IMG/VR virus record: IMGVR_UViG_3300024341_000001
DNA length: 64,000 nucleotides
Source of the DNA: a virus
Taxonomy: Duplodnaviria > Heunggongvirae > Uroviricota > Caudoviricetes
Reading direction: 5' to 3' (one strand)
Shown: piece by piece, positions 1 through 64,000 of the stretch
Numbering within the stretch: the first letter of the stretch is position 1
Layout of the letters: every line of letters starts with the position of its first letter
The notes under the pieces: generated by a model
Database searches by the model: none
What the model saw: only the letters and a program-made list of their open reading frames with translations
Told to the model about the DNA's origin: nothing
Made by a program: the position numbers and the translations under genes

Positions 1-314
1 GCCCGGAACTCCCGATTATCTACACCACAGATAACAAAGTCGTAAGGATCGAACTCTTTTTTTGTATTTATATATTTTTTCTTAAATGCCATGCCATAAC
101 GCTTACCCAGTACTTCGGCTTTATTTTCCAATTGATCTTCAAATTGAAAATTTTGATAAGGTAAATTTTTCTTTTCTACCTCATCACCATCAAATACGGT
201 AAATTCCCAAAATAACGGTATTTGTTCTTTCGTGATCAAATCCGCTATTAGCTGTATAAGCCAAGAATTTATACCTCCGGCCCCAGCTATCATAACGTTT
301 ACACGCTTTGGCAT
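1..314 (-). CDS. ThiF/MoeB/E1-like adenylating enzyme (partial, runs off window)
   Basis: Not in ORF track. Manual translation MPKRVNVMIAGAGGINSWL...TVFDGDEVEKKNLPYQ...NKAEVL...DFVICGVDNREFR has the GxGG, D-x-D-x-V-E-x-x-N-L-x-x-Q and D-N motifs of ThiF. ATG at 312-314 abuts the upstream stop. Confidence 0.9.
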   Translation of the reverse strand, partial: MPKRVNVMIAGAGGINSWLIQLIADLITKEQIPLFWEFTVFDGDEVEKKNLPYQNFQFEDQLENKAEVLGKRYGMAFKKKYINTKKEFDPYDFVICGVDNREFR

Positions 315-524
315 TTAACCGCCTAATGTTGTATGAGTAAGTGTTATTATTTGTGCTTGCTGCAATTGTTCCAATGTTACTGTTTTTGCATTTACTTCCT
401 GTCCATCCAAAAACAGCCAACGATGGTTACGCTCTACTATTGTTTGTATATCTTTAAGAGCTTCTTCATCGTTCTTTTCACGGATATCCATACCCGTTGA
501 TGTTATAAGTTGATATTTTATCAT
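315..524 (-). CDS. Ubiquitin-like / ThiS-MoaD-like small protein ending in GG
   Basis: 69 aa, ends TTLGG-stop, has a WLFLDG segment, lies directly upstream of the ThiF gene. Confidence 0.7.
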   Translation of the reverse strand: MIKYQLITSTGMDIREKNDEEALKDIQTIVERNHRWLFLDGQEVNAKTVTLEQLQQAQIITLTHTTLGG

Positions 525-2464
525 TTAGTTTGTAAAGTTGTAATTTCATTAGCCAATCTAGAATCATTTGCTAACGCAAACATTCTATTAACTAATCGTG
601 CGATATTTGCATGCTCATTTTGTCCTTTGTCAACCATGCATAAATATTTCCCACTTGGATATTCAAAAACTCTTATTGTAGAAGTCTCTACAATATATTC
701 TCTTAATTTACCTTTAACAGTGTAACCACTGACGACCCGCCCGTTGTCTAGTAAAGCATCTTCCATTTTTTGACAGTTAAATAAAGCAATAGTCTGTGAA
801 AGCATTTCTTGTTCTTTAGTGCGTTCCTCAGCCCATACCTTACGCCCAGTCTCGATAATATATTTGATGTCGGATCCAGTAATTCCTACTATATCCGGAT
901 CTACTAATATATCAATTATTCGACTCATTGAGGTTACACCGATCAAATTGAGCAGCTTGTTGGAGTCTTTTACCACATATTTTGATTTGTCTCCAAATGA
1001 GATATAATTTCTATTTTTATCTCTTTCCAATCCAATTTTGAAGTCAACGGTTTCCCCAGTTATTTCGTCGAGTGCTTGTAATATTATACCGGCTGCTATC
1101 GCGCGATGATATCTTAGTGAACACTTACTAACGCTTTCCAGGTAGTTATCGTAGTCCTCATCTTTATTGTAACATAGCGCTCTCGGTAATACGTCGACAA
1201 GTTCGTCTTTATTTATGCGGTAGTCATTTATATAGTTGGTGACCATTGTGGTTCCGGCTGAATTTACCTTTTTACGAACTTCCAAAGTAACATTAATGTT
1301 CCCAATCTGCATTTTCACTCTGCCGGAATTTTGTGCTTCCGTAATTACTGTTTTGCAGAATGCAGTAAATATATTCTCAAAATTGAACGAATCATCCCGA
1401 AGATTGCGTATAAAGTTACCAAGGAGATATTTAACTTTCACATTATTACTTTTTATTATATGAGATTCATATTCAATAGAATGCGCTTTAAATGTTACGT
1501 CATTAAACGTGAACTCTCCACCAGTTTCTAATTCAGCTATCTTATCAGTGAGTTTCTTTTGTATTCCGGCTTGTGCCTTTTCTACTACCGCATCTTCTAT
1601 TTTCTTTCGTTCATCACGCTTTGCTATCATAGTTAGAGTGGAATTTTCAATTACAATATGTTCATGGCCACGTATATATTTATTTAATGCTTCTTCTTCG
1701 GGAAATTCAGGATCGGGGCCAATATAGAATACCTTAGGTTGGCCAGTCTTCTCATTCTCATTACTACAATACCTATCAGGGTCAGTCCAATTATATGAAG
1801 CATTATCCGGTTTTGTAATATAGAATTTTATGGAGTAACCAATCATAGTTGTTCTACAGCCATGATTTACTTCTGCATATAAAGCTATTCTGGTATCATC
1901 CATTAATTGTATAACGTCTACAATATAATGAATGTAGTCAGGCAATTTTTCATATTTATTAGGATCATTAAATAATGATGGTTTATATTGATCTAGTTTA
2001 TTACAAAGCCAATATAGAGTTTCTATTTTTATTTGTGTCAAAGCAAAGTTACTAAGAAATGACGGTAAGTCATTATCTAGAATGTGTTGTTTTAGATCGT
2101 CTAGGGTCGAAAACTCTTTTGCTTGTTGTTCTTTATTTCCAATGTCCCCGATAATATTAATATATTTTATATCTTCCTGCTTTGGTACGAATTTTAAATA
2201 ATATCGCGCATTGCGTAATTTAAATAATTTATATCCAAATTTTTTAGCAGTTGCGTCCGGTAGTTCAAGATATAAGGCATCATCATACCCGTTAAAACGT
2301 AATACCAAATCCTTATTATTTGGTCCGGAGTTATAAATATATGTAAGATTTGAGCCTTTAAACATTGTGAATAAAGCGTCAAATAAATCACGCTCTATTT
2401 CTGTTATATTAAGGCCATAAATGTCGTTATAAATCTGTAGGTTTTTTATTAATATTTTACTCAT
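521..2464 (-). CDS. Large hypothetical protein translationally coupled to the Ubl gene
   Basis: 647-aa ORF whose stop overlaps the Ubl start; no family recognised. Confidence 0.75.
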   Translation of the reverse strand: MSKILIKNLQIYNDIYGLNITEIERDLFDALFTMFKGSNLTYIYNSGPNNKDLVLRFNGYDDALYLELPDATAKKFGYKLFKLRNARYYLKFVPKQEDIKYINIIGDIGNKEQQAKEFSTLDDLKQHILDNDLPSFLSNFALTQIKIETLYWLCNKLDQYKPSLFNDPNKYEKLPDYIHYIVDVIQLMDDTRIALYAEVNHGCRTTMIGYSIKFYITKPDNASYNWTDPDRYCSNENEKTGQPKVFYIGPDPEFPEEEALNKYIRGHEHIVIENSTLTMIAKRDERKKIEDAVVEKAQAGIQKKLTDKIAELETGGEFTFNDVTFKAHSIEYESHIIKSNNVKVKYLLGNFIRNLRDDSFNFENIFTAFCKTVITEAQNSGRVKMQIGNINVTLEVRKKVNSAGTTMVTNYINDYRINKDELVDVLPRALCYNKDEDYDNYLESVSKCSLRYHRAIAAGIILQALDEITGETVDFKIGLERDKNRNYISFGDKSKYVVKDSNKLLNLIGVTSMSRIIDILVDPDIVGITGSDIKYIIETGRKVWAEERTKEQEMLSQTIALFNCQKMEDALLDNGRVVSGYTVKGKLREYIVETSTIRVFEYPSGKYLCMVDKGQNEHANIARLVNRMFALANDSRLANEITTLQTK

Positions 2465-2472
2465 AATGCTTG

Positions 2473-2563
2473 CGGAGAGTACAGGATTCGAACCTGTGGC
2501 CAGTCTTTCGACTGGCGACGGTTTAGCAAACCGTTAGTTTAAACCGGACTCACTCAACTCTCC
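2473..2563 (-). tRNA. tRNA-Ser(GCT)
   Basis: Cloverleaf, loop TTGCTAA, long variable arm, G73. Confidence 0.95.
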
Positions 2564-2992
2564 TTATTGATAATCCTTTGTTTGTATAATACCAAATTTA
2601 TGGAAATATCGCAATGGTCTCCATTTATGGCCATTAACATAAAATCCCCATTTATGATAAGGTCGTCCACATAGTAATAATGTCCATGCACCACCTTTTG
2701 GTATATCCAGATAATGCTTTTTTAACGCAGTAGATTTCCAAATTGAAAAGGCTTTTACATTGAAACTACCTTCTGGTGTGACATTAGTATAATGACCTTT
2801 TAATACTATCGATATGAAATTACATGCATGATCATGAAAGAATCTCCTGTCATCAGATTTCATCCAATGGTGTAATCGTACAGAATATCCAAATATTAAT
2901 AATGTCCATCTATGTAAATATGGACAGTCAGGATATCCTAATTTTTCTTTCCATCTTATTTGGAATAAACGAAATTTTCGGTAGGGTTTCAT
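2564..2992 (-). CDS. Cupin-like phage protein
   Basis: LHHWMKSDDRRFFHDH motif typical of phage cupin-fold proteins. Confidence 0.6.
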   Translation of the reverse strand: MKPYRKFRLFQIRWKEKLGYPDCPYLHRWTLLIFGYSVRLHHWMKSDDRRFFHDHACNFISIVLKGHYTNVTPEGSFNVKAFSIWKSTALKKHYLDIPKGGAWTLLLCGRPYHKWGFYVNGHKWRPLRYFHKFGIIQTKDYQ

Positions 2993-2993
2993 T

Positions 2994-3069
2994 GTCCACG
3001 GAACAGGACTCGAACCATGTAGTCTCTGACAGGTAATGCCAGTATCTTGCCAATTAAACGATCCGTGGA
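2994..3069 (-). tRNA. Atypical or degenerate tRNA, anticodon TAC
   Basis: Acceptor TCCACGGA/TCCGTGGA, anticodon stem CTGGC/GTCAG, loop ATTACCT (C37), bulged T-stem. Confidence 0.5.
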
Positions 3070-3177
3070 TACGACGTTTTTAACAGTCAAGCTGCAGGAA
3101 ACGTCGACAACCCGGAGGGATTACTCCCCGCCGCCACCTAGTTTTAATAAACTAGGAAACAACAAATTCTTATACCA

Positions 3178-3807
3178 TTACTTTATTTTGTGCAACAAAA
3201 AATGCTTCCAATCCGCATGTCGTACTTCACGAATCAAAGAACTTATAGCAACAGGCCTGGGCTTGGCAGGTTGTTTTATTAACTTTAAACCTACTTCTTT
3301 ATTTAATCTATTACCTTTTTTAAAGTTAATATCTTTATGTGTTAATACCATATTGTCCCAAGTATGTTTACCACCTTTCGATACTGGCACAACATGATCT
3401 ATCGACATCTCAGCGGGAGCGAGTTTCCTTCCGGTGTATTGATCAGTAAATTCATCTCGTTCTTGGATCTGACGTGTGGTAGGATAAGTACCATATGCAA
3501 TAATAGGCATGGCGTCAAAATGTCTTGCTATAAGAACCGTTGGTGCCCGCACAGTAATACTTGGTGAATGCAGTGGTATGTCCCATGGTCGTACGGGTAA
3601 TTGTATCCAATTATCCCATGTAACAGGATTCATACTTATAGGCTTATCGAGATCTGGTTGACCTTCAACAAGTTCATATTGAATGTCAAGTGCATAACAG
3701 TTTATGTCAGCACATAAATCTACAACAGCCTTAGCGATCGTAGAAAATCCTACGGGCATCCAAGATCTATTTAACTTTAATACTAAAATTTTGTCCATTA
3801 TTGACAT
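3178..3807 (-). CDS. HNH endonuclease (McrA-like)
   Basis: SIDHVVPVSKGGKHTWDNMV...INFKKGN and N-terminal VLKLNRSWMP. Confidence 0.9.
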   Translation of the reverse strand: MSIMDKILVLKLNRSWMPVGFSTIAKAVVDLCADINCYALDIQYELVEGQPDLDKPISMNPVTWDNWIQLPVRPWDIPLHSPSITVRAPTVLIARHFDAMPIIAYGTYPTTRQIQERDEFTDQYTGRKLAPAEMSIDHVVPVSKGGKHTWDNMVLTHKDINFKKGNRLNKEVGLKLIKQPAKPRPVAISSLIREVRHADWKHFLLHKIK

Positions 3808-3823
3808 ATGATTTCTCCTTTCG

Positions 3824-3905
3824 TAGAGGTAGAGGGACTTGAACCCTCAAGGCTTTCGCGGCAGATTATGATTCTGCTGGGATGCCCAGTTACCCACATA
3901 CCTCT
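3824..3905 (-). tRNA. Leu-type (long variable arm, A73) tRNA with CAT anticodon
   Basis: Stem GCAGA/TCTGC, loop ATCATAA; variable arm CGCGAAAGC identical to that of tRNA-Leu(CAA) at 29425. Confidence 0.75.
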
Positions 3906-3919
3906 AATAAATATATAAA

Positions 3920-4558
3920 CTATAGATTGTAAGTAACAATAACACTGCTTTCTTCGGCAGTTGGATTAACATAATATGTAACAACAAGTTTTTTATATTG
4001 ATGGCTCATTCCAACATTTATAACATGCAATCCTTTTTCAGTATTATAGAAAAAGGCTTTTCCTATGGCGGCACCTATAAAGAAGGATAATTGGCCGGAT
4101 TCGGCAGGTAATCGGATAATTCGGTTGATTTGTAAGTATTTGCTGTGTGTAGTGTCGTTGTAAACATTACCTGTCGCCATAAATTCAAACCCCGCATAAT
4201 TGTACCTTCCTCCGATTTCAATAAAATGTGCGCCCAGATTTTTATTGGCAAAGTTCCCATATTTATTGGCGGGATACGGATAGTAATAGTCGCAAAGCCA
4301 AATTGACCCGTCATTGACCAAACTCCAAGCGAATGTAACAGTATTTTCGGAGAAGCGTTCAGATATACTTGCATCTGCGGTAATATTGGCGATAAAGTTT
4401 TTGGTAGAATATTCAAGATAGCCTCCAATTGTAGGTGTTGCACACAGCTGTATACCTTTTATTACATACTGTGATTTGAAACAAGCACCAGAATTAAATT
4501 GCGCTTGTCCGATAGATATAAATAACAATAAAAATAAAAAAATAAATATGCGTTTCAT
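3920..4558 (-). CDS. Putative outer-membrane beta-barrel protein
   Basis: Signal peptide MKRIFIFLFLLLFISIGQA followed by aromatic amphipathic strands. Confidence 0.55.
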   Translation of the reverse strand: MKRIFIFLFLLLFISIGQAQFNSGACFKSQYVIKGIQLCATPTIGGYLEYSTKNFIANITADASISERFSENTVTFAWSLVNDGSIWLCDYYYPYPANKYGNFANKNLGAHFIEIGGRYNYAGFEFMATGNVYNDTTHSKYLQINRIIRLPAESGQLSFFIGAAIGKAFFYNTEKGLHVINVGMSHQYKKLVVTYYVNPTAEESSVIVTYNL

Positions 4559-4594
4559 ATTGTTCCTTATATAATGATTATTGTTCGCTATTTA

Positions 4595-5389
4595 TTAAAG
4601 TGTTTTAAATTGTTCTTTTATCATCTTCGCAAATGACGTGAATACTGGCGAAGATGATAAATCTGTTTGCCAGGCCAACCCATTTTCTACAAGATCATAA
4701 GTATGTTTAATATAAGCTCCTGGTATTGCTTTGTTGTTTTCATCACGATCGCGCCCCATTAACCACAGAATATCGGAGACTTTAATAGCTGCCCGATGAT
4801 CGTGTGTGATTACTATAATGGTATTTAATTCATGTAGGTTTGCGACTTCGGTTATTAATGTACAGATTTCATCTATCATTAAAGGATCAAGTCCAGAAAA
4901 GGGTTCATCCATCAATAAAAAATGTTCGCTACATAGTAATTGTTGTATGATGGCTATTCGTTGCCGCTGTCCTCCAGATAACTGTGATGGGTATAAATGT
5001 GTCTGTGCTTTTAAATCAAACCGCTCCAGAAATATACGTGCTTTTTCAGGAGTATCCTTTCTATTTCGCCCAGCCAACAGTAAATTGGAAATAACTGTGC
5101 GATGTGCGAAGAGAGGATAGTTCTGAGCTACGACGCCAACACTGCCGGGGGTTACTTCTATATTTTTCTCAGTGATACGAACTGTTCCTGTCGTGGGCTT
5201 CTGCAGACCAGATAGTATACGAAATAGTTGAGTTTTGCCTATTCCTGATGGGCCCAATAATCCTACAACTTGCCCATGTCCGACGTTATTTTTAATTTCG
5301 CCGTTTACATTTTTGAGAATCTGTCGATTGCCGTATGTTAAAGAAACGTTTTCTATACGAAGCAAAGTTTCTTTTGTTATCCGTTTCAT
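4595..5389 (-). CDS. ABC transporter ATP-binding protein (NitT/TauT type)
   Basis: GPSGIGKT, LSGGQRQR, LLMDEPF; start at 5389 overlaps the permease stop. Confidence 0.95.
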   Translation of the reverse strand: MKRITKETLLRIENVSLTYGNRQILKNVNGEIKNNVGHGQVVGLLGPSGIGKTQLFRILSGLQKPTTGTVRITEKNIEVTPGSVGVVAQNYPLFAHRTVISNLLLAGRNRKDTPEKARIFLERFDLKAQTHLYPSQLSGGQRQRIAIIQQLLCSEHFLLMDEPFSGLDPLMIDEICTLITEVANLHELNTIIVITHDHRAAIKVSDILWLMGRDRDENNKAIPGAYIKHTYDLVENGLAWQTDLSSSPVFTSFAKMIKEQFKTL

Positions 5390-6171
5390 GTTCTTTCCCT
5401 CGTAATAAATGCGTATGGACAAATAGTTTTATTTAGAGCACCGATAGCATAATCAATAAATAAACCTAATACAAAGATAGTTATTTGAATAGCAAAAATA
5501 TCTGCTAATTCAAAATGTTTGTTACTATCAAGTAAAAATTTACCTACACCGCCCTCGGATCTAGCAACTCCTTCAACCATAGTAAGCATCATCCATCCCA
5601 TAGCAAAGTTTTGTTGTAATACCTCGATTGCATCGCTAGCGCGCCCCAAAACAATGATTTCAAATACTGCGCGCCATTCGTTCATTTGTAATGTACGTGC
5701 ATAGTCGAACTCACTTTTTGGAATTGCTTCTATAACCGCCATCATTGAAGTGACGAAAAACACGGACATACCAAATACTTCCAACATCAATTTAAGTTGG
5801 TGCCCACCACTAGCGATTAACGTAAATAAAAATGTAAAACCAACTAGTCCTAAAAAACGACCTTTTGTCACAAACATTGCTATAGGTCTGAAAAAAGGCA
5901 TTACTGTTGCATATGTCAATCCTAATGAAACGATCAATGTAATACCTATCGCTTGCAAACATAAAATAAAACTTGTGATAAGTTCTTGCCCGAAACCATT
6001 GTACCATATCTTGCTAAAGCTAGCTAAAACTTCTAATGGTTTAGGAACCACGTATGAGGGCCAAATCCACCATACTGCAACAGCTATGGCAAGTTGAATT
6101 GCTGCCATAGAAGTCATAATTGATTTGGACATAACCTTGTTTGGTGAAAACATTTCCAATGTAAGGTTCAT
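5386..6171 (-). CDS. ABC transporter permease (NitT/TauT type)
   Basis: Multiple TM segments, PKPLEV and EFDYARTLQM EAA-like loop. Confidence 0.9.
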   Translation of the reverse strand: MNLTLEMFSPNKVMSKSIMTSMAAIQLAIAVAVWWIWPSYVVPKPLEVLASFSKIWYNGFGQELITSFILCLQAIGITLIVSLGLTYATVMPFFRPIAMFVTKGRFLGLVGFTFLFTLIASGGHQLKLMLEVFGMSVFFVTSMMAVIEAIPKSEFDYARTLQMNEWRAVFEIIVLGRASDAIEVLQQNFAMGWMMLTMVEGVARSEGGVGKFLLDSNKHFELADIFAIQITIFVLGLFIDYAIGALNKTICPYAFITRERT

Positions 6172-6189
6172 TTTATTCCTTGAATTAGA

Positions 6190-6216
6190 GCAACCGCCAG
6201 GATTACTGACGGTTGC
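6190..6216 (-). terminator. Intercistronic stem-loop after the binding-protein gene
   Basis: GCAACCGTCAG-TAATC-CTGGCGGTTGC hairpin with no U tract; may stabilise mRNA rather than terminate. Confidence 0.5.
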
Positions 6217-6240
6217 CCGAAATTTTTGATTACTTGTGAA

Positions 6241-8031
6241 TTACTCTGTGCCAGTTACTATTTCGACACGTCTGTTTTTGGCACGTCCTGTCTCTGTATC
6301 ATTGTCAGCCACTGGCCGGGTTTGACCGTGTGCAACAATATTTAATCGACCTTCCGGGAATAAATCTTGGTATTTCCCTTCAAGCCAATACTGTACAGCT
6401 TGTGCGCGATCTGCCGATAAACGCATATTTCCTTCAGGAGTACCAGTATTATCAGTATGTCCATGAATTACAGCTTTCAATGACAAGCTGACCGCAAGCT
6501 CATCTTTTAATGCTTCGAGAGTGTTCTCTTGGCCTGCACGTATAGCTGATCTACCGATTTCGAATTGAATACTATATTTACGTTTGCCGACAACTTCTTT
6601 TAAGGTACTTCCCTTTTTGAACGTAAAACGATCTGCCGTAGAGGTATTTGTGTTGGTTTCTTTTGCAACAGCTAATACATACGAACCATCGATAGCGATT
6701 TCTGGCGCTGGTACGCTTGGTACAAGTTTTGGATATTGCTGAATTACAACATTACCAAATGCGACGTAGGTAGATTTAAATAATCCCGAAGGACCAAACA
6801 AAAGTACCATATCTGCAATATTGTTTGGTTTTGAACCGCCTAATTGCACTACTGAACCGTGTTTATTTAGTTCTTCTGTACCATCATGATATCGTAACCA
6901 GTATTCAGCATCCTTCTCCTTATATACACTGGCCGAGATTTCTGCTGCGCGTTGTTTTGCGGCATCGTATCTTTTTATTTGATCTCCGGCTTCGCCAATA
7001 GCTCGAAGCATTCCTTCAACCATTTTACGATTGTCTTTGCACCACACATCGATCCCAATAATAGCATTTGGCATTTGCCCCGCATATTCACGTGTGCTTA
7101 CGATATTTATGATATCTTGGTCGCATTGTTCGACGACATTCACATCACCAGGAGTCCAAGTAACTGTACCTTGAACTTTGATACGTTGTGTTTTTCCAGT
7201 TTTCTTGCCATTAATAACTACTGGACGATCTTCTTCATATCCCGCAATTAATTTAGCTGGCGCATCTAAAAAGTCATTAGCAGCAACCCAATTTACAGCA
7301 TTAGGATCGTAAGTGGTTTCATCAGGATTATTTGGAATGCCGTTGTCACCAGTATATTTCATTGCAATATTCCAGTCGCCATCTCGTAGATAACCGGATA
7401 TGACACAACCGCGCATAGACCCAGGATTCTTTTTCCACTCCGGTGGCCCCATCAATTTATCTTCACCATAAGAATAACCGGCTGAACCTATGACTTTAGC
7501 ACGATATTCAGTGCCGAGTTTTTCTAGTACTGGATTGAGTGCGGCTATAAATTGTGCAGCACCATCTCCCATTACAGCAACAAATGCAGGTTTTTCTGAT
7601 GGATATGGATTTCCGTCTTTGAGCTCAGTTGCAAATGCCACTAGGTCTGCCTTCATTTTTTCACAATCATCTTGTCGCTCTAGTGTAATATTAACCCCGT
7701 ACTTTTCCATAAGCGACCCCGATGTGGTAACAATACCACCATTGGCAAGCATCAGAGAAAACTGTGAATTCCAGGCCATTATTTCATACTTGAAAGTTGT
7801 GTTTGTAGCAGGTGCTGGGTCTGCCGACGGAAGCGGAAGTTCCGCTGCAATACTTTTTGTATTTGCAATATTTCCCAGATTTACCCTTTTTGCTACAACT
7901 GCCTTGGCGGGTTCTTTGCCGGGAATATATTGGTTAAGAGGTCCAAAAAATAACAAATAGAATAATGTTCCAACTATTGCCATAATAATAAGCAGCCTTC
8001 CGGCTGGGCGTATTCCGGTTCCTTCGTTCAT
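6241..8031 (-). CDS. ABC substrate-binding protein fused to C-terminal OmpA domain
   Basis: N-terminal TM, PBP2-like core, OmpA motifs GHTDNTG..NMRLSADRA..V and GRAKNRRVEI. Confidence 0.9.
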   Translation of the reverse strand: MNEGTGIRPAGRLLIIMAIVGTLFYLLFFGPLNQYIPGKEPAKAVVAKRVNLGNIANTKSIAAELPLPSADPAPATNTTFKYEIMAWNSQFSLMLANGGIVTTSGSLMEKYGVNITLERQDDCEKMKADLVAFATELKDGNPYPSEKPAFVAVMGDGAAQFIAALNPVLEKLGTEYRAKVIGSAGYSYGEDKLMGPPEWKKNPGSMRGCVISGYLRDGDWNIAMKYTGDNGIPNNPDETTYDPNAVNWVAANDFLDAPAKLIAGYEEDRPVVINGKKTGKTQRIKVQGTVTWTPGDVNVVEQCDQDIINIVSTREYAGQMPNAIIGIDVWCKDNRKMVEGMLRAIGEAGDQIKRYDAAKQRAAEISASVYKEKDAEYWLRYHDGTEELNKHGSVVQLGGSKPNNIADMVLLFGPSGLFKSTYVAFGNVVIQQYPKLVPSVPAPEIAIDGSYVLAVAKETNTNTSTADRFTFKKGSTLKEVVGKRKYSIQFEIGRSAIRAGQENTLEALKDELAVSLSLKAVIHGHTDNTGTPEGNMRLSADRAQAVQYWLEGKYQDLFPEGRLNIVAHGQTRPVADNDTETGRAKNRRVEIVTGTE

Positions 8032-9071
8032 GATCGATTCTTTCGTAAATATTTGGATGTTGTGGTTGATTGTGATTTTGATTCTATTGGCACTTGTTGC
8101 GCCGAGGGTAATTCGTTTAACAAAGGAGCGAGTTCTTCATTACCGACAAGTAATGCTTTTGTGTCGCCTAGCAACAAACTATCTACTTTGCTTTCCCATA
8201 ATTCAAGTTCCTTTAATGTGTCTGCTTCAAAGGCCATATTAGCTAGATCAACACCCTCAATAAATGGAGTTGCAACTTCCATGAATTGATCGATTTCTCC
8301 AAGTTTCTGCCCATAATCATTGAGTAGATTTTCAACTGTTTGATCATATAGCTTTTTATCATCAGATGCATCGCGAATAAAGGACATTGCCGCAGTCATG
8401 GCTTTGTGACCAGTGGTTACTGCCGCGGTTTGTCGCTCGAGAGTATCTACATTTTGTTTGATGTCTTCATACATAAATTCAGAGACTTCTCGCATCTTGT
8501 TCAACATACGCATCAAACTCTCCAGCTTTGTGTAGAGCTGCTGTAACGTGATGTTTGATTCTTTCAACCTTCCAGCACTACGTGCATTTAATACTAATGC
8601 CGCTTTTTTACCAGAAGTTTTTGCCGCCTTTGCCATCGAAATAGACCGCTGACGATCTCTCTCGTTGGTGTCAATGGTGACTTTTAATTGCCCCATCTGA
8701 CCTCGGAGATTCTTTATTTGTTTTTCAATTAAGACAAGTTTATCAGCTAATTTATCTACATAATTTTTTAATATACCGATCGGATCAATAGTAATGAAAA
8801 TCCCAGTGACCCAACGCATAATAAGTTTAAATGAACCAAAAAATAAGGTCCAAAATCGCTTACTTGTTAAGATCGTACCTACAATAACTACAGTCATAAA
8901 AAGAAACGCTGCCGTTAATGTATTTTCTAACAAACCAATAATAAATGGTAATGCTAGATTTAGTCCGTATAAAGCTGCCGCCGCTAATGCTACTGCGACA
9001 ATCATACCAAATGTGCCCTCTTTGCGTTGCCAGAATGACTTCGCGAGACCATCAGATAATCCTGGTGTCAT
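8028..9071 (-). CDS. Membrane-anchored coiled-coil protein of the ABC/OmpA cluster
   Basis: N-terminal TM helices then long coiled coil; coupled to neighbours. Confidence 0.7.
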   Translation of the reverse strand: MTPGLSDGLAKSFWQRKEGTFGMIVAVALAAAALYGLNLALPFIIGLLENTLTAAFLFMTVVIVGTILTSKRFWTLFFGSFKLIMRWVTGIFITIDPIGILKNYVDKLADKLVLIEKQIKNLRGQMGQLKVTIDTNERDRQRSISMAKAAKTSGKKAALVLNARSAGRLKESNITLQQLYTKLESLMRMLNKMREVSEFMYEDIKQNVDTLERQTAAVTTGHKAMTAAMSFIRDASDDKKLYDQTVENLLNDYGQKLGEIDQFMEVATPFIEGVDLANMAFEADTLKELELWESKVDSLLLGDTKALLVGNEELAPLLNELPSAQQVPIESKSQSTTTSKYLRKNRS

Positions 9072-9739
9072 TAACGTGCCTTTCTCTTTTGCGTTGAAGT
9101 TGTTTGTGTTGCTAGATATGTTTTTATTTTTGTTTCTTGCTCTCTAATTGCAGTACGTACCGAATCGAGCGTAGCAGTAAATACATCTTTTTGCGCAGAC
9201 AATTGTTGCTCCTCTTGTGCGGCACCAACCAATAAATCATTAGCTTGTACTTTTAGCTTCTCGATTTGATCATTTAATTCTGCAATGGTATCATCGATCT
9301 TTGCCGCTTGATGTCTTTTTGTATCAATACCTTTTTGCGATTCGGACAATTCAGCATCAAATTGCTCCGATGCCGCATCTACAGCACTGAATTTTGCGGT
9401 AATAGCATTTAATAAAATTTCTACACTTGCTTTTCCTTGTTTTTGCAAAGCAATAAAAGCAGATTTAAATCTAGCAGACTCATCGGCAATAGCTTCCGAT
9501 AATGACTCGACAAGACCATAAAAATCCGACAGGACTGATGGCGTTGCTTTATCAACATCTGCAACTATTTGTTGCAGAATTTCTTCATCAACTGTCTGAC
9601 GTCCAGGCTTAATACTTTTTTGTGCGGGCGTTGCCATTTTTTCGGGCGTGGCCAGCTGCTCATCAGCAGAAGGGGTTTCTTGCCCAGAATCTGGAGCAAA
9701 ATTCCAGAACGGGGATAGCGCCTTCTTTAGTACATTCAT
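9071..9739 (-). CDS. Coiled-coil hypothetical protein, first gene of the ABC/OmpA operon
   Basis: 222 aa with AGGAG SD upstream. Confidence 0.7.
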   Translation of the reverse strand: MNVLKKALSPFWNFAPDSGQETPSADEQLATPEKMATPAQKSIKPGRQTVDEEILQQIVADVDKATPSVLSDFYGLVESLSEAIADESARFKSAFIALQKQGKASVEILLNAITAKFSAVDAASEQFDAELSESQKGIDTKRHQAAKIDDTIAELNDQIEKLKVQANDLLVGAAQEEQQLSAQKDVFTATLDSVRTAIREQETKIKTYLATQTTSTQKRKAR

Positions 9740-9775
9740 TATATCTCCTGATATAAAGTTTTTTGTAATCGTGGC

Positions 9776-16923: not shown

Positions 16924-17200
16924 TTTTTATCTCCATTAATTTTACGTCATAATCAAACGACAATATTAAATATTGTTTTAGCTTTTTCAAAAAGTCGGCG
17001 TCTTTTGGTGATGCATTAATAGTTATCAATTTAGTTTTCGTGACGAATCTTCTTTTATGTAGACCATGTTTAATAGTCTCTTCCAACGCAATTCTTAAAT
17101 TATTAGTATATGCAAATACTACACGTAATACATTATTTTCCGAGGCTACTATTGCCACTATACCATTTGTTTTAGTTTTTATAATAAGATATTGTCTCAT
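16886..17200 (-). CDS. Hypothetical protein
   Basis: 104-aa ORF. Confidence 0.55.
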   Translation of the reverse strand: MRQYLIIKTKTNGIVAIVASENNVLRVVFAYTNNLRIALEETIKHGLHKRRFVTKTKLITINASPKDADFLKKLKQYLILSFDYDVKLMEIKNEHIQHDDRKHD

Positions 17201-17201
17201 G

Positions 17202-17290
17202 CGGAAAGTAGGAGATTCGAACTCCTATGGCGCACTACACGCCTACTGGTTTTCGAGACCAGGCCCCGCACCAATGAGGTCAGACTTTCC
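17202..17290 (-). tRNA. tRNA-Ser(CGA)
   Basis: Loop CTCGAAA, long variable arm. Confidence 0.93.
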
Positions 17291-17294
17291 TATG

Positions 17295-17381
17295 CGGAGA
17301 GTTAGGGATTCGAACCCCAGACGGACATAATGCCGCGCGCAATTTTCAAGATTGGTTCCTCGACCAAACCGGACACTCTCC
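17295..17381 (-). tRNA. tRNA-Ser(TGA)
   Basis: Loop CTTGAAA, long variable arm. Confidence 0.93.
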
Positions 17382-17392
17382 AAGAAAGCCAA

Positions 17393-17545
17393 TTATTTGG
17401 CTTTCAATAGTTGATACACTTTTCTTGTGCAAGTGGGTTTCATTACTAATGGAACTGATTTTTTATCGTAATATTCTACCCAAGGCGCATCTTTTGTTAT
17501 TTTATAGGCTTTCTTACGCAAAGCCTTAGCTCGTTTTCCATTCAT
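17393..17545 (-). CDS. Small basic phage protein (50 aa)
   Basis: MNGKRAKALRKK...CTRKVYQLLKAK; start overlaps the ligase stop. Confidence 0.55.
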   Translation of the reverse strand: MNGKRAKALRKKAYKITKDAPWVEYYDKKSVPLVMKPTCTRKVYQLLKAK

Positions 17546-18756
17546 TCTTCAACCACGCATTCTGTGTGTATTTTATCTGGTCGTAGTCGCTGAATTATTC
17601 CAAACTGTAATTTTCCAGAATCTTGAATATCCTGATATTCAGCTTCGATTACAAAGTTCTTTTTTACTTTACCAGAATTTAGATCCTTTGTAAGTTGTGC
17701 TAGTTCATCGTGAGTTAGTTTACCAGGGCCGACATATCCACGATCGATAATGGTGCCTTTGGAGTCGTATTGTGCCACAGCAAACTTCGCATAAAAATTG
17801 GCGTGTTTTCCGGATTTTCCCTTAAGCCATTCTGTGACAAAAAAGTCATCAGTTTTGAGAAATTTGTATTTATAACTTCCCGCTCGATGTGCTTCTCCAT
17901 CCATTGTATAAGAGATATATGATTTCTCACCTGGCACACGAAGGACAAAACCCTCCCAATTTTCTTCTTCGGCAAATTGAAGTAGCTCCTTCCAATCTGT
18001 GTATATGGGGGGCACGTTGATATTGATAGATTTGAGTAATTCGAATCGTTTAGTATATTCTCTATTTCCGACAAAATCTCCTTTGAAGAATAGGACATCG
18101 AAGGGGATACAGTTGAATTGTCCATCTTTTGATAACTCGTTATAACGCGATATAGCCTCCGCAGCATCATCTTTACGAACAACCTGCGCTACATGTCTAG
18201 GCGATTCACGTTTTGTTGTGTTGTTATAATATATAAATTCGGTTAATAAAAACGTTTCACTTGGTAGTATAGCCAATAATTTTTTTATAGGCGGTAACTG
18301 TATTAATACGTCTGTACGATCTTCCATACGACGTGAAAATACTTTTTCGGTAGTTTTGCCTTTAACCAAGAATAAGCAATGCCCATCGAATTTTCTTTGT
18401 CCATACGTATTTTTACCATCAATAATTGATTGTGGTGTTTTAGATATAGGTTTATTAGGACAAAATGCTTCTGGTATATTATCCAGATCAATAACAGTTT
18501 GCACTATTGATGAGGTAACTGAAGGCATCTTTGTATCGTAACCTTCTTTTTTCTTAATTACGATCTTGGCTTCCATCTCTGCCAATGCCTGCTCTGCAGG
18601 TGTAGTTTCATTAGCTTTACCGATATTCATTCCCACACATACCTTCACAGTTTCTTGCTGTTTACCGTTTAATTGCCCCCAACGAGTATAGAATTTTTCT
18701 TTTACAGTCCAGAATTCTAATACTTTAATTTTTCCTGTTTTGCTTTTTTGGTACAA
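17542..18756 (-). CDS. lig: ATP-dependent DNA ligase with N-terminal WGR-like region
   Basis: KFDGH motif I, TEF, FDVL, EGFVLR, KYK; OB-fold C-terminus. Confidence 0.85.
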   Translation of the reverse strand: MYQKSKTGKIKVLEFWTVKEKFYTRWGQLNGKQQETVKVCVGMNIGKANETTPAEQALAEMEAKIVIKKKEGYDTKMPSVTSSIVQTVIDLDNIPEAFCPNKPISKTPQSIIDGKNTYGQRKFDGHCLFLVKGKTTEKVFSRRMEDRTDVLIQLPPIKKLLAILPSETFLLTEFIYYNNTTKRESPRHVAQVVRKDDAAEAISRYNELSKDGQFNCIPFDVLFFKGDFVGNREYTKRFELLKSININVPPIYTDWKELLQFAEEENWEGFVLRVPGEKSYISYTMDGEAHRAGSYKYKFLKTDDFFVTEWLKGKSGKHANFYAKFAVAQYDSKGTIIDRGYVGPGKLTHDELAQLTKDLNSGKVKKNFVIEAEYQDIQDSGKLQFGIIQRLRPDKIHTECVVEE

Positions 18757-18758
18757 AG

Positions 18759-18941
18759 TTAATTTTTTAATCCGAGCACCTTATTAGTTAGATTTGTCAT
18801 ACAAATTGAACAAATATTACAATAAACAGGTATATAAGCATCATTAGTGCAAAGTACAAATTTTTCATTTTTTATTATCTTTGCTTGACATTTATGACAA
18901 TGTCTGGTATTATCTGCTTTTTCTACTGTTATTTTTCTCAT
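18759..18941 (-). CDS. Small Zn-finger-like protein
   Basis: CHKC...CSIC. Confidence 0.5.
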   Translation of the reverse strand: MRKITVEKADNTRHCHKCQAKIIKNEKFVLCTNDAYIPVYCNICSICMTNLTNKVLGLKN

Positions 18942-19294
18942 TCTTTAATTCCCAAATTAGTATGTAATTTGCTTTTTACGGCGGCCATTGAATTGAGTAA
19001 CTGTGTTAATAATAATTTTCGGTAATCTTCTAAATCCATTTCTAGCGCCAACGCCCTCAGTTTAACATGTATGGCGTCCGGTTTAATAGCAAGTTCTATA
19101 TCTTTGGACAACGTCCTTAACAATTCTACACATTTGTCTGTTGTAGCATTGTGTATAAAATTTTCTATATCTGTTATATGTTGTTCCATAGGTTTGATTG
19201 TGAAAGTGAGAGTTGAGTAATCGTCAAAGAATAATTTTTTTATAGCAGCGGTAGTAATAACTGCTAATTCTATTTGTTCATATGCCTTAAACAT
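18938..19294 (-). CDS. Hypothetical protein
   Basis: 118-aa ORF. Confidence 0.6.
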   Translation of the reverse strand: MFKAYEQIELAVITTAAIKKLFFDDYSTLTFTIKPMEQHITDIENFIHNATTDKCVELLRTLSKDIELAIKPDAIHVKLRALALEMDLEDYRKLLLTQLLNSMAAVKSKLHTNLGIKE

Positions 19295-19295
19295 G

Positions 19296-19369
19296 TACCC
19301 CCAGCAGGACTCGAACCCGCACTATTCGCGTCCGAAGCGCGACGTTTTATCCAATTAGACTATAGGGGT
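19296..19369 (-). tRNA. tRNA-Arg(TCG)
   Basis: Loop CTTCGGA. Confidence 0.92.
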
Positions 19370-19378
19370 ATAATTATC

Positions 19379-19942
19379 TTATACCAAACTTATTATAGCA
19401 ATAACTAATATCCAAGCAATAATTCCACCTTTATATAATTCAACGGTATCACCAACCTCTCCGCCGAAAAATTTCATCCAATAACTAGGTATTTTTAACT
19501 TTCCGATTTGGCGCGTTCTTGGTAACCAAGGCATATATTTTGGTAAACGAAATCCTAGAATGTGAATAACTTCTCGAGAGCGCCACCAACTTTCCGGTAA
19601 TTTTATCCAACGAGAAAACAAAAAGAACATTAAGTCTTCAACCCCCGCATAGAATAAAAATACCGTACATAGAAACATTACAAGCGATACAAATGTATAA
19701 CCACTCCAGAATATTAACATTAATGCGACTTCAGCAAACCAAAATATAAATTGGCCCACAGATATATTCTCTGATGCAGTGTTTTTTAGTATTAATGTAT
19801 CTTCTTCAACGTCGGGAGGTAAAAACGGTAATGTATCCATTATTGCTTCCCAATATAATAATTCTTTTTTAGCCATTTGCCACAAGTCAAAAAGTGAAAT
19901 AGCTATAAACTGTAGTATTTGAAATAGTAATTGTGCTATCAT
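19379..19942 (-). CDS. Hypothetical membrane protein
   Basis: Several hydrophobic segments. Confidence 0.6.
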   Translation of the reverse strand: MIAQLLFQILQFIAISLFDLWQMAKKELLYWEAIMDTLPFLPPDVEEDTLILKNTASENISVGQFIFWFAEVALMLIFWSGYTFVSLVMFLCTVFLFYAGVEDLMFFLFSRWIKLPESWWRSREVIHILGFRLPKYMPWLPRTRQIGKLKIPSYWMKFFGGEVGDTVELYKGGIIAWILVIAIISLV

Positions 19943-19944
19943 AG

Positions 19945-20018
19945 TACTCCTAATAGGACTTGAACCTACAACCTCTTCGTTCGTAGCGAAGCGCTCTATC
20001 CAATTGAGCTATAGGAGC
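19945..20018 (-). tRNA. tRNA-Arg(ACG)
   Basis: Loop CTACGAA. Confidence 0.93.
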
Positions 20019-20021
20019 ATG

Positions 20022-20096
20022 TACCCTCGATGGGAGTCGAACCCACACACAAGTCCTTAGGAGGGACTGACTCTATTCCATTTAAGTTACGAGGGT
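20022..20096 (-). tRNA. tRNA-Arg(CCT)
   Basis: Loop CTCCTAA. Confidence 0.93.
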
Positions 20097-20540
20097 GGAG
20101 GTGTTACATCGTGGACTACATTTTGGGCATGGGCAACTTATACCGTGTACACAGGGAGTCCCATCTAGTTTCATACCAGTACCATGACATTCTGTACATT
20201 GGTCGTGCATGCATGGCTGCCAATGTGTATGTTTTTGAATATTTTCCAAATGTTGTTTTTGGATTCGTCTTAAGTTTTCTTCGTATTGTTCTTTATTCAT
20301 ATCGATCCTTAGTTGTAGTAGGGATCCTAGCCAATCCCCCACACAGGCGGGAATTAATAGCCAAGGGTCACTTACATATGATATAACAATTACCGCGCCA
20401 AGCAAATATAATACTGAACCGGAGCTTGCCGCTTGTAGTTGTTTTTTTAAAGTTTGCGCATGTGCTGTGCGTCGTATATAATATGAATATAAAAAGCCGA
20501 GCACAAATGCTGCGAGAAATACATATATTATTTGAACCAT
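20082..20540 (-). CDS. Membrane domain plus Cys-rich domain hypothetical protein
   Basis: TM N-terminus then CMHDQCTECHGTG...CPCPKC; may be two fused small genes. Confidence 0.5.
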   Translation of the reverse strand: MVQIIYVFLAAFVLGFLYSYYIRRTAHAQTLKKQLQAASSGSVLYLLGAVIVISYVSDPWLLIPACVGDWLGSLLQLRIDMNKEQYEENLRRIQKQHLENIQKHTHWQPCMHDQCTECHGTGMKLDGTPCVHGISCPCPKCSPRCNTSTLVT

Positions 20541-20542
20541 AG

Positions 20543-20616
20543 AGCGGTTGATGGGATTCGAACCCACGAGATTCTGCATGGCAAGCAGACGCACTAGGCC
20601 TCTATGCGACAACCGC
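20543..20616 (-). tRNA. tRNA-Gly(GCC)
   Basis: Loop TTGCCAT, T73. Confidence 0.93.
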
Positions 20617-20623
20617 CTAATTA

Positions 20624-20980
20624 TTACTTTTCTATCATAAAGATTCCGATAAGATCGAAAGCGTTATTTACGAAAAATTCATGACAGATAGGTTTTTCAA
20701 AAGTATCAAGTATCTTTTTAAAGTTACTCTCCAGCTCAGCCAAACTGTTGGTTGATATATTTCCGATAGTATGTTGAATTATTTCTATCGATGTGGGATC
20801 GTCTTCTTCTCTGTATCCCAAACTGATAATTAGTTGATCAAGGGGTTCTACATATTCCACACCTAAGCTATGTGCCGAAATATTTTGAGTAGCTGCAAAT
20901 TCAGTTACTTCTTTTAATATTTTTTCCGGGCTGTCAGAATTACTTTTAAATAATTTGATCTTATTAAAATATGTTTTCAT
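20624..20980 (-). CDS. Hypothetical protein
   Basis: 118-aa ORF. Confidence 0.6.
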   Translation of the reverse strand: MKTYFNKIKLFKSNSDSPEKILKEVTEFAATQNISAHSLGVEYVEPLDQLIISLGYREEDDPTSIEIIQHTIGNISTNSLAELESNFKKILDTFEKPICHEFFVNNAFDLIGIFMIEK

Positions 20981-21009
20981 ATATGTGATCCTTTATAAAA
21001 GTTGAAAAT

Positions 21010-21381
21010 TTAGTGAGATTGTCCATCTATAACTGGAAACAAATCAAATATACGCATACCATGTGATTCGAAAGGTATATTAAAATCTTTACAAGCAAGT
21101 CGTATTCGTTCTACTCCAAGTGGATTCCACGAAATACAACAAACTTTTTGTATTGACTTACCTGCTTTGCCATATTCGGTTATTAAATGAGAACCATCAT
21201 GACAACTATCTCCAAGATCATGATCCATGTAAATAATGTCATATACATTTTTCTGAATTAATTTCAACGCATCTTCAAATGTTGTGGCTACATGAATATT
21301 GGTGCGGTTTAAATCAAACCACTCCGGTTGTTTTTCATCATCAACAAATAAAATCATTTTTTCGTATAACCCATGGATCAC
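21010..21381 (-). CDS. Stand-alone receiver-like domain (cyclic-phosphate-processing type)
   Basis: ILFVDDE...TTFEDA...IYMDHDLG. Confidence 0.65.
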   Translation of the reverse strand: MIHGLYEKMILFVDDEKQPEWFDLNRTNIHVATTFEDALKLIQKNVYDIIYMDHDLGDSCHDGSHLITEYGKAGKSIQKVCCISWNPLGVERIRLACKDFNIPFESHGMRIFDLFPVIDGQSH

Positions 21382-21844
21382 TCCCTGGATAAGCCCAATA
21401 GGGATTTGCTTGTTTTGATGCGTGGTTTGTATCAGTTAATACTACTTCATCCATAAATTGATCCTTTAGTTTATACAAACGCTTTTCCAACCCATTAATC
21501 ATCTGTGAAGGATGCTCATGATAATGTACGGAGTTTTCATCCCAATTAGGATGAAATCTTTTAATGTCACTATATATAATATATGCTCGTAATGGAGCAG
21601 GATTCACTAATTGACATTTTAAAGCCCATTCATAATTAAGTTGTAAAATATAAATACCGACTGAGGCCGCCTTATCAGAAAATTCCATTGAAATATTTAT
21701 TTGACCGATTTGGTGCGCCTTATGCGCAGGTTGTTCAGGATAATTATATCCGCAACACGACCAAAGTGTTTTGATACCTAATAAGTTTAAATAAGCAATG
21801 GTTTTTACCAATGGTAAATCGATATCGTCTTTTAAGTTTGACAA
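21341..21844 (-). CDS. Hypothetical protein, TYW3-like N-terminus possible
   Basis: LPLVKTIAYLNLLGIKTLWSCCG. Confidence 0.45.
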   Translation of the reverse strand: MSNLKDDIDLPLVKTIAYLNLLGIKTLWSCCGYNYPEQPAHKAHQIGQINISMEFSDKAASVGIYILQLNYEWALKCQLVNPAPLRAYIIYSDIKRFHPNWDENSVHYHEHPSQMINGLEKRLYKLKDQFMDEVVLTDTNHASKQANPYWAYPGSDPWVIRKNDFIC

Positions 21845-22278
21845 ATTTGTACTCCTAGTTCGTCTCTAAGTAAAAAGTTCTTTGCAGTTATTAACTCATT
21901 GGGCACAGAATATTTATTTTGTAAATATTCCCGTTCTAGCATTTTATATCTATGCAATAGTTCCATAGCATCGCTATGACGTTTTCGCGCGTCCTTTATT
22001 GAAGACAGAGAATCTTGCACAAGAATAAACGCGTGTAGTTTAGTAACTAGTTCTTTTTCGTTTAGAGAATATGTTATTCTTTTTCCAAAACACTTTTTAT
22101 CACATTCTTGCCAATTTATCGGTGCTGTTGGATATCGTTCTTCCACTCCTATACGTATAAATCCTGCAGGTAAATGTATTTCAATATTAAATGGTTTTAA
22201 ACTCAAATGAAGTCCTAAACTGATAAAATACCATTTTGTATACCGAAAATAACAAACAAATTCTAATTTTTTATCCAT
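21832..22278 (-). CDS. Hypothetical protein
   Basis: 148-aa ORF. Confidence 0.55.
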   Translation of the reverse strand: MDKKLEFVCYFRYTKWYFISLGLHLSLKPFNIEIHLPAGFIRIGVEERYPTAPINWQECDKKCFGKRITYSLNEKELVTKLHAFILVQDSLSSIKDARKRHSDAMELLHRYKMLEREYLQNKYSVPNELITAKNFLLRDELGVQICQT

Positions 22279-22490
22279 TTGTTCTTCTCATAGTGCCAGT
22301 TTGCAATAACATTATCATCAATACCTATTGCCTGAATCAAACAACCTTCTTGTATTATCAGGTGCGGATCTAATTGTTCAAATTCTTGTTGTGTGCGACA
22401 TTTGTAATACAAACCCCAATCACATTTTAATTCATATCTGATTGCATTATATGGTAATTCAGTTGGAAAATGAAAAACGATGGATCTCAT
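22263..22490 (-). CDS. Hypothetical protein
   Basis: 75-aa ORF. Confidence 0.5.
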   Translation of the reverse strand: MRSIVFHFPTELPYNAIRYELKCDWGLYYKCRTQQEFEQLDPHLIIQEGCLIQAIGIDDNVIANWHYEKNKWIKN

Positions 22491-22723
22491 CTTTGTCCTG
22501 GTCTAGAATCATCACATACCGAAATTACATATTTCGACCCATGATATAATTCTTGTACTTTATGTATAACAACAGTCACATTGTTTGCATATAATTTTCT
22601 CGCAATCTCGAATGGATCTTCGTCAGTCTGGAATTCTGTGCGTACGGGATAACCGCTGCGATTTAACACTGATTCCTCTTCCTGGGAACCATACCACCAA
22701 TTTAAATATATTGTGTAGGTCAT
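22487..22723 (-). CDS. Hypothetical protein
   Basis: Start revised to MTYTIYL (ATGA overlap). Confidence 0.5.
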   Translation of the reverse strand: MTYTIYLNWWYGSQEEESVLNRSGYPVRTEFQTDEDPFEIARKLYANNVTVVIHKVQELYHGSKYVISVCDDSRPGQR

Positions 22724-22971
22724 ACTGGAAATTGTCCTTGTATTTGTCCACAATTTAGACAATAAATAAATGTTACGTTATCACCATCCCCCATTAAACC
22801 TACATCCCTTGGTGGGTAACTTTCAAAACTACTAAACTCGTTTACAGTTTCGTAAGAGTCTTGATACGTAATAAAGAAACACATGTCTTTACATCTTGCC
22901 GAAATATATGCAAGTTTAACCTCATTACATCGTTTGCATGGCTGCTGCAATGCTTTTTTTATTGTTTCCAT
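22720..22971 (-). CDS. Cys-rich hypothetical protein
   Basis: CKRC...CLNCGQIQG; start revised to avoid tRNA-Gly. Confidence 0.55.
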   Translation of the reverse strand: METIKKALQQPCKRCNEVKLAYISARCKDMCFFITYQDSYETVNEFSSFESYPPRDVGLMGDGDNVTFIYCLNCGQIQGQFPV

Positions 22972-22973
22972 AG

Positions 22974-23047
22974 AGCGGGTAACCGGTCTCGAACCGGCCT
23001 TATTCCACGTTGGAAGCGTGGTGCCATACCGACTAGGCGATACCCGC
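22974..23047 (-). tRNA. tRNA-Gly(TCC)
   Basis: Loop CTTCCAA. Confidence 0.93.
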
Positions 23048-23056
23048 ATTTGGACA

Positions 23057-23647
23057 TTATGAATCTTTGTCCAAACGATAATTACTTGTAGAGATATTCA
23101 TTGACTTATAACTCTTCTGAAAACCATCTGTGTTTGCTGCAAAACACAATACGTTTTTGCTATCAAATCCATATGAACGTGTAGCATCATTTATAGCATC
23201 CATATTTGCTGAGAAGAAATCGAATTTCCATCCAAGCGCTGTTTTTGCCGTAATGATATCTTTAATTTGATCTTTCGAAAACCTCACGCTTGAGTTTTCT
23301 TGCCCATCGGTTATGATTACCATAATCACGTGATCAGTTTTTTGATCGTCCGGAAGTTTTGCTTGACGATCCTCAACGCGTTTCACGGCATCACCAATGG
23401 CATCTAACAATGCAGTATTGCCTCTTGGCACATAAGATATACGTGAAAGTGGTACAGCTTTTTGCAATTCTACACCATCTTCAAATACATCATATTCAGT
23501 GTCAAATAAAACAGTAGTTATTTTTGCATCGCCAGGGAGTTTTTTCTGCTCATCAATAAATGTGTTATAACCACCTATTGTGTCAGCCACAAATCCAGAC
23601 ATCGATCCCGAGCGATCGATTACAACAATTATTTCAGTAGGTTTCAT
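23057..23647 (-). CDS. von Willebrand factor A domain protein
   Basis: MIDAS motif VVIDRSGSM, TALLDA, IITDGQEN. Confidence 0.9.
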   Translation of the reverse strand: MKPTEIIVVIDRSGSMSGFVADTIGGYNTFIDEQKKLPGDAKITTVLFDTEYDVFEDGVELQKAVPLSRISYVPRGNTALLDAIGDAVKRVEDRQAKLPDDQKTDHVIMVIITDGQENSSVRFSKDQIKDIITAKTALGWKFDFFSANMDAINDATRSYGFDSKNVLCFAANTDGFQKSYKSMNISTSNYRLDKDS

Positions 23648-23654
23648 TTTATCC

Positions 23655-24755
23655 TTAATAAATTAGTTTATACTGATCAATCCATTTGTACAAAATATTT
23701 CTTTCTCCGTTGGTCGCCCTACGGTTTAATTTTCCACGGACCTGTCTGACCATTTTATCTTGTGGAGACACTTCTATGGTAAGATGCTTTCGTTCGTCGC
23801 CTATCCCATCGATACTATGCAAAGTGAATATTCTGCTTTGTCCACGCACGCATGCCTGAGAATACGACCATACACAATGGTGTTGTATCTTACTTTCATA
23901 TGCAAGATCTTTTCCGGTCAATAACTGATGAATCTTCCAATGTATCTTCGTGACCTTATCATAATATTCCCATGTCGGGATATTCATTGGCATCCATGTG
24001 CCTTCAATAATTGACTTGCCGGTTAATCTACGACCCATATGCCAACGATTAGAAAATCGTATAAGGGACGATAATGTACGTCCCTCAATTTGAAAATTTT
24101 CGTAGTCATGGGCATATTTTATAAAATCCAACAGTTCAGATAACATATCCGAGTCCAACTCTTCCAAATAGTTTGTAAAGAATTGTATTATTTTGTCCCA
24201 ATAAGCAACTTCTTTCCAATCATGTATAGGAAATGGACCTAACCGGTTGGCAAACGAATTAATTAGATTAGTAGGCCAATGACGCGCCCTACATTTTGCA
24301 TACCAACTGTTGTAGAACACGTTATTTTTAGGCCCGTTTAAAAACCAATGCAGCTCTTTTGCCGTAAATATTCCCTTCACTCGATCTTTTATAGAGCGCC
24401 CTTGGCCGAGATCTATCGCCCAATAGAATAGTTCTTGAACGAACGTATTTATTTCTTTTGGGGTAGTTAAGAAAGCATTGATAAACATATCATGTACCGG
24501 ATATTTAAAAAGCAAAAATCGTATGAGACTGGTTTTCTGCCGATCTGTATTATATGATGGACATTTCCATAAAGAAAGATTATTTATGAAAAATTTCGAA
24601 TAATTTGTCAAAGCTGGCATCAATTTATATACTTCTTCACCAGTGAGTTTTTTACTTTTTGCTGGTTTGACCGATTTATATGTTTTTAGCGTGTTATCGA
24701 ATGAAGCTAGCCTACGCATTTTTTCTTGCAGTCGGCTAATAGTTTTTCGTCCCAT
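23655..24755 (-). CDS. PcfJ-like domain protein
   Basis: ESKIQHHCVWSY...TIEV...QVRGKLNR. Confidence 0.7.
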   Translation of the reverse strand: MGRKTISRLQEKMRRLASFDNTLKTYKSVKPAKSKKLTGEEVYKLMPALTNYSKFFINNLSLWKCPSYNTDRQKTSLIRFLLFKYPVHDMFINAFLTTPKEINTFVQELFYWAIDLGQGRSIKDRVKGIFTAKELHWFLNGPKNNVFYNSWYAKCRARHWPTNLINSFANRLGPFPIHDWKEVAYWDKIIQFFTNYLEELDSDMLSELLDFIKYAHDYENFQIEGRTLSSLIRFSNRWHMGRRLTGKSIIEGTWMPMNIPTWEYYDKVTKIHWKIHQLLTGKDLAYESKIQHHCVWSYSQACVRGQSRIFTLHSIDGIGDERKHLTIEVSPQDKMVRQVRGKLNRRATNGERNILYKWIDQYKLIY

Positions 24756-24783
24756 AAAATCATGTCCTAATTAGTTTTACATG

Positions 24784-24856
24784 AGTCAAGTGTCGGATTC
24801 GAACCGACGCATATAGGTTTTGCAGACCTATGCCTTAACCACTCGGCCAACTTGAC
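24784..24856 (-). tRNA. tRNA-Cys(GCA)
   Basis: Loop CTGCAAA, T73. Confidence 0.94.
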
Positions 24857-25020
24857 ATCTTTTCTTTTTGTTAATGTGAATTTACGTACTGCTAAAGTAA
24901 TATAAGTATCTGAAAGAGTTAAAATTTTACGACAATTACAACAAATGTTGGCACTTAATTTCCGTATGACTGTTGTTCCACAACACACAGTTTTTTCTTC
25001 ATATAAGTGATATTTCATAG

Positions 25021-25092
25021 CAGGGCGTACAGGACTTGAACCCGTAGTCACGGTTTTGGAGACCGTTGGTTTACCAATTAACCGAACGCCCT
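25021..25092 (-). tRNA. tRNA-Trp(CCA)
   Basis: Loop CTCCAAA, G73. Confidence 0.94.
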
Positions 25093-25097
25093 GAAAT

Positions 25098-25186
25098 AAC
25101 TCATTCCATATGCGTGCTTTGATTTAACATAGATAGCTATCTATGGCTGAAGCGTGCTCGTTACAGCTTACCTTAGAGAATGAGCC
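25098..25186 (-). other. Small structured element with an 18-bp perfect palindrome
   Basis: GGCTCATTC/GAATGAGTT closure; CATAGATAGCTATCTATG at 25128-25145. Confidence 0.4.
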
Positions 25187-25216
25187 ATAATAAAATTAAA
25201 TTACGAGCAAATGGTC

Positions 25217-25417
25217 ATATACCATCTTTATACTGTTGCTCTACCGACTGAGCTATCTCTCCCAACCAGAAAGATAGTTATAGGAGGCTTCTTTTATATT
25301 GTCATGTCCTATACCATAAAATGAATTTAATCATTCAACAAAAGGGACCAACTATCTTTCAGGGTGGAGAGAGTAGGATTCGGACCTACGACACACAGTT
25401 CTTTGATAACGATATAC
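25217..25417 (-). ncRNA. Circularly permuted tRNA-Phe-derived RNA
   Basis: 3' half (ACTGT-GTGTC-T arm-TCTCTCC-A, 25363-25406) precedes 5' half (GGAGAGA-TA-GCTCAGTCGGTAGAGC-A-ACAGT, 25225-25262); spacer closed by 11-bp GAAAGATAGTT/AACTATCTTTC. Confidence 0.8.
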
Positions 25418-25432
25418 TTCGGCTCGTAAAAT

Positions 25433-26830
25433 TTATTTTCTAAGTGCGGCAATCATATCTGTTTTATGCTTAAGTAATATATCACTTACACCTACTTTAT
25501 AGATATGTGGGTTTTCAAATCTAGTGAATTCTTTTCCTAAGCTCTGCAGACGACTTTCCGCATAAAGTCTTGATGTACGTACGATAGGATTAGTTATTAC
25601 AACCTTTCCATTTTCCACGCACTTTATTAAAAGCGCTTCGTTTTTTAGATCTCCAACATCTGATAATCTATCTGGATAAACAGGATCATACAACTTCTTC
25701 GGTGGAGGCATTCCTGCGCAAGTAATACCGTCGCCATAAAAAGTGCCGTCGTTATTATAATAACGATACAGATCTTTTGGTCCGGGTAATGTAGCTTTTT
25801 CAGGATTATCTGAAAATTTCATTTTCGGCTGTCCTTGAATCGATGATAGTTTATATACACCATCATGAGCTCCAGCGCCAGCACCGATAATTAAATTTGT
25901 GCCTACACCATAAATATCAATAGGAGCGTCCTGTTCTTCTAGACTACGAATTACATATTCATCTAATTGATTAGATGCAACTATTTTTACATAAGACAAA
26001 TTGGCCTCATCAAGAAGATTTCTTGCTTTTTTGCTTAGGTACGCAAAGTCGCCGCTATCTAATCGGATACCATGTAATTTACATCCGTTGGCTTCAAGTT
26101 CTTTAGCTACGATTATTGCATTCGGCACACCACTTTTTAATGTATCATAAGTATCAACTAGCAACACTGTGTTGTGCGGATATTCTTTAGCAAACGCACG
26201 AAATGCAGTTAACTCGTTTTCAAAACCAAGTATCCAGGCATGAGCCATTGTACCTACCGCTAAGAGATCGTATTTCTTTGCGGCATAAACATTAGAAGTT
26301 GAAGTTGCACCACCAATAATAGCGGCTTTACTCGCCAAAATACCTCCCAACCCCTGTGCACGTCGTAATCCCATATCAATTATAGGTCGTTCGTTTACAA
26401 CTTGTTTTATACGTGCTGCTTTAGTTGCGATCAATGTACTGAAGTTGATAATGTTGAGCAACAGAGTTTCTAATAATTGACACTCTAGCCAACCACCTTC
26501 AATTCGCAGTATAGGTTCATTTGGAAAAACAACTTCGCCCTCACGCACAGAATAGATATCGCCTTTGAATTGAAAGTCACGTAAATAACTCAAAAAGCCT
26601 GCGTGAAAAATTCCTTGATGAAATAAATACGTTGTATCTTCTTCGGTAAATTTCCAATTCTTTAAGATATCTAACAACTCACTTAATCCGGCAAATAATG
26701 CATAACCGCCGCCGTATGGGTTACGTCGATAAAAATAATCATACGTGGCTCGGTCATTATGGCGGCTCATCTGGAAATATCCTTGTGCCATAACAAGTTG
26801 ATACATATCTGTGTATAACCCGTAGTTCAT
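25433..26830 (-). CDS. pncB: Nicotinate phosphoribosyltransferase
   Basis: TDMYQLVM, DMGLRRAQG, GTMAHAW, LVDTYDT, IRLDSGD, GVGT. Confidence 0.93.
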   Translation of the reverse strand: MNYGLYTDMYQLVMAQGYFQMSRHNDRATYDYFYRRNPYGGGYALFAGLSELLDILKNWKFTEEDTTYLFHQGIFHAGFLSYLRDFQFKGDIYSVREGEVVFPNEPILRIEGGWLECQLLETLLLNIINFSTLIATKAARIKQVVNERPIIDMGLRRAQGLGGILASKAAIIGGATSTSNVYAAKKYDLLAVGTMAHAWILGFENELTAFRAFAKEYPHNTVLLVDTYDTLKSGVPNAIIVAKELEANGCKLHGIRLDSGDFAYLSKKARNLLDEANLSYVKIVASNQLDEYVIRSLEEQDAPIDIYGVGTNLIIGAGAGAHDGVYKLSSIQGQPKMKFSDNPEKATLPGPKDLYRYYNNDGTFYGDGITCAGMPPPKKLYDPVYPDRLSDVGDLKNEALLIKCVENGKVVITNPIVRTSRLYAESRLQSLGKEFTRFENPHIYKVGVSDILLKHKTDMIAALRK

Positions 26831-27060
26831 ATTTTTATCCTTATTATTTGTGTATTATATAACCAATTATGCTCAATAATGGCATTACTCTTACACACTT
26901 CACCATCACTGTCTACGGTGGTGCCACGTATGAAAGCTTTTACATTACCCTTGTGTGTGATATGAAAAGGAGCGTCGAAGTTGTGGTGTTCGTATCCCGT
27001 GGGGCGCACCATGGACTTATAGCAGTCAGTGAATTTATCATTATCCAAACAATAAGTCAT
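26827..27060 (-). CDS. Hypothetical protein
   Basis: 77 aa, coupled to neighbours. Confidence 0.5.
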   Translation of the reverse strand: MTYCLDNDKFTDCYKSMVRPTGYEHHNFDAPFHITHKGNVKAFIRGTTVDSDGEVCKSNAIIEHNWLYNTQIIRIKI

Positions 27061-27932
27061 TTTTTACCTTTTGTTTTAGGTTTTTTATACAACGCTAATT
27101 TCTTCAACGCCTCGTCAAACTCCGCCTGTACTGTATCGGAAACTATTGCCTCATCTTTTTCAAAATGCTTTAATAATTCTAGAGCTTGTGCACTGTCACC
27201 GAATTTCACTTGCTCTTCCACACGCCGTGTCATAGCCTGCAACGCAGTGATACGTTCATAATGTTGATTTATAACTTTAATGATAGCTTCCGATATTCCA
27301 GGAATACCTGCATATAGTCGTTTAGAAATAGTAACATCTAATTCTTGCAAAGCACGTCCTTCCCGTGAAAGCTGAGCCAATAATGAAGCACGATCAGCTT
27401 CGATCTTTTTGACATATTTTCTGAAAGCACCGATTGTCATGTTTTGATCTAGCTCATTCATATCTATTGTACCAGACAATTCATCCAACGTATCTTTCTT
27501 TTCTTGTAGGGATTTTTGATCTCTATCATATTGCTCCAATAGTTTGAATGTTTCTGCATCAACTACTTTAATGGCATTTTTTAAGATCGGTAGTTTTTTT
27601 AGCACGGTATTGGCACGTTCTTCGGCAATTTTTTGTAACTCATCCCAATTTCTACCGTGCAAAGAACCGCAGTTACTATTAGTAATAACTGCACTCACAC
27701 ATTGTATATTTCTTGTATGTTTGTTACTTATAAATTTGCGATCAATCGCTTTATCTATAATTACGTGCGCTGTATGTTCCAATAACCACGCTGCCACTTC
27801 AACACGTTCTTTAAACGTTTTTAAGAATTCGTTCTTTTTGTTATCGGCCCAAAAAGCTATAGGTCTGGTATCGGCCATGTTAATCAATGACGTGTTAGAA
27901 GTATCTAACAACGCATCTTGTTGATTTTCCAC
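27057..27932 (-). CDS. Coiled-coil hypothetical protein
   Basis: 291-aa ORF. Confidence 0.65.
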   Translation of the reverse strand: MENQQDALLDTSNTSLINMADTRPIAFWADNKKNEFLKTFKERVEVAAWLLEHTAHVIIDKAIDRKFISNKHTRNIQCVSAVITNSNCGSLHGRNWDELQKIAEERANTVLKKLPILKNAIKVVDAETFKLLEQYDRDQKSLQEKKDTLDELSGTIDMNELDQNMTIGAFRKYVKKIEADRASLLAQLSREGRALQELDVTISKRLYAGIPGISEAIIKVINQHYERITALQAMTRRVEEQVKFGDSAQALELLKHFEKDEAIVSDTVQAEFDEALKKLALYKKPKTKGKK

Positions 27933-27973
27933 TGAGTTATTCCTTTTATATTTTTTGAAAATTGTGAGTTAGG

Positions 27974-28046
27974 TGCATCCGACAGGACTTGAACCTGTAA
28001 CTTCCGGTTTAAGAGACCGGCACTCTACCAATTAAGTTACGGATGC
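27974..28046 (-). tRNA. tRNA-Lys(CTT)
   Basis: Loop CTCTTAA. Confidence 0.94.
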
Positions 28047-28250
28047 TTAATTATCTGGAATTAATATTCCATTATTATCTTTAAACTTTTCTAGGGCTTG
28101 ATGTATATTATATATTTCAACATGCCTAACTTCTCCACCAAGTTCTATATCAATAAATTTACCTAATACCGCCCATGTATCAGGAAGCAAACACTGATGT
28201 AGTACAGCTCTGCCATTACCAGCAGGTAAACGTAAATCAACACGTATCAT
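28047..28250 (-). CDS. Hypothetical protein
   Basis: 67 aa with AAGGA SD. Confidence 0.5.
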   Translation of the reverse strand: MIRVDLRLPAGNGRAVLHQCLLPDTWAVLGKFIDIELGGEVRHVEIYNIHQALEKFKDNNGILIPDN

Positions 28251-28313
28251 TAGATTTCCTTATTACTATATGATTGGAATTAGTTGGTATATATGAAACT
28301 TATTTTTTTCATG

Positions 28314-28385
28314 AGCCAGAGATGGGACTTGAACCCATGACCTCCTGCTTACCATGCAGGTACTCTACCGCTGAGTTACTCCGGC
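28314..28385 (-). tRNA. tRNA-Thr(GGT)
   Basis: Loop ATGGTAA. Confidence 0.92.
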
Positions 28386-28540
28386 CATATATTCATTTGT
28401 GTGACTTATAATAAAGGAATATACCTAACCCTAAAAGTGTCACGCCGATTATCACACCGGTTATAATTTGTTTATTAGATATTTCGAGTGAATTAAAATC
28501 CATATCAAAACATCCGTAGGTATCTATTGATTGGTTCATA

Positions 28541-29023
28541 TTATGTCCACATGTAAGATCGATATTGAATTATTAAATGTAAAATTTCTTGGTCTTTAGC
28601 TTCATAAAATCTTTCTGCTTTATGCACAGATTCTGCATCTTTTTTGCTTATTTTATCTAGTTCCTCCCACGAAATACTGCCAAAAACATTGTGTAGTAAT
28701 GTCTCGTATTTTTCTACTGCTTTGGGACGTTCCTCTTTTATCCATTTATATGCTTTTAATAAAGCCTTTGCAGCTTCTTGATGTTTTGGATCACTGTCCC
28801 AATCAACACGATTCATTGCAAACTCATCCTCAATGAAACGTACGAGATATTCAAATACTGCTAAACGAATAAGTTCGTCCTTATCGCACCATGTTGGTGG
28901 TCGATTTAAAATCAGTATATTATGGGGGTGTCTCCAAGCAATAAACCAGTACCACCATTCATATAATTTACCTCGCCAGGACATGCCTTTAGTCTCTGGC
29001 CATATATTTTTTATTTTTTTCAT
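28541..29023 (-). CDS. Hypothetical protein
   Basis: 160-aa Trp-rich ORF. Confidence 0.6.
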   Translation of the reverse strand: MKKIKNIWPETKGMSWRGKLYEWWYWFIAWRHPHNILILNRPPTWCDKDELIRLAVFEYLVRFIEDEFAMNRVDWDSDPKHQEAAKALLKAYKWIKEERPKAVEKYETLLHNVFGSISWEELDKISKKDAESVHKAERFYEAKDQEILHLIIQYRSYMWT

Positions 29024-29027
29024 AGTG

Positions 29028-29107
29028 TAGCCTCTAAGGGACTCGAACCCTTACTCCGAAGAATACGGTCCTAAGCCGTACGCGGCTGCCAATTACGCCA
29101 AGAGGCT
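29028..29107 (-). tRNA. tRNA-Leu(TAG)
   Basis: Loop CTTAGGA, long variable arm. Confidence 0.93.
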
Positions 29108-29236
29108 AGAAATTCCAATTTACACATTTGCCTTTAAAACCGACAATTATATTATTTATAGCAACACCTATAGCTAATATTAATAAACAAGTACCTAACC
29201 ATATCCAAAAATCTGACATAATGAATTGTAATAGTT

Positions 29237-29422
29237 CTAACATTTTACATCCTTTCTTAAAAATTTTAGACATATACAGAGATCACACCCTATTGGTTTT
29301 CGACGGTCTGCACTACAAATTATCATATGGTCATATTGTTTTTCTTCGCCATAGAGTTTTTTATGTAAAGGAGTTTGCGAATACTTATTTAACCATTTTG
29401 GTTTTAGATTTATTTGTTTCAT
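29237..29422 (-). CDS. Hypothetical protein
   Basis: 61-aa ORF. Confidence 0.45.
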   Translation of the reverse strand: MKQINLKPKWLNKYSQTPLHKKLYGEEKQYDHMIICSADRRKPIGCDLCICLKFLRKDVKC

Positions 29423-29424
29423 AG

Positions 29425-29504
29425 TGACCTTGAAGAGACTCGAACTCTTATGCTTTCGCGACAGATCTTGAATCTGTTGTGTCTGCCAGTTTCACCACAA
29501 GGCC
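29425..29504 (-). tRNA. tRNA-Leu(CAA)
   Basis: Loop TTCAAGA, variable arm CGCGAAAGC. Confidence 0.93.
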
Positions 29505-29510
29505 TTAACA

Positions 29511-29954
29511 CTATATAACATAAATCGGTATTTTTGCTTCATTCAACATTATTAACGCCGCTTTAAAATTTTCGCCCCAACGCTCGTTAGCTTCGGGGTT
29601 ATCTTCACATCGTGTATTATCGATATAAACTTCACAGATACCTGATTGAATTATAGCTCTGGCACATTCTGCACATGGATACCAACTTAAGTAAATACGT
29701 GCACCATCTAGAGATACGCCACGACGTGCTGCTAAGTAAATTGCATTCCTTTCGGCGTGTTCTGTGTACATATACTTAGCCGGGCGTTCGAATCGTTCTG
29801 GAGATTCATTTACTAATCTAGGAATACCATTAAAACCCGTAGATATAATTTCATTATACGGCCCAACTATAACACATCCAACCTTTGTAGAGGGATCCTT
29901 GGACTTTGTTTTAATAACAGTTACTAAATCAAAAAAATATTTAGACCATTCCAT
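29511..29954 (-). CDS. dCMP deaminase
   Basis: HAERNA and PCAECARAII zinc motifs, KVGCVIV. Confidence 0.92.
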   Translation of the reverse strand: MEWSKYFFDLVTVIKTKSKDPSTKVGCVIVGPYNEIISTGFNGIPRLVNESPERFERPAKYMYTEHAERNAIYLAARRGVSLDGARIYLSWYPCAECARAIIQSGICEVYIDNTRCEDNPEANERWGENFKAALIMLNEAKIPIYVI

Positions 29955-29956
29955 AG

Positions 29957-30037
29957 TCGTCTCTGAGAGACTCGAACTCTCATGCTATTCGCGACGCGTT
30001 CTGGACGCGTTGTGTCTACCAATTCCACCAAGAGACG
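29957..30037 (-). tRNA. tRNA-Leu(CAG)
   Basis: Loop TCCAGAA, long variable arm. Confidence 0.9.
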
Positions 30038-30061
30038 AGGTGGGATTACTCCCACCAGTCG

Positions 30062-30268
30062 TTACGAAGTTGCTTTTGTAACATTTTTCGCTTGGAGACC
30101 TTTCTCTCCTTGCTCGACGTCGAAATTAACCGCTTCGCCGTCTTTTAGTGATTTATAACCATCACCCGTGATTGCCTTGTAATGTACAAAAACATCTTCA
30201 CCGGTGGCACGGGTTATGAAACCATAACCTTTGGCATTATTGAACCACTTGACTGTGCCTTGTTCCAT
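30062..30268 (-). CDS. cspA: Cold-shock protein (CspA family)
   Basis: [20 protein letters not shown]; start revised to MEQGTV. Confidence 0.95.
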
Positions 30269-30331
30269 GTTGCTTTGATCCTTTATGTTGTTTTGTTGCA
30301 TTAGGTGCACTTATTGTGCAACTCCTAATAG

Positions 30332-30412
30332 TCGGGAGAGAGGGATTCGAACCCTCATGCTGTTCGCGTGGCCTTTTAAGGACCATGTGGCTGCCAATTT
30401 CACCATCCCCCG
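30332..30412 (-). tRNA. tRNA-Leu(TAA)
   Basis: Loop CTTAAAA, long variable arm. Confidence 0.93.
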
Positions 30413-30642
30413 GATAATTCTACTTCTGCATATATTTTTTTAATATCTATGTTATTAAGATTCAATAATGCTTCCATACCTTTTAGATAAGCATTTTTTT
30501 CAAGGAGTATTAAATAATCTCTTGGACTTAATTCGAACTGATCGAATTCAAGTTTTGATGCTGGATTCCAGCCATATGAAACTTTTAAATTATAGCACCA
30601 AGTTAAATACTTGCGCACCTCTTGTTTATATTGTTCTAGCAT
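30400..30642 (-). CDS. Hypothetical protein
   Basis: 80 aa, 3' end overlaps the tRNA-Leu 5' end. Confidence 0.5.
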   Translation of the reverse strand: MLEQYKQEVRKYLTWCYNLKVSYGWNPASKLEFDQFELSPRDYLILLEKNAYLKGMEALLNLNNIDIKKIYAEVELSGGW

Positions 30643-30652
30643 AATTTATAAT

Positions 30653-30788
30653 TTATTACGGCGCTCAAATATGGATCGGGGGTAGTGAAAGTCATTATCC
30701 CTTATGAGCTTTGAGCAGTCTGCTTGCGTTACCTTTCACCCACTTCAGACCTTCGGCACTCTATCTCGCTCCTTTGTCGCCGTAATAA
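30653..30788 (-). ncRNA. Candidate pseudoknotted RNA closed by a perfect 11-bp stem
   Basis: TTATTACGGCG/CGCCGTAATAA; crossing GTCTG/CAGAC, GTGAAAG/CTTTCAC, GCTCAAA/TTTGAGC. Confidence 0.5.
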
Positions 30789-30792
30789 TTTG

Positions 30793-30866
30793 TGCACCCG
30801 AGAGGACTCGAACCTCCACCTAACGGATTAAAAGTCCGCTGCATTATCCAGTTTTGCTACGAGTGC
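30793..30866 (-). tRNA. tRNA-Lys(TTT)
   Basis: Loop CTTTTAA. Confidence 0.93.
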
Positions 30867-31062
30867 TGCTTTTCAAGAATTCTTGTAAAGAGGTTGTTCT
30901 GTAACTTAATTTAAATACTAATGGATTTGTTTTGTAATATTCTCGTGTAATTATGTTAACAAAGGCTTTGTCTATTTCGTCCGTAATATTTTTTGCGGAC
31001 CTGTCTACAAATTTGTCGAGATCTTTATAAACGTCCATACTCCATGTGATTTTTGCTTTCAT
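30844..31062 (-). CDS. Hypothetical protein
   Basis: MKAKITW ORF between two tRNAs. Confidence 0.45.
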   Translation of the reverse strand: MKAKITWSMDVYKDLDKFVDRSAKNITDEIDKAFVNIITREYYKTNPLVFKLSYRTTSLQEFLKSSTRSKTG

Positions 31063-31064
31063 CG

Positions 31065-31138
31065 TCGGCACCCTGGGGGTTGAACCCAGAACCTTTGGCT
31101 TATCAGACCAATGCTCTAACCAGTTGAGCTAGATGCCG
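31065..31138 (-). tRNA. tRNA-Ile(GAT)
   Basis: Loop CTGATAA. Confidence 0.93.
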
Positions 31139-31160
31139 TTTAATATTATTCACAATCCTT

Positions 31161-31637
31161 TCATGCCAAATCCAATTGCAAAAATACTCTAGTTGTCATT
31201 AATAACGTACCCAGAATATTATACTTGTATTGAGTTTTGCAGTAATCACACGTACATGCTCCCCAGTAATTATCATGCCAAGTATTACCTTCTTCAAGAA
31301 AAAGATTACCCGTCGCTATTAACTTTTTTCGTAATTCGGGGTAATTAGTGAACTTGGCCGCCAACAACTGGGCCATAACAGTTTGTTTTATAAGTTCCCA
31401 ATCAGGACGACGATCAACTATTCGTCCTAACTGTTTTGCTTTACCCGGAGTCGGTGCAACTCGAATTTCTTCGCGCTGCGCAGGATTCAATGTTTTGGCC
31501 GCCTGAAAAGCATGTTCAACCGTAGGATATTCAGCGCCATCATATGTGATGGGGGCTGGATAGAAATTTGATAAGAATTCCCACTCGTCCTTAAAACTTG
31601 TTATCGAATACAAATTTTGTTGCTCCTTCGTGTCCAT
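31161..31637 (-). CDS. NADAR (YbiA-like) ADP-ribose hydrolase
   Basis: FLSNFY...PTVEHAFQAAK...AKF...EGNTWHDNYWG. Confidence 0.9.
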   Translation of the reverse strand: MDTKEQQNLYSITSFKDEWEFLSNFYPAPITYDGAEYPTVEHAFQAAKTLNPAQREEIRVAPTPGKAKQLGRIVDRRPDWELIKQTVMAQLLAAKFTNYPELRKKLIATGNLFLEEGNTWHDNYWGACTCDYCKTQYKYNILGTLLMTTRVFLQLDLA

Positions 31638-32307
31638 GTATTTGCTCACAATCCTCGAATGTGTTATAAACAGTGACTGATGCTATTTTTCCATACCATG
31701 TTACTACGCATTTACCGTTTGTAAATATAACTCCTTCTCCTACTATACCTTTTCCAGAAACACCGCTAACATCTTTTTCACGACTCAATTTGAATGTCCG
31801 TGGAATCACACTTTTCATTAAAGCGTCTAATGTTTCCCACATTTTTTCGTTACCATCGTTCGCAAAGAATAAGCGAGCTTTAAATTCTGGATACTCCTTC
31901 ATATACATTGTCAGCTGCGGAGACTTTTCAGCCTTGGAATACCGCATGTTTGCTATACGGTCAGCTAATTTTAAACGTGTGAATCGCAAATGACCCGCCG
32001 TTTTATTGTACATTGCTTCTTTGCGTTCCTTACGATTCTTACCTTCTCCATCAGTAACCGCTAAAACCAATGCAGTAGTTATCATACCAAATTCTTCTTG
32101 CAGTTCCTCTTGCGAAGTTTTTGTGTCTTCTAATATATCATGTAAGAATCCTGCCGCTAACATCGATGGGTCGGTTTCGCCAAATTCCATTAAAACATGA
32201 TAAACGTTATCAAGATGTACTATAATATCCACTGGCAATGTACCATATTTATGTCCTGCATGTCGTTTCTCTGCAAAGCTTCGTGCCTTTTTTACTAGTT
32301 CGTGCAT
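31591..32307 (-). CDS. Small alarmone hydrolase-like HD protein (Mesh1/SpoT-type) with C-terminal extension
   Basis: HAGHKYG, LHDILEDT, KLADRIANM; start revised to MHELVKK. Confidence 0.85.
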   Translation of the reverse strand: MHELVKKARSFAEKRHAGHKYGTLPVDIIVHLDNVYHVLMEFGETDPSMLAAGFLHDILEDTKTSQEELQEEFGMITTALVLAVTDGEGKNRKERKEAMYNKTAGHLRFTRLKLADRIANMRYSKAEKSPQLTMYMKEYPEFKARLFFANDGNEKMWETLDALMKSVIPRTFKLSREKDVSGVSGKGIVGEGVIFTNGKCVVTWYGKIASVTVYNTFEDCEQIHGHEGATKFVFDNKF

Positions 32308-32309
32308 TG

Positions 32310-32921
32310 TTAAACCTCTATTGTTGTGTATTGTGCCTTTCCTAAACACTGAAAGGCAGTTTTGTGAATTATAAATTTTCGTGTATGATGGAAATGACCG
32401 AAACACCAATAAGATGGATTATGAAGTTCAAACATGGCTTGCAATAATTGATTTGTTCTGGAAGGTTGATTATACGCATGTTTTCCGTATAAATATATCA
32501 GCATACTTATCTTTGCTATTTCCGGACAATCATGTGAAAGCACTATTCGTGGTTTTGACACCTCGTATAATTTTAAGGCTTCATAACATTGTCGCATTGA
32601 CAGTTCCTCATCATACCACCAAGATACACCAGGAATTCTACTGTCCCAATCTGTCGACCAACCACCCCCTAGATAGAATATATCCCATTCTTCGATATAT
32701 CCAAATTCTCCAAGATAATTAGGATGTGTTTTACATAGTTCTGGATTATCATGATTACCGCGGATAAATTTATGTTGAGACGGCAACTCAGGTAAAAATG
32801 TATTTGGGAATCCATGGGCCATATCGCCTAATTGAATTGAAGGTCCATCAATCTTCTTGATCATAGGCAAATATATTTCTGTGTATAATCCATGTATATC
32901 ACCAATTATATGTATTGTCAT
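32310..32921 (-). CDS. Calcineurin-like metallophosphoesterase
   Basis: GDIHG, GD, GNHD, SHDCP, GHFH. Confidence 0.9.
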   Translation of the reverse strand: MTIHIIGDIHGLYTEIYLPMIKKIDGPSIQLGDMAHGFPNTFLPELPSQHKFIRGNHDNPELCKTHPNYLGEFGYIEEWDIFYLGGGWSTDWDSRIPGVSWWYDEELSMRQCYEALKLYEVSKPRIVLSHDCPEIAKISMLIYLYGKHAYNQPSRTNQLLQAMFELHNPSYWCFGHFHHTRKFIIHKTAFQCLGKAQYTTIEV

Positions 32922-32944
32922 AAAGTGATGCCCCTTGAGCGTAG

Positions 32945-33397
32945 TTAGCTAATAGTTATTTCTTTTTTGTCGATGCTTGGACTTGTTTTTGGAAGTTCGA
33001 TAGTAAGAACTCCACTATCCATATTAGTTTTGATGGCATCTACATCTACATCGGCTGGAAGCGCCCAGGAACGATGAAACGAGGAAAAATGTACTTCTTG
33101 AGCAAGATAACGTGTATCTTTCTTAGAAGCCTTCCCAGATTTCTCACCTTTTACAGTAAGAAACTTTCTTCCTTTATCATTTGTAACTTCTAATTTAATT
33201 TGATCTTTTCCATAACCAGGCAAAGCCGCTTCTATGACAAATTCCTTGTCTGTTTCGGAAATGTTTACTTTTGGAAATGCTCGACCAATAGGTTCAAAAC
33301 ATAGTTCCAAATTTGCTGCCTCCTCAAAGGCTTTTCTAATATCATTAAGCCAATATTCTATATCAGAGGCAAAGTCTCTTTTTAAAATAGGTAGCAT
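32945..33397 (-). CDS. Small heat-shock protein (Hsp20)
   Basis: PKVNISET, AALPG, FHRSWALP, GVLTIELPK; start revised to MLPILKR. Confidence 0.93.
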   Translation of the reverse strand: MLPILKRDFASDIEYWLNDIRKAFEEAANLELCFEPIGRAFPKVNISETDKEFVIEAALPGYGKDQIKLEVTNDKGRKFLTVKGEKSGKASKKDTRYLAQEVHFSSFHRSWALPADVDVDAIKTNMDSGVLTIELPKTSPSIDKKEITIS

Positions 33398-33440
33398 ATA
33401 TTTTCTCCTTATGAATGAAAATACGCTAAGGGGCATCTTG

Positions 33441-33514
33441 TACTCTCGGCGAGACTCGAACTCGCAACGCTCACGCTTAGAAGGCGCAGCTCTGTCCAAT
33501 TGATGTACGAGAGC
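33441..33514 (-). tRNA. tRNA-Arg(TCT)
   Basis: Loop CTTCTAA. Confidence 0.93.
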
Positions 33515-33522
33515 ATAATTTA

Positions 33523-34008
33523 TTAACAGGCTAAGTTTATATTCAGATACTCAGAGTCGCCAGTTACATATAAAAAACTGCCGAAGCGCCCCAATTCAGT
33601 GTCTGAGTAATTATCTGCTTCCTCTTCCGTAGCAAACTCTATTTCTCCAGTGATCAATGGCCATTTCCTCGAATGTTGATATACATCTAATTCTAATATA
33701 AGACCAGATTCCAGTGGAAAGTGATAACGTGTTTTGTAAACACGTCGACCAATTGTTAAGGGCCAAATTGCAATAAACACATTTTCATCTATTTGACATT
33801 GTGCTTCGTCCCGAACTACACCCATTCCTAATTTATAATTTATTTTATAATCTTTTGTATTATCTTCATGTACTCGTTGAGTAAACCTAATCCCATCTAT
33901 TGTATAACCCTGCATTAATTTTATTGATTTACTAGCTTGAGCCAGCTGTGGAAGCACAACATTCTCATCAAAGAACAAAAATTTATATTCAATTTCTTTT
34001 GGTATCAT
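33523..34008 (-). CDS. CYTH (triphosphate tunnel) domain protein
   Basis: EIEYKF, QGY, KTRY, ELDVY, EIEF. Confidence 0.85.
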   Translation of the reverse strand: MIPKEIEYKFLFFDENVVLPQLAQASKSIKLMQGYTIDGIRFTQRVHEDNTKDYKINYKLGMGVVRDEAQCQIDENVFIAIWPLTIGRRVYKTRYHFPLESGLILELDVYQHSRKWPLITGEIEFATEEEADNYSDTELGRFGSFLYVTGDSEYLNINLAC

Positions 34009-34565
34009 CCAAATTCAGCCCCTTCTTCATAACCTCGTTGTTCATTTTTTCCTATATTGAATATTTGATCTTTTCCTGCACGTACTCGTTTGGCATATCT
34101 ATCATATAAAGTAAGATAAACAGCCGCTGCCAAGTTTGTGCAATGTTTCGTGGGTATAGTGACAATTCGATGGCAGTGTTGCATATGTACTCGTTCAATA
34201 CCACCATCTTCTGGACCAAAAACATACACTGCATTATATGGATGTTCAAAGTCTAATAAGTTTTCAGAGTTTTCTCGCACTTCAATTGCAATAGGAATTG
34301 CTTTTTCAAACATATCAAACGGATAATCAAATTGTGTGAGTGTAACTTCTTTATAACCCTTCATCCGTTCTTCTCTTGGTAAACGATAATCTTTTGTTGG
34401 TGTCATTGATACACGATTGCCGGTGTACCAAACCTGGGCTATACCAAAACAAGATGCAGCACGTATTATTGCGCCAACGTTTCTTGGATATTTAGGATTA
34501 ATTAGTACGATCGAAGGAGTTACCCCGATCTTCTTATGGTTTTTACCGCAGATTAGTTGTTCCAT
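34005..34565 (-). CDS. SpoU/TrmH-family RNA methyltransferase
   Basis: PKYPRNVGAIIR, YVFGPEDGG, NLAAAV. Confidence 0.88.
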   Translation of the reverse strand: MEQLICGKNHKKIGVTPSIVLINPKYPRNVGAIIRAASCFGIAQVWYTGNRVSMTPTKDYRLPREERMKGYKEVTLTQFDYPFDMFEKAIPIAIEVRENSENLLDFEHPYNAVYVFGPEDGGIERVHMQHCHRIVTIPTKHCTNLAAAVYLTLYDRYAKRVRAGKDQIFNIGKNEQRGYEEGAEFG

Positions 34566-35173
34566 TAACTATTTATTATCTTATCTGCTAGATTATCTGA
34601 ATATAAAGCATGTACTTTATTTAACCACTGCAATGTCTTAGCTTTTGCCATATTGTAGTGCGTCCCCTCCCCATCTTTGCCGACGACTCCTTCAAAAGTG
34701 ATTCCTTCTATTTCATTATAATAGATCTTAGTGGTAAATTCTTTATTCCAGCGATAATATCCAAGATATTTTGGTATCAGTACTTTACCGTCAAATAATT
34801 TTATGAACATCTTAGGAGATACGAATCCTTTTTTATCTAAGGCCACATCAAACACCGTCAGTGTCTTCACATCATCTTTTTCATGTTGTCCAGCAAAACT
34901 TCTTTTCCCAGCAAATTCTGCAAACACTACCGCATGTTCAAATCGGTTATCAATCATAATTTGGGTAAGCGGGAATAACAACGTTTCGTGAAATAAAGGA
35001 ACTGCTGATCCAAATACGTCATCTGATTGGTCAAATAATCTTGTGCGCGTACCGAATTTAAACCAACCACGTTTTTTGCTGTATTCAAAACGTAAGTTAC
35101 TACCATCTATTTTATCGAACACGTGTGCATTAAAAGATGGCACATCTTTAGGAATTTCTGGATATTGTTTCAT
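34565..35173 (-). CDS. ATP-dependent RNA ligase (Rnl2-like)
   Basis: KIDGSN motif I, FGTR, FAEF, FDV, EGVVGK. Confidence 0.8.
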   Translation of the reverse strand: MKQYPEIPKDVPSFNAHVFDKIDGSNLRFEYSKKRGWFKFGTRTRLFDQSDDVFGSAVPLFHETLLFPLTQIMIDNRFEHAVVFAEFAGKRSFAGQHEKDDVKTLTVFDVALDKKGFVSPKMFIKLFDGKVLIPKYLGYYRWNKEFTTKIYYNEIEGITFEGVVGKDGEGTHYNMAKAKTLQWLNKVHALYSDNLADKIINS

Positions 35174-35379
35174 ATATCGGTTGCTTTCCGTAACGGAAAT
35201 TTTTGATTTATTTCAATAAGATCTTCAGTCAAACGAATGTCCATATAGATTATTAATACTCTAGCATATTTATCATCTACTATAATTCGGCGATGCTTGT
35301 GTGCAAATTCTTCAGGTATCCAACATATTTCAAATGCACCATCATCATATTGTATTTTTACTTGTTTATAATAATTCAT
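35170..35379 (-). CDS. Hypothetical protein
   Basis: 69-aa ORF. Confidence 0.5.
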   Translation of the reverse strand: MNYYKQVKIQYDDGAFEICWIPEEFAHKHRRIIVDDKYARVLIIYMDIRLTEDLIEINQKFPLRKATDI

Positions 35380-35588
35380 TTATACATACAAATTTTACAG
35401 GGGCGATAACTACATTGTAATGCATCTAGTTCTGTAAGAAAAAATACTCGATTCTTTTTTTTCATACGTTTGCCGCTATAACAATCTAATGTTCCGTAAA
35501 TTTTTAATTTCCTATTTCCCGCAAGTATGCCTTTTCTAAACGATAAATGTATACCTCGGCTTGTCAATATCTTGTATTGTTTTGGCAT
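35376..35588 (-). CDS. Ada-type metal-binding domain protein
   Basis: YGTLDC...NRVFF...YRPCKIC; start revised to MPKQYK. Confidence 0.75.
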   Translation of the reverse strand: MPKQYKILTSRGIHLSFRKGILAGNRKLKIYGTLDCYSGKRMKKKNRVFFLTELDALQCSYRPCKICMYK

Positions 35589-35591
35589 TTG

Positions 35592-35666
35592 TCGGAATAG
35601 TGGGGCTTGAACCCACACGATGTCCAGTTCCCGAAACTGGTGGCCTACCAATTGGCCCATATTCCG
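35592..35666 (-). tRNA. tRNA-Pro(CGG)
   Basis: Loop TTCGGGA. Confidence 0.93.
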
Positions 35667-35673
35667 TTTAATT

Positions 35674-36516
35674 TTAAAACAGCCCCTGTTCTTTTAATTG
35701 GACTAATGCACGAATCATTTCATCAGCATGAAAATTGAAATATCCTTCTCCGCTAGCGATTATTAATTTTCCGTCCTCACTTTTTTTAGCATCAAATCCT
35801 TTTCGTATGAATGGGGATTCAATACCTGTGAATTTTAATATTAATTCAAGATCTGGATATATTCTTTCCAGCGAATCACATAATTCGGCATCCATAAGAA
35901 GTTCTGGTGCTGATATAATTTTTTTTGGTGTATCAGTAATAATAAGCATCTTGGTCTTTACATATTTTTCTTTCGCTAAAATTACGGATTCTTCGTGAGG
36001 ATGCTTATCAAACCATTCAGGTGCAACACGTTTTCGATCTTCTAATGTGTAAAGACCACGTTTATTTGCAGCCGCTGAAAGTGGTCGTCTAAATGCATGA
36101 TTATCATCAATCGCCTTTATTATATCTGCTATAGAATAACAATGAATTGTTTGACAGAAGTAAGTTTCCGGAATACCGGGAATTTCGTACCTGTAATTTA
36201 TTTTTTGATCTGACCTGTATAAACATCTAGCTGCAAAAACACACGTTCTTAAAAAATTAGCCTGACTAAATTGAAAATTATCCTCACCTGATTCTACATC
36301 ATACGTAGCTGCTCCACTAATGTGTCGAAATATTCCTAACAATAATGTATGTCCCAAAACTGTTCCATAATATTCAAAATAAGTTCCAACCTCTAATAAC
36401 GACGGAATTAATTCTTTTGTGACATGATACCTATGTGCATTTAATGTAGATATAAAAATTTCTGCTACCTTAAAACGTCTTTCTAAATCATGAACGGTTT
36501 TCTTATAAGTTGTCAA
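35674..36516 (-). CDS. Hypothetical protein
   Basis: 280-aa ORF, start uncertain (non-ATG). Confidence 0.6.
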   Translation of the reverse strand: MTTYKKTVHDLERRFKVAEIFISTLNAHRYHVTKELIPSLLEVGTYFEYYGTVLGHTLLLGIFRHISGAATYDVESGEDNFQFSQANFLRTCVFAARCLYRSDQKINYRYEIPGIPETYFCQTIHCYSIADIIKAIDDNHAFRRPLSAAANKRGLYTLEDRKRVAPEWFDKHPHEESVILAKEKYVKTKMLIITDTPKKIISAPELLMDAELCDSLERIYPDLELILKFTGIESPFIRKGFDAKKSEDGKLIIASGEGYFNFHADEMIRALVQLKEQGLF

Positions 36517-36556
36517 ATTAAACCAAGAAATTGTTTAACATTAGTTATTTATAGTG

Positions 36557-36630
36557 TCGGAGTGACTGGACTCGAACCAGCGATCCCATGCGCCCAGGGC
36601 ATGTGCGTTAGCCAACTACGCTACACTCCG
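36557..36630 (-). tRNA. tRNA-Pro(TGG)
   Basis: Loop CCTGGGC. Confidence 0.92.
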
Positions 36631-36634
36631 GTAA

Positions 36635-36655
36635 GACAACATCAATGATGTTGTC
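36635..36655 (-). terminator. Hairpin, likely terminator or processing signal
   Basis: GACAACATC-AAT-GATGTTGTC. Confidence 0.45.
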
Positions 36656-36664
36656 GGTTGTTAT

Positions 36665-37147
36665 TTAAAACTTTTTTGCAATGAACTCTTTTAGAAGCTT
36701 TAATAATGATTTTCCGCTTCCACCAAAAAATAATTTATCCTCAATACGGGCTATTTCCTTCTCGACGGCATTTTCACGTTTTGCACATTCAGCTAATGCC
36801 GCCTTATGTTTAAGTAGTAACTGCTTTCCTTGTTTACTTATTTTTGCCGATGCCGTGGAACCGAAAAGATCGAGGATATCGATACTTGGAGAATAAATTT
36901 CATCTATGGCTTCTTTTAAAGGATTGATTAGTTTGGATATATCTATATCCGCAACCGTAATTTCTTTGCTTAGGATTAATGGTAATAAAGCAGCCGTGTC
37001 CCGTTCATCCTTATAATCGTACATGTGTTTGTCGAGATCGCCGTACTCTTGCTTTATGGAAGCAAGTTTTTTATTAGCAGCCTCTCGAAGACGCCTGCTA
37101 AAATGTTTGCGCATATCGACAGTGATTGTATTGTCTGTCTTTTCCAT
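36665..37147 (-). CDS. Hypothetical protein
   Basis: 160-aa ORF. Confidence 0.6.
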   Translation of the reverse strand: MEKTDNTITVDMRKHFSRRLREAANKKLASIKQEYGDLDKHMYDYKDERDTAALLPLILSKEITVADIDISKLINPLKEAIDEIYSPSIDILDLFGSTASAKISKQGKQLLLKHKAALAECAKRENAVEKEIARIEDKLFFGGSGKSLLKLLKEFIAKKF

Positions 37148-37152
37148 ATGTG

Positions 37153-37227
37153 TGGGAGATCACGGGATCGAACCGTGGACCTTCGGTTTGTAGGACCGAC
37201 GCTCTAAACCAGCTGAGCTAATCTCCC
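37153..37227 (-). tRNA. tRNA-Val(TAC)
   Basis: Loop CCTACAA. Confidence 0.93.
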
Positions 37228-37231
37228 ATAA

Positions 37232-37356
37232 CTATAATAGCTGTGACTCTGCGGTTACTCTTAATGGAACGTTTCATTTCCAGGCATAAAATACTTCAAT
37301 TAAAGCCGCAGTCCATTAATTATATTTTTATGCGTATGCACGAGTAGCTATTATAG
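37232..37356 (-). ncRNA. Candidate multi-pseudoknot RNA closed by a perfect 11-bp stem
   Basis: CTATAATAGCT/AGCTATTATAG; GCATAAAA/TTTTATGC, TTAATGGA/TCCATTAA, CTGCGG/CCGCAG all cross. Confidence 0.5.
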
Positions 37357-37482
37357 CTTTGTACCTTTTACGACAATGTATATTGCTGGGCAAACCATGC
37401 GCAACATTGATTCAAACATATTTGGTACTCTATTTTCAAAGATCGTAACGTAGATATAATGTCTGTCATTATGTCTATGCTA

Positions 37483-38149
37483 TTACCATTTACCCTTTAT
37501 CCACGCTTTCAGATCGCGTCGCTCGTTTGTTCTATGGTCAATCCATAAATTATGTTTTACCATATAAGTACGAATTTTTTCTGCTCGATGTCCCGACCCC
37601 ATCTGCAATCGTTTATTTTGGGCCGCTTGTTTTTGATGATTATATTTAGCGATACGTTGTAACTTAGAATATAATATTTCAAAAGCAAGTTGTTTGTTTT
37701 GGTACTGGGATCTTTCGGAACCGCAACGAACAGTTAACCCTGATTTATGTTTTAATACAACAACTGTTTCAACTTTATTACGATTCTGTCCTCCAGGACC
37801 GCTTCCTTTAGTGGTTGTAACTTCAACGTCATTAAAATTTATACTGACCTCGGGAAGTTCTATAAGATCCAACACTGCAACTGTTACAACAGAGGTATGT
37901 GTTCGTCCTCGGTTTTCTGTAGGAGGAACTCTGTGCCATTGGTGCGCACCACCCTCGTTTTCAAATAATTCCTTTGCTCTTTGTCCGATAACCTGAACTG
38001 AAGCAAACCCATCACTAACATATATTGGAATTGCCTCAAAGTCCGTGTTTATACGCGACTTTTAAATAAATACTTAATTGATCCTCGACGAGGAGTTTTG
38101 CATCCGCTCCACCCTCGCCAGCTTGTAATTCCAATAAAATGTTACTCAT
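37483..38149 (-). CDS. Class I release-factor homolog (PrfH-like size, PxT and GGQ) needing a +1 frameshift at CTT-TGA
   Basis: Frame 1: MSNILLELQAGEGGADAK...HGL then TGA (38036-38038). The +1 frame continues EAIP...EGGAHQWHRVPPTENRGRTHTS...GPGGQNRNK...RSQYQNK; about 221 aa joined. Confidence 0.85.
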
Positions 38150-38206
38150 GATGTTTTTCCTTTCTACCCAAGGTTTGAATTTCTTCAGGGACACAAGGGG
38201 AATGTA

Positions 38207-38281
38207 GGTGACCGATGGGATTCGAACCCATAACGTACAGGGCCACAACCTGTCGGACTAAGCCAATTGTCCTACGGCCAC
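38207..38281 (-). tRNA. tRNA-His(GTG)
   Basis: Loop TTGTGGC, C73; G-1 not encoded. Confidence 0.92.
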
Positions 38282-38283
38282 AG

Positions 38284-38366
38284 TGTATCTGGAGGGATTC
38301 GAACCCCCACGCCCAAAGGGGACCTGATCTACAGTCAGGCGAGCCAGCCAGTTGCTCAACAGATAC
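38284..38366 (-). tRNA. tRNA-Tyr(GTA)
   Basis: Loop CTGTAGA, long variable arm. Confidence 0.93.
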
Positions 38367-38371
38367 ATATC

Positions 38372-38503
38372 GCGGGTAATTTAAGCGACGTCAGTGTTTT
38401 TAATTTAGCTACTACGTATTTTCATACGCGCTAGGACTTGAACCTAGAGTGTTATATTTTTGAGATATATGCTTTAACCGATAACTAACATCTATCGACC
38501 CGC
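38372..38503 (-). ncRNA. tRNA-like element (CAA loop) with expanded acceptor region
   Basis: TATAT-CTCAAAA-ATATA arm, T-arm CTAGG-TTCAAGT-CCTAG, ends GCGGGT/ACCCGC, about 50-nt insert after the T-arm. Confidence 0.45.
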
Positions 38504-38506
38504 TAG

Positions 38507-38578
38507 CTCAGCAGGAAGGGCTCGAACCTTCAACATCCTGGTTAACAGCCAGGCACTCTACCGTTGAGTTACTGCTGA
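38507..38578 (-). tRNA. tRNA-Asn(GTT)
   Basis: Loop CTGTTAA, G73. Confidence 0.94.
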
Positions 38579-38596
38579 ATTTATTGTATTTTTTAG

Positions 38597-38671
38597 TCGA
38601 CGCGGTAGGACTTGAACCCACATATCTTCCGTGTATAAGGCGGCTGCCGTCACCAATTTAGCTACGCGTCG
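38597..38671 (-). tRNA. tRNA-Ile(TAT)
   Basis: Loop CTTATAC; anticodon stem has only three Watson-Crick pairs. Confidence 0.75.
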
Positions 38672-38678
38672 TTTATTG

Positions 38679-38752
38679 TGGAGACAACCGGAATCGAACC
38701 AGTGCATACCCAGGTCTTCAGCCTAGAGCTCTACCGACTGAGCTATGTCTCC
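38679..38752 (-). tRNA. tRNA-Phe(GAA)
   Basis: Loop CTGAAGA. Confidence 0.94.
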
Positions 38753-38976
38753 ATGTCATTTAATTGTTCATTAATGACTTTTTTATCTTTTCTGCGTTGT
38801 ATAGTATGTTCGCGATATTTGATAGCTTGTTCATATTTACACATACTACAACTATCTTTCAACCAATGATTTTTAAACAACCTATTCGTTTGATTATTAT
38901 ACCACCACTTAAATCTATCCCAAACTCTTTTACGTTTTAAAACCTTTAATTCATCTTTGTCTCTGTTGTGTTTCAT
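38743..38976 (-). CDS. Basic hypothetical protein
   Basis: Start revised to MKHNRDK. Confidence 0.5.
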   Translation of the reverse strand: MKHNRDKDELKVLKRKRVWDRFKWWYNNQTNRLFKNHWLKDSCSMCKYEQAIKYREHTIQRRKDKKVINEQLNDMET

Positions 38977-38977
38977 G

Positions 38978-39051
38978 CGGGGCGTACGGAACTCGAATCC
39001 GTACTCTTCTGCGTGACAGGCAGGCGTGTTAACCAATTACACTAACGCCCC
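38978..39051 (-). tRNA. tRNA-Asp(GTC)
   Basis: Loop CTGTCAC, G73. Confidence 0.93.
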
Positions 39052-39333
39052 AATTGCACCATGTACCAAACATGGAAATAATTTATTATAATGACAAATT
39101 TGTACGCCCGTACAGGTTAAAATACGATAATAATATTGTCTAGGATCCATTAATAAAGAATAAAGATGTGCAACATCAACCCGCGCCTCGCTGGCATATC
39201 CTATCGTACTTACATAGCAATTCCAATGTTTTTTATGTATAATTTGTAATAAATCGATTTCACTTATTGAGTCAAAAGCAAGCCCTGTTTTTTGTGAAAT
39301 CCATTTTTGAAGTTCTTCATCTTGTAAATACAT
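39037..39333 (-). CDS. Hypothetical protein
   Basis: 98-aa ORF. Confidence 0.45.
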   Translation of the reverse strand: MYLQDEELQKWISQKTGLAFDSISEIDLLQIIHKKHWNCYVSTIGYASEARVDVAHLYSLLMDPRQYYYRILTCTGVQICHYNKLFPCLVHGAIGALV

Positions 39334-39338
39334 TAATA

Positions 39339-39554
39339 TTATTCTTCTATAACACCTGTCAAAAGATTAATACCATTTTCATAATCATTTCCAGATTCTT
39401 CGCAGGTTACTATCCACTTTATTCCACAAACCGGACATTTATAAATATATGTATATGCAGTATTAAAGAATGCTTCGGGGTCTGTTGCTTTTAATTTTTG
39501 TCCGCAAGTACATTTAAACTTCGGAGCTATGAAATTCGGTTCTTTCTGTTTCAT
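39339..39554 (-). CDS. Small Zn-ribbon protein
   Basis: CTCG...CPVC; start revised to MKQKEP. Confidence 0.55.
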   Translation of the reverse strand: MKQKEPNFIAPKFKCTCGQKLKATDPEAFFNTAYTYIYKCPVCGIKWIVTCEESGNDYENGINLLTGVIEE

Positions 39555-39557
39555 TAG

Positions 39558-39630
39558 TAGCGCTAGCCGGGATTGAACCGGCCTTTTGACCTTGAAAGAG
39601 TCGTGTCCTAACCAACTAGACGATAGCGCC
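39558..39630 (-). tRNA. tRNA-Glu(TTC)
   Basis: Loop CTTTCAA. Confidence 0.93.
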
Positions 39631-39634
39631 ATTT

Positions 39635-39901
39635 ATTACCGAGCTTACCCAGCTTTTTGTTTTATCCCGTCATTTCTCTATTGGCCTCTACCCGACCGTT
39701 ATTAGACAAGAAGCGTGCCGTCCTGGGTCTGTTTGAGTTGCATACTTGCTGGTGGTGCGAACGAATAATGTGATGGCTTTGAATTACGTTCGGAAAGATA
39801 GCCACAAACTTCCTCAGTATATCTTGGTCACATTCTTCTCCCACTCGCTTCTTTGTATGAGCTGAAGTTCCTCACCGTGGTGTAACGGGTTCTCTTGTAA
39901 T
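39635..39901 (-). ncRNA. rnpB: RNase P RNA (type A-like catalytic domain, divergent specificity domain)
   Basis: P2 CCCGTTA/TGACGGG; P3 then GAGGAA; P4 ACT[T]CAGCT/AGCTGGGT with bulged U; P5 CATAC/GTATG-CAA; P6 AAGAAGCG/CGCTTCTT; L15 GGGTA; AGAGAAATGA and AAAACAAAA linkers. Confidence 0.85.
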
Positions 39902-39906
39902 TTTTG

Positions 39907-39979
39907 TACCGCTAACGAGATTCGAACTCGTGTATTAAGATTGAGAATCTTATATCCTGGGCCACTAGATGATAGCGGC
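39907..39979 (-). tRNA. tRNA-Glu(CTC)
   Basis: Loop TTCTCAA. Confidence 0.93.
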
Positions 39980-39985
39980 GGTTTA

Positions 39986-40078
39986 GTTCACGGACCTTGT
40001 CAGTACGCCCCATAGATGGGGTCTGGATGGTGAACATAAATACCACCCACAGGGCATGACAGATGGGTTATCAAGTCC
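39986..40078 (-). ncRNA. Candidate structured RNA upstream of tRNA-Glu
   Basis: GGACTTG/CAAGGTCC, TGTCA/TGACA, CCCCA/TGGGG, GTTCAC/GTGAAC pseudoknot. Confidence 0.4.
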
Positions 40079-40137
40079 TACAATAAATGTGCGATATTTT
40101 TGTTCGAAGAATTGCATGTATTAATATACGTAATTTT

Positions 40138-40419
40138 TTATTTAGTGTCAAGCAAAATCGACATCAAACCATATAAACACATTAACTCCTGATTCGGCCC
40201 ATGGTATCCTCCGGATACATGATATGATGGAACAGGCGAAAGTGTTGTACGATTATTTTTAACGATTGCAGTAAATGGTTCAATATATATAATCCCGCCC
40301 ATGTTTTGGTAACAAGTAATTACTTCATGATCAAGAAGTTTATGTTTGTCAAGAAAGGTATAAAACATTTTTCTCAACTCTTCATCGGGAATCAACGTAA
40401 TAGCTTTTTGTATAGTCAT
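40138..40419 (-). CDS. Hypothetical protein
   Basis: 93-aa ORF. Confidence 0.5.
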   Translation of the reverse strand: MTIQKAITLIPDEELRKMFYTFLDKHKLLDHEVITCYQNMGGIIYIEPFTAIVKNNRTTLSPVPSYHVSGGYHGPNQELMCLYGLMSILLDTK

Positions 40420-40440
40420 TTTTTTTGGTGGTGCCTGTTG

Positions 40441-40782
40441 TCAGGCACCTATTTTTACACAAAGAAATCCATTATTTTTTGGTTTCACTGTTATAACTTT
40501 GCCGATTAATTCGCCAATTGAACTAATATCCAAAGAAGCAAGTAATCGAGCCAAGTCGCTTGTAGCAAAAATTTGACCGTCTTGGTCAAAATCCATCCAT
40601 AAGCCTTGTGTAGGTTTGTTATCATCTTTACACCATATTTCGTTTACAGTGAATGAGCGCTGCCCATCAGTTACTTTAAGATATAACTTATTTCGCCCCA
40701 TAGGGCGGCGTATTTCTAGGTTTTCAATTGTTACTTTTTTTAATGGACAACCTATTTTAAGGTTGTAATAATTCTGTATCAT
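40441..40782 (-). CDS. Hypothetical protein
   Basis: 113-aa ORF. Confidence 0.55.
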   Translation of the reverse strand: MIQNYYNLKIGCPLKKVTIENLEIRRPMGRNKLYLKVTDGQRSFTVNEIWCKDDNKPTQGLWMDFDQDGQIFATSDLARLLASLDISSIGELIGKVITVKPKNNGFLCVKIGA

Positions 40783-41029
40783 CCGTCTTTTTTTCGACTT
40801 TAACGTAACCTAGCTGCTCAAGCGTTTTTATACGTTTTTCTAATTCTATATTAGCTTGTTCAAAGGTTCCACGAAACTCGGCAGCCGGTTGGTTCCTAAT
40901 TAATTCTGTTTTAGAAGGATCTACGATACCGTTTGACTGAATTAGTATCCACTCGTTATTTAATCCGGGTAGTAAATCCAATTCATGCCATTTTACAGGA
41001 ATATCATCCCGTACACATTCATATCTCAC
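40757..41029 (-). CDS. Hypothetical protein
   Basis: 90-aa ORF. Confidence 0.5.
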   Translation of the reverse strand: MRYECVRDDIPVKWHELDLLPGLNNEWILIQSNGIVDPSKTELIRNQPAAEFRGTFEQANIELEKRIKTLEQLGYVKVEKKTDDTELLQP

Positions 41030-41032
41030 TAA

Positions 41033-43156
41033 TCATCCGTTACTTAAAATTGGTAATTCACATTGTCCGCCTGCGCATACTAATTCTTGCTGTAATGTAG
41101 TACTATCCTCTTCTTCTTTTAGTGTCTTGTAATTTACAGATTTGAACGAAGTTATAATAGTATCCCACAATTGTTTATCTTGCTCTGTTATCACAGCTTC
41201 AAGTGGCGGTTGTTTGAAATCTTTATCACCTGTTTGTGCCAACAATGCTACAGCGGCGAAATTATTTTTGTTATTAAATAAATACTCACGCACCTTGTCC
41301 CATTCATCAGCTTTTACTATGACTGTACATGATACGTTATGCGTAACATTTTTTCTATTAGCAACACTGGTTCCTGGTAATACCCAGTTTTGTTGTGTTG
41401 ATTTAATGAGGTCTAAATGCGCTATGGCATCTAGATCTTTTTTTACTATCGCCCCTTCCGGAACCTCTATAGGAAAGGTGATTACATCGTCTGTTTTATT
41501 TGCGCTCCAAACCGACTCTTCGCTCATGTGCGGATTTGCGATTTTGAAGTGCATATATACCGGATCAAGTTTATTTACTTGCACCCGTCGAAAATATTTT
41601 TTTGCATGATGTGCATGTATACCAGACGCACTTCCCAATACTAAACTTGCGGTTCCTTCTGGTTTTATACACGTCACGCGGGCAGCTTGTTTTATATAAA
41701 GTTTCTCTGCCCACACTTTATTTGTTGCAACTGCTAATTGCGCAGCTTGTTTTTGATACGCAGGATTCAATAATATTTGAGGATTATCCATCATACCGGT
41801 CATTGATACACCCAGCAATGCTTCATCTTCAGTTAGTTTTTTTGCGGCCGGTGATAAATAAGGAAAATATGTGTAGCCGGCCTGTAGTGTCCCAATGATT
41901 GTGGCAGCTTTTACACAAGTTAAATAATCATCTAGTGTATGTATTTCTGCACCATTAATGGAAGTTAAATTACAAAATTGTACGCCACAAACACCATCAT
42001 CAGTTACCGGAATAAAGCCGATCTCTGCACATGGATTAGTACTCATCCATGGATGGTTACCAAATATAAACCCGGGTTCACCGAAATTTTTTGTTCGTTC
42101 GAATATTTCTTTAAACTCTTCTGAAGTTAACTGGTCTCGAAGTAACAAAACACTATTATTACTTCTTGCTCTATGTTTATAAACATCAAACCAACTTATA
42201 CGTTGATTCTGTTGCAAATCAGATAAAGCCCAGTCATCTAGTTCTACCTCGATTTTTTGTTTGCCTGGGTATGCAGGATCTTCTAGTATTACATAACCTT
42301 CGTGTTTATTTGTTTTCGCGTTTAGCTCAAAACGACCTTTTTTATGTACAGTAAAGAATGCTTTTGCATTTATCATATCAATATCGTTTTTATCGAATAA
42401 TACTAACGTAGCACTTCGACGAATACCTCCACTTATTACTGCGTCGGCTACATGCATTAATATATCATATGCATTGATAGATTTTAAATTTAATTGATGC
42501 AAATCCTCGATAATATGGTCTAATAAAAGTTTTATTTTTTTATGAGCATTCTTTAGACCTCTATATCCGGGAGCACGGCCACCACCCGTTTTTAACGGAG
42601 TGCCGGCAGAACGTATTTTACTGTAATCAAACACAATCTTTCTACCTGTGTATGCAGTATTTTTAAAATAACAGTTCAACAACGCTTCTAAACTGTCGGC
42701 CCATCCTTCGATGGTATCTTCTACTGCGTAAGTAATGATTGTGCCTGTTTTGTCTTTTTCAGTTACTAAATTAGGTAATCGGCTAAGAAACATATTTGAT
42801 AAACCAATTCCTACGCCATTACCACATAATAACAAATAAAATATCTCCGAAAACGCACGAAGAGAATCAACATGGCGACAAGCACAATTGAAAATACGTG
42901 ATTGATGTGCTTCAATCGCTTTGCCACCAAATTGTATTGATCTCATTGACGGTACTACACGTTTTACACGCACAAGGTCAAAAGCCCATTCGATTTCTTT
43001 TTTATCTTCATCAGATAGAAATGAATAGTGTTTTTTGTGCATGGATTCAAGTCGTTTTATAGCCTCTTCCCAAGACTCTCTACGACCAGCTTTTTCATTG
43101 TAACGAGCATATTTGCTCGTAAAAATAAAATTGGATAATTCCTCTAAATAATTCAT
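41033..43156 (-). CDS. nrdJ: Class II (B12-dependent, monomeric-type) ribonucleotide reductase
   Basis: IFNC, GGIRRSA, TNPCAEI, FCNLT, TCIKPEGT, C-terminal CAGGQCE; no nrdB nearby. Confidence 0.9.
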   Translation of the reverse strand: MNYLEELSNFIFTSKYARYNEKAGRRESWEEAIKRLESMHKKHYSFLSDEDKKEIEWAFDLVRVKRVVPSMRSIQFGGKAIEAHQSRIFNCACRHVDSLRAFSEIFYLLLCGNGVGIGLSNMFLSRLPNLVTEKDKTGTIITYAVEDTIEGWADSLEALLNCYFKNTAYTGRKIVFDYSKIRSAGTPLKTGGGRAPGYRGLKNAHKKIKLLLDHIIEDLHQLNLKSINAYDILMHVADAVISGGIRRSATLVLFDKNDIDMINAKAFFTVHKKGRFELNAKTNKHEGYVILEDPAYPGKQKIEVELDDWALSDLQQNQRISWFDVYKHRARSNNSVLLLRDQLTSEEFKEIFERTKNFGEPGFIFGNHPWMSTNPCAEIGFIPVTDDGVCGVQFCNLTSINGAEIHTLDDYLTCVKAATIIGTLQAGYTYFPYLSPAAKKLTEDEALLGVSMTGMMDNPQILLNPAYQKQAAQLAVATNKVWAEKLYIKQAARVTCIKPEGTASLVLGSASGIHAHHAKKYFRRVQVNKLDPVYMHFKIANPHMSEESVWSANKTDDVITFPIEVPEGAIVKKDLDAIAHLDLIKSTQQNWVLPGTSVANRKNVTHNVSCTVIVKADEWDKVREYLFNNKNNFAAVALLAQTGDKDFKQPPLEAVITEQDKQLWDTIITSFKSVNYKTLKEEEDSTTLQQELVCAGGQCELPILSNG

Positions 43157-43617
43157 TGATCGCTGCTACCAAATCCTTTATCACCACGTGCGGTGATTTT
43201 AAATTCATCTACCTTAACTAATTCGATGTCAGGTACCGCATGAAACGCAATTTGCGCCAATTTTGTACCAGCATCGATCATTTCTGGATAATCACCGTGA
43301 TTGTGTACGATCACCTTTACTTCACCGGTGTATCCAGCATCTATAACCCCAGCTTTCACTGTTATAGGACGTTGTAACGATACTCCACTGCGTTCATATA
43401 TTTTGCCAAAATATCCTTTTGGAATATTGAACGCGATCCCAGTCTGAACGGCATCAAAGCCATTCGCAGCTAGTCTGATTTGCTTTACAGAATACAAATC
43501 GTAGCATGCGTCTGTATCATGTGTTTTAGTTGGTAATATAGCTTTATCCGATAGCACTTTTACCGGGACTGTTATCGTCGAAGATACTTTTTGTTTCTTG
43601 TTTGAGTTTTTCTGCAT
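43153..43617 (-). CDS. dut: Trimeric dUTPase
   Basis: ACYDL, RSG, GVIDAGYTGE, RGDKGFGSS. Confidence 0.95.
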   Translation of the reverse strand: MQKNSNKKQKVSSTITVPVKVLSDKAILPTKTHDTDACYDLYSVKQIRLAANGFDAVQTGIAFNIPKGYFGKIYERSGVSLQRPITVKAGVIDAGYTGEVKVIVHNHGDYPEMIDAGTKLAQIAFHAVPDIELVKVDEFKITARGDKGFGSSDQ

Positions 43618-43828
43618 ATTTTATATGTTTAATTAATTTTATTTTGTCTAAGCGTATATAAAGATCGGAATCAACACAGGCCCATTCTTTCGATAGTGGA
43701 TTAGTTGTTGGAATCGGAGATAATTTTCCCCATTCTACATCTATAGCCATAAACATACCAATAGACATGTGTGGCCAATCTTGTATAACAATACCTAAAC
43801 ATTCATTGTTAAAAGTGTCAAATGTCAT
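43544..43828 (-). CDS. Hypothetical protein
   Basis: 94-aa ORF. Confidence 0.45.
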   Translation of the reverse strand: MTFDTFNNECLGIVIQDWPHMSIGMFMAIDVEWGKLSPIPTTNPLSKEWACVDSDLYIRLDKIKLIKHIKYAEKLKQETKSIFDDNSPGKSAIG

Positions 43829-44330
43829 TAAAATACTTTAAATAATTATCGATTTCCGTAAGCCATTTCTGGTCGAATTCAGCATAAGGAAGGCTTCGGC
43901 GTGAGGATTCATCATACCAATATTTTTTGACAAAAGCAAGTGGCGTGACAAACGCATGATCGACATGTAGTTTCTTAAAATGTATCAGAAAAAAGGCTGT
44001 TCCTCCACAGTCTTCAAAATACTCCAAAAATATTAATTGATGCTGTTTAATATTATTTAGAGGAAACGAAGTTTTACTTAACGTTTCTTTTGCATCAAAG
44101 GCTATACCTTGCCCTACAACGATTTCGTCATAATCAATGGAAGAGTACTTATTATGTTCTTTCATTGATCTTTTATAAATACCTGTGAAATCTACTGTAC
44201 TTTGTTTTGGTATGAGCCCTTGGTTGGTAAGGAGAATAGGAACTTCAACCTTATTGATTACCGCAACTTTATTTTTGCGGTACTTAAGATTGGCTTGTTG
44301 TATCCTCTTCTCTAGTTGATTCATTGACAT
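43818..44330 (-). CDS. recU: RecU Holliday junction resolvase
   Basis: STVDFTG, IAFDAKET, NIKQHQLIFL. Confidence 0.9.
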   Translation of the reverse strand: MSMNQLEKRIQQANLKYRKNKVAVINKVEVPILLTNQGLIPKQSTVDFTGIYKRSMKEHNKYSSIDYDEIVVGQGIAFDAKETLSKTSFPLNNIKQHQLIFLEYFEDCGGTAFFLIHFKKLHVDHAFVTPLAFVKKYWYDESSRRSLPYAEFDQKWLTEIDNYLKYFNDI

Positions 44331-44459
44331 CGATTGATACTACGATTCCTCTATCTTGGAATATTTTATATAATATATCCAAGAGTTTCTTTTGTGTATT
44401 AGGATTAGTGACAAAGTCAGCGGCGTCCTCTATAACTTTAATTTGGATCAGTAAGTCGT

Positions 44460-45119
44460 TCATCTTTTTCCTCGGACTTTATTTTTTCTGCTATTTTTAC
44501 TCCTGTGTCCACCAGTTCCAGAATTTTTTCCTTTTGGCTGTGCAATGAGTTTACTATTGCTTCGATCGACTCCACTATTTGTGTTACTATTTCCATTTTC
44601 TAATTCCTTTATTCTTTTTAATTCTTTTTCTACTTCTTCCGTAGTTAAAACATTTGTTGCTGAAGGAGCTAATGATACAGCACGGCGAGTTATGGAGAAC
44701 TCTCGTTCTTTATCTGTAAGTTTATCTTTTATTTTTACTTTTTTCTTTAATACCGGTTGCGCGCGAGCGCAGGATTCCGATACTGATATTATTTTATACA
44801 GTTCATTATTTAACTTTGTATAGTCACCAATCTTAAATAATTTTTCTGCAGCTTTTGGTTTGATGTCGTTATTTATTTTGTATGTTCCAGGTACTATCAT
44901 GCCGATCGAAGCTAAATCATCTGTTTCTAATGATTTTATATTTTCATCTAAAACCATGTCTCTATGTATGACATTTTCAGAAGCTTCGTCTACTACCTCT
45001 ACATGAATTATACCTCTGTCTGAAATGGAAAGAGCAGCTTTTCGGGCTGCTCTTATCGCACTATCCTTTGTATCACGGCTACCCCTGTGGTTGCCGTTTA
45101 TCTTGTACTGAAATTTCAT
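44460..45119 (-). CDS. Hypothetical protein with basic tail
   Basis: Start revised to MKFQYK. Confidence 0.55.
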   Translation of the reverse strand: MKFQYKINGNHRGSRDTKDSAIRAARKAALSISDRGIIHVEVVDEASENVIHRDMVLDENIKSLETDDLASIGMIVPGTYKINNDIKPKAAEKLFKIGDYTKLNNELYKIISVSESCARAQPVLKKKVKIKDKLTDKEREFSITRRAVSLAPSATNVLTTEEVEKELKRIKELENGNSNTNSGVDRSNSKLIAQPKGKNSGTGGHRSKNSRKNKVRGKR

Positions 45120-45315
45120 GCTTTTTTCGTTTTTGATCAGCCAGGAATTCTTCAAAAGCTAATACATTCCTAAGTTCTGTATAATTACCTAGTATTTTAT
45201 GATATTTTGTCAGAGTGATCTCTCCCTCTGCGTGACATGTACCACATCGTCTTCGTAATGCTTTTATTTTTCCTGTACCGTTACATCCGCCCGGGCATGG
45301 CATCGTGAGCTTCAT
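45079..45315 (-). CDS. DnaJ-type Zn-finger small protein
   Basis: CPGGCNGTG...CGTCHAEG. Confidence 0.55.
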   Translation of the reverse strand: MKLTMPCPGGCNGTGKIKALRRRCGTCHAEGEITLTKYHKILGNYTELRNVLAFEEFLADQKRKKHEISVQDKRQPQG

Positions 45316-45321
45316 ATTACC

Positions 45322-46044
45322 TCATGAAATTAGTTGACGATTCTTATGTAATTGTTTTTTAATATACGAAAGATTGTACTTTGTAAATAAATTTCGTATC
45401 TCTTCGTTTTTAATCTTATGTAACGTATTAGCATCTAACCACCGCATCAAATTAGTCGGTCTAAATTTTGCAAATGTGGGTGTCTGTAAAATACTACGTG
45501 CTACGAATCCATTTTTATCACTATGAACAGTGTAGCGTTTTATCCAGTTCATTGCTTCCCAGAAATTATTATCGTTGATGATCATTGCCAAGTTAAAGCT
45601 ATATATGACTTCGTTCTTGTAATCGAACTGGTAATCATCGGCAAAGAAGCAAGCCAATATTTCGCTGGTTCCTTCGTACATTGTTTGCCACGACCCAAAA
45701 TTTCCGGCGGAATACTGGTAAAAGTGTATACATTCATGTAAGATTGTGGCCATAGGTATTATGAAATGCGGTACCGCAAGACCTTGAACGTAAGAAAATC
45801 CTTGAAATACCGCCGTATTCGTTCCATGATCAAATATTGCCGGTAACGTAGGTACAGCTGAATTTATTTCCTCTACCGTCGTTTGGCCCGGCTCTGTTCC
45901 ATGCAACTTTGCGAATTGTTCTGGAGTCTTAGCAAAAATTATAGTAAACTTTTGCGGCGGCGTATACCCTAAATGATACGACAAAAATTGTAGTATCTCA
46001 TTTATTTGTGAACGTGTTAAAGCTCTTTGTATGAATTTATCCAT
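45322..46044 (-). CDS. Putative Zn metallopeptidase
   Basis: ILHECIH...YEG. Confidence 0.6.
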   Translation of the reverse strand: MDKFIQRALTRSQINEILQFLSYHLGYTPPQKFTIIFAKTPEQFAKLHGTEPGQTTVEEINSAVPTLPAIFDHGTNTAVFQGFSYVQGLAVPHFIIPMATILHECIHFYQYSAGNFGSWQTMYEGTSEILACFFADDYQFDYKNEVIYSFNLAMIINDNNFWEAMNWIKRYTVHSDKNGFVARSILQTPTFAKFRPTNLMRWLDANTLHKIKNEEIRNLFTKYNLSYIKKQLHKNRQLIS

Positions 46045-46086
46045 AATACATGAAGGCCTCGATATTTACCGAGGCCAATAAAGCTA

Positions 46087-46509
46087 TTAAGCTAAAAGAC
46101 TGTTCTTTTTGCTTGCAACCGTTTCTTCGGTTATTTTGGCGTAGTTTTTTACTGTATTTGATGTTTGATCGTTTGGACCAATACGAATTTCTAACCAAGC
46201 ATTCACCTTTGCACCTTGTAATGCATTGGCTATATCTTGTTCAGTAGCATTTACAGATTCAGCAATATTACTACCAATTGCTTCTAGAATTCCCTTTAAC
46301 TTCCACAGGGATTTATCTGTTAATACAAAATTATCCCATACTAAACGACCTTTAAAGTCTCCATCGAGAATCTTCAAAGTCGCTTTGATCATAGGATTAC
46401 CACTATCTTTTGCAGTTGTTAACTCTGCTTTATCCACCGTTAGGTTATAACGGCCTTCTGGAATAGGATCAAAACTCGATCCCTTAACATCGCGTAAGTT
46501 ATAGCTCAT
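46087..46509 (-). CDS. DUF669-family (SSB-like) protein
   Basis: FDPIPEGRY...GNPMI...GRLVWDN; downstream of AAA_24. Confidence 0.75.
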   Translation of the reverse strand: MSYNLRDVKGSSFDPIPEGRYNLTVDKAELTTAKDSGNPMIKATLKILDGDFKGRLVWDNFVLTDKSLWKLKGILEAIGSNIAESVNATEQDIANALQGAKVNAWLEIRIGPNDQTSNTVKNYAKITEETVASKKNSLLA

Positions 46510-47709
46510 TAATTATTAATACCTAGTTTTGCTTGTAGATCAGTAAGGAACTGCTTTGCCTCGTCTTCTTTCAGATCGAGTAGAGAACCAACATAATAGT
46601 CCTCCTGTAATTTATCTTTTAATTCCCGTTCCTCAAAATGTGGAATAATGTCACGAAGTTTTGTGAAAGTTTCTACTGTTATACCGCCGGTCATCACGGT
46701 TTGACCATCTAGTGTTATAGCAACGGTACGGTTAGAAACTTGATTCAAGCGTTGTACCGCACGGAGTGCAACAGGTTCACGCTCTAGTTCTTTCATATCC
46801 AAGTACTTCGTTAACTCTTGATATGTGTATTCAAACTCTTTTGGTAATGTGTTAGTACGATCTTTTATAACTTTTGCTATTCTGGTATCATTTGGACCAA
46901 ACATAAGTTCAAGGACTATGTCAAATAAATCCATGTGTTAGCTATAGTTTTATATATATCTATAGAGCAGACTGTATCATCTTCATACTTGAAGTCGGTT
47001 GTCAGTCGTTCGAGCGTTTCCGCTACGGAATTGTCCTTACTGGTTAAGGAGTTTCTCCGTTATTCCCGATTTTCCTATAAGATTTCTCTACATAGGCCGC
47101 TATTTTATCCAATATTCGTGTTTTTATCTGTAATTTCAAGATAAACATATTTATTTTAAAAACGAATTGGACCAGTATATTTTCTTTTCATGTCAACGGT
47201 ACTTCCTTTGGACCGTCTGGTTTTTTACCAATTATTTTCATGAATTCACTGCTCTCTGCAGAATATTCATTTTTTGATTTAGCTGTTACAATGATATTAA
47301 GATCTAATGCTAACAACTTGTTTATAAAGGATTTTAAATCAGCCTGAAGCAACCGATAATCCATCGGTTGAAATGTATAATCAGGCTTTGCCTTTTTCAC
47401 CCTTAGACGTTTTAGGTGTTTGTCTTGCAACAAGTCCCAGTATGCGGTCATACTGTCCAAAACAAATGTTTTTATTCCTGTGGGATCTTCGATTAACTCA
47501 TCGACGGCTCGATTTATTTCATCTATATCCGTTGTAAGTAATCGCGTCATTTCAAATTTGTCGACATAAAAATGTGTGCCACCTTCGATGTCGACTACGG
47601 CAGGAGATGGAAAGTATAGCGAAGTTAGCGTTTTCCCAACACCGCTTTCGCCGAATACATACATCTTTAACCGTCTATCGTCTTTAGTTGGTTTTTTAAA
47701 TAAGCTCAT
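46509..47709 (-). CDS. AAA_24-type phage ATPase, two exons (47709-47196 and 46930-46509)
   Basis: GESGVGKT, VDIEGG, VLDS; splicing restores PKEVP-YLFDIVLEL...KDRT (311 aa). Confidence 0.88.
46931..47195 (-). mobile_element. ORF-less group I intron (265 nt)
   Basis: P1 CCGU/GCGG with U.G; P3 TCGG/CCGA; P4 ACGGAG/TTCCGT; P6 AGCG-GAAA-CGCT; P7 GACTG/CAGTC; P8 CTTCA/TGAAG; terminal G. Confidence 0.92.
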
Positions 47710-47712
47710 TAA

Positions 47713-48381
47713 TTATTTTACTATATAATCGATTATAATTTCGTATAACTTGTGAGTAGCCACAACATCGCCTAAACAATACTCGGCGATCTCTTTTATT
47801 TTTCCTTCATTATATGCTTGTTCGACATTTTCTGCGTGTATCTTGCCGTTTTTTGGTGATGGAATACCGAATGCCGCGCATGCATTTTTTAAACTTAAAA
47901 ATCCGTCTCGTCCAGACAATTGAAGCATTACATCAAAATGAGGAGGAAATGGATCAAAGCGTGTATATTGCAGAAAAGACGAATTCGTAGGTATTATCCT
48001 ATGTAACATACTTCGTCTAATAATAAAGGGGACATCGAATCTAACTGAGTTAAACCCAACGAAAACACCATTAAATACACTAATTGCTTTCCAAAATTTT
48101 TCTAAAATAACTTTTTCAGAAGAATCGGTGAGTGCCACTTTTGTGTCACTTGTAGAGTAATACATACCTATACAAATAATTTGTCCTAACAAAGGATCAG
48201 TAGCCATAATTTTACGGCGTTCGCTTGTAACATTGAGCAGTGGATTTGACTTCTGTGCCCTTTCTATCTTACGTGTTATCAGTTCTTCTAGTTCATCGGG
48301 CACAACATCCCGCGTAGGGATGGTTTCGATGTCGAAGGCTAATTGTTTATTAAAAACAGTTGTATCTTTTTGAAAAACCAT
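47713..48381 (-). CDS. PolB-like 3'-5' exonuclease (DEDDy)
   Basis: FDIET, FNSVRFDVPF, YCLGDV. Confidence 0.88.
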   Translation of the reverse strand: MVFQKDTTVFNKQLAFDIETIPTRDVVPDELEELITRKIERAQKSNPLLNVTSERRKIMATDPLLGQIICIGMYYSTSDTKVALTDSSEKVILEKFWKAISVFNGVFVGFNSVRFDVPFIIRRSMLHRIIPTNSSFLQYTRFDPFPPHFDVMLQLSGRDGFLSLKNACAAFGIPSPKNGKIHAENVEQAYNEGKIKEIAEYCLGDVVATHKLYEIIIDYIVK

Positions 48382-48388
48382 TTATACC

Positions 48389-48718
48389 TTATATTAAAAT
48401 ATCTTGAAATCCTAAATACTCATTTATTTTTAAAACTACCTGATCCACCATCTGAAGGTTCTGCAAGTTTTCACAGAATTCCAACTTCACTGGTTTCTTG
48501 TGGGTTAATGCAACGCTTATTAAGTTCTTTAATACCGGCGCCTGAACATCTTTACCAACTGCTATATGAAGATAGGTATTGCCAAGATGCACAATAATGG
48601 TGTCTGACGATGATGTATATTCGTATACTTTGCCGACACGTTTGCCAATCAACTTTTTGTAGTCGTCGGAATGTTGCCCAAGTGAATAAACCGATTTAAA
48701 GAATGTTTTATATATCAT
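48389..48718 (-). CDS. Hypothetical protein
   Basis: 109-aa ORF. Confidence 0.55.
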   Translation of the reverse strand: MIYKTFFKSVYSLGQHSDDYKKLIGKRVGKVYEYTSSSDTIIVHLGNTYLHIAVGKDVQAPVLKNLISVALTHKKPVKLEFCENLQNLQMVDQVVLKINEYLGFQDILI

Positions 48719-49464
48719 GTCAATTCTAAGGGGGCATCAAATGGAGCAATATGAAATTTATTTTCAAGTGTTGCAAATTTCTTCATAAAATGCTCCTTAA
48801 CTTTTTCGGGCGAATTAGTCCTTGGACTTATATGACCAATAACTATTCCCTTTGTCTTAGTCAAATCAAACTCAGATAAAAATTCTAAAGCCTGTGATGT
48901 ACTAAGGTGACCAAAGTTGGAGCTAATACGATCCTTTAATAATTGGTCGTATCCGTCGTAAGTTGCCAATAATTCATCGTCATAATCGCATTCGATGAAA
49001 AAGGCGTTACAATGTTTTGTACGTTCTCGCATAGTTTTGCTGATGCTGCCAGTATCGGTTAAATAGCAGAGAAACGTATTTGTAGCGGGCTCTTCAATTA
49101 TAAAACCCAGTGCAAACTTTGCGTCGTGTTTTGTTGAAAAAGGTTTAACTATCAAAGATTTAATTTGCAGTACAGATGTCTCATTTATATATTTGATTTC
49201 ACAATCATTTAAATCTGTTTCTTTTGCTTTGAAAACAGCTTCATGAATATATATAGGAACTTTGGTTTTACGCCCAACAGGGCCTGCGCCAACAATATGA
49301 TCGCTATGTTCGTGAGAAATAAACAGGGCGCTGAATTCCTTGTGCCCTGTTTTCTCAAAAACCCTTTTTGCCGATATACCGCAATCGATTAAGATGCGTG
49401 TATTATCGTTATAAATTAATGTGCAGTTCCCGGAACTCGAGGAACCCACAGGTAATATTTTCAT
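48715..49464 (-). CDS. Metallo-beta-lactamase-fold nuclease (YycJ/PhnP-like)
   Basis: GSSSSGN, IDCG, SHEHSDH, HD, TDTG, GHLS. Confidence 0.9.
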   Translation of the reverse strand: MKILPVGSSSSGNCTLIYNDNTRILIDCGISAKRVFEKTGHKEFSALFISHEHSDHIVGAGPVGRKTKVPIYIHEAVFKAKETDLNDCEIKYINETSVLQIKSLIVKPFSTKHDAKFALGFIIEEPATNTFLCYLTDTGSISKTMRERTKHCNAFFIECDYDDELLATYDGYDQLLKDRISSNFGHLSTSQALEFLSEFDLTKTKGIVIGHISPRTNSPEKVKEHFMKKFATLENKFHIAPFDAPLELT

Positions 49465-49473
49465 TACTTAATC

Positions 49474-49914
49474 CTATTTACTAAAATGTATTTTTACGGG
49501 TAATACCCGCCAGTCGGAAATATGCCATCTTCGTATTTGACCTATTTGCCTGGCGCTTAATCCTATTCGTATCAAGCGGTGTATTACAGGAGACGGTGTA
49601 TTTCCTAGTGTACGCAATGTATCAAGAACGGTAGTTCGTGAAAAATCAGTGAAAATCGGATATGCAACATGACCGCTTTTGGTATACGATAATTCTTGTG
49701 TGCGCACACCATAGTAATTATCGATACCTCTTTCAACAACTTTTAATGTAAAGCCGGTATGATCAAATTTTTTATTTGCGTCTGATTCGACGTTTTCCGT
49801 GGTTACCATTATCAAAAAAGTTTGTACCTGGACTGAATGATATTTGCGTTTTAGGCGTGTGTATGGTTTTAAGGCTGTTTTTGTGATGTTCTGACTAGAT
49901 CTTTTTCGATCCAT
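49474..49914 (-). CDS. Hypothetical protein
   Basis: 146 aa, start uncertain. Confidence 0.45.
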   Translation of the reverse strand: MDRKRSSQNITKTALKPYTRLKRKYHSVQVQTFLIMVTTENVESDANKKFDHTGFTLKVVERGIDNYYGVRTQELSYTKSGHVAYPIFTDFSRTTVLDTLRTLGNTPSPVIHRLIRIGLSARQIGQIRRWHISDWRVLPVKIHFSK

Positions 49915-50162
49915 TCTTTGCTATTCCTCAAGAAAAGTGTTATGTCTTCTTCGATTTGCCACATTGTTTGCAGCCAAATAACATAGTCTTCATCCCGCAA
50001 ATCATCTTCTTTCAAACTGCGTACGCATACATACTTATCGTTATATTTAACTATTTTTATATCGTATTGTTCGCTTTTTAATGATTTTAATTCTTGGGGA
50101 GATGTGGTGTAGTTTGTCACTAAAACTATATATTTGTCGAAGTATTTACTAAAGTCTGTCAT
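49869..50162 (-). CDS. Hypothetical protein
   Basis: 97 aa behind a promoter. Confidence 0.55.
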   Translation of the reverse strand: MTDFSKYFDKYIVLVTNYTTSPQELKSLKSEQYDIKIVKYNDKYVCVRSLKEDDLRDEDYVIWLQTMWQIEEDITLFLRNSKEWIEKDLVRTSQKQP

Positions 50163-50168
50163 TGCTTA

Positions 50169-50197
50169 AATATACTAAATTTGTGTATTAAAAGCAA
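50169..50197 (-). promoter_or_regulatory. Sigma70-like promoter
   Basis: TTGCTT-17-TATATT. Confidence 0.55.
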
Positions 50198-50204
50198 ATT
50201 AAAC

Positions 50205-50627
50205 TTATAATTCTACTCCTGCTCTTTTTAATAAGTCAAAGCTATGTTTTTGGTCGTCTTTAGGATACATAGAATTCGAAGTTAATCGTAATTCTTCCCA
50301 TCTAACCTTACCATCATCAATTAATTTTTTTATGTTGCGTTGTGTACGATTTAGTCCTGACGCTCCAGTTTTAATTTCTAAAAATATTATTGCATTATCG
50401 TCAAATACAATATAATCTACAGGCATCCCTAAAAAATGAGCTCTTTTTGGATCATATTGAAAATGTTTCAGATACGGAACCAAATGTTCGGCTATTTGTC
50501 CCAGGCGGACTTCTGATGCTTTCTTTTGTCGATATATCTTTAAATATTGCACCCTGTAAAAGAATGCCGTATAAATTAAGGCAATAATTAACGTTGTAAC
50601 AATAATTATGATATAGGTGTTAAACAT
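50205..50627 (-). CDS. Holliday-junction-resolvase-like PD-(D/E)xK endonuclease with N-terminal TM
   Basis: GQIAEHLVP...FLGMPVDYIVF...FLEIKTG. Confidence 0.8.
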   Translation of the reverse strand: MFNTYIIIIVTTLIIALIYTAFFYRVQYLKIYRQKKASEVRLGQIAEHLVPYLKHFQYDPKRAHFLGMPVDYIVFDDNAIIFLEIKTGASGLNRTQRNIKKLIDDGKVRWEELRLTSNSMYPKDDQKHSFDLLKRAGVEL

Positions 50628-51687
50628 TTGATAATTCTTTTTCGATTTTGGTTTTTAACAATTCTATCTTATCATTTGACGGTGGAACCATGGTACCACG
50701 TCTATCCGCTTCTCGCACTTTTATAAGTTGATATATGTTTTCTTTGCCGACTCTTTTAATTAGACGACGCACGCCCTTTACGGTTAACTTCGGGTCCGCG
50801 TCAAACATATGATTCTCTATTAATATCTTTACAGTTTGTATTAGAGACGGCGGTAATTTATATTTTGTCATGTATGTTACAGCGAGCTCGGCGCCTACAA
50901 ATTCGTGTTTGAAAAAATGCATTTTACCATCGGAAGTAATATCCATAGTAGTTGGTTTTGCCATATCATGAAATAACATAGTCCATCTGATTTCTTCTTC
51001 AAGTGCTGCCGCATTTATAGCCAACAATATGTGTTCAAATACATTGATGCCTTCGCCCCGACGTGTTTGACGAATATTGTTACAACGTGCTAACTCTGGA
51101 AAAATATATTGTAGTACGTTGGTCTCTAACATCAAACGAAAACCATGCCCCGGATTTTTTGACATAATTATTTGTTGCAATTGTTTTCCAATATATGCTG
51201 GGTTGCTCTTTACTACATTCTTGATCAATCGTGAATGTTCGTACATTGTTACCCACGTTGGGACATCTACGGCAAAAGAGGTTTGCGCAGCAATGCGACA
51301 TATCCGTAATAACTCTTCGGGGTAATCGAGAAATGTGGAGGTATTGGCACGAATGAGTTTATTCTTTAAATCATCGGCGCGAAATACCTTGCCATCCAGA
51401 CTGAGAATAGCATTGTTTATCGATATAGGATCAAATGGTACACTATCTATACTATTCAAAAAATACAATTCATATGTTGTGTCACCGTCACTTATCTGCA
51501 GTGTTGGTTTTGTTCTGTGCAATGTATAGTTATCTAACAATGGAATTACCTGTTCGCGGGTTACTCCAATTATAGCTAACTTATAATACTGCACTTTTAT
51601 TTTTAATGCTGTTGCCCAAACACATTCACCAAATAAGTAGATCGTGGCCCCTAGTTTTTCAATAGCAAAGATTAAGTTGTTATCCAT
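50620..51687 (-). CDS. CCA-enzyme paralog with degenerate nucleotidyltransferase head and intact HD domain
   Basis: PEELLRICRIAAQ body; FEH...LFHDMAKP...H..VGA...HM HD motifs; DxD and RRD motifs lost. Confidence 0.8.
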   Translation of the reverse strand: MDNNLIFAIEKLGATIYLFGECVWATALKIKVQYYKLAIIGVTREQVIPLLDNYTLHRTKPTLQISDGDTTYELYFLNSIDSVPFDPISINNAILSLDGKVFRADDLKNKLIRANTSTFLDYPEELLRICRIAAQTSFAVDVPTWVTMYEHSRLIKNVVKSNPAYIGKQLQQIIMSKNPGHGFRLMLETNVLQYIFPELARCNNIRQTRRGEGINVFEHILLAINAAALEEEIRWTMLFHDMAKPTTMDITSDGKMHFFKHEFVGAELAVTYMTKYKLPPSLIQTVKILIENHMFDADPKLTVKGVRRLIKRVGKENIYQLIKVREADRRGTMVPPSNDKIELLKTKIEKELSNV

Positions 51688-52115
51688 AAACCGGTTCTTA
51701 AGTCTTCTCGCATAGTTTCATATGTCGGTGCTTTCATAAACATATCTGGTTGCATACTTATAGAATTAAATAATCGTCGTGAATTCAATCCAATATGGCC
51801 CTCTATAATTCCTATGACATTGATAGACTGTGGTCTTGTGTAATGTACACGCATACGTATTCTTGATAAAAATACATGTGCGAGCGATGAAACTACATTT
51901 GTAATAATCATATGATGCGTATCATCATGCTGTGTACTTGGTAAGAATAACCAAAAATTATTTAAATGTACAACGGAGAAAGGCACGGAGATTTTACTGG
52001 AGTCCAATGCTGTAGCAATCTCGAGTTGTTTCGCTACATAATCAAATTTATCTCTGAATGCAAACTGAAAGCAGTCATAGTTGTCTGTCATCTGGAATGG
52101 CTGCATTGAAATCAT
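51672..52115 (-). CDS. Hypothetical protein
   Basis: 147-aa ORF. Confidence 0.55.
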   Translation of the reverse strand: MISMQPFQMTDNYDCFQFAFRDKFDYVAKQLEIATALDSSKISVPFSVVHLNNFWLFLPSTQHDDTHHMIITNVVSSLAHVFLSRIRMRVHYTRPQSINVIGIIEGHIGLNSRRLFNSISMQPDMFMKAPTYETMREDLRTGLWITT

Positions 52116-52332
52116 GGTGTATCCTATGTATAGTCACGCTGTGATTTTTAAAAACATGCGCATCACAAGTACAAATTAGATGCGTCGGTCGCTTTGGAGC
52201 TGTCGGGTTAGCTAGTGTTTCTAGTCGACATGTGCCGTGTGAAACAGTTACTTTTCTATAATATAAACAATTGCCACACGCTCTAGCGACCTGATACCCT
52301 GGCGGCGTATAATCAGTGTTTGGTAGAGACAT
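52075..52332 (-). CDS. Cys-rich hypothetical protein
   Basis: CGNC...CRL...CDAH. Confidence 0.55.
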   Translation of the reverse strand: MSLPNTDYTPPGYQVARACGNCLYYRKVTVSHGTCRLETLANPTAPKRPTHLICTCDAHVFKNHSVTIHRIHHDFNAAIPDDRQL

Positions 52333-52552
52333 GTTTAAATCCTTTATTAGTACAATATTTTTTTAGTTCTTCAATAGTACTTTGCATACTACTAAACGAA
52401 TCTCGCTTTAAAAATTCTTGGTGAAACTGAAAATCTGTCTCATCTTTTACGCTGCCGTAACTAAAATAAACGGCAAACAACTTATCTACCTGTTTGCCGG
52501 TTATCTCGTAATAAAAAACAATTCCACTTGTTAGCTTTTGTTCGTAGCGCAT
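52313..52552 (-). CDS. Hypothetical protein
   Basis: 79-aa ORF. Confidence 0.45.
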   Translation of the reverse strand: MRYEQKLTSGIVFYYEITGKQVDKLFAVYFSYGSVKDETDFQFHQEFLKRDSFSSMQSTIEELKKYCTNKGFKHVSTKH

Positions 52553-52899
52553 GATTCTAGTTCTGATGTGGCTTCGGCAGCTGTGGCTATTAATTCCGAC
52601 AATGCTTCGGAAAGTCCTAATAAATTCTGTCCGTTATTATAATATTTACAGACTTGTACTAGTTCCTCATAAAGAACCTTTATAGCGTCTAATTGATTTG
52701 CATTCTCTAGTTGTTGCGCCACCTGTTTGAAAACATATAACATTTGTTGCGTAAATACTGCTTTTGGTATATTGCTTTTGTCTTGTAATAACTCGTCAAA
52801 TCTTGCTTCGATCTTATCCGCTATTTCTTCGATAGTGCTCTCTGACGCTAAATTTGCAGTCGGATATTTTCTTAATACTTCTTTTATAATTTCAGTCAT
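52531..52899 (-). CDS. Hypothetical protein
   Basis: 122-aa ORF. Confidence 0.55.
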   Translation of the reverse strand: MTEIIKEVLRKYPTANLASESTIEEIADKIEARFDELLQDKSNIPKAVFTQQMLYVFKQVAQQLENANQLDAIKVLYEELVQVCKYYNNGQNLLGLSEALSELIATAAEATSELESCATNKS

Positions 52900-52907
52900 T
52901 TAAGTCC

Positions 52908-53351
52908 TTAAATTAATTTTCCGGTCATATGATCCAACTCATGTTGTATAATAATTGCCGGCATACCGACAAATTTATCAACGTGTGGAGTACCTTCCTC
53001 ATCCATATATGATACGGTAACGATTTCTCGACGAATACATCTTTTCTTATACCCGGGTTTTGACATACATCCTTCTTCAAACGAGAAGTATTTACCCGAT
53101 CTTTTTGCCGTTGCATTTATAAATACTTTCCAATTATCAGAAATATTTACTACAAATACATGCGGTATGGGCTCATTTTCTTTTGTCCAGATTTGATTAC
53201 TTGCCAGCCCCATACATATTTCATAGTTCTTAGCGGTGTCTATTAAATCTACTGCCAACAAGGCCGCTGGGCCCACTTCACCACGAGTAGCTGGTGTTCG
53301 TAATATCCGCAATTGTGCCTCGTTATCTGCTTTATTTATCGACACAACCAT
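52908..53351 (-). CDS. def: Peptide deformylase
   Basis: GLASNQI, EGCMS, QHELDH. Confidence 0.92.
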   Translation of the reverse strand: MVVSINKADNEAQLRILRTPATRGEVGPAALLAVDLIDTAKNYEICMGLASNQIWTKENEPIPHVFVVNISDNWKVFINATAKRSGKYFSFEEGCMSKPGYKKRCIRREIVTVSYMDEEGTPHVDKFVGMPAIIIQHELDHMTGKLI

Positions 53352-53580
53352 ATTTTAACCTTTCATGATATTTACATAAATAATCATACGCATTTTCAGC
53401 GTCCAATAACGTGTTATATGTTTCTTTTATAGTAGTAATTTTTATTCCAAGAAAGTAAAGAATATATATTAATAAACAGTGTGATTCTTCTGGTTTCAAT
53501 ATTATTTTGCATGTTGTAAAATTGCGTCTGTACTTGGTCATAATCATAGTTGTGTAAATACTCTCTTTCTTGCATACCAT
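53332..53580 (-). CDS. Hypothetical protein
   Basis: 82-aa ORF. Confidence 0.4.
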   Translation of the reverse strand: MVCKKESIYTTMIMTKYRRNFTTCKIILKPEESHCLLIYILYFLGIKITTIKETYNTLLDAENAYDYLCKYHERLKYGCVDK

Positions 53581-55866
53581 TGGAATTTTAGTAAATCTAT
53601 ATTTACATCCGCAAAATCAATAATGACTGGATTCTTTTTTATCTTATTTGAAACTCGCATTAGTCTGCCGGCGCTTTGTTTTAACCACACTTTACTTCGT
53701 GTTGGTGCGCATATAAATAAGATCTCAAGCTCCTTCAGATCGATGCCTTTATGAAACAATTGCCAGGTAGTAACAACAATACGCTTTTTACCGCTTTCAA
53801 GTTGCTGCATAATAGCGGCGCGATCTTTTTTCTTTACACTGGATAATAAAACTACGGAGTCCGGTAGTAACGCACCCAGTCTCTGAGCATGTTCTTGTCT
53901 ATGACACAATAGAACACATTGTTGTGTTTTATATTTATTTACGGTGTCAACTATTAATTTATTTCTTATGTCATTAGTACCCATATCCGTTATCATGATA
54001 CCATATTCTGACGTATCAAATAATGGATACGTATATGAAGTTTTTATATACTCATATACAGGTTTTACAATTCTATCTGCAACAGCGGCATCTGGAACCT
54101 GATGTACCAATGGGCCGGTTAACCAGAATATTACTTTAGTAAGACCATCAGCTCGTTCTGGTGTGGCTGATAATCCATATTTATATTTTGCTGGTATCTT
54201 TGAAATAACTTCAGCGTATGTTTTTGCTGGTACGATGTGTCATTTTGTTATCATTGAGGTTGTTATCTCAATTTCTACAAATTACTTTGTAGCTCGGCAT
54301 ATATTTTCATCCTATAAGGATGTCAAGGACTCTTGGGAATATTATATTTATTCAATTCCTATGCTCTACACTGCGCAGGGCCTGTTTGCTATCCTTGCGT
54401 TTAGCACGGTATTGCCCATCACGGGTTTTTACCGTTTTTCCTTGATTTACACCTTTGATCTTACGATCAAGTGCGGCACAAGCTTTTTCAAATAATGCTT
54501 TTTTTCTCTTTAGAAAAATTGTACTGTCTTTATATAAATAATTAAATATTCTAACAACTTCAATTAAATTAGTCGTCTCTAATCTAAATATTGAGCGGTG
54601 TTTTGTTATCTTAGTATAAAGTTTTAATCTTTTATGGCACCAAGAAACAACATCGATATTGCCAGATATGTCAAAACAGTATCTAAGATGAGGAACTTTT
54701 CTTATATATATCGAACCATCACCATCAAATATACCCCTAATAAAATGATGTGTGTATTTTATAGGAATATTTTTGGGTTTTCCACCTCGTAGAGATTTTT
54801 GTGGCAAGCACCCTTTAGCTATGACGTCTAATCTCATTTGTTTATTATTTATATAATACACCGCTAAAGGTTGTTTTGATATTTGAATCTTTGCCTTGGT
54901 TCCTAAAATATCTTTAATCCGTCGCAACATGTACAGATCATTCGGATGTAGTGCTAAGGTCATGCCTGGGCGATTTTTTCTAACACAACCGTCGGCGAAT
55001 ATTAATCCAAGTATATACGCTTTTTCTTCTGTATCTATATTTTTAAAATAACGACTATTCAAACCAGGGTGTCTGCATTCTTCGTAGTCCCTAGTTAATT
55101 TTTCTTCATGTATAACATTGTATACTAATTCTTTTGAAGCAATGTGTAGTTTTTGCATTATTTGATAAGCCGACAACCCACTTTTATATAATATCTTAAT
55201 TTTATTTTTCATAAGTTATTATACGTAATATGTGGACCTTGTCAATACCTCATCGCATATTATCATTCCGAATTTATTTAATTCTGATTGATCAATTTTT
55301 TTTACGCTTTGTAATAGCCCTACAGTTATTGGTTTTATTTTTCTTTCGCCCGCGCCGATTTTTCCTATATTCTTTACTGAGGTGAACTGTTTTAATCGCG
55401 CAATAAATTGATGCGCAAGTTCTATAGTATCTACCAGTATCAATGTAGGTTGTTTTAGTTTTGCAAGTAACGCACAGGCTATAACGGTTTTTCCTGAAGC
55501 CGTGATAGAGCATAAAACCCCGTTTGTTGTATTACTTAATACATCTACTGCAGTTTTTTGATAATCTCGTAACTCCCCGGTAAATTCTATTTGTATAGGA
55601 GTTTTGCTATAATAGCGATTATCATCAATCTGTAAATTAGGATTTATTATCTTCAATGACGAAAGGAAACCAACGGGGGCGGTTATTGTATTGTTTGCTT
55701 CTGTGTAAAATCGAAGCTTTGGTTCGATCCCCCACAGACTTTTGTTCATACTCATAGCCGTTACCCAGGTTGGATTTTCGGTCACAAGGCTCGCTTTTAT
55801 CTGGTGTGCCTCGTCTTCTGTGTAATCGGTTATGGTTAATTCACCACTTATATTTACATTCATCAA
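53544..55866 (-). CDS. SF2 DExH helicase (UvsW/XPB-like), two exons (55866-55247 and 54240-53544)
   Basis: LRDYQ, TASGKT, spliced motif II DEVH, LSATPER, GID, QSAGRLMR; 438 aa. Confidence 0.92.
54241..55246 (-). mobile_element. Group I intron (IA-like, with P7.1) in helicase motif II
   Basis: Exon ends GT, intron ends G; P3 TCAAGGA/TCCTTGA, P4 ACGGT/ACCGT, P7 GCATA/TATGC, P8 CATCC/GGATG. Confidence 0.9.
54352..55212 (-). CDS. Double-motif LAGLIDADG homing endonuclease in the helicase intron
   Basis: YILGLIFADG and FIRGIFDGDG; C-terminus overlaps the ribozyme core. Confidence 0.92.
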   Translation of the reverse strand: MKNKIKILYKSGLSAYQIMQKLHIASKELVYNVIHEEKLTRDYEECRHPGLNSRYFKNIDTEEKAYILGLIFADGCVRKNRPGMTLALHPNDLYMLRRIKDILGTKAKIQISKQPLAVYYINNKQMRLDVIAKGCLPQKSLRGGKPKNIPIKYTHHFIRGIFDGDGSIYIRKVPHLRYCFDISGNIDVVSWCHKRLKLYTKITKHRSIFRLETTNLIEVVRIFNYLYKDSTIFLKRKKALFEKACAALDRKIKGVNQGKTVKTRDGQYRAKRKDSKQALRSVEHRN

Positions 55867-55878
55867 TTCTTTTCATTA

Positions 55879-55907
55879 ATTATAATAATAAAACACCTGA
55901 AACTCAA
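55879..55907 (-). promoter_or_regulatory. Leftward sigma70-like promoter
   Basis: TTGAGT-17-TATAAT. Confidence 0.7.
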
Positions 55908-55928
55908 TAATCTTATACCATAATAGTC

Positions 55929-55957
55929 TTGCATTTGATTATAAAAAACAGTATAAT
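55929..55957 (+). promoter_or_regulatory. Rightward sigma70-like promoter
   Basis: TTGCAT-17-TATAAT, then AAGGAGA SD and ATG at 55977. Confidence 0.7.
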
Positions 55958-55976
55958 CATATCATAAGGAGAATAC

Positions 55977-56722
55977 ATGACACAATTAACAGAAAAACAA
56001 CAAAAGTGGTTAGAAGATCTTGTTATAAACGGTCAAACAACTACTACCGAAGAAATAATTCGCGGTTTAGCCAAGATAACTATCGCCTCATTAGTAGGTG
56101 GAACACAGCTGGCAATTGAACAAGCTATACCGGCTGAAGGTGCTTCGGTGTATGTTTTGCATTCTTTTGCGATTCAAACGTTGGCACAGGTATTAAAAGC
56201 TTATGAAACAAAGGATAAAAAGACCGTCTTCGACAGTACAGCAGTAGCATTGGAGTTTGTAAAAAACCGCCCTACTGCAGTTATCGATGAAATGATACAA
56301 GTGCAAACTAAATTCGAAAAAGAATTGAAGCAATTAATTACCCCGGAGACATTACAGGAAAATTTTACTACGACCCCAGGAACAGGCGCAGACTCCAACT
56401 CTACATCAAAGGTATAAATCCTGGGGGCAAAGGATCAGTACGGGAATATGTACTGTTAAATGAATTACAACGACAAGATCTATTAGCGTATATACATAGT
56501 TCGCTGCAAAAATATGCGGCAATAGTAGATCGTGAAAATGCGGCTGAAGTAAAAAATCTAAATGAGATACAACAACACTTGGATGAGCTGACATTTCCCG
56601 AACGATACCAAAAAACGAAGTTACCCAAGCAGGAATTTGAAGATAAAATAAAAAAATTATCCGCGCTTGAAAAGAAGTTTCCTAAAAACTATGTAAAACG
56701 CAATGGCAGATCAAGATCTTGA
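55977..56722 (+). CDS. Tail assembly chaperone: short form 55977-56417, -1 frameshift form to 56722
   Basis: Slippery heptamer A-AAT-TTT at 56360-56366; hairpin CCCCAGGA/TCCTGGGG 7 nt downstream; start-less open -1 frame; immediately upstream of tape measure. Confidence 0.85.
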
Positions 56723-59474
56723 ATATAGACTAAAAATAGACACAAGTGATTTAGCTTCTCAACTACAACAGGTACGCGCACAAATCGACCAGGCCCTCGG
56801 TGCGCAAGTATTTAATACAATTACTCCTTCAACACAACCCGCAGCTTTTGCTTTCCCAATGCAGCAAGCGCTGGCAAATGCACAAATATCGCTAGGGCAA
56901 GATATAAATAATACAATAAGCGCGGCACAGAATGCGCAGAACGATGTACATCGTGCAATGCAATCCATGCGTCTTGGATTTCAGAAATTTAATAACGATG
57001 TAATGACATCTTATTTATCACAGGTTGATGTACCCATGTTTGCATCTGCACAAGGTGCGCCAATACCGTCATTTCATAACCGCGGTGTTTTTCAAAACTT
57101 AACCGCCAATGTTATTGGTTTGGGATATGACCCATCAATGTCACTTACGCCAGGAGAGTTCCGACGACGCGCAGGCTATGAATTTGCTAATCAATCAGGC
57201 AGGTTAACATTTGGAATAGGCGGTTCAATGCTTGGTGGTATAGCAGGAAGCCTAACTCCAATACCTTTTGGAAGTGTTATTGGAACTGTACTCGGAGGTA
57301 TGGTAGGTGATATGGCATATGATGTCGCAGGAACTACCATATTACGAGATTACGAACAAGCAAGCGCAATCCGTGATTTTGCATATAATACTTCTTGGCG
57401 TACATTTGCTGGAAGATTCACAAGACAGCAAGCTTTACAGATTGGCCAGGATTTATCAACTGTAGCAAGAAGCGAGGCATTGGTTGGATATGGTGTTACA
57501 AATACTGATGTACAACGTGTAATGCAGGAATATACCGCTATTGGTGGGTTCGATACTGTAAGATCAGCAGAAGAATATCGAACTCGTGCAAAAGATATGA
57601 TTGAGAATCATCGCAAAGTAATGCAGATATTACGTCTTACTGAAGAAGACGCTTTACAGTATATGAATACCATGCAAATGTATGGACGACCTATAACCGG
57701 TAATTCAGCAATAGGTACAGCTACAATGGCATATGCTGCTGGTTATACACCAAAAGAATTTATGTCATTTGCACAACAAGCTGCGGAGATGGTACGTGGT
57801 ACCGGGATAAATTTAGGGTCAGCGTTTGCGGGAGGAATGGATGCATTATTACGTACTAAATCATTTGTCGAAGCAGGCACCGTTCCGATGGAACTAATAC
57901 AACAGTATGGTGGAATACAACAATATACATTAAATACAACTCGTATGGGATACGAATGGGCTAATAGTATGAATGGCTTTACTCGTTTTGCTGCGGGTAT
58001 GACATCGGGCGGATTAATGGGTACCGTTGGTATGAGTCCACAAGAAGCGATTGGTACCGCAGTTGCAAATCTTAGTGCCGGGGGAATCGAAGGCATATTG
58101 GGAATGCAGGGTCGTATGGGTAAATTAATCAGTAATGAAAATCCCACAGTCCTTGCGGCTATGCGCGGATTAGATATAGCATCAGTTATGAAGATGTTAA
58201 ATATAAATCCTACAATGGAAAATTTTATGGGATTTGCGCAGACAACACTAGGGGTGTCGTTACCAGATGCCGAATCATCATATCGAATGGCTACAGGAGG
58301 TGCAACGGTTAATATAGCTAAACTACGTAATACCGGCTATCAAACAGCGGTTGATATGGCTCCATCGACACTTGCCCAGATGTCTGATCGTTTTACAAAT
58401 GTCATTAGTAATACAATGGCTGCTACAGGAAACTTTCTAGGATTACCTACGGCTTTGCGAGGATTAGAACAATACGCTGAAAAAGTACTTGGTAACGCAA
58501 CATTGAGAGAGCCTGATTATATAACACGTACACGCACTTCTGCTATAAACGCCCTGTTCACTGGAATAGATCACGAACGTTTCGATGATTTACAAAAAGT
58601 TCTTGGATCTGAAAAAGCGGTGGTCGACTTAATATATGCTTCTGAAAATGAACGAAAAAATATACTTGAAAGTGTGTCTGACGCAAATGACAAACAAACA
58701 ACTCTTGCACGAGAATATTTTATAAATCGAAATTTAAATAAATTACGTCAAGTTGATTCAAAAACCACGGCGGCGGAGAAGACGCTGCAAGAACGACTTG
58801 CCGAGCCAATGACACAAGAAAAAATGCAACTTCTTATAAATGAAAAGTTGGTGTCAAATATAAAAGATTTTGCTAAACCCGGGATGACTAAGGGGGAAGC
58901 AACTAGAATAACACAATTGTATAACAAAACTACTGCGGCACAAGAAGAGCAAACAGTAAGTGATATATTAGCAGGCCCGCAAGTTTCTTTTTTACGAGGA
59001 ATAGCGCGGGGGCTAGATGAATGGGGGCTAGAACGTGAAGATATTGCATCGCGTGTTGAAGTTAGTAAGACATTTCGAGCAAATAAATGGCTGACAGCCA
59101 CATTAAACCGCGCTGGCGCTGTGGTCGCTCGTGGCGCCGCCGAGCTTATCGGACGAGGTACTGGTGCCGATACTTTCAATTCTCAAACCAGTGATCTATT
59201 ACAAGAATCAGGAATTAGTGCCGAGAAAGCAAAAGTAGACGATCAGCTGAAAGATCAAAAAAAGGTAAATGACCAACTGGATCTAATAGCAAAACAAATG
59301 AAACAGTTCGGCGCAATAGGTATGACTGGAGGACTAAGTCCTGAAGCAACGATGCAAGCACAAAGTAACGCTGCGCAGGCAGCGGCATTGAAAGAAATTA
59401 TTACAAACACAGCTACGCTGAAAAAAGCTGCTGATCAAGCCACTGGTTATATAAATGTTAAAGTACATTGGTAA
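56703..59474 (+). CDS. Tail tape measure protein
   Basis: 923 aa, Ala/Gly/Met-rich helical, follows the frameshifted chaperone. Confidence 0.8.
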   Translation: MADQDLEYRLKIDTSDLASQLQQVRAQIDQALGAQVFNTITPSTQPAAFAFPMQQALANAQISLGQDINNTISAAQNAQNDVHRAMQSMRLGFQKFNNDVMTSYLSQVDVPMFASAQGAPIPSFHNRGVFQNLTANVIGLGYDPSMSLTPGEFRRRAGYEFANQSGRLTFGIGGSMLGGIAGSLTPIPFGSVIGTVLGGMVGDMAYDVAGTTILRDYEQASAIRDFAYNTSWRTFAGRFTRQQALQIGQDLSTVARSEALVGYGVTNTDVQRVMQEYTAIGGFDTVRSAEEYRTRAKDMIENHRKVMQILRLTEEDALQYMNTMQMYGRPITGNSAIGTATMAYAAGYTPKEFMSFAQQAAEMVRGTGINLGSAFAGGMDALLRTKSFVEAGTVPMELIQQYGGIQQYTLNTTRMGYEWANSMNGFTRFAAGMTSGGLMGTVGMSPQEAIGTAVANLSAGGIEGILGMQGRMGKLISNENPTVLAAMRGLDIASVMKMLNINPTMENFMGFAQTTLGVSLPDAESSYRMATGGATVNIAKLRNTGYQTAVDMAPSTLAQMSDRFTNVISNTMAATGNFLGLPTALRGLEQYAEKVLGNATLREPDYITRTRTSAINALFTGIDHERFDDLQKVLGSEKAVVDLIYASENERKNILESVSDANDKQTTLAREYFINRNLNKLRQVDSKTTAAEKTLQERLAEPMTQEKMQLLINEKLVSNIKDFAKPGMTKGEATRITQLYNKTTAAQEEQTVSDILAGPQVSFLRGIARGLDEWGLEREDIASRVEVSKTFRANKWLTATLNRAGAVVARGAAELIGRGTGADTFNSQTSDLLQESGISAEKAKVDDQLKDQKKVNDQLDLIAKQMKQFGAIGMTGGLSPEATMQAQSNAAQAAALKEIITNTATLKKAADQATGYINVKVHW

Positions 59475-59483
59475 CGAGGATAT

Positions 59484-61856
59484 ATGCTATCAGCATCAAA
59501 AATAAAATGTCATGTATATCTTGAAAATGTAGAAATTGATTTTTCAAATATACATATAATCGAACAAATCGGAACACCACCAACCGCTATCATAAATGTG
59601 GTTCCTATAAAAAATATCTTTAATATTTTACCGAAGACTATTTGTGTTATAACCTTGGAAGAAATTAAAAGTTATAAAGATGGAATACCTGTATATGAAG
59701 AAGTGGTTATATTTTTTGGTGAATACACTGATAACGGGCTGAATCGTACAGCGACCTCATCCGAAGTGCAGTTAACATTTACTGGATTTACAGGTAATTG
59801 GGATACAAATCCGATAGTACCGATAGATGCTACTATCCCAACGGCAGCTGAATCCGTTATGCTCGGTATAAATTATTTTACTAATACTGGGGCAGATGGA
59901 AAGGGGATATATTATAGTAAGTTTCCTTCACTATTACTTAGTCTTGTGAACTTTATGGATACAACCAAAGACGACAAAACTATAAAAGATTATGAACAAG
60001 TTTTAGGCTCGACAAATAGTCGTAATAAATTAATGGCAGGTTTAAAAGCATATTGGAAAAATAATCCGCCGGAGGGGCCGGATTTTAAATTTCACCGCGG
60101 TACAAAATTGCGTGCAAGAATTGCACTAGTTATAAATCACTTTTTGTTTAAGTATGGCCCGTTTTTAAATGGCTTGATGCAAAGTTTATTATTTGATTCA
60201 ATGATAAATTATATCGGGTCTGGCACTATGGAAAATCTTGCAAAGAGTACTGCCGTGCTAGCATATCTAAAAGAACGTATACGTGGTATCGCAAGTTCAG
60301 GATCAATGCCTGTTTCATCAGCTATCCGAAAAATTTTAGAGCCGTTTAAATATACTTTTCAGGAATTTGCGGCGCCGGTTCTAACAATCGATGCTTTAAG
60401 CGACATTGCTGAATTAACTTTGTCTAAAGTTATTGTTGCACCAGAATGTAATCTGTTGGCGCCCATATCCAATAATGTATTTTTCGATGATGACGTCGAA
60501 ACAATACAAATGAATCGTTCTTGGAGAAATGAACCAACTAGATTGATTTATACTTCCAATACAATTCCAACCAAAGACGAAAGCGGCAACATCATTATAA
60601 ATGCTATGTTGGCTATTATTGTGCCAGCAAAAATACTGGTCAGTGATGTAATAAATAAACTTTCAAAGTTAACTGCGTCTTCAAGAAAAGCGTTGCGAGA
60701 AGGCGCCGTGAAATCTGAAGAATCCGAACGTTGGGTTGTGGATACATTTGACAAATATATAAAATCTTTTAAAAACCAGAAAACTATTGGATTAGCGAGC
60801 ACTGAAAATGAGCAAATTAAAACTTTGTCACAAAATAAAACTATATCTAATGATAATGCCGTATTAAATAAAGATGTTATTGATATATTAAAATACACCA
60901 ATGAAGAGGCAATGCGTGGTGTCGTGTCATTGGTGGAAAAAGATGATAGCGCTTTAGAACAAGCATTCCTATTGAATGCGGTAAAAGATTCGTTATCTAC
61001 CGAAGTTGAATCTCCTGCAGCAATTTCTTCTGATAAAAATTTCGAAAAGATAGATACAGATAAAAAATTATTTGATCGCATGAATATGGGTAATGGTTCT
61101 GAAGCATTAATGAATTATAAAATGCAACTTGCTGAAACTATTTACGTAGAGAAGCGTCGTATAGGCAGAACCGCTGCTTTGCGTGTTACTTTTTCGCCAT
61201 ATCGAGTGTGTGGTGCACAATCGTTATTATTGTTAAAAGACTTTGGTCCACTCACTGGTGTAATTACTACAAATATTATAAATATCAGTGCGCAAGGAGA
61301 AGCAGTACAAAATATAAATTTATCACACGTATCTTGTGTTGATACATCTCTACCGACAGAAAGTTACGCCGATTTCCTTGATCCATATAAAGACATATTG
61401 CCACCGACATTATCTGAATTTAATGTTAAAGAAGTTGGTGGAAGGTTATACGTGTATTTGACTGGACGCTCAGATAGTTCAGTTTATGATTATTGTGTTA
61501 ATAATTTACAATTAAACGCTAGGGGCGAAGATATAGATCCACTTTCTACAAGTAAATGCGCCGCAAAATTACAAGAAAAATACAATGTTATAAAAGATAC
61601 GGCGACCCTAAAAAAGTTCACAGATGATTTGACATATCGACGATTAGCTACGTTAAAAGAATTAATGTCTGGATTATCAAATGCAGTAGATAAACTAACC
61701 GCTAGATCACTATGTGACTCCGCAGGAAAACCTTACTTCGTAGGGCAAGTTGACATGGATTCTCCTAGACCTTTTATACGAGAACGACAAAACATGATAT
61801 TAAATATTTTTAAAGCTACAAACCCGGCCGTAGCTGTTTGGAAAGGATTAGAATAA
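59484..61856 (+). CDS. Putative baseplate hub / tail-associated protein
   Basis: 790 aa downstream of tape measure; call is positional. Confidence 0.55.
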   Translation: MLSASKIKCHVYLENVEIDFSNIHIIEQIGTPPTAIINVVPIKNIFNILPKTICVITLEEIKSYKDGIPVYEEVVIFFGEYTDNGLNRTATSSEVQLTFTGFTGNWDTNPIVPIDATIPTAAESVMLGINYFTNTGADGKGIYYSKFPSLLLSLVNFMDTTKDDKTIKDYEQVLGSTNSRNKLMAGLKAYWKNNPPEGPDFKFHRGTKLRARIALVINHFLFKYGPFLNGLMQSLLFDSMINYIGSGTMENLAKSTAVLAYLKERIRGIASSGSMPVSSAIRKILEPFKYTFQEFAAPVLTIDALSDIAELTLSKVIVAPECNLLAPISNNVFFDDDVETIQMNRSWRNEPTRLIYTSNTIPTKDESGNIIINAMLAIIVPAKILVSDVINKLSKLTASSRKALREGAVKSEESERWVVDTFDKYIKSFKNQKTIGLASTENEQIKTLSQNKTISNDNAVLNKDVIDILKYTNEEAMRGVVSLVEKDDSALEQAFLLNAVKDSLSTEVESPAAISSDKNFEKIDTDKKLFDRMNMGNGSEALMNYKMQLAETIYVEKRRIGRTAALRVTFSPYRVCGAQSLLLLKDFGPLTGVITTNIINISAQGEAVQNINLSHVSCVDTSLPTESYADFLDPYKDILPPTLSEFNVKEVGGRLYVYLTGRSDSSVYDYCVNNLQLNARGEDIDPLSTSKCAAKLQEKYNVIKDTATLKKFTDDLTYRRLATLKELMSGLSNAVDKLTARSLCDSAGKPYFVGQVDMDSPRPFIRERQNMILNIFKATNPAVAVWKGLE

Positions 61857-62824
61857 TGCCATTATTTTATATACCTGCGGTAATTAGTAATACTTATTCA
61901 AAAGTTACTGCTACCGGTGGTTCACTTAATAGTATAATGACTGTACCCGAAAAAAGTCAGGTTACTCCAGATGCAGACGATGCTTTAACGATTTCAACAG
62001 AACAAAATGAAAAATCTCATACAATAAATTTATCGGAGATAAAACAACCGGCAGTTATATCAATATTTAATGCTACTGATCGTCGTATTAAATATATGAC
62101 TAAAAATTTCTTTCTGCAAAGTATAACAAAACCTAAATTGGAGCGATTTCAAATAATTGAGACATTTCGAGAATCGAAATTATTTTTCTTCGGCGAGCGT
62201 ACTAAGGTATATACAATTCAAGGTATGCTTATTGAGGCATTAGACTCAAGTTATACAAATGACAACATATACGGTGAATTAATGGCGGTCGAATTGGGCT
62301 TGGCCGATGTCGACAGAATGTTTTCTTTGCGTACTCGCGATCAGTATCGTTGGTCTACCTCATTTCAAATGTTTTACGATGAGCAGTTGCGCGGTACAAA
62401 ACTAGTGGAACAGAATAATATAGCAGGCTTGTTTTTTGAACGGTCATCAATTATTGGTTATCCGGTACAATTACAATTAACTAGAGATACCAATAATCAG
62501 TATTTGGTACAGTTTCAAATGACTTGGGCTGTAATGGAAGAAAACTTTTATAACGCTTATGTTCGTAATCAGTATACTCCAGGAATAGCAACATCGAAGA
62601 CTTTAAAAACAACTTTGAATAATTTATTAAAGATATACAATGATTTAGTTGCTCAGGTAACGGAAGCCGAAGCTAAACTAATTACTGAAAAGCGCGAGGC
62701 AGCGATAGGCATCGAAGCAGGAACAGGTATGACAGATGATAAACTAGATAAGTTGAAGAAAGACCGGGATGCAGCATATTCTGCATATTTGAATGAATAT
62801 AGAAAAGCACTAAAAAATGAGTAA
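61838..62824 (+). CDS. Putative tail/baseplate protein
   Basis: 328 aa in the tail operon; call is positional. Confidence 0.5.
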   Translation: MERIRIMPLFYIPAVISNTYSKVTATGGSLNSIMTVPEKSQVTPDADDALTISTEQNEKSHTINLSEIKQPAVISIFNATDRRIKYMTKNFFLQSITKPKLERFQIIETFRESKLFFFGERTKVYTIQGMLIEALDSSYTNDNIYGELMAVELGLADVDRMFSLRTRDQYRWSTSFQMFYDEQLRGTKLVEQNNIAGLFFERSSIIGYPVQLQLTRDTNNQYLVQFQMTWAVMEENFYNAYVRNQYTPGIATSKTLKTTLNNLLKIYNDLVAQVTEAEAKLITEKREAAIGIEAGTGMTDDKLDKLKKDRDAAYSAYLNEYRKALKNE

Positions 62825-63527
62825 TAATTTAAAACAAAACGAGATAGCAATTTGGAAGCGATGGAAGCATACAGGTGATCCTCAATTCGCCAATCAGTTG
62901 TTGCGTTCAATGGATCCATTTTTACAATCATATGTAAATAAATATACTGGTGCGCCGTTACCTAGACCCGCAATTGAAAGCCAGGCACGTATTTTGGCTT
63001 TAAAGGCGTTTAGCACCTTTAAGCCGACGATGGGTACGCAATTAAATACGCATGTTGGTCATGAGTTAAAGCATTTACATAGATATGTGCTTGAGTATCA
63101 AAACGTTGGAAAAATACCCGAAAACCGAGGTATAGCCATAAGTAAATTTAAAAATATAAAGGCCAACTTAACCGAATCACTAAATCGTGAGCCAACAGTA
63201 ATAGAACTGGCCGATGAACTACAGTGGTCGCCTGCAGAAGTAGAACGTATGCAGGCTGAATTACGCGCCGACTTAAACGTCATACAAGGTAAGGAAGAGG
63301 CGTTCTTTGATAGTCAATTGAATATGACAGATTCAAGTAGAGACCTCGTAGAATTTGTATATTGGAGTAGTACCCCCGAAGAACAAAAAGTCATAGAGTA
63401 TTGGTTTGGAATAGGTGGGGCCCCGAAGTTAAACTTACAACAAATATCACGTAAGTTACATAAAACTGAAGAAGAGATTAGAACAATAAGCAAAAGAATA
63501 GCACAACGTGTTAAGGAAAGTATGTAA
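62817..63527 (+). CDS. Sigma-70-family RNA polymerase sigma factor (group 3-like)
   Basis: Region 3 LNREPTVIELADEL and region 4 HTH YWFGI...LQQISRKL. Confidence 0.8.
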   Translation: MSNNLKQNEIAIWKRWKHTGDPQFANQLLRSMDPFLQSYVNKYTGAPLPRPAIESQARILALKAFSTFKPTMGTQLNTHVGHELKHLHRYVLEYQNVGKIPENRGIAISKFKNIKANLTESLNREPTVIELADELQWSPAEVERMQAELRADLNVIQGKEEAFFDSQLNMTDSSRDLVEFVYWSSTPEEQKVIEYWFGIGGAPKLNLQQISRKLHKTEEEIRTISKRIAQRVKESM

Positions 63528-64000
63528 TGGCATCATTTGTGTGCCCTCCGACTACTTCGGAGGATATATTAAAGAAAGTAAAAGCCTCAAAGGAAGCTAG
63601 TGTTGCAGGTGCATTTGCTGGCACTGGAATACCTGCACTGGATTCAATTATATCGGGATTATCTGATACTATCGGAGGATTAACTTCCGCAGGTATACAA
63701 ACCGCTGTGACACAAATGCAAGAAGCCGCACAAGAAAAATTAGGCGCATTTGCATCTAGTGCTTTGGCCGGCCTAGTTTCTATTTTGAATCTATCCGCGG
63801 AAGCCGAATCAGTCTCTTTTGGGATGACCTTGGATTCCCTGAAAAGGCAGGTCGCATTACGATTATTATCACTAAATGAAATATTATATCATACGGACGG
63901 CGCATTAAATATATTACGAAGATTATCAAAACCATATATAAAATCAGTTAACACTCAATTAAAATACGCTTATCCCTTTATCAAAAAAGCATTGGAGGAT
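63527..64000 (+). CDS. Hypothetical virion-module protein (partial)
   Basis: ATG overlaps the sigma stop; frame open to window end. Confidence 0.6.
   Translation, partial: MASFVCPPTTSEDILKKVKASKEASVAGAFAGTGIPALDSIISGLSDTIGGLTSAGIQTAVTQMQEAAQEKLGAFASSALAGLVSILNLSAEAESVSFGMTLDSLKRQVALRLLSLNEILYHTDGALNILRRLSKPYIKSVNTQLKYAYPFIKKALED

What the first reader, a model, noticed from the sequence alone, without database searches (positions are those of the whole stretch)
1..2464. Phage ubiquitin-like operon: large protein, GG-ending Ubl, ThiF/E1
Seen: three translationally coupled genes; the E1-like gene is absent from the ORF track because it runs off the edge. Known: Ubl plus E1 (plus E2 and JAB) cassettes act in bacterial protein conjugation, including anti-phage Bil/Bub-type systems, while ThiS/ThiF pairs carry sulfur. 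Inferred: a phage-borne conjugation or counter-defence system, or a sulfur relay for tRNA or DNA thiolation. The 647-aa partner has a C-terminal YLCMVD Cys that could be an acceptor or E2-like site (unverified).
Basis: partly seen in the sequence, partly recalled or inferred. Interest (0 to 1): 0.8.

Follow-up and report, generated by a model that had tools for sequence, protein, structure and literature searches.

The report
Phage ubiquitin-like tagging module
A 215-kb lake-water jumbo phage carries a tightly coupled three-gene set (a large protein ending in an E2-like domain with an invariant cysteine, a 69-residue ubiquitin-like protein ending in Gly-Gly, and a miniature 201-residue E1 activating enzyme) that is conserved as a block in hundreds of uncultured phage relatives and most likely is the phage's own protein-tagging system, something so far studied only as a bacterial anti-phage defence.

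Summary
On the minus strand lie a 647-aa gene (521-2464), a 69-aa gene ending in GG (315-524) that overlaps it by ATGA, and a ThiF/E1 gene starting right after the TAA. The E1 runs off the window and is 201 aa in the full genome.

- **Small protein:** it folds as a beta-grasp. GG is invariant in 22 homologues.
- **E1:** it passes Pfam ThiF. It keeps the nucleotide-binding residues and an invariant Cys (SCQ) in 120 of 120 relatives.
- **647-aa protein:** it has no named family. It belongs to a family of at least 499 clusters. The high-confidence model ends in a domain (549-647) whose only weak structural matches are UBC, UEV and RWD (E2-type) chains. This domain carries Cys609, invariant in 91 of 91.
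- **Gene neighbourhood:** all 13 independent loci examined keep the trio; 7 add a JAB peptidase.
- **Genome content:** no sulfur-transfer enzyme was found in the genome.

Best reading is a compact phage Ubl conjugation pathway (E1, E2-like large protein, optional JAB); targets are unknown. A sulfur relay is not excluded.

The scan has noted other phage Ubl cassettes on other genomes. I found no paper describing it.

The parts
521..2464 (-). Gene X: 647-aa protein of no named family, a multi-domain alpha/beta protein. It is the conserved partner of the Ubl and the E1.
   Evidence: ORF. No Pfam, PHROG, PADLOC or NCBIfam hit over threshold. Family of 499 50%-identity clusters at E<=1e-3, of which 171 at E<=1e-30. 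AF2 model has pLDDT 91.3 and pTM 0.76.
524..820 (-). C-terminal domain of X (aa 549-647). It has a UBC/UEV/RWD-like (E2-type) fold and is related to Pfam DUF7737. It contains the motif YPxGxY-C609-xVDK.
638..640 (-). Codon of Cys609, the proposed catalytic (thioester-accepting) cysteine of X.
   Evidence: Invariant in 91 of 91 members, while C431, C448 and H453 vary. In the model it lies between strand 599-602 and helix 620-632. Codon verified.
1706..1939 (-). Small beta-barrel (OB-like) domain of X, aa 176-253. It is a candidate substrate- or nucleic-acid-binding module.
315..524 (-). Ubl: 69-aa beta-grasp protein ending in Gly-Gly (GG codons 318-323, stop 315-317).
   Evidence: ORF. AF2 pLDDT 83.9 with strand-strand-helix-strand-strand-short helix-strand order. 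The Foldseek top 50 in PDB and top 30 in Swiss-Prot models are all ubiquitin, SUMO, NEDD8 or FUBI (probability 0.90-0.99 for 49 of the 50 PDB rows, one at 0.57; TM about 0.5; E 7e-3 and weaker). GG is invariant in 22 of 22.
1..314 (-). First 104 codons of the miniature E1 (ThiF-type adenylyltransferase). The full gene is 201 aa and continues beyond the window to G000:C1:149762.
   Evidence: Pfam ThiF 4.8e-10, 39.4 bits against a cut-off of 28.1 for the full protein. GxGG, D42, N50, Q54, K65, D99, R104 and Cys158 are invariant in 120 of 120 family members.
2472..2563 (-). tRNA-Ser(GCT) gene ending 7 nt before the ATG of X. It is probably co-transcribed with the cassette.
   Evidence: ARAGORN, Rfam tRNA 54 bits, sequence. 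The same tRNA precedes X in L003, L005 and L006.
3168..3176 (-). Exact GGTATAAGA box. It is the candidate promoter of the unit tRNA-Val, ORF142, tRNA-Ser, X, Ubl, E1.
   Evidence: Exact match at L002:2296-2304 on the gene strand. Its reading as a promoter comes only from earlier scan note e1-1608342 and was not tested here.

Best explanation
The three genes form a phage-encoded, compact ubiquitin-like protein-conjugation pathway.

Proposed mechanism:
1. The 201-aa E1 (probably a homodimer like other minimal E1s; inferred) binds ATP and adenylates the C-terminal Gly69 of the 69-aa beta-grasp Ubl.
2. The E1's invariant Cys158 takes the Ubl as a thioester (inferred).
3. The Ubl passes to the invariant Cys609 in the E2-like C-terminal domain of the 647-aa protein X (inferred).
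4. The large N-terminal part of X (about 540 residues, including an OB-like barrel) acts as a built-in substrate receptor, so no separate E3 is needed. The same is proposed for the Bil E2s.
5. The Ubl is finally attached to a still unknown phage or host protein.

In about half of the related phages a JAB metallopeptidase between the Ubl and E1 genes trims a C-terminal extension after GG, removes the tag, or both. This phage's clade has lost JAB and encodes the Ubl already ending in GG.

The module is a vertically inherited core block of a large lineage of uncultured jumbo phages and sits beside their sigma factor and DNA polymerase genes. That placement suggests a role in the phage's own infection programme.

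Shown here: the gene structure, the folds, the conserved residues and the conserved gene neighbourhood. Inferred: every chemical step and the existence of conjugates.
For: - Gene structure and coupling.
- Ubl: the AF2 model (pLDDT 83.9) has beta-grasp topology. Foldseek's top 50 PDB hits and top 30 Swiss-Prot-model hits are all ubiquitin, SUMO, NEDD8 or FUBI, aligned end to end with the GG tail. Nearly all VIA-align rows are beta-grasp proteins.
- GG end: GG is invariant in 22 of 22 homologues. Eleven of these end at GG and 11 carry 8-15 extra residues.
- E1: it passes Pfam ThiF. The adenylation residues and Cys158 are invariant in 120 of 120.
- X topology: a long helix, four strands, a loop with Cys609, then a helix. 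This is the E2 order of elements.
- X cysteine: Cys609 is invariant in 91 of 91. The other conserved Cys and His residues are replaced in 12 members, so Cys609 is not simply a zinc ligand.
- Neighbourhood: X, Ubl and E1 co-occur in 13 of 13 independent loci, and no other gene is universal. JAB is present in 7 of 13, including three loci where the Ubl already ends in GG, which fits a deconjugase.
- The own genome has no PP-loop thiolase, rhodanese or cysteine desulfurase.
- Complex prediction of X with the Ubl gave 'weak support'. The score was 0.48 in the median of three runs (0.45-0.49); the best of 3 controls was 0.00. The runs share at least 87% of contacts and the partner pLDDT is at least 81. 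The mark was reached by 58 of 80 solved complexes and 2 of 110 mismatched pairs. At 0.60 or under, however, only 7 of those 80 solved complexes passed, and so did both mismatches that passed. No interface was given.
Against: - No E2 family is hit by sequence. Pfam and NCBIfam gave no E2 hit. Only the uncharacterised DUF7737 is hit, and below its cut-off.
- The HPN motif of classical E2s is absent; the motif here is YPxGxY.
- The E1 has no ubiquitin-fold domain for recruiting an E2.
- RWD and UEV domains with the same fold are non-catalytic.
- E2-less Ubl systems exist, and GG-Ubl plus E1 plus JAB sets also serve in sulfur transfer, so JAB does not discriminate.
- No target is known.
- Nothing shows that the genes are expressed or that conjugates form.
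Confidence: 0.55

Rival explanations
1. Sulfur relay. The E1 adenylates the Ubl, and a host persulfide converts it to a C-terminal thiocarboxylate. X is a novel sulfur-inserting enzyme that uses its conserved cysteines, for example to thiolate the phage's many tRNAs or its DNA. In relatives JAB only matures the carrier.
For: - A GG-ended beta-grasp protein with a minimal single-domain E1 and an optional JAB is also the layout of the ThiS, MoaD, CysO and TtuB systems (established knowledge).
- Review abstracts listed (PMC12954526, PMC11323500) stress that Urm1 and archaeal Ubls do both jobs.
- tRNA genes lie directly upstream of X in this clade.
Against: - The genome has no rhodanese, cysteine desulfurase or PP-loop ATPase.
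- X has no PP-loop or Fe-S-type motif. Two of its three conserved cysteines are dispensable in some members.
- The C-terminal domain of X looks like an E2 or RWD domain, not like any known sulfurtransferase.
- The tRNA neighbourhood is absent in the more distant loci (L011, L012, L014, L018).
- Foldseek ranks only ubiquitin-type modifiers at the top, not ThiS or MoaD.
Confidence: 0.17
2. X is the target or a non-catalytic partner, not an enzyme. The E1 activates the Ubl and conjugates it directly (E2-less, as in the archaeal SAMP/UbaA system) to X or to other proteins. Alternatively X only binds the Ubl through an RWD/UEV-type ubiquitin-binding domain.
For: - UEV and RWD domains, the best-scoring matches of residues 549-647, are non-catalytic binders.
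- The X-Ubl complex prediction gave weak support for binding: score 0.48, best of 3 controls 0.00. The mark was reached by 58 of 80 solved complexes and 2 of 110 mismatched pairs, but at 0.60 or under by only 7 of those 80 and by both mismatches that passed. The runs share at least 87% of contacts and the partner pLDDT is at least 81.
- The E1 has no recognisable E2-recruiting domain.
- E2-less conjugation is established for SAMPs (own knowledge).
Against: A cysteine that is invariant in 91 of 91 very divergent members, at the E2 catalytic position, is hard to explain for a pure binding domain, especially when neighbouring conserved Cys and His residues are free to vary. A mere target would not be expected to stay linked to the Ubl and E1 genes in 13 of 13 loci at 22-26% identity.
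Confidence: 0.18
3. Peptide-modification (RiPP-like) system. As with the ThiF-type enzymes MccB and PaaA, the E1 modifies the C-terminus of the small protein to make a bioactive product, and X acts as a tailoring or export protein.
For: MccB and PaaA appear among the weakest PDB sequence matches of the E1 profile (E 0.3-0.9).
Against: - The small protein is a well-folded 69-residue beta-grasp, not a short precursor peptide.
- The E1 lacks the N-terminal peptide-clamp domain, being only 201 aa.
- The MccB and PaaA matches are not significant.
Confidence: 0.03

Closest known systems
Bil (bacterial ISG15-like) systems BilA-BilD, as summarised in PMC11601596 (section read)
   Same: Both have a Ubl with a free C-terminal Gly, an E1 with a catalytic cysteine, an E2-type cysteine carrier proposed to recognise targets itself without an E3, and a JAB peptidase (here only in relatives). 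All are encoded in one operon.
   Different: Bil is a bacterial anti-phage defence, whereas this is a syntenic core module of a phage lineage. [quoted passage not shown] BilB is a stand-alone E2; here the E2-like domain is the last 100 residues of a 647-aa protein. No PADLOC model matched significantly.
Bub (6E/DUF6527) systems and CBASS Cap2/Cap3 (PMC11601596, PMC10097602)
   Different: Bub works through oxyester intermediates and its E1 lacks a catalytic Cys. Here both the E1 and the E2-like domain keep an invariant Cys. Cap2 conjugates the CD-NTase itself rather than a beta-grasp Ubl. There is no DUF6527 or CD-NTase gene here.
E2-less dual-function Ubl systems: archaeal SAMP/UbaA/HvJAMM1, Thermus TtuB/TtuC, eukaryotic Urm1/Uba4
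   Same: Both combine a small GG-ended beta-grasp protein, a single E1-like enzyme and a JAMM/JAB peptidase. The relatives' JAB scores best against the Haloferax desampylase model (2.8e-13, below the model's cut-off).
   Different: Those E1s carry or cooperate with rhodanese domains and feed sulfur to tRNA or molybdopterin. No sulfur-transfer partner exists in this genome. A conserved 650-800-aa partner with an E2-like domain has no counterpart there.
PRTRC (ParB-related, ThiF-related cassette) of plasmids and ICEs, TIGR03736
   Same: It is the best-scoring NCBIfam model for the E1 (6.3e-12) and lies on mobile genetic elements. A Bacillus jumbo phage ThiF distantly similar to this E1 sits next to a PRTRC_A-like gene.
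   Different: The score of 45 bits is far below the 144.75-bit cut-off. There are no ParB or PRTRC A-F proteins here. PRTRC itself has no known function.
DUF4132/DUF7737 proteins of bacteria (for example those annotated MolR/YehI-like)
   Same: The C-terminal domain of X is sequence-related (sub-threshold) and structure-related to DUF7737. The whole model is faintly similar to DUF4132+DUF7737 proteins in the ESM Atlas (TM 0.28 by the query, 0.23 by the match).
   Different: Those proteins are uncharacterised. I found no paper linking them to a Ubl or an E1. Similarity outside the last 100 residues is not significant.

Membership tests
Ubiquitin-like (beta-grasp) modifier or carrier proteins | Beta-grasp fold (strand-strand-helix-strand-strand-short helix-strand) | tested here: met
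Ubiquitin-like (beta-grasp) modifier or carrier proteins | Flexible C-terminal tail ending in Gly-Gly, conserved and exposed or exposable by a peptidase | tested here: met
   GG is invariant in 22 of 22 homologues. Eleven end at GG and 11 have 8-15-residue tails. The loci whose Ubl carries a tail of 10-13 residues all encode JAB.
Ubiquitin-like (beta-grasp) modifier or carrier proteins | Covalent attachment to target lysines (as opposed to thiocarboxylate formation) | not testable with these tools
   Needs biochemistry or proteomics.
E1-like adenylyltransferases (ThiF/MoeB/E1 superfamily, PF00899) | Match to the family model above the curated cut-off | tested here: met
   39.4 bits against a cut-off of 28.1, E 4.8e-10, covering profile positions 20-208 of 238.
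E1-like adenylyltransferases (ThiF/MoeB/E1 superfamily, PF00899) | Gly-rich nucleotide loop and the acidic and basic residues needed for adenylation | tested here: met
   G11, G13, G14, D42, N50, Q54, K65, D99 and R104 are invariant in 120 of 120. Their assignment to ATP and Mg binding is by analogy with MoeB and ThiF (own knowledge).
E1-like adenylyltransferases (ThiF/MoeB/E1 superfamily, PF00899) | Catalytic cysteine in or near the crossover loop | tested here: inconclusive
   Cys158 (SCQ) is invariant in 120 of 120, just upstream of the conserved AGIxQLGN helix. Its equivalence to the ThiF, MoeB or UBA5 cysteine was not checked on a structure.
PRTRC-system ThiF (TIGR03736) | Score above the model's cut-off, and the accompanying ParB and PRTRC A-F genes | tested here: not met
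   45.3 bits against a cut-off of 144.75. The neighbours are SLT, a sigma factor and PolA.
E2 (UBC-fold) conjugating enzymes | UBC/RWD-type alpha/beta fold | tested here: inconclusive
E2 (UBC-fold) conjugating enzymes | Conserved catalytic cysteine in the loop between the fourth strand and the following helix | tested here: met
   Cys609 is invariant in 91 of 91 and lies between strand 599-602 and helix 620-632 of the model. Catalysis itself is untested.
E2 (UBC-fold) conjugating enzymes | HPN motif upstream of the cysteine, and a sequence match to UQ_con or Prok-E2 families | tested here: not met
   The motif is YPxGxY-C (P603 in 66 of 91, G605 in 60 of 91, Y607 in 81 of 91). There is no Pfam or NCBIfam E2 hit for X or its C-terminal domain. 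There is no Prok-E2_A or Prok-E2_B match anywhere in the genome.
Bil (BilABCD) systems | Four separate genes: Ubl, stand-alone E2, JAB, and an E1 with IAD-AAD-CYS architecture | tested here: not met
   The E1 is a single 201-aa domain. The E2-like domain is fused into a 647-aa protein. JAB is absent from this genome. Definition taken from PMC11601596.
Sulfur-carrier systems (ThiS/ThiF, MoaD/MoeB, CysO/MoeZ/Mec, TtuB/TtuC/TtuA) | A sulfur donor or acceptor enzyme in the system (rhodanese, cysteine desulfurase, ThiG, MoaE, or PP-loop TtuA) | tested here: not met
   There is no PF00581, PF00266 or PF01171 match in the 215-kb genome, and X has no such domain. Host enzymes could substitute, so the mechanism is not excluded.
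DUF7737 (PF24879) | Match above the gathering score | tested here: inconclusive
   21.2 bits for the isolated domain of this protein against a cut-off of 27. Eighteen of 41 family members match at E<=1, best 2.5e-7. A Foldseek match to an AFDB DUF7737 protein has probability 1.0 and 26% identity.

The most novel reading that the evidence does not exclude
X founds a new class of E2: a single polypeptide that joins a diverged UBC/RWD-type catalytic domain to its own substrate-recognition domains. With a 200-residue E1 and a 69-residue Ubl it would form the smallest complete ubiquitination-type cascade known. A whole lineage of jumbo phages would encode it and use it during infection to tag host or phage proteins. 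That would be the viral counterpart of the bacterial Bil, Bub and CBASS conjugation systems.
Probability: 0.4. Interest if true: 0.85.

Novelty: new variant of a known kind. Interest (0 to 1): 0.68.

Why it matters
Ubiquitin-like conjugation in the bacterial world has so far been characterised as a host weapon against phages (Bil, Bub, CBASS Cap2/Cap3). A conserved, vertically inherited Ubl, E1 and E2-like module on the phage side would show that viruses of bacteria also run their own protein-tagging chemistry.

It would offer a very small three-protein system for studying how E1-to-E2 transfer works without a ubiquitin-fold recruitment domain or an E3. It would also give a first functional handle on two sets of proteins of unknown function. 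One is the X family, with at least 499 clusters. The other is the bacterial DUF7737/DUF4132 group, whose C-terminal domain appears to be of the same kind.

Finding the targets could reveal a new layer of phage takeover or assembly control.

Tried and rejected
- **Family searches:** PHROGs, PADLOC and NCBIfam gave nothing significant for X or the Ubl. The weak PADLOC PD-Lambda-5_A hit to the C-terminal domain (E 1.8e-4, 3 of 41 members) was not pursued.
- **Sequence searches with X:** tblastn against 50,697 GenBank phage records gave no match. A single-protein scan of IMG/VR gave none. The alignment scan gave 4 loci.
- **Structure searches with X:** Foldseek against the PDB gave no match with E<=0.001; the top rows (Mediator and others) have probability 0.23 or less. 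The ESM Atlas look-up was uninformative because the Atlas's own model is poor (pLDDT 0.42).
- **PDB sequence search with the C-terminal-domain profile:** only a non-significant ORF13-like hit (E 0.15).
- **Zinc-site idea:** I considered that C431, C448, H453 and C609 form a Cys3His zinc site, which would make C609 structural. I rejected it because 12 of 91 members replace one or more of the first three with non-ligand residues while C609 never changes.
- **Functional link to tRNA genes:** the tRNAs occur only in the near clade, so I do not treat them as part of the system.
- **Upstream 142-aa gene ('cysteine dioxygenase' PHROG) and upstream 89-98-aa ORFs of some relatives as extra components:** neither is conserved across loci.
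- **Genome-collection scan:** it returned one 9.9-kb contig binned as a Methanomassiliicoccaceae MAG, which gives no reliable host clue.
- **PDB entries 9egb, 9egc and 9egd** (best E1 sequence match, E 3e-5): no paper in the library names them.
- **Relatives of the virus record** could not be drawn with the genome search.
Full report
**Observation**

The window is the reverse strand of G000:C1:85471-149470 in a 215,016-bp virus record. Its minus strand carries three genes:
- a 647-aa ORF at 521-2464, here called X;
- a 69-aa ORF at 315-524 ending in TLGG;
- an ORF that starts at 314 and runs off the window.

The stop of X overlaps the start of the small gene (ATGA). The small gene's TAA abuts the next ATG. 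I fetched the genome beyond the edge (L002). There the third gene is complete at 201 aa and passes Pfam ThiF at 39.4 bits against a cut-off of 28.1.

Downstream lie an SLT transglycosylase, a sigma-70 factor, a split family-A DNA polymerase and a MazZ-like domain protein. A tail-sheath block follows on the other strand. So no JAB, E2 or sulfurtransferase lies to the left of the window. A whole-genome search finds no JAB and only this one ThiF gene.

**The small protein is a ubiquitin-like beta-grasp**

A profile search found 22 homologues. GG is the only invariant motif apart from one alanine. Eleven proteins end at GG and eleven continue for 8-15 residues.

The AF2 model built with this alignment has pLDDT 83.9 and strand-strand-helix-strand-strand-short helix-strand order. 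Foldseek's best 50 PDB chains and best 30 Swiss-Prot models are all ubiquitin, SUMO, NEDD8 or FUBI, aligned from residue 2 to the GG end. Probability is 0.90-0.99 for 49 of the 50 PDB rows, TM is about 0.5, and E is 7e-3 and weaker.

**The E1 is a miniature but complete adenylating enzyme**

Its nearest curated model is PRTRC-type ThiF, far below that model's cut-off. The nearest solved chain is an uncharacterised 264-aa ThiF-type protein (9egb/9egc, E 3e-5).

The family is large: 414 clusters at 90% identity, nearly all of 190-202 aa. In 120 aligned members the glycine loop, D42, N50, Q54, K65, D99, R104 and a cysteine in the motif SCQ (Cys158) are invariant. Bub E1s lack a crossover-loop cysteine and use oxyester chemistry (PMC11601596). 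This E1 keeps a cysteine.

**The 647-aa protein**

X has no Pfam, PHROG, PADLOC or NCBIfam family and no tblastn match in GenBank phages. A profile search over 1.84 billion representatives found 499 clusters at E<=1e-3, of which 171 at E<=1e-30. Most of those listed are 600-800 aa long.

With 91 diverse members the AF2 model is confident (pLDDT 91.3, pTM 0.76). Results of the structure searches:
- Foldseek finds no solved relative.
- In AlphaFold DB it finds uncharacterised family members and, for residues 548-644, a DUF7737 protein at probability 1.0.
- Eighteen of 41 isolated C-terminal domains hit Pfam DUF7737, best E 2.5e-7. This protein's own domain scores 21.2 bits against a cut-off of 27.
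- In the Foldseek-independent VIA-align search, two regions collect the rows.

Those two regions are:
1. Residues 176-253 match OB-type barrels.

The secondary structure fits an E2: a long helix (530-562), four strands (565-602), a loop, then a helix (620-632). In that loop sits Cys609 within YPxGxY-C-xVDK.

Cys609 is invariant in 91 of 91 sequences. C431, C448 and H453, the other conserved Cys and His residues, are replaced by non-ligand residues in 12 members, and one member lacks all three. A shared zinc site therefore does not explain Cys609. A catalytic role does.

The classical HPN motif is absent and no E2 family is hit by sequence. I file the domain as E2-like, not as a member of a known E2 family.

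**Gene neighbourhood**

I examined loci reached from X homologues and independently from E1 homologues.

X, the Ubl and the E1 co-occur in 13 of 13 independent loci. This includes an 850-aa X that matches the family profile only at E 3.5e-37 (L018). No other gene is universal. A Prok-JAB gene is present in 7 of 13, usually between the Ubl and the E1.

How the JAB relates to the Ubl end:
- Ubls with tails of 10-13 residues after GG occur only with JAB (L004, L015, L016/L017).
- One JAB locus has a one-residue tail (L014).
- Three JAB loci have Ubls that already end in GG (L012, L020, L021).

The last case suggests that JAB also removes the tag rather than only maturing it.

The surrounding order (RNR or HNH, X, Ubl, JAB if present, E1, SLT, sigma factor, PolA, then the tail sheath on the other strand) is kept across the lineage. 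The module thus looks like inherited core equipment rather than a mobile accessory island.

An earlier scan note places this genome in the multisubunit-RNAP-encoding jumbo phage lineage (e1-1600050). I did not test that.

**Transcription context**

A tRNA-Ser(GCT) gene ends 7 nt before the ATG of X. The same tRNA precedes X in L003, L005 and L006.

An exact GGTATAAGA box lies about 700 nt upstream of X, just after the HNH gene. A 13-bp hairpin follows the E1 gene, outside the window. This fits one transcription unit: tRNA-Val, ORF142, tRNA-Ser, X, Ubl, E1. It is only a lead.

**Conjugation versus sulfur transfer**

For conjugation:
- The large partner has an E2-like domain with an invariant Cys, and the E1 has an invariant Cys.
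- JAB accompanies Ubls that are already mature.
- Only ubiquitin-type modifiers rank at the top in Foldseek.
- The genome has no rhodanese, cysteine desulfurase or PP-loop enzyme.

A complex prediction of full-length X with the Ubl gave 'weak support'. The score was 0.48 (runs 0.45-0.49) and the best of three controls was 0.00. The runs share at least 87% of contacts and the partner pLDDT is at least 81. The mark was reached by 58 of 80 solved complexes and 2 of 110 mismatched pairs. At 0.60 or under, only 7 of those 80 solved complexes passed, and so did both mismatches that passed. No interface was reported.

For sulfur transfer:
- The layout of GG-Ubl, minimal E1 and JAB is shared with the CysO, TtuB and SAMP systems, and the Ubl subtype is unresolved.
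- Host enzymes could supply sulfur.
- tRNA genes are adjacent in the near clade, although not in the distant loci.

My odds are 0.55 for an E1-to-E2-like conjugation pathway, 0.18 for X as a non-catalytic partner or target of an E2-less system, 0.17 for a sulfur relay and 0.03 for RiPP-like chemistry.

**Comparison and novelty**

The module works like Bil, Bub or Cap2 conjugation systems but is a member of none:
- The E1 is a single 201-aa domain.
- The E2-like domain is fused to about 540 residues of unknown domains.
- No PADLOC model fits.
- The carrier is a phage.

Literature searches found no description of this family or of DUF7737 or DUF4132 function. The scan itself has repeatedly noted other phage-borne Ubl, E1 and JAB cassettes on other genomes.

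I rate it a new variant of a known kind. It is of clear interest to those working on prokaryotic ubiquitin-like systems. All the chemistry is still inferred.

Noticed in passing
window 2472-2563 (-), 2994-3068 (-), 3823-3905 (-): Three dispersed tRNA genes lie among the protein genes just upstream of the cassette: Ser-GCT, Val-TAC and Met-CAT. tRNA-Ser ends only 7 nt before the start codon of the 647-aa gene, so tRNA processing may create the 5' end of that mRNA.
   Followed up: partly
L005:6001-6092, and the N-termini of P0005 and P0006: The long odd N-terminal extensions of two database homologues of X come from gene calls that start inside, or read through, the upstream tRNA-Ser gene. Their true starts are further downstream.
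   Followed up: partly
L004:4492-4898, L015:4768-5157, L016:6286-6671: In the JAB-bearing relatives ARAGORN calls a phage-encoded tmRNA gene, with tag peptides ending in ...AA or ...LA, about 0.3-1.1 kb upstream of X. A protein-tagging RNA thus lies next to a protein-tagging Ubl module.
   Followed up: no
L003:30-103: A relative carries a tRNA with anticodon CTA (called tRNA-Pyl by ARAGORN). This is an amber-suppressor-type tRNA, which hints at stop-codon reassignment or suppression in that phage.
   Followed up: no
L002:7366-8382 and 8635-9435 (outside the window, G000:C1:151365-153434): The family-A DNA polymerase is split into two ORFs (338 and 266 aa) separated by about 250 nt, whereas several relatives have one 600-aa gene. 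L005 and L021 are split at a similar place with an inserted ORF. Rfam found no intron family in the gap at gathering threshold.
   Followed up: partly
L002:9701-10078 (outside the window): A 125-aa protein has the MazZ/DatZ-type dATP/dGTP diphosphohydrolase N-terminal domain (PF18909, E 9e-19). The genome has no PurZ or adenylosuccinate-synthetase homologue, so a Z-base genome is unlikely.
   Followed up: partly
window 4595-6171 (-), with further genes upstream in relatives: The phage encodes an ABC-transporter ATPase (275 aa) and a membrane permease-like protein (261 aa). In relatives the same genes follow an OmpA-domain protein of about 600 aa. This conserved transporter-like set is unusual for a phage.
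   Followed up: no
window 2564-2992 (-): A 142-aa protein matches PHROG 4786 ('cysteine dioxygenase', E 8e-26) but no Pfam family. It lies between tRNA-Val and tRNA-Ser and is not conserved next to X in relatives.
   Followed up: partly
L008 (Bacillus phage vB_BauM_KLEB27-3) and L009 (Salmonella phage Arash): Distantly similar ThiF-type genes exist in cultured jumbo phages. In the Bacillus phage the gene sits next to a PRTRC_A-like gene. In phage Arash the ThiF-like protein and neighbours are annotated as 'structural protein'. Neither locus has an X homologue.
   Followed up: partly

Follow-up and report, generated by a model that had tools for sequence, protein, structure and literature searches.

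We conclude that a 64,000-nt stretch of viral DNA, analysed here as the window, probably holds a self-processing island for tRNA and mRNA expression in a 215-kb lake-water jumbo phage, and assign this reading as a whole a probability of roughly 0.55. The phage record is complete and circular, its assembled ends overlapping by 134 bp, and in the island about 40 CCA-less tRNA genes are interleaved and tightly packed with small genes. In the proposed scheme, phage RNase P RNA together with host RnpA would cut long transcripts at tRNA 5' ends, a host endonuclease would cut the 3' side near C74, and the phage CCA enzyme would complete the tRNA ends. The same cuts would release near-leaderless mRNAs of the interleaved genes, like mitochondrial tRNA punctuation. 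The products of these genes (cREC, metallophosphoesterase, CYTH and HD proteins, RNA ligase, SpoU methylase, GGQ hydrolase, Pth2-like protein, deformylase and NAD-salvage enzymes) would sustain translation under host attack on tRNAs, NAD+ or ribosomes, joined by Pnkp and Ro60 from elsewhere in the genome. The complete assembly, the RNase P fold, the junction statistics, the intact CCA motifs, the tmRNA call and the co-occurrence data were counted for this reading. Counted against it were the window RNase P RNA lacking an Rfam match, the missed E. coli rnpB, the lack of RnpA and SmpB and of a phage 3' endonuclease, five stop codons inside tRNAs, and two provirus-labelled records.

tRNA genes, their junctions and the CCA enzyme

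ARAGORN called an array of 37 tRNAs at 2472..39979, every one of them on the minus strand. Beyond these calls, the same strand carries a plausible tRNA-Ser(UGA) (17295-17382), a cloverleaf with a CAU anticodon (about 11610-11684) and, at 38423-38495, a degenerate tRNA-like element, giving a total of about 39-40, in agreement with the roughly 39 CCA-less genes reported in an earlier note on this DNA. An amber-anticodon tRNA lies at 10243-10317, also on the minus strand. CCA is encoded by none of the window tRNAs; 36 of the 37 ARAGORN tRNAs encode C74 without CCA, and the remaining one, Lys-CTT, has CC. Together they serve all amino acids but Ala. The absence of tRNA-Ala from the window, pointed out earlier, was confirmed, and a single tRNA-Ala(TGC) was located elsewhere in the genome (20438-20511).

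At 18 of the 37 tRNAs, an ATG-initiated ORF of at least 61 aa begins 0-4 nt past the 3' end, whereas random positions gave 1.4 such abutments on average and 6 at most. On the other side, 14 of the 18 upstream genes with a stop codon at most 60 nt from a tRNA 5' end place this stop 0-9 nt before the tRNA or inside it. Five ORFs run into the next tRNA and reach their stop codon there, so that a precise RNase P cut would remove it. SD-like motifs were found upstream of only 3 of the 18 tRNA-abutting genes, as against 29 of 54 other genes. Relatives retain both C74 (40 of 43 tRNAs) and the ATG abutment (18 of 43). We found no published report of this gene-abutting-tRNA layout for phages.

The CCA function appears, from conserved motifs, to be split between two minus-strand genes, a head-only enzyme and an inactive-head/HD paralog, both of which the earlier note had recognized. 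The first (15113..15826) encodes a class II CCA-type nucleotidyltransferase of 237 aa, head-and-neck only, with the motifs GGSVRD..DID, RRDF and EDxxR intact and body and tail absent. In the paralog (50620..51687), the head is degenerate and lacks the catalytic carboxylates, the RNA-binding neck/body region is kept and the HD domain is intact.

A miniature RNase P RNA

What we identify by sequence comparison as a real, miniaturised RNase P RNA lies at 39634..39901 on the minus strand, with tRNA-Glu(CTC) on one side and tRNA-Glu(TTC) on the other. It comprises P1-P4, a P6 pseudoknot and P15/P16/P17 with the internal loop AAACA/GGGUA, and its S-domain is replaced by one long stem. Five homologues were found in other phages, and the six sequences, from at least four phage lineages, all fit one RNase P-type structure. 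In this fold 94.6% of cells pair, compared with 31-47% in slid controls, and compensatory changes occur at 34 of 60 pairs, including 6/8 in P1, 4/7 in P2 and 6/8 in the unfitted P4 pseudoknot. Two family members are matched by Rfam, L194 by RF00010 (72 bits, E 2e-20) and L196 by RF02357 (E 9e-5). The window copy itself is unmatched by the Rfam RNase P models, falling below every Rfam threshold, and the model built here fails to find E. coli rnpB; homology of the window RNA to RNase P RNA thus runs via intermediates. The RNase P RNA listed in the earlier note is upheld by the common fold, the compensatory changes and the Rfam matches to family members. We found no publication that describes an RNase P RNA in a phage.

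In three related phages this RNA is flanked by two tRNAs. The three other phage records that carry it hold 14-50 tRNAs each; all three contain an RF-1 domain gene and two a CCA-type nucleotidyltransferase. Two RNase P RNA-bearing records are labelled provirus by IMG/VR. A search of the whole phage genome found no RnpA, SmpB or RtcB.

tmRNA, repair and rescue proteins, and a permuted tRNA-like element

The tmRNA gene, on the minus strand, is interrupted. Its 5' exon (12429..12774) contains the acceptor 5' strand, the tag frame AEEKSDMTFEQALALVEVPVAVMA closed by a stop, the pseudoknot region, and the T-stem with the T-loop as far as its position 7. It is followed by a group-I-like intron of 659 nt in the T-loop (11770..12428) and by a 3' exon (11754..11769) of CCCCG, CGAGUCC, A and an encoded CCA, which forms G3:U70 with the 5' strand. 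The last base of the 5' exon, U, pairs with G of the intron sequence GGUCG (P1), and the terminal base of the intron is G. Antisense inside the intron lies a LAGLIDADG-type homing endonuclease ORF of 148 aa (11827..12273, plus strand), which has a GIVDGEGS motif and matches PF00961 below the cut-off (E 7e-4). Upon in-silico removal of the intron ARAGORN calls a full tmRNA, and the tmRNA described earlier is hence present as an intron form.

Proteins of RNA repair, modification and ribosome rescue are encoded on the minus strand. They include a small ATP-dependent RNA ligase of 202 aa (34565..35173; PF09414, motif I KIDGSN), with no match among PDB sequences; a SpoU/TrmJ/TrmL-like 2'-O-methyltransferase (34005..34565); a CYTH-fold protein (33523..34008), without a match in the Pfam search and confirmed by its N-terminal ExExK motif and an Atlas structure match (TM 0.85-0.87); a calcineurin-like metallophosphoesterase (32310..32921); and a RelA/SpoT-type, small-alarmone-hydrolase-like HD_4 hydrolase that starts at an internal Met (31591..32307). 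The receiver-like domain of the earlier note is a cREC (cyclic-phosphate-processing receiver) domain (21010..21381; E 8.5e-12), of a family described in PMC7824862. Likewise, the release-factor homolog is a standalone GGQ domain protein of 130 aa (37483..37875) derived from RF1 domain 3 (RF-1/GGQ), without a codon-reading domain. A Pth2-like peptidyl-tRNA hydrolase fold protein (10603..10902; 99 aa from an internal Met; TM 0.94 and 0.83) and a peptide deformylase (52908..53351) were also found, as was every other component that had been listed. No phage endonuclease for the tRNA 3' side was identified; an MBL protein (48715-49464) matches RNase Z weakly, and its gene lies in a replication module.

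NAD salvage is represented, again on the minus strand, by a NadD/NMNAT-type adenylyltransferase (14550..15116), whose start overlaps the stop of the CCA-head gene, and a nicotinate phosphoribosyltransferase (25433..26830); a NADAR domain protein is encoded at 31161..31649 (minus strand). The T4-type kinase-phosphatase Pnkp (kinase/HAD phosphatase, genome 17995-18855) and Ro60 are encoded, like tRNA-Ala, in another region far from the island; the distance to the RNA ligase gene is about 65 kb or more.

A circularly permuted tRNA-like element, of the kind that the earlier note called permuted tRNA mimics, occupies 25217..25417 on the minus strand. It runs in the order T-arm, acceptor 3' strand, A, CC, a spacer of about 105 nt, acceptor 5' strand and D-arm, and the RNA ends leave from a long anticodon-side stem. 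The element is conserved in a relative and its acceptor stem covaries. RF02553 gave no match at this site. Its Y-RNA-like topology and the phage Ro60 favour a role in RNA quality control over one as a decoy.

Recurrence, alternative readings and known systems

The theme of a translation kit recurs across phages. Of 44 phage loci for such a standalone GGQ protein, 24 have at least three tRNAs within 10 kb, compared with 1 of 117 unrelated viral loci, and the RNase P RNA accompanies tRNAs and an RF-1 gene as described above. Other partners within 10 kb of the 44 GGQ loci are sporadic (CCA head 6, ligase 5). Among its tRNAs, the nearest relative retains cREC, CYTH, metallophosphoesterase, SpoU, GGQ, HSP20, Csp and NAPRTase, but the RNA ligase and HD_4 protein are absent from its equivalent 26 kb. 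The order of genes among the tRNAs is fluid and differs between close relatives.

The earlier note had proposed an integrated module for translation autonomy and counter-defence. The parts are real, yet to call them one integrated, self-sufficient module is an overstatement: Pnkp, Ro60 and tRNA-Ala lie elsewhere, RnpA, SmpB and RtcB are lacking, two members are missing from the equivalent 26 kb of the nearest relative, and unrelated genes share the island. That the main job of the region is to defeat anticodon nucleases and ribotoxins, with spare tRNAs replacing cleaved ones, heal-and-seal enzymes repairing them, rescue factors clearing stalled ribosomes and permuted mimics serving as decoys or substrates, is possible and in our view doubtful. 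Comparative work on jumbo phages (PMC7824862) ascribes such roles to their tRNAs, RNA ligases, cREC, CCA enzymes and NAD salvage, and the presence of cREC, metallophosphoesterase, CYTH, ligase, SpoU and a T4-type Pnkp fits this proposal, as does the conserved, covarying permuted element. However, the proposal leaves the RNase P RNA, C74 and ATG abutment unexplained, and the dispersed Pnkp and Ro60, the missing ligase and HD_4, the fluid gene order and the Y-RNA-like topology all speak against it. It is unlikely that the array is instead a permissive landing site of historically co-located, independent genes, with tRNAs that serve chiefly to match phage codon usage once the host is shut off: the unrelated functions in the island (dCMP deaminase, DNA ligase, VWA, PcfJ, HSP20, Csp, NAD salvage), its homing endonucleases (HNH at 3178; LAGLIDADG at 11827 and 54352), the differing gene order and the sporadic pairings would suit such accretion, but it does not predict the conserved exact abutment with SD loss, and the GGQ-tRNA association in many unrelated phages and the RNase P RNA between two tRNAs in three related phages also count against it.

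The island shares its translation and RNA-repair parts with published jumbo and huge phage sets. These sets (Iyer et al. 2021, PMC7824862; Al-Shayeb et al. 2020, PMC7162821) combine large numbers of tRNAs with CCA-adding enzyme, RNA ligases, cREC, phosphoesterases, NADAR, NAD salvage, release-factor-like proteins, deformylase and tmRNA, and were read as supplying and repairing translation components that the host attacks. The general concept of a phage translation kit is already published; in contrast, neither paper mentions RNase P, and neither contains the split CCA function, the widespread C74 or genes abutting tRNA ends. As in heal-and-seal by T4 Pnkp and Rnl1/Rnl2, this phage has a T4-type kinase/HAD phosphatase and ATP-dependent RNA ligase(s), but its genes are not adjacent, the window ligase is a 202-aa minimal form, and there are extra end-processing enzymes (cREC, metallophosphoesterase, CYTH, HD).

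In bacterial intron-form tmRNA genes, a group I intron interrupts the T-loop at position 7, U at -1 pairs with G in P1, the terminal base is G, and a minority carry LAGLIDADG genes (PMC11915505). The phage intron shares all these features, and differs in its phage location, its length close to the reported upper limit, its endonuclease gene on the opposite strand and the lack of an SmpB gene in the genome. The permuted element resembles YrlA-type Y RNA (RF02553), the Ro60 partner, in T-arm, D-arm, closed acceptor stem and termini on the anticodon side, and Ro60 is encoded by the phage; unlike YrlA, it has no RF02553 match, N-CC comes after its acceptor 3' strand as in a true tRNA, and about 100 kb separate it from the Ro60 gene.

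The phage RNase P RNA has the motif order of E. coli M1 RNA (type A, RF00010). With type A and truncated type T (RF02357), both of whose models match family members, it shares P1-P3, the P6 pseudoknot, and P15/P16, whose internal loop bears GGGUA. Also shared are CR-I GAGGAA and, after it, the P4 5' strand with its bulged U, as well as CR-V ACA(A/G)AA with the 8-nt P4 3' strand and an A behind it. Unlike bacterial forms, it is just 200-270 nt long, has one variable stem as S-domain, lacks P18, shows in the window copy a divergent P4 (AACUUCAGCU in place of AAAGUCCGGG), and is phage-encoded without rnpA in the genome.

Mitochondrial tRNA punctuation with leaderless mRNAs was reportedly described by Ojala, Montoya and Attardi in 1981. 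The present case concerns a phage of bacteria, the rule holds at only half of the junctions, and the remaining genes keep SD motifs. Shared by both are coding genes flanked immediately by tRNAs, with start codons that stand at or beside the tRNA 3' cut, here a predicted one, and have no ribosome-binding site.

A candidate RNase P RNA within the tRNA array

The virus record measures 215,016 bp and its ends overlap by 134 bp, which marks it as a jumbo-phage assembly that is circular and complete. The sequencing runs found to contain the window are DNA runs from lake-water metagenomes, with no RNA run among them, and all genes up to ~55.9 kb lie on the minus strand. Using ARAGORN, we detected 37 tRNAs in the window, between 2472 and 39979, and Rfam and folding added three candidates: a tRNA-Ser(UGA) (17295-17382), a cloverleaf with a CAU anticodon (~11610-11684) and a degenerate tRNA-like element (38423-38495). 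This agrees with the count of about 39 tRNA genes lacking an encoded CCA in the earlier note, as none of the 37 carries one. As was also claimed there, alanine is the sole amino acid without a tRNA in the window; one copy of tRNA-Ala(TGC) was found elsewhere in the same genome, where it adjoins the Ro60 gene. A tRNA with an amber anticodon (CTA) and an odd T-loop lies at 10243-10317, and the genome shows no sign of TAG recoding. Stop-codon recoding was rejected, as TAG readthrough lengthens ORFs by only ~8%, less than TGA or TAA.

RNase P RNA is among the few universal ribozymes, and one had been proposed for this array. In order to evaluate this proposal we compared the spacer between two tRNA-Glu genes (39634-39901) with its counterparts. 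The spacer is kept in a close relative, where its two ends have hardly changed and its middle part differs, and a third copy was found on a metagenome contig. A hand-drawn RNase P-type structure with P4 and P6 pseudoknots was applied to the three sequences, with slid partners as the control. This structure left 97% of cells paired, with 15 compensated pairs, whereas the slid partners gave 30-43% and 0-3 compensated pairs. A covariance model built from the three sequences returned full-length homologues from three more sources, namely a phage of 326 kb and two records of 259 kb and 123 kb. In the six-sequence structure 94.6% of cells are paired and compensation is seen at 34 of the 60 pairs; P1, P2, P3, P15 and P16 are 100% paired, and the P6 pseudoknot is 85% paired with four covarying pairs. 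Across the same six sequences P4 is 95.8% paired, six of its eight pairs covary and its bulged U is fixed. P4 had been left out of the covariance model, and its 8 bp and bulged U are kept while the sequence differs in each lineage. The helix is formed by CR-I (GAGGAA...) and CR-V (ACAGAA...) motifs with the bulged U of type A RNAs, and the P15/P16 loop reads GGGUA, a GGU-bearing loop. Both the motifs and their order agree with the real sequence of E. coli M1 RNA.

Two of the homologues are also recognized by Rfam. The copy in the 123-kb record is matched end to end by the bacterial class A model RF00010 at E 2e-20, with the S-domain skipped and a score of 72 bits against a gathering threshold of 100; that in the 259-kb record is matched by the truncated type T model RF02357 at E 9e-5, with 37 bits against a threshold of 60. 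The window copy gave no Rfam RNase P match up to E 10, even in a 341-nt search space, RF00010 and RF00011 gave no RNase P match on the whole genome, and the window copy, folded as a single sequence, did not differ favourably from its shuffled versions (z +0.72). The three-sequence model, built from close AT-rich sequences, misses E. coli rnpB in a 20-kb locus, and a 15-mer scan returned mostly chance matches. In contrast to bacterial type A RNase P RNA, the phage RNA lacks the P7-P14 specificity domain with its T-loop-binding modules. Its place is taken by a single variable stem of ~30-110 nt, and the RF00010 alignment of the 123-kb record's copy skips ~110 model positions. Bacterial RNase P RNA cuts the 5' leaders off pre-tRNAs together with the protein RnpA, and the gene rnpA is absent from the phage genome. 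From covariation across the six sequences and the Rfam matches of two homologues, we conclude that 39634-39901 encodes a predicted phage-borne, S-domain-poor RNase P RNA, the window copy of which falls below all Rfam thresholds.

Two records that carry this RNA are labelled provirus in IMG/VR and have dense arrays of 14 and 50 tRNAs. In the close relative L011 (1948-2200), tRNA-Glu(CTC) and the RNase P RNA are separated by an inserted ORF of 82 aa, the start of which lies 3 nt beyond the tRNA; no ORF occupies this site in the window. Our literature searches found no paper on phage-encoded RNase P RNA, which is absence of evidence only, and both key reviews leave RNase P unmentioned (PMC7824862; PMC7162821). 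A virus-encoded, naturally minimised RNase P RNA would offer a compact model of the catalytic core, and would mean that phages assume control of the 5' maturation of tRNAs besides their supply.

CCA function, tmRNA and a permuted tRNA-like element

In 36 of the 37 tRNA genes a C directly follows the discriminator (C74) and C75-A76 are missing, and 40 of 43 tRNAs in relatives share this C74-only trait. Possible roles of C74 are pairing with the GGGUA loop in the phage's RNase P RNA and signalling for 3' processing. The CCA-type nucleotidyltransferase head (15113-15826) has motifs A-E (GGxVRD, DxD, RRD, EDxxR) and matches NF009814 at E 6e-39, restricted to positions 24-210. The protein, of 237 aa, ends after the neck and stays under every equivalog cut-off; unlike class II CCA-adding enzymes, it lacks the body and tail, the domains by which the tRNA is gripped. 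An RNA-binding body and an HD domain sit in a second protein, a paralog whose own head is dead (50620-51687), 35 kb from the head gene. CCA function is split between a head-only enzyme, whose activity is predicted, and a dead-head HD paralog.

The tmRNA gene (11754-12774) is matched by RF00023 at E 2e-11 in its unspliced form, with the acceptor 3' strand missing from the match. This strand (CCCCG, CGAGUCC, A, CCA) was found 659 nt downstream. ARAGORN missed the unspliced gene, and only when the insertion was removed in silico did it call a complete tmRNA, of 362 nt and with a tag of 24 residues. The tRNA-like domain of the joined RNA has G3:U70, a T-arm and a 3' CCA, and the RNA also has a resume codon and a tag ORF. 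The 659-nt group-I-like intron comes directly after position 7 of the T-loop; the U that closes the exon is paired with G in a P1-like hairpin, and G is also the last nucleotide of the insertion. The bacterial intron form of tmRNA has the same anatomy, namely a group I intron in the T-loop, a -1 U:G pair in P1 and a terminal G (PMC11915505). The gene is of this known form, and splicing is predicted from its sequence. None of the Rfam group I models matches the catalytic core of the intron. A LAGLIDADG gene lies inside the intron on the opposite strand (11827-12273). SmpB is absent from the phage genome. A second LAGLIDADG gene (54352-55212) lies between the C-terminal (53544-54110) and N-terminal (55219-55866) ORFs of a split helicase, an arrangement that probably reflects the insertion of an intron or intein.

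A circularly permuted tRNA-like element, regarded previously as a possible decoy, lies at 25217-25417 and proved to be real. Its counterpart in the relative L139 (~6950-7060) keeps the order of parts, and the acceptor stem covaries (GGAGAGA/UCUCUCC versus CCGGAGA/UCUCCGG), while the spacer is 12 nt long in the relative and ~105 nt in the window. The topology is that of the Y-RNA tRNA-like module; the YrlA model RF02553 gave no match on the element. A Ro60 gene is present at genome positions 21990-22928.

Proteins of the island and the question of a single module

All RNA and protein components that the earlier note had listed were verified, although its proposal that they form one integrated module for translation autonomy and counter-defence was supported only in part. 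The weakest two identities, Pth2 and CYTH, were settled at fold level by model comparison. The CYTH protein (33523-34008), predicted to have the tunnel fold of triphosphate tunnel metalloenzymes, carries an N-terminal ExExK motif (EIEYK at residues 5-9), and its Atlas model resembles CYTH clusters with a TM of 0.85-0.87 and a feature score of 0.96; there was no Pfam PF01928 match, and a word-based homologue search recovered nothing besides the query. The Pth2-like protein, 99 aa from an internal Met, reached a Pfam E of only 0.0045, and its Atlas model gave a TM of 0.94 to a phage PTH2-bearing cluster and of 0.83 to eukaryotic PTH2.

The release-factor homolog (37483-37875) consists of RF1 domain 3 alone. 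The GGQ is present, as in ArfB, which combines a GGQ domain with a basic C-terminal tail, but the protein is not recognized as ArfB: NF006718, the cut-off of which is 100 bits, scored 39.5 and covered only residues 8-43, and RF1 domain 3 was the best match. The deformylase lies at 52908-53351, SpoU at 34005-34565 and the metallophosphoesterase at 32310-32921. The last of these adjoins, together with NADAR, a RelA/SpoT-type HD_4 hydrolase (31591-32307). Small alarmone hydrolases of this type can undo the tRNA 3'-pyrophosphorylation carried out by toxic alarmone synthetases. An MBL protein (48715-49464) was considered as RNase Z and not adopted, as its matches were weak and ambiguous and its gene lies within the replication module. 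Within the phage early region, 4595-8031 encodes an ABC ATPase, a permease-like protein and a protein of 596 aa that has an OmpA domain at its C-terminus.

cREC (21010-21381) matches PF20274 above the cut-off (E 8.5e-12). In cREC-centred RNA/NAD processing systems this domain is tied to an RNA ligase or to NAD/ADPr enzymes (PMC7824862). Here the RNA ligase (34565-35173), NADAR and NAPRTase are 4-14 kb from cREC and not adjacent to it, and the neighbours of cREC differ in the relative. With RNA ligase and cREC as search anchors, only unrelated loci without tRNAs were recovered. A T4-type polynucleotide kinase-phosphatase (Pnkp; AAA_33 and HAD_PNKP, E 3e-46) was found outside the window at genome positions 17995-18855, near the Ro60/tRNA-Ala locus. 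The phage thus encodes the 5' kinase, 3' phosphatase and RNA ligase of T4-type heal-and-seal repair, but Pnkp and ligase are unlinked rather than together.

Several observations indicate that the parts travel together. In the nearest relative most island genes lie among the tRNAs, in a changed order. GGQ proteins of this type occur in the tRNA arrays of 24 of 44 phage loci, compared with one of 117 background loci. The other records bearing RNase P RNA are tRNA-rich, with RF-1 and mostly with CCA genes; near this RNA, one record has a metallophosphoesterase homologue and tRNAs, and another has Pth2-like and GGQ-like genes. On the other hand, the RNA ligase and HD_4 are missing from the equivalent 26 kb of the nearest relative, Pnkp and Ro60 lie outside the island, and the island also contains NAD salvage and unrelated genes. 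The single module is supported in part: the earlier interpretation is a published idea that fits in outline and overstated integration. Three things are new: the family of phage RNase P RNAs, the tRNA genes that encode C74 alone together with the split in CCA function, and the genes that abut tRNAs and mostly lack Shine-Dalgarno (SD) motifs. The split CCA enzyme, the near-universal C74 and the RF1-derived GGQ protein are handles on how phages sustain translation under host attack.

tRNA-gene junctions and their possible role in expression

The tRNAs are packed tightly against protein genes. The ATG of an ORF of at least 61 aa lies within 0-4 nt after 18 of the 37 tRNAs (for example at 17200, 19294, 19942, 29954, 33436 and 38976), whereas random positions average 1.4 and reach 6 at most. 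An SD-like motif was seen ahead of 29 of 54 ordinary genes, compared with only three of the 18 tRNA-abutting genes. At the other end of the tRNAs, 18 genes have a stop codon at most 60 nt upstream; nine of them end 0-9 nt before the tRNA 5' end and five end inside the tRNA. One such stop, the TAG at 38743-38745, is U8-A9-G10 of tRNA-Phe and is conserved in L011. Both the C74-only ends and the abutting ATGs are retained in relatives. Exact GGTATAAGA boxes were found on the minus strand at 3168-3176, 12837-12845, 19377-19385, 53045-53053 and 55911-55919, one of them ~60 nt ahead of the 5' end of the tmRNA. No exact box lies between 19.4 and 53 kb, a gap consistent with long transcripts across the tRNA array.

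From this junction anatomy, that is C74, abutting ATGs, stops near or inside tRNAs and few SD motifs, we infer that tRNA excision would also free near-leaderless mRNAs of the abutting genes. Such a process would directly explain why the phage has an RNase P RNA as well as a CCA enzyme of its own. We tentatively propose, with a probability of about 0.4, that tRNA-rich large phages have their own family of 200-270-nt mini-RNase P, which has lost nearly all of the S-domain and has co-evolved with pre-tRNAs that lack CCA and always keep C74. This enzyme would be both a tRNA 5' maturase and an mRNA-maturing enzyme, cutting at gene-abutting tRNAs to yield near-leaderless messages. If the abutting genes are freed by tRNA processing, this would be a bacterial-virus case of punctuated, leaderless gene expression, and would explain why the tRNA arrays of big phages teem with small genes. 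A mini-RNase P cutting at gene-abutting tRNAs would then be the bacterial-virus version of the tRNA punctuation known from mitochondria.

What the first reader, a model, noticed from the sequence alone, without database searches (positions are those of the whole stretch)
25217..25417. tRNA-Phe gene written in permuted order (3' half before 5' half)
Seen: a complete 3' half (anticodon strand ACTGT, variable GTGTC, T-arm, TCTCTCC-A-CC) lies upstream of a complete 5' half (GGAGAGA, D-arm matching the intact tRNA-Phe at 38679, ACAGT). The ~100-nt spacer is closed by an 11-bp stem. Both anticodon ends carry AAAGA, and the outer flanks can form 10 bp (GTATATCGTT/GATGGTATAT). Inferred, three options: a YrlA-type tRNA mimic; a permuted tRNA precursor that is circularised and reopened into a tRNA with an AAA anticodon, as in some algae and archaea; or a tRNA minicircle integrated through its anticodon loop.
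Basis: partly seen in the sequence, partly recalled or inferred. Interest (0 to 1): 0.87.

Follow-up and report, generated by a model that had tools for sequence, protein, structure and literature searches.

The report
Phage Y RNA that mimics tRNA
The "back-to-front tRNA-Phe gene" is real, but it is most likely not a tRNA gene: it looks like a Y RNA of the known YrlA type, a tRNA look-alike with a conserved "handle" that probably docks onto the Ro60 (Rsr) ring protein encoded by this 215-kb lake-water phage, here with an unusual 100-base insert in the tip of its acceptor arm.

Summary
Observation confirmed. On the minus strand (25429->25201), a tRNA 3' half (T arm, acceptor strand, A-CC) precedes a 5' half (acceptor strand, D arm). 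They are separated by ~100 nt closed by an 11-bp stem, and two nested stems formed by the RNA's ends enclose the whole.

It is conserved. Two related jumbo-phage contigs carry the same layout right after the same NAPRTase gene, but with acceptor loops of only 15-18 nt. A covariance model built from one of them finds the window element (47 bits, E 3e-9). 24 of 31 pairs show compensatory changes.

This architecture defines YrlA RNAs, the partners of bacterial Ro60/Rsr. The phage encodes a complete Ro60. The element's 5' handle (GCCGAAG...CGUUAUC) occurs only four times in the genome, and the other three copies lie directly upstream of rsr. My model also hits one rsr-adjacent Y RNA through the handle alone.

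Orthologs lack the anticodon stem and the AAAGA repeats, and the phage has no splicing endonuclease, so a true permuted tRNA is unlikely.

Differences from published YrlAs: 101 kb from rsr, inside the tRNA array, below the Rfam threshold, a 100-nt acceptor insert, and C55 in the T loop. Earlier notes of this scan describe similar Ro60/permuted-tRNA RNAs in other phages. No expression data. Verdict: new variant of a known kind.

The parts
25422..25429 (-). P1 5' strand (UUACGAGC), outer closing stem; begins 3 nt after the NAPRTase stop codon (25433-25435)
   Evidence: Pairs with 25201-25208 in the MFE fold. Conserved with fully different sequence in L011 (UGUGGGU/ACCCACA) and one compensated pair in L003. 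Helix 1: 6 of 7 pairs with changes on both sides.
25417..25423 (-). GCCGAAG, which fits the GNCGAAN0-1G motif proposed as the Rsr-binding 5' strand of YrlA RNAs
   Evidence: Motif definition from PMC4201824. GNCGAA-N(0-14)-GTTATC occurs 4 times in the 215-kb genome; 3 copies lie within 1.2 kb upstream of rsr and the 4th is here.
25405..25417 (-). GUAUAUCGUUAUC, a 13-mer invariant in the three orthologs; its first 10 nt are the P2 5' strand (inner handle stem)
   Evidence: Identical in the window, L003/L009 and L011. The ...CGUUAUC ending is shared with rsr-adjacent Y RNAs in this phage and in L050.
25390..25404 (-). AAAGA, then ACUGU (5' strand of stem P3, corresponding to the 3' strand of a tRNA anticodon stem, positions 39-43), then variable region GUGUC ending in C48
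   Evidence: P3 and AAAGA are not conserved in L003 or L011.
25373..25389 (-). T arm GUAGG-UCCGAAU-CCUAC (C in place of U55)
   Evidence: T stem: 6 of 6 pairs with compensatory changes. The UCCGAAU loop is shared with L003; L011 has UUCGAAU.
25363..25372 (-). Acceptor 3' strand UCUCUCC, then A73-like A, then CC
   Evidence: 7 of 7 pairs with 25256-25262. Acceptor helix: 7 of 7 pairs with compensatory changes.
25263..25362 (-). ~100-nt insert in the acceptor loop, closed by a perfect 11-bp stem (25350-25360 with 25269-25279); the inner part folds into small hairpins
   Evidence: Orthologs have loops of 15 nt (L003) and 18 nt (L011) here. The CM places 94 nt as an insert. No copy elsewhere in the genome and no Rfam match.
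25256..25262 (-). Acceptor 5' strand GGAGAGA
   Evidence: 6 of 7 positions identical to tRNA-Phe GGAGACA, and the one difference is compensated on the 3' strand.
25238..25255 (-). UA linker (tRNA positions 8-9) and D arm GCUC-AGUCGGUA-GAGC
   Evidence: Identical to the D arm of the phage tRNA-Phe at 38678-38752. G15 and C48 could form the Levitt pair in all three orthologs (by inspection).
25227..25237 (-).
25217..25226 (-). P2 3' strand GAUGGUAUAU
   Evidence: The orthologs and the rsr-adjacent unit at genome 20520 have ACACGGU here.
25201..25208 (-). P1 3' strand GCUCGUAA, followed by a U-rich tail (AUUUAAUUUUAUU)
   Evidence: A U-rich tract follows P1 in L003, L011 and the window paralog at 11497-11607 as well.

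Best explanation
The element is a phage-encoded Y RNA of the YrlA type. It is about 230 nt long and lies on the minus strand, right after the NAPRTase gene inside the tRNA array. It is probably released from a longer transcript.

Its two ends pair to form a two-stem handle: P1, then GCCGAAG, then P2 ending in CGUUAUC. I infer that this handle docks onto the phage's own Ro60/Rsr ring. The rest folds like a tRNA without an anticodon loop: T arm, 7-bp acceptor stem and D arm, in the 'circularly permuted' order that is the published hallmark of YrlA.

By analogy with Rsr-Y RNA particles in Deinococcus and Salmonella, the tRNA-like domain would tether or gate Rsr towards a partner such as PNPase or a tRNA-handling enzyme. 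The particle would then act in surveillance, degradation or repair of structured RNAs, plausibly tRNAs, during infection.

The window copy differs from its orthologs by a ~100-nt extension of the acceptor arm held shut by an 11-bp stem. It also has an acceptor stem and D arm that closely copy the phage's tRNA-Phe.

Shown: the structure, its conservation and covariation, the Ro60 gene, and the handle shared with rsr-adjacent RNAs. Inferred: transcription, Rsr binding, and the downstream function.
For: 1. Architecture. The MFE fold gives P1, P2, P3, T arm, acceptor stem and D arm (z -4.75).

2. Orthologs at the same place, after NAPRTase and before tRNA-Trp, in L003/L009 and L011. They have closed acceptor loops of 15-18 nt and different but pairing stems.

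3. CM R1 was built from L003/L009 only. It hits the window element at 47.2 bits (E 2.8e-9), L011 at 40.4 bits, a paralog at window 11497-11607 at 33.5 bits, and the rsr-adjacent Y RNA at L004:26-103 at 36.8 bits through the handle alone.

4. Pair counts: 96.4% of cells paired against 33-47% when slid; 24 of 31 pairs with double changes; 0 of 500 shuffles as high.

5. The genome encodes a complete Ro60: TROVE 5e-38 and vWA_Ro60 1.8e-54. The related phage record of 215,066 bp that carries the ortholog RNA also carries an Rsr 73% identical (linked by matching contig length and source).

6. GNCGAA-N(0-14)-GTTATC occurs 4 times in the genome, all on one strand: 3 directly upstream of rsr and 1 in this element. 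The rsr-adjacent units fold with the same geometry. A related phage's rsr locus (L050) has 3 such motifs upstream of rsr, on the same strand.

7. The compact ortholog's best Rfam family is YrlA, over the full model length, E 0.026.

8. [quoted passage not shown]
Against: - No RNA data exist for this phage. Only DNA metagenomes hold it, so transcription, RNA ends and Rsr binding are unproven.
- The Rfam YrlA model does not reach its gathering score: 20.9 against 69 bits for L003, and no hit at E<=10 for the window element or the 11.5-kb paralog.
- Published YrlAs lie within 4 kb of rsr; this one is 101 kb away.
- The AA of GNCGAA is not kept in the orthologs (GCCGGUCG, GUCGUCUG).
- The T loop has C where U55 is expected.
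- The covariation counts rest on an alignment fitted to the model and on only 7 informative sequences, some of them paralogs.
- Only three distinct orthologs were found.
Confidence: 0.8

Rival explanations
1. It is a YrlA-type RNA that is cut open. Because it has a tRNA-length 7-bp acceptor stem followed by A-CC, RNase P and 3' trimming excise the 100-nt insert and CCA is completed, as shown for Mycobacterium smegmatis YrlA. The product is a two-piece, tRNA-Phe-like molecule with a free CCA end, still held on the Rsr handle. This refines the best explanation and does not exclude it.
For: All three orthologs and the 11.5-kb paralog have 7-bp acceptor stems. The bases after the acceptor 3' strand read A-CCC (window), G-CCA (L003, paralog) and G-UCA (L011), whereas none of the 37 true tRNA genes encodes CCA. 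M. smegmatis YrlA with a 7-bp stem is cleaved by RNase P and gains CCA in vivo (PMC4201824). The acceptor stem and D arm are 31/34 identical to tRNA-Phe.
Against: No RNA ends are available. The leader side of the loop partly pairs with the ACC. The 11-bp stem suggests selection to keep the arm closed. The L008 unit has no CCA-like triplet.
Confidence: 0.25
2. It is a tRNA mimic that works without Ro60. Its partner would be another protein, or it would act as a decoy or sponge for host factors that recognise the tRNA elbow or acceptor stem. That would explain why it sits in the tRNA array and not beside rsr.
For: It lies 101 kb from rsr and is linked instead to NAPRTase and tRNA-Trp in three phages. 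The L011 record (130 kb) could not be shown to contain rsr.
Against: The handle sequence and geometry are shared with the RNAs directly upstream of rsr in two phages. A decoy would not need that. No candidate partner gene is conserved next to the element apart from metabolic NAPRTase.
Confidence: 0.1
3. It is a true permuted tRNA gene. The transcript would be circularised through its ends and reopened at the acceptor stem to give a functional tRNA with anticodon AAA (Phe), as in Cyanidioschyzon merolae and some archaea.
For: A 3' half lies upstream of a 5' half. In the window copy only, a 5-bp anticodon-stem equivalent exists, and joining the ends would give AU-AAA-GA. The phage encodes RNA ligases according to earlier notes (e1-1600046 and e1-1600047, not tested here).
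Against: The orthologs have no anticodon stem and no AAAGA repeats. The junction is an 8/5-nt internal loop, not a bulge-helix-bulge. The phage genome has no tRNA-intron endonuclease domain. U55 is replaced by C. The ends are occupied by a conserved two-stem handle that a tRNA precursor does not need. The phage already has tRNA-Phe(GAA).
Confidence: 0.02
4. It is a decaying remnant: a tandem tRNA-Phe duplication trimmed at both ends, or a YrlA gene inactivated by a 100-nt insertion.
For: The 100-nt insert is unique to the window phage. The acceptor stem and D arm look copied from tRNA-Phe. A 13-mer at the insert's start recurs upstream of tRNA-Phe.
Against: All five helices are intact and covary. 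The insert is clamped by a perfect 11-bp stem that keeps the acceptor strands together. The T arm (unusual UCCGAAU loop) and the handle are orthologous to L003, not to tRNA-Phe. Similarity to the tRNA-Phe upstream region stops at the 13-mer. The locus is identical in lake metagenomes from 2018 to 2025.
Confidence: 0.04

Closest known systems
YrlA (Y RNA-like A; Rfam RF02553) of Salmonella Typhimurium and other bacteria (Chen et al. 2014, PMC4201824; Wang et al. 2018, 10.1101/312249)
   Same: The 5' and 3' ends pair into a Ro/Rsr-binding stem. The order is T arm, acceptor-like stem-loop, D arm, that is a circularly permuted tRNA without an anticodon loop. A GNCGAA-G motif lies near the 5' end. 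The genome encodes Ro60. G15:C48, G18G19, U54:A58 and C56 are all possible.
   Different: The score is far below the Rfam threshold. It lies 101 kb from rsr, not within 4 kb, and sits inside a tRNA array. The handle has its own conserved CGUUAUC/ACRGU inner stem. The acceptor stem is 7 bp (6 in Salmonella) with a 100-nt extension. The T loop has C55, so it cannot be a TruB substrate at that position. There is no RtcB in the genome.
Mycobacterium smegmatis YrlA and the YrlAs of Bxz1-like mycobacteriophages (Chen et al. 2014)
   Same: A 7-bp acceptor stem, as in real tRNAs, and C residues encoded after it. Phage-encoded Ro60 with Y RNAs is already documented (22 phages in that study; 357 cultured phage records have a Ro-like gene).
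   Different: Those RNAs lie beside rsr and are found by the published covariance model. Their hosts are actinobacteria. Here the phage is an uncultured freshwater jumbo phage whose Rsr is at most 42% identical to any cultured phage's. [quoted passage not shown]
Cyanobacterial YrlAs with long acceptor stems (e.g. Stanieria cyanosphaera; Chen et al. 2014)
   Same: The acceptor-like arm is much longer than in tRNA.
   Different: I could not compare sequences. Here the extension is a 100-nt branched insert behind an internal loop, and it is absent from the closest orthologs.
Permuted tRNA genes of Cyanidioschyzon merolae and Thermofilum pendens (recalled from my own knowledge, not from a paper read here)
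   Same: The 3' half is encoded upstream of the 5' half on one strand, with an intervening sequence at the acceptor end.
   Different: There is no bulge-helix-bulge at the anticodon junction, no splicing endonuclease, no conserved anticodon stem-loop, and the ends form a conserved protein-type handle.
Deinococcus radiodurans Yrn1 / RYPER (Rsr-Y RNA-PNPase)
   Same: It is the model for how such an RNA could work: the Y RNA tethers the Ro ring to an exonuclease and gates the ring.
   Different: Yrn1 has a different arm order and both strands of the metazoan-type Ro site. No link to PNPase was tested here.

Membership tests
YrlA-type Y RNA (Chen et al. 2014; Rfam RF02553) | T arm, then acceptor-like stem-loop, then D arm, enclosed by a stem formed by the RNA's 5' and 3' ends | tested here: met
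   MFE fold; CM alignment; 96.4% of cells paired and 24 of 31 pairs with compensatory changes.
YrlA-type Y RNA (Chen et al. 2014; Rfam RF02553) | GNCGAAN0-1G motif near the 5' end (the proposed Rsr contact) | tested here: met
   GCCGAAG at 25417-25423. The orthologs keep only GNCG...G (GCCGGUCG, GUCGUCUG), so the motif is only partly conserved in the family.
YrlA-type Y RNA (Chen et al. 2014; Rfam RF02553) | A Ro60/Rsr ortholog is encoded in the same genome | tested here: met
   596-aa ORF with TROVE 5e-38 and vWA_Ro60 1.8e-54.
YrlA-type Y RNA (Chen et al. 2014; Rfam RF02553) | Encoded within about 4 kb of rsr on the same strand | tested here: not met
   Same strand, but the element is at genome 124041-124273 and rsr at 21768-23558, about 101 kb apart.
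YrlA-type Y RNA (Chen et al. 2014; Rfam RF02553) | Scores at or above the Rfam gathering threshold (69 bits) | tested here: not met
   Window element: no hit at E<=10. Ortholog L003: YrlA is the best family, but at 20.9 bits, E 0.026. Whole genome: only weak hits, of which the two full-length ones checked overlap adjacent true tRNA genes.
YrlA-type Y RNA (Chen et al. 2014; Rfam RF02553) | tRNA-like invariant nucleotides that allow the elbow (A14, G18G19, R15:Y48, U54:A58, U55, C56) | tested here: inconclusive
   By inspection, A14, G15:C48, G18G19, U54:A58 and C56 are present. U55 is C in the window and L003 but U in L011 and the paralogs.
YrlA-type Y RNA (Chen et al. 2014; Rfam RF02553) | Bound and stabilised by Rsr in vivo | not testable with these tools
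   There are no RNA runs. The indirect evidence is the handle shared with rsr-adjacent RNAs.
Permuted tRNA gene (C. merolae / archaeal type) | 3' half upstream of 5' half on the same strand | tested here: met
Permuted tRNA gene (C. merolae / archaeal type) | Leader and trailer form a bulge-helix-bulge motif at the anticodon-loop junction | tested here: not met
   The junction is an asymmetric 8/5-nt internal loop between P2 and P3.
Permuted tRNA gene (C. merolae / archaeal type) | A complete anticodon stem-loop can be rebuilt and is conserved in homologs | tested here: not met
   L003 and L011 have no anticodon-stem equivalent and no AAAGA repeats.
Permuted tRNA gene (C. merolae / archaeal type) | A splicing endonuclease is available | tested here: not met
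   PF01974 is absent from the phage genome. The host is unknown.
Two adjacent ordinary tRNA genes (the false positive that Chen et al. warn about) | Each half belongs to a complete tRNA gene | tested here: not met
   ARAGORN and Rfam find no complete tRNA at 25100-25550. The two acceptor strands pair with each other 7 of 7 in every homolog.

The most novel reading that the evidence does not exclude
The RNA is matured like a tRNA. RNase P and 3' trimming remove the 100-nt insert, and CCA is completed on the encoded A-CC. The phage's Ro60 then carries a two-piece, tRNA-Phe-like molecule with a free acceptor end. Such a molecule could be charged, or could serve as bait for host enzymes or toxins that act on tRNA acceptor ends. 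That would make the dispersed YrlA-type genes in the tRNA array part of the phage's defence of its own tRNA pool.
Probability: 0.12. Interest if true: 0.72.

Novelty: new variant of a known kind. Interest (0 to 1): 0.45.

Why it matters
Ro60 and its Y RNAs are conserved from bacteria to humans, yet what the tRNA-like domain of bacterial Y RNAs does is still unknown. This uncultured 215-kb phage carries a Ro60 gene, five simple Y RNAs next to it, and at least two (probably three) tRNA-mimicking Y RNAs scattered among its 37 tRNA genes. All share one handle.

That gives a compact natural set of 'same handle, different cargo' RNAs. It places the tRNA mimics physically among real tRNA genes, which points to tRNA metabolism as the field of action.

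It also shows that the public YrlA model misses such RNAs when they are not next to rsr, so phage and bacterial Y RNAs are probably under-counted. The 100-nt acceptor insert and the tRNA-Phe-like acceptor stem and D arm are natural variants for testing whether the acceptor end has to be closed.

Tried and rejected
- Rfam at its gathering score and at E<=10 on the element gave no YrlA or Y_RNA hit. The same holds for the 11.5-kb paralog.
- BLAST of the element against 50,697 cultured phage genomes found no match.
- Pattern scans with GTATATCGTTATC...T(Y)CGAAT(C) in viral contigs found only the known ortholog plus chance hits in coding DNA (L006, L012).
- The same pattern in metagenome contigs gave 27 loci, none a homolog. 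About 19 are one unrelated conserved coding sequence and the rest are scattered chance matches.
- The 291-aa neighbour used as a synteny anchor found no relatives.
- The next tier of NAPRTase homologs are ordinary bacterial loci.
- Whole-record searches of the related contigs were not possible because the records are not held.
- The genome search with my model on the phage's own genome returned nothing, although cmsearch on the window finds the element at 47 bits.
- With filters off, only the tRNA-like core scores (16.8 bits). My inference is that the 228-nt match exceeds the model's window.
- The insert contains GGTATAGGA, one mismatch from the proposed phage promoter box GGTATAAGA. One-mismatch matches are no more frequent than chance (20 observed against 17.5 expected). 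The sigma-70 and terminator scans gave nothing on the minus strand.
- The idea that the insert was copied from the tRNA-Phe leader is rejected: only a 13-mer is shared, and the remaining 84 nt score like shuffled sequence.
- My descriptor census of handle-bearing RNAs was too permissive and is not used as evidence.
- Reads and contigs from lake metagenomes showed no variant alleles, and there are no RNA runs.
- MAFFT alignments of the orthologs misregister the variable stems, so the CM was built from the gap-free L003/L009 pair.
Full report
SETTING

The window is the minus strand of a 215,016-bp virus record classed as complete. DNA identical to this locus is present in lake-water metagenomes sampled from 2018 to 2025. 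ARAGORN finds 37 tRNA genes in the window, all on the minus strand, so the finding has to be read on that strand.

OBSERVATION

On the minus strand, three bases after the stop codon of a nicotinate phosphoribosyltransferase-family (NAPRTase) gene, the sequence runs in this order:

- UUACGAGC, the P1 5' strand (25429-25422)
- GCCGAAG
- GUAUAUCGUU, the P2 5' strand, followed by AUC
- AAAGA
- ACUGU, then GUGUC
- T arm GUAGG-UCCGAAU-CCUAC
- acceptor strand UCUCUCC, then A and CC
- about 100 nt closed by the perfect 11-bp stem GAAAGAUAGUU/AACUAUCUUUC
- acceptor strand GGAGAGA
- UA, then D arm GCUC-AGUCGGUA-GAGC
- A, then ACAGU
- AUAAA
- GAUGGUAUAU, the P2 3' strand
- GACCAUUU
- GCUCGUAA, the P1 3' strand (25208-25201), followed by a U-rich tail

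RNAfold recovers every helix without guidance (-69.5 kcal/mol, z = -4.75, 0 of 200 shuffles as stable). No complete tRNA is called here by ARAGORN or by Rfam's tRNA model. The two acceptor strands pair with each other 7 of 7. This rules out two neighbouring tRNA genes, the false positive that Chen et al. warn about.

The 5' half plus the acceptor 3' strand matches the phage's tRNA-Phe(GAA) at 31 of 34 positions. The next best tRNA reaches 21. The single acceptor difference is compensated on the other strand.

CONSERVATION

The NAPRTase protein led to related large phage contigs. In L003 (identical in L009 and L010) and in L011 the same layout follows the NAPRTase stop and precedes tRNA-Trp.

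| Feature | L003 | L011 | Window |
|---|---|---|---|
| P1 | AACGAGC/GCUCGUU | UGUGGGU/ACCCACA | UUACGAGC/GCUCGUAA |
| 13-mer GUAUAUCGUUAUC | present | present | present |
| T arm | GUAAAG-UCCGAAU-CUUUAC | AUGGG-UUCGAAU-CCCAU | GUAGG-UCCGAAU-CCUAC |
| Acceptor stem | UCUCCGG/CCGGAGA | ACGAGCA/UGCUCGU | UCUCUCC/GGAGAGA |
| Acceptor loop | 15 nt, starting G-CCA | 18 nt | ~100 nt |
| D arm | GCUC/GAGC | GACU/AGUC | GCUC/GAGC |

Neither ortholog has the ACUGU/ACAGU stem or the AAAGA repeats.

I built a covariance model (R1) from the gap-free L003/L009 pair with a hand-drawn structure of five helices. cmsearch then found the following:

- the window element over the full model length, 47.2 bits, E 2.8e-9, with 94 nt treated as an insert in the acceptor loop
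- L011, 40.4 bits
- a compact paralog at window 11497-11607, 33.5 bits
- further units in L008 (28.4 bits) and L009 (20.9 bits; the L009 unit is in tandem with the first)
- a Y RNA next to the phage rsr gene (L004:26-103), 36.8 bits, matched through P1 and P2 alone with the tRNA-like domain skipped

On the resulting alignment 96.4% of cells form standard pairs, against 33-47% when the partners are slid. 24 of 31 pairs have changes on both sides. No shuffle out of 500 reaches any of the five measures. The alignment is fitted to the model and includes paralogs, so these numbers lean towards the structure. The completely different yet pairing P1, T and acceptor stems are nonetheless visible by eye.

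WHAT IT IS

The order T arm, acceptor-like stem-loop, D arm on a stem made by the RNA's own ends is the published definition of YrlA, the tRNA-mimicking Y RNA bound by bacterial Ro60 (Rsr). Chen et al. 2014 describe it, together with a GNCGAAN0-1G motif near the 5' end (PMC4201824). Wang et al. [quoted passage not shown] They also note that the acceptor stem length varies and is much longer in some cyanobacteria (10.1101/312249).

Four results tie the window element to that class.

1. The phage encodes a complete Ro60: TROVE E 5e-38 and a Ro60-type vWA domain E 1.8e-54.

2. The window element carries GCCGAAG at the expected place.

3. The composite GNCGAA-N(0-14)-GTTATC occurs four times in 215 kb, against about 1.5 expected, all on one strand. 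Three copies lie within 1.2 kb upstream of rsr and the fourth is this element.
   - The rsr-adjacent units fold with the same geometry: an outer stem, then GYCGNNN, then an inner stem ending CGUUAUC opposite ACRGU.
   - A related phage's rsr locus (L050, Rsr 74% identical) has three such motifs upstream of rsr, on the rsr strand only.

4. The best Rfam family for the compact ortholog is YrlA over the full model, although at only 20.9 bits, E 0.026.

The record of 215,066 bp that carries the ortholog RNA also appears to carry an Rsr 73% identical. This link rests on matching contig length and source. Earlier agents of this scan had independently described five Y RNAs upstream of this rsr (e1-1600043, e1-1600044), which agrees with my.

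WHAT IT IS NOT

A true permuted tRNA would need a conserved anticodon stem-loop, a bulge-helix-bulge at the junction, and a splicing endonuclease. The orthologs lack the stem and the repeats. The junction is an asymmetric 8/5-nt loop. PF01974 is absent from the phage. The T loop of the window and L003 copies has C where U55 is nearly universal. The ends are taken up by a conserved handle that a tRNA precursor has no use for.

The minicircle idea predicts repeats at the junctions in homologs, and there are none. A decaying remnant is contradicted by intact, covarying helices and by an insert clamped with a perfect 11-bp stem.

HOW IT PROBABLY WORKS (inference)

The RNA is probably co-transcribed with NAPRTase and the tRNA array and released by processing. 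In L003 the stop codon lies inside P1.

The handle would bind the phage Rsr ring. By analogy with Deinococcus and Salmonella, the tRNA-like domain would then tether or gate Rsr towards PNPase or a tRNA-handling enzyme. Earlier notes report that the phage also encodes RNA-repair enzymes (not re-tested here). Together with the 37 tRNAs, this makes surveillance or repair of tRNA-like RNAs during infection the most plausible field of action.

An open sub-question is whether the acceptor arm is opened.
- For opening: all orthologs have a 7-bp acceptor stem, the feature that makes M. smegmatis YrlA an RNase P substrate with later CCA addition. The bases that follow read A-CCC, G-CCA, G-CCA and G-UCA, while none of the 37 real tRNA genes encodes CCA.
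- For staying closed: the 11-bp clamp argues for a closed arm.

I give the processed form about one chance in four.

DIFFERENCES FROM PUBLISHED YrlAs

- It lies 101 kb from rsr, not within 4 kb.
- It sits in a tRNA array.
- It is invisible to the Rfam model.
- It has a distinct inner handle stem.
- The acceptor arm carries a branched ~100-nt insert that its closest orthologs lack.
- It has C55 in the T loop.
- The acceptor stem and D arm copy the phage's own tRNA-Phe.
- It is one of several such mimics in one genome.

The insert has no copy elsewhere in the genome and no Rfam match. A 13-mer shared with the ORF upstream of tRNA-Phe does not extend further. A near-match to a proposed phage promoter box inside the insert is not above chance.

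NOVELTY AND SCORE

Phage Ro60 genes and phage YrlAs are known: 22 phages in Chen et al., and 357 cultured phage records with a Ro-like gene. TROVE proteins have been noted in some jumbo phages (PMC7824862). Earlier notes of this scan report similar Ro60/permuted-tRNA RNAs in other phages.

The class is therefore known. This is a divergent variant in a new setting. Because it fails two membership criteria (the Rfam score and adjacency to rsr), I file it as a new variant of a known kind and not as a plain member.

Interest is moderate at 0.45. The locus is still a good natural test bed for what the tRNA-like domain of Y RNAs does.

No expression or binding data exist. Confidence in the YrlA-type reading is 0.8.

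Noticed in passing
window 11497-11607 (minus strand): A compact paralog of the same design: outer stem AUCGGC/GCCGAU, GCCGGAU, inner stem GAGAUUG/CAGUCUC ending GUUAUC, T arm AUAGA-UUCGACU-UCUAU, acceptor UUCUCCC/GGGAGAA with G-CCA in an 11-nt loop, and a D-like arm GCG-CAAUGGA-CGC. My model scores it 33.5 bits (E 6e-6); Rfam YrlA does not see it.
   Followed up: partly
window 38372-38506 (minus strand): Probable third handle-bearing mimic: outer stem GCGGGU/ACCCGC, GGGUCGAUAG...GUUAUC, inner stem AUGUUAGU/ACUGACGU, T arm CUAGG-UUCAAGU-CCUAG and a hairpin capped by GAAA. Rfam's tRNA model gives 31.1 bits at 38423-38495, ARAGORN gives nothing, and my model does not find it.
   Followed up: partly
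L009:4673-4806 (also in L003) and L008:5929-6067: The related phages carry a second YrlA-type unit in tandem, directly after the ortholog of the finding (outer stem AUGAGGC/GCCUCAU). Model scores are 20.9 and 28.4 bits. The corresponding stretch of the window (25095-25190) gives no hit.
   Followed up: partly
L009:4545-4670: A ~125-nt block closed by CUCUCGUGG.../...CACUACGAGAG lies between the two RNA units in L009 but is absent from the otherwise identical L003. It may be a small structured insertion.
   Followed up: no
genome 20300-21900 (L004:1-1400), upstream of rsr: An array of about five handle-bearing Y RNAs, a true tRNA and an acceptor-plus-T-arm stub (Rfam tRNA 23.4 bits at L004:729-799). 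The last unit seems to close inside the first ~100 nt of the 596-aa Rsr ORF. Homologs are ~550 aa, so the real start codon is probably ~45 codons later.
   Followed up: partly
window 38746-38976 (minus strand): A 76-aa basic ORF (MKHNRDKDEL...) ends with a TAG that lies inside the first bases of tRNA-Phe. It contains the 13-mer TGAAAGATAGTTG, which also starts the 100-nt insert of the finding.
   Followed up: partly
window 10243-10317 (minus strand): ARAGORN calls a tRNA with anticodon CUA (labelled Pyl), that is an amber-suppressor tRNA. This raises the question of whether the phage reads some TAG codons.
   Followed up: no
window 39635-39901: An earlier first-reader note proposes a phage RNase P RNA here. 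Rfam gives no RNase P match at the gathering score or at E<=1.
   Followed up: partly
window ~11610-11690 (minus strand): A tRNA-like sequence with a CAU anticodon loop lies directly upstream of the 11.5-kb paralog.
   Followed up: no
(NAPRTase homologs): Beyond the four phage relatives (62-67% identical), the closest NAPRTase proteins that carry a name (54-58%) are mostly Balneolaceae (Balneola, Gracilimonas, Fodinibius), with a few other Bacteroidota. This hints at the source of the gene and perhaps the host lineage.
   Followed up: no

Follow-up and report, generated by a model that had tools for sequence, protein, structure and literature searches.

A conserved +1 frameshift site in a phage RF1-like release factor gene and its possible cross-regulation by host RF2

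A release factor gene lies split between two reading frames within the tRNA array of a lake-water phage, and the locus raises the question of whether this frame break is an error of assembly, a mark of decay or a site of recoding and, in the last case, which signal the recoding would follow. The analysed stretch of DNA, called here the window, has 64,000 nucleotides and is part of a 215,016-bp IMG/VR virus record that is rated complete. The gene is on the minus strand with a joined extent of 38149-37483, and the coordinates and description given in the initial annotation proved to be exact. That annotation had taken the two halves as a single factor of RF1 type that lacks domain 1, has the PPT and GGQ motifs and is completed by a +1 shift at CTT TGA G. 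The joined product matches the PCRF and RF-1 domains and both motifs are present, in accordance with this proposal. The features of the locus are as follows.

38207-38281, minus strand: tRNA-His gene, directly upstream and ending 58 nt before the ORF1 ATG; the release factor gene is thus within the tRNA array.
38158-38163, minus strand: SD-like AAAGGA, 8 nt 5' of the ORF1 ATG, read from the sequence; motifs of the SD type are enriched at the starts of this phage.
38039-38149, minus strand: ORF1, read in frame 0, with ATG as the first and CTT as the last of its 37 codons; it covers the beginning of RF domain 2 with the EGG-x-D tip of helix alpha-5 (G13, D16).
38042-38046, minus strand: ACGGA directly 5' of CTT, made up of the last two bases of a His/Asn codon and the E-site codon GGA; it sits at the position where relatives have their SD.
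38035-38041, minus strand: shift site CTT TGA G, with CTT at 38041-38039 and TGA at 38038-38036; reading resumes at GAG, 38037-38035.
37483-38037, minus strand: ORF2, +1 frame, 184 codons plus TAA (37485-37483); remaining domain 2, domain 3 (GGQ) and domain 4.
37918-37926, minus strand: PPT tripeptide, residues 75-77, aligned with the PxT of RF1 in an RF1-like context (HQWHRVPPTENRGRTHTS).
37786-37794, minus strand: GGQ catalytic motif, residues 119-121, placed by profile and structure-chain alignments.
37152-37227, minus strand: tRNA-Val gene, directly downstream of the release factor gene.

The 3' end of ORF1 reads ...TAT AAA CAC GGA CTT TGA G. When CTT-T is taken as a single step, a joined product of 221 aa (P0001) is obtained and the peptide across the junction of ORF1 and ORF2 is ...HGL-EAIPIY... 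(HGLEAIPIYVSDGFASVQVIGQR). Four other ways of linking or expressing the halves were considered and rejected. Readthrough of the TGA would lead nowhere, as frame 0 ends six codons further on at TAG TGA; an intron is impossible with an offset of 1 nt; transcriptional slippage is not expected on a T run that is just three long; and internal initiation at GTG 37875 would proceed without an SD and give a product that misses the decoding motif. The scan for promoters and terminators and the search for the GGTATAAGA box of this phage showed nothing convincing adjoining the release factor gene or between it and tRNA-Val. The gene is probably co-transcribed with the flanking tRNA genes.

The simplest explanation of the break is that a formerly continuous gene was broken by an indel of one base and that its full-length protein is not made. 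A lone genome with a frame break of 1 nt does resemble an indel, and gene callers give just the C-terminal 129-135 aa, but this reading is now extremely improbable. The assembly indel that had been feared at the outset did not appear in the Logan contigs of four lake-water runs (one from 2018, one from 2019 and two from 2025), in which the break is identical and the site carries no inserted or missing base. One of the four differs solely by a synonymous change of GCG to GCA at 38054 in ORF1. Two of the runs may be the source of the assembly, which leaves only two as independent. Stronger evidence against an error than these contigs is given by the relatives, as in 64 loci of 36-79% identity the frame breaks at one and the same codon, a CTT that is always followed by a stop. 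Each half is moreover under purifying selection in its own frame. The comparison of the genes of the window lineage gave pN values of 0.18-0.35 against pS values of 0.56-0.80, the latter saturated, in both halves, and ORF1 compared with its homologue L099 showed a pN of 0.21 and a pS of 0.56. Within the reach of sequence data, the indel or pseudogene reading is refuted.

The distribution of the shift was followed in homologous loci from scans of IMG/VR and metagenome contigs, of which 117 could be scored. The +1 shift is needed at the same alignment position in 64 of the 117, and in every one of the 64 a CTT precedes the stop, so the occurrence of the site is far beyond chance. The protein alignment with unshifted homologues is gapless over the junction. 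Fifty of these loci have TGA as the stop and 14 have TAG. The distinct shifted genes number 56; an SD-like run was found in 43 and no SD in 13, and in 37 the prfB geometry is reproduced, with exactly 3 nt separating GGAGG from the CTT that follows. The base after TGA in the shifted genes is C in 25, G in 16, A in 4 and T in none (0/45); T after the stop is the strongest termination context. The +1 recoding site in the phage RF1-like gene is confirmed as real and conserved, and the anatomy of the split gene, its conservation, the selection on both halves and the intact sequence at the site are direct observations. The conservation of the CTT-stop site in homologues, on which the earlier claim depended, is evident in these loci and in the five members of the window lineage, all of which have CTT TGA. 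The device is not peculiar to this phage but a trait of a large phage family, most of whose distinct shifted genes have the GGAGG-N3-CTT arrangement.

The identity of the stop codon varies in the family. The claim of a UGA at the shift site holds for the window and for the majority of the shifted loci, but not for those 14 in which it is UAG, and the tree indicates that TGA and TAG have switched at least six times among close relatives, also between genes that agree in the tripeptide (L048/L051 and L110/L112, for instance). The CTT TAG loci are L051/L117/L118, L105/L108, L110/L126, L047, L069, L089, L098, L127 and L132/L133, some of them with GGAGG-N3 and some without an SD. Among phage records, those of the huge phages LR7565xx and LR7452xx come nearest; the GC-rich LR745208 (locus L001) has the same layout with CGG AGG GGT CTT TGA C. 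The tripeptide varies as well. Some relatives have SPT, a hybrid of SPF and PxT, and in some shifted members, namely L001, L012 and L061, the tripeptide loop is lost or shortened (e.g. HRVQRTSNGRIHSS); judged from their sequences, such factors may no longer read stops in the manner of RF1.

The protein search returned 1,743 relatives at E<=1e-20, named by JGI as 'peptide chain release factor 1'. Most of them are called at about 79% of the query length, and hence the ORF1 part has been missed by annotation. The gene tables of two relatives, P0015 and P0063, show a short ORF called just upstream, of 37 aa in P0015 and 46 aa in P0063. The nucleotide search of the phage collection gave no match, and the scan of genome contigs returned essentially canonical bacterial RF1 genes of at most 43% identity, with no clue to the host.

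The clade of the window gene comprises in addition L099, L260, L261 and L100; it is AT-rich and belongs to the shifted genes without an SD. L099 is about 72% and L100 56% identical to the window gene, and the five members together span 56-79%. In L099, L260, L261 and L100 as well, a 37-codon ORF1 ends in NAC GGA CTT TGA and is followed by the +1 frame. The window has no SD-like run before CTT, where AAACACGGA stands, and the base after the UGA is G and not C. The phage itself uses SD sequences, as AGGAG/AAGGA is enriched 10-20 fold before its gene starts. The earlier statement that there is no clear internal SD was thus right for this gene, but the absence marks its lineage only, as most shifted relatives have one. 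What is conserved instead is AC-GGA directly before CTT, in 5/5 members. Of the Gly codons of the genome 32% are GGA, of the Asn/His codons about 26% are NAC, and of the Leu codons 14% are CTT; as the codons of ACGGA are minority choices and the synonymous sites are saturated, the element is conserved at the nucleotide level. The folding of the region revealed no downstream structure common to the window gene, L099 and L100. Since the SD stimulator of prfB is missing here, basal shifting in the window lineage is probably low.

The neighbourhood of the gene differs among relatives. At L260 (711-1238) and at the P0015 locus the gene has as neighbours a PTS_2-RNA 2'-phosphotransferase, a SpoU methylase and an HNH protein instead of the tRNA genes seen here; from such variable RNA-repair and RNA-modification neighbours it follows that the release factor gene travels in a variable island of translation and RNA-repair functions. 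P0063, which is 58% identical and lies on a 198-kb contig, has beside it a protein bearing a domain of the Por_Secre_tail type (T9SS sorting), a neighbour that hints at a Bacteroidota host for the phage of P0063; the search of the genome of the present phage for Por_Secre_tail, as a similar hint, was negative.

In the midpoint-rooted tree the window clade is sister to a large AT-rich clade of single-frame genes that have one or two in-frame TGA codons. This clade (L002, L003, L004, L009, L019-L046 and others) contains 47 genes with the same PPT motif. Their in-frame TGA codons, 75 altogether, are all found at six alignment columns corresponding to residues 37-52, which coincide with the place of the shift site in the other clades or follow closely on it. 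The conserved Trp is always TGG (87 codons) and never TGA, and most of the in-frame TGA codons are followed by CTN. Judged from these sequences, the in-frame TGAs look like a position-specific UGA gate that replaces the frameshift site, and not like general recoding of Trp. The tests for stop reassignment in the 3-kb flanks of homologous loci, based on open-frame coverage and same-frame bridges, were confounded by GC content.

These comparisons bear on the possibility that the SD-less CUU-UGA-G does nothing more than set a low and near-constant yield of a factor that would be harmful in excess, any response to RF2 being incidental. A low efficiency is what would be expected without an SD, the tRNA array is probably heavily transcribed so that a translational brake would be useful, and the identity of the stop is interchangeable within the family. 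A weak RBS or a rare start codon would be a cheaper means to the same end, yet the AAAGGA-N8-ATG start of the gene is good. Further, T is avoided after the TGA, and the stop gate has been kept in one short region in two forms, the +1 shift and the in-frame TGA confined to residues 37-52, which points to the stop codon as the regulated step. Fixed attenuation is therefore considered unlikely.

The nature of the product is central to the question of what the shift would sense. Against Pfam, P0001 matched the second half only of PCRF (profile positions 100-194 of 194) and the whole of the RF-1 domain. Among NCBIfam models prfA scored highest with 175.7 bits, followed by prfB (120), prfH (75.4) and ArfB (37.1), all of them far under the equivalog cut-offs; for RF1 the scores were 170 and 175.7 bits against cut-offs of 423 and 400 (TIGR00019 and NF001859, respectively), the match covering profile positions 104-329 only. 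With the chains of solved structures, 138 bits were obtained for T. maritima RF1, 121 bits for T. thermophilus RF1 and 83 bits for RF2. Residues 4-214 of P0001 align end to end with residues 107-325 of T. thermophilus RF1 (domains 2-4; E 5e-34). In this alignment the shift site is equivalent to F140/E141 of the T. thermophilus protein and hence in domain 2, and the earlier remark that it is placed elsewhere than in prfB, whose site is at codon 26 in domain 1, is upheld.

The decoding residues of RF1 are retained: G116 corresponds to G13, E119 to D16, PxT (PVT in T. thermophilus) to PPT, and H193 and T194 to H84 and T85, and the decoding context RVPPTE..GR.HTS is RF1-like throughout. The position aligned with Q181 of RF1 is occupied by His in P0001, as it is in four of the five lineage members. 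Q181 reads the third stop base in RF1, and because it is replaced here the codon range of the factor is uncertain. Domain 1 is absent, as the PCRF match starts at profile position 100, and it cannot lie upstream because the tRNA-His gene ends so close to the ATG. In RF1 this domain contacts the L11 stalk and RF3. Judged from its sequence, the factor probably terminates at UAA and UAG only and does not read the UGA of its own shift site. The sister clade supports this view, since genes with the same PPT motif carry one or two TGA codons in their own reading frame, which suggests that the family probably does not read UGA.

A truncated release factor could alternatively serve in the rescue or repair of stalled or damaged ribosomes, like PrfH or ArfB, and not in general termination; the frameshift would still be real. 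P0001 resembles PrfH in being without domain 1 and it has a weak match to the PrfH profile. This match is, however, below the PrfH cut-off of 166.65 bits, and the motifs by which RF1 reads stops are intact, unlike those of PrfH and ArfB. RtcB (PF01139) gave no match in the 215-kb genome. Such a role is quite improbable.

A further alternative is autoregulation as in prfB, in which the phage factor, having a broadened or RF2-like range, would read the UGA of its own shift site and at high levels end its own synthesis. The cassette of most relatives copies that of prfB (GGAGG-N3-CTT-TGA-C), some relatives have the hybrid SPT tripeptide, the interchange of TGA and TAG under the same tripeptide would be easy for a factor that reads both, and the window lineage has His in place of Q181. 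The decoding region is nevertheless RF1-like throughout, with Thr as the third residue of PPT, and the prfA profiles outscore those of prfB. The in-frame TGAs of the PPT sister clade would also be self-defeating if the factor read UGA. Direct feedback of this kind is thus held to be improbable.

The genome in which the gene resides uses the standard code. ORFs of at least 80 aa (table 11) cover 88% of it, with no excess of same-frame bridges over TAG or TGA, and the stops of 246 crude gene calls are TAA in 147 (60%), TGA in 80 (33%) and TAG in 19. The reassigned stop that defines the code-change module of recoded phages was not found in this genome, and the release factor gene is the sole gene with an RF domain in it. 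The genome has 38 tRNA genes, one with the anticodon CUA and none with the anticodon UCA. The 37 tRNA genes of the window are all on the minus strand over 37 kb (2472-39979), interspersed with small ORFs, and all five Leu isoacceptors, including GAG, are present. Two of these tRNAs are of interest here.

16379-16461, minus strand: tRNA-Leu(GAG), the isoacceptor reading CUU and able to re-pair on UUU.
10243-10317, minus strand: tRNA with anticodon CUA, of the amber-suppressor type; labelled Pyl by ARAGORN from the anticodon only, with at most 59% identity to the other tRNAs of the window.

The preferred reading, to which a probability of roughly 0.6 is assigned, is that a phage RF1-type factor lacking domain 1 is made only by a +1 shift at CUU-UGA-G and is cross-regulated by host RF2. 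In prfB the +1 slip at CUU-UGA competes with termination by RF2, and the yield is inverse to the RF2 activity at that codon. To this we add, as inferences, a stop specificity for the factor, a dependence on RF2 and a feedback logic, which would operate as follows. When the P site holds peptidyl-tRNA-Leu on CUU and UGA occupies the A site, termination and slippage would compete. Termination would yield a dead-end peptide of 37 aa. In the other branch the tRNA would re-pair on UUU, the UGA would be skipped by one base and reading would resume at GAG to give the full-length protein, a product which, bearing GGQ, is predicted to be catalytically competent. UGA is read by host RF2 alone, the phage encoding no other release factor and no UGA suppressor, and hence more of the phage factor should be made when little RF2 is free. 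UAA, the commonest stop of this phage, is common to the RF1-type factors and RF2, so that more phage factor would relieve RF2 of work at UAA. The RF2 thus freed would be available for the one third of phage genes that end in TGA, and a negative feedback loop would be closed without any reading of UGA by the factor itself. The initial interpretation is partly supported, and host translation shutdown, which it proposed as the signal, is a putative one.

Several points count against cross-regulation. The shift may be very inefficient without an SD; the His in place of Q181 makes the codon range of the factor uncertain; the swaps between TGA and TAG fit the sensing of RF2 no better than they fit a dual-stop factor or a gate indifferent to the stop; and the co-resident tRNA(CUA) would be opposed by an RF1-type factor. 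The switching of the stop, the His at the position of Q181 and the tRNA(CUA) are left unexplained by the model.

A wider proposal covering the whole family is offered tentatively, its chances being somewhat under even. In it a stop-codon checkpoint within residues 37-52, formed either by a CUU-UGA/UAG shift or by one or two in-frame UGA codons, would tie the output of the phage factor to host termination at that stop. The window lineage would have swapped the SD for ACGGA and would represent the first SD-independent natural variant of the CUU-stop site and the first case of one release factor class sensing the other.

The CUU-UGA +1 shift is the textbook case of a gene that gauges its own product, and the same device is now seen in the other release factor class, at another position of the protein, in viruses, and with either UGA or UAG as the stop. 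For an RF1-specific factor, the switch would report on the other release factor of the host and let the phage gauge directly, while infection proceeds, how much termination capacity is available. In the SD-less lineage, nature provides a test of which elements besides an SD are able to drive the shift. For annotation the consequence is practical, as the family has more than 1,700 database proteins and gene callers give most of its members as a C-terminal piece of 130-200 aa; it is thus systematically mis-annotated.

Among known systems, the bacterial RF1 (PrfA; TIGR00019 / NF001859; 1rq0, 4v63) shares with the phage factor domains 2-4, a PxT-type tripeptide, GGQ and the GG-x-acidic tip of alpha-5. 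The phage factor departs from it in lacking domain 1, in scoring 175.7 bits against a cut-off of 400, in having His for Q181 and in being made by frameshifting. PrfH (RF-H; TIGR03072) is a domain-1-less release factor paired with RtcB2 (PMC6514570). The two are alike in their size of about 200-220 aa and in retaining domains 2-4 and GGQ without domain 1; they differ in the profile score (75.4 against 166.65 bits), the RtcB partner, which is not in this genome, the RF1 stop motifs, which are kept here, and the location in a phage tRNA array.

The release factors of huge and recoded phages (PMC7162821; 10.1101/2021.08.26.457843) are similar in that a phage-encoded RF1 adjoins tRNA genes. The phage RF1 and RF2 genes are reported by Al-Shayeb et al. 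2020 (PMC7162821) and in the preprint of Borges et al. (10.1101/2021.08.26.457843), in which a frameshift or a missing domain 1 is unmentioned. In the open-access papers and preprints searched, no description of frameshifting in phage release factor genes was found. Every CUU-stop case in RECODE is prfB (PRFect preprint; recoding data in PMC10274946), for which the autoregulatory +1 frameshift of RF2 has been described (PMC10274946). In recoded phages RF1 is tied to TGA recoding, unlike in the present phage, where the code is standard and TGA is a common stop.

The closest parallel is prfB itself, whose SD-N3-CUU UGA C frameshift was reportedly described by Craigen and Caskey and surveyed by Baranov et al. 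2002. The phage gene resembles it in the slippery codon CUU followed by UGA, the +1 direction, the class-I release factor encoded, the short upstream ORF (37 codons here and 25 in E. coli) and, in most relatives, GGAGG at the 3-nt spacing. It differs in that the gene appears RF1-like, with the site placed in domain 2 and not in domain 1 and with PPT in place of SPF, and in that the window lineage is without an SD and shows G in place of C behind the stop; relatives also use UAG. The window gene thus lacks four defining features of the prfB cassette, namely an SD, a C next to the stop, a location in domain 1 and SPF, and it retains the core of that cassette, CUU with an in-frame UGA and the downstream protein in the +1 frame.
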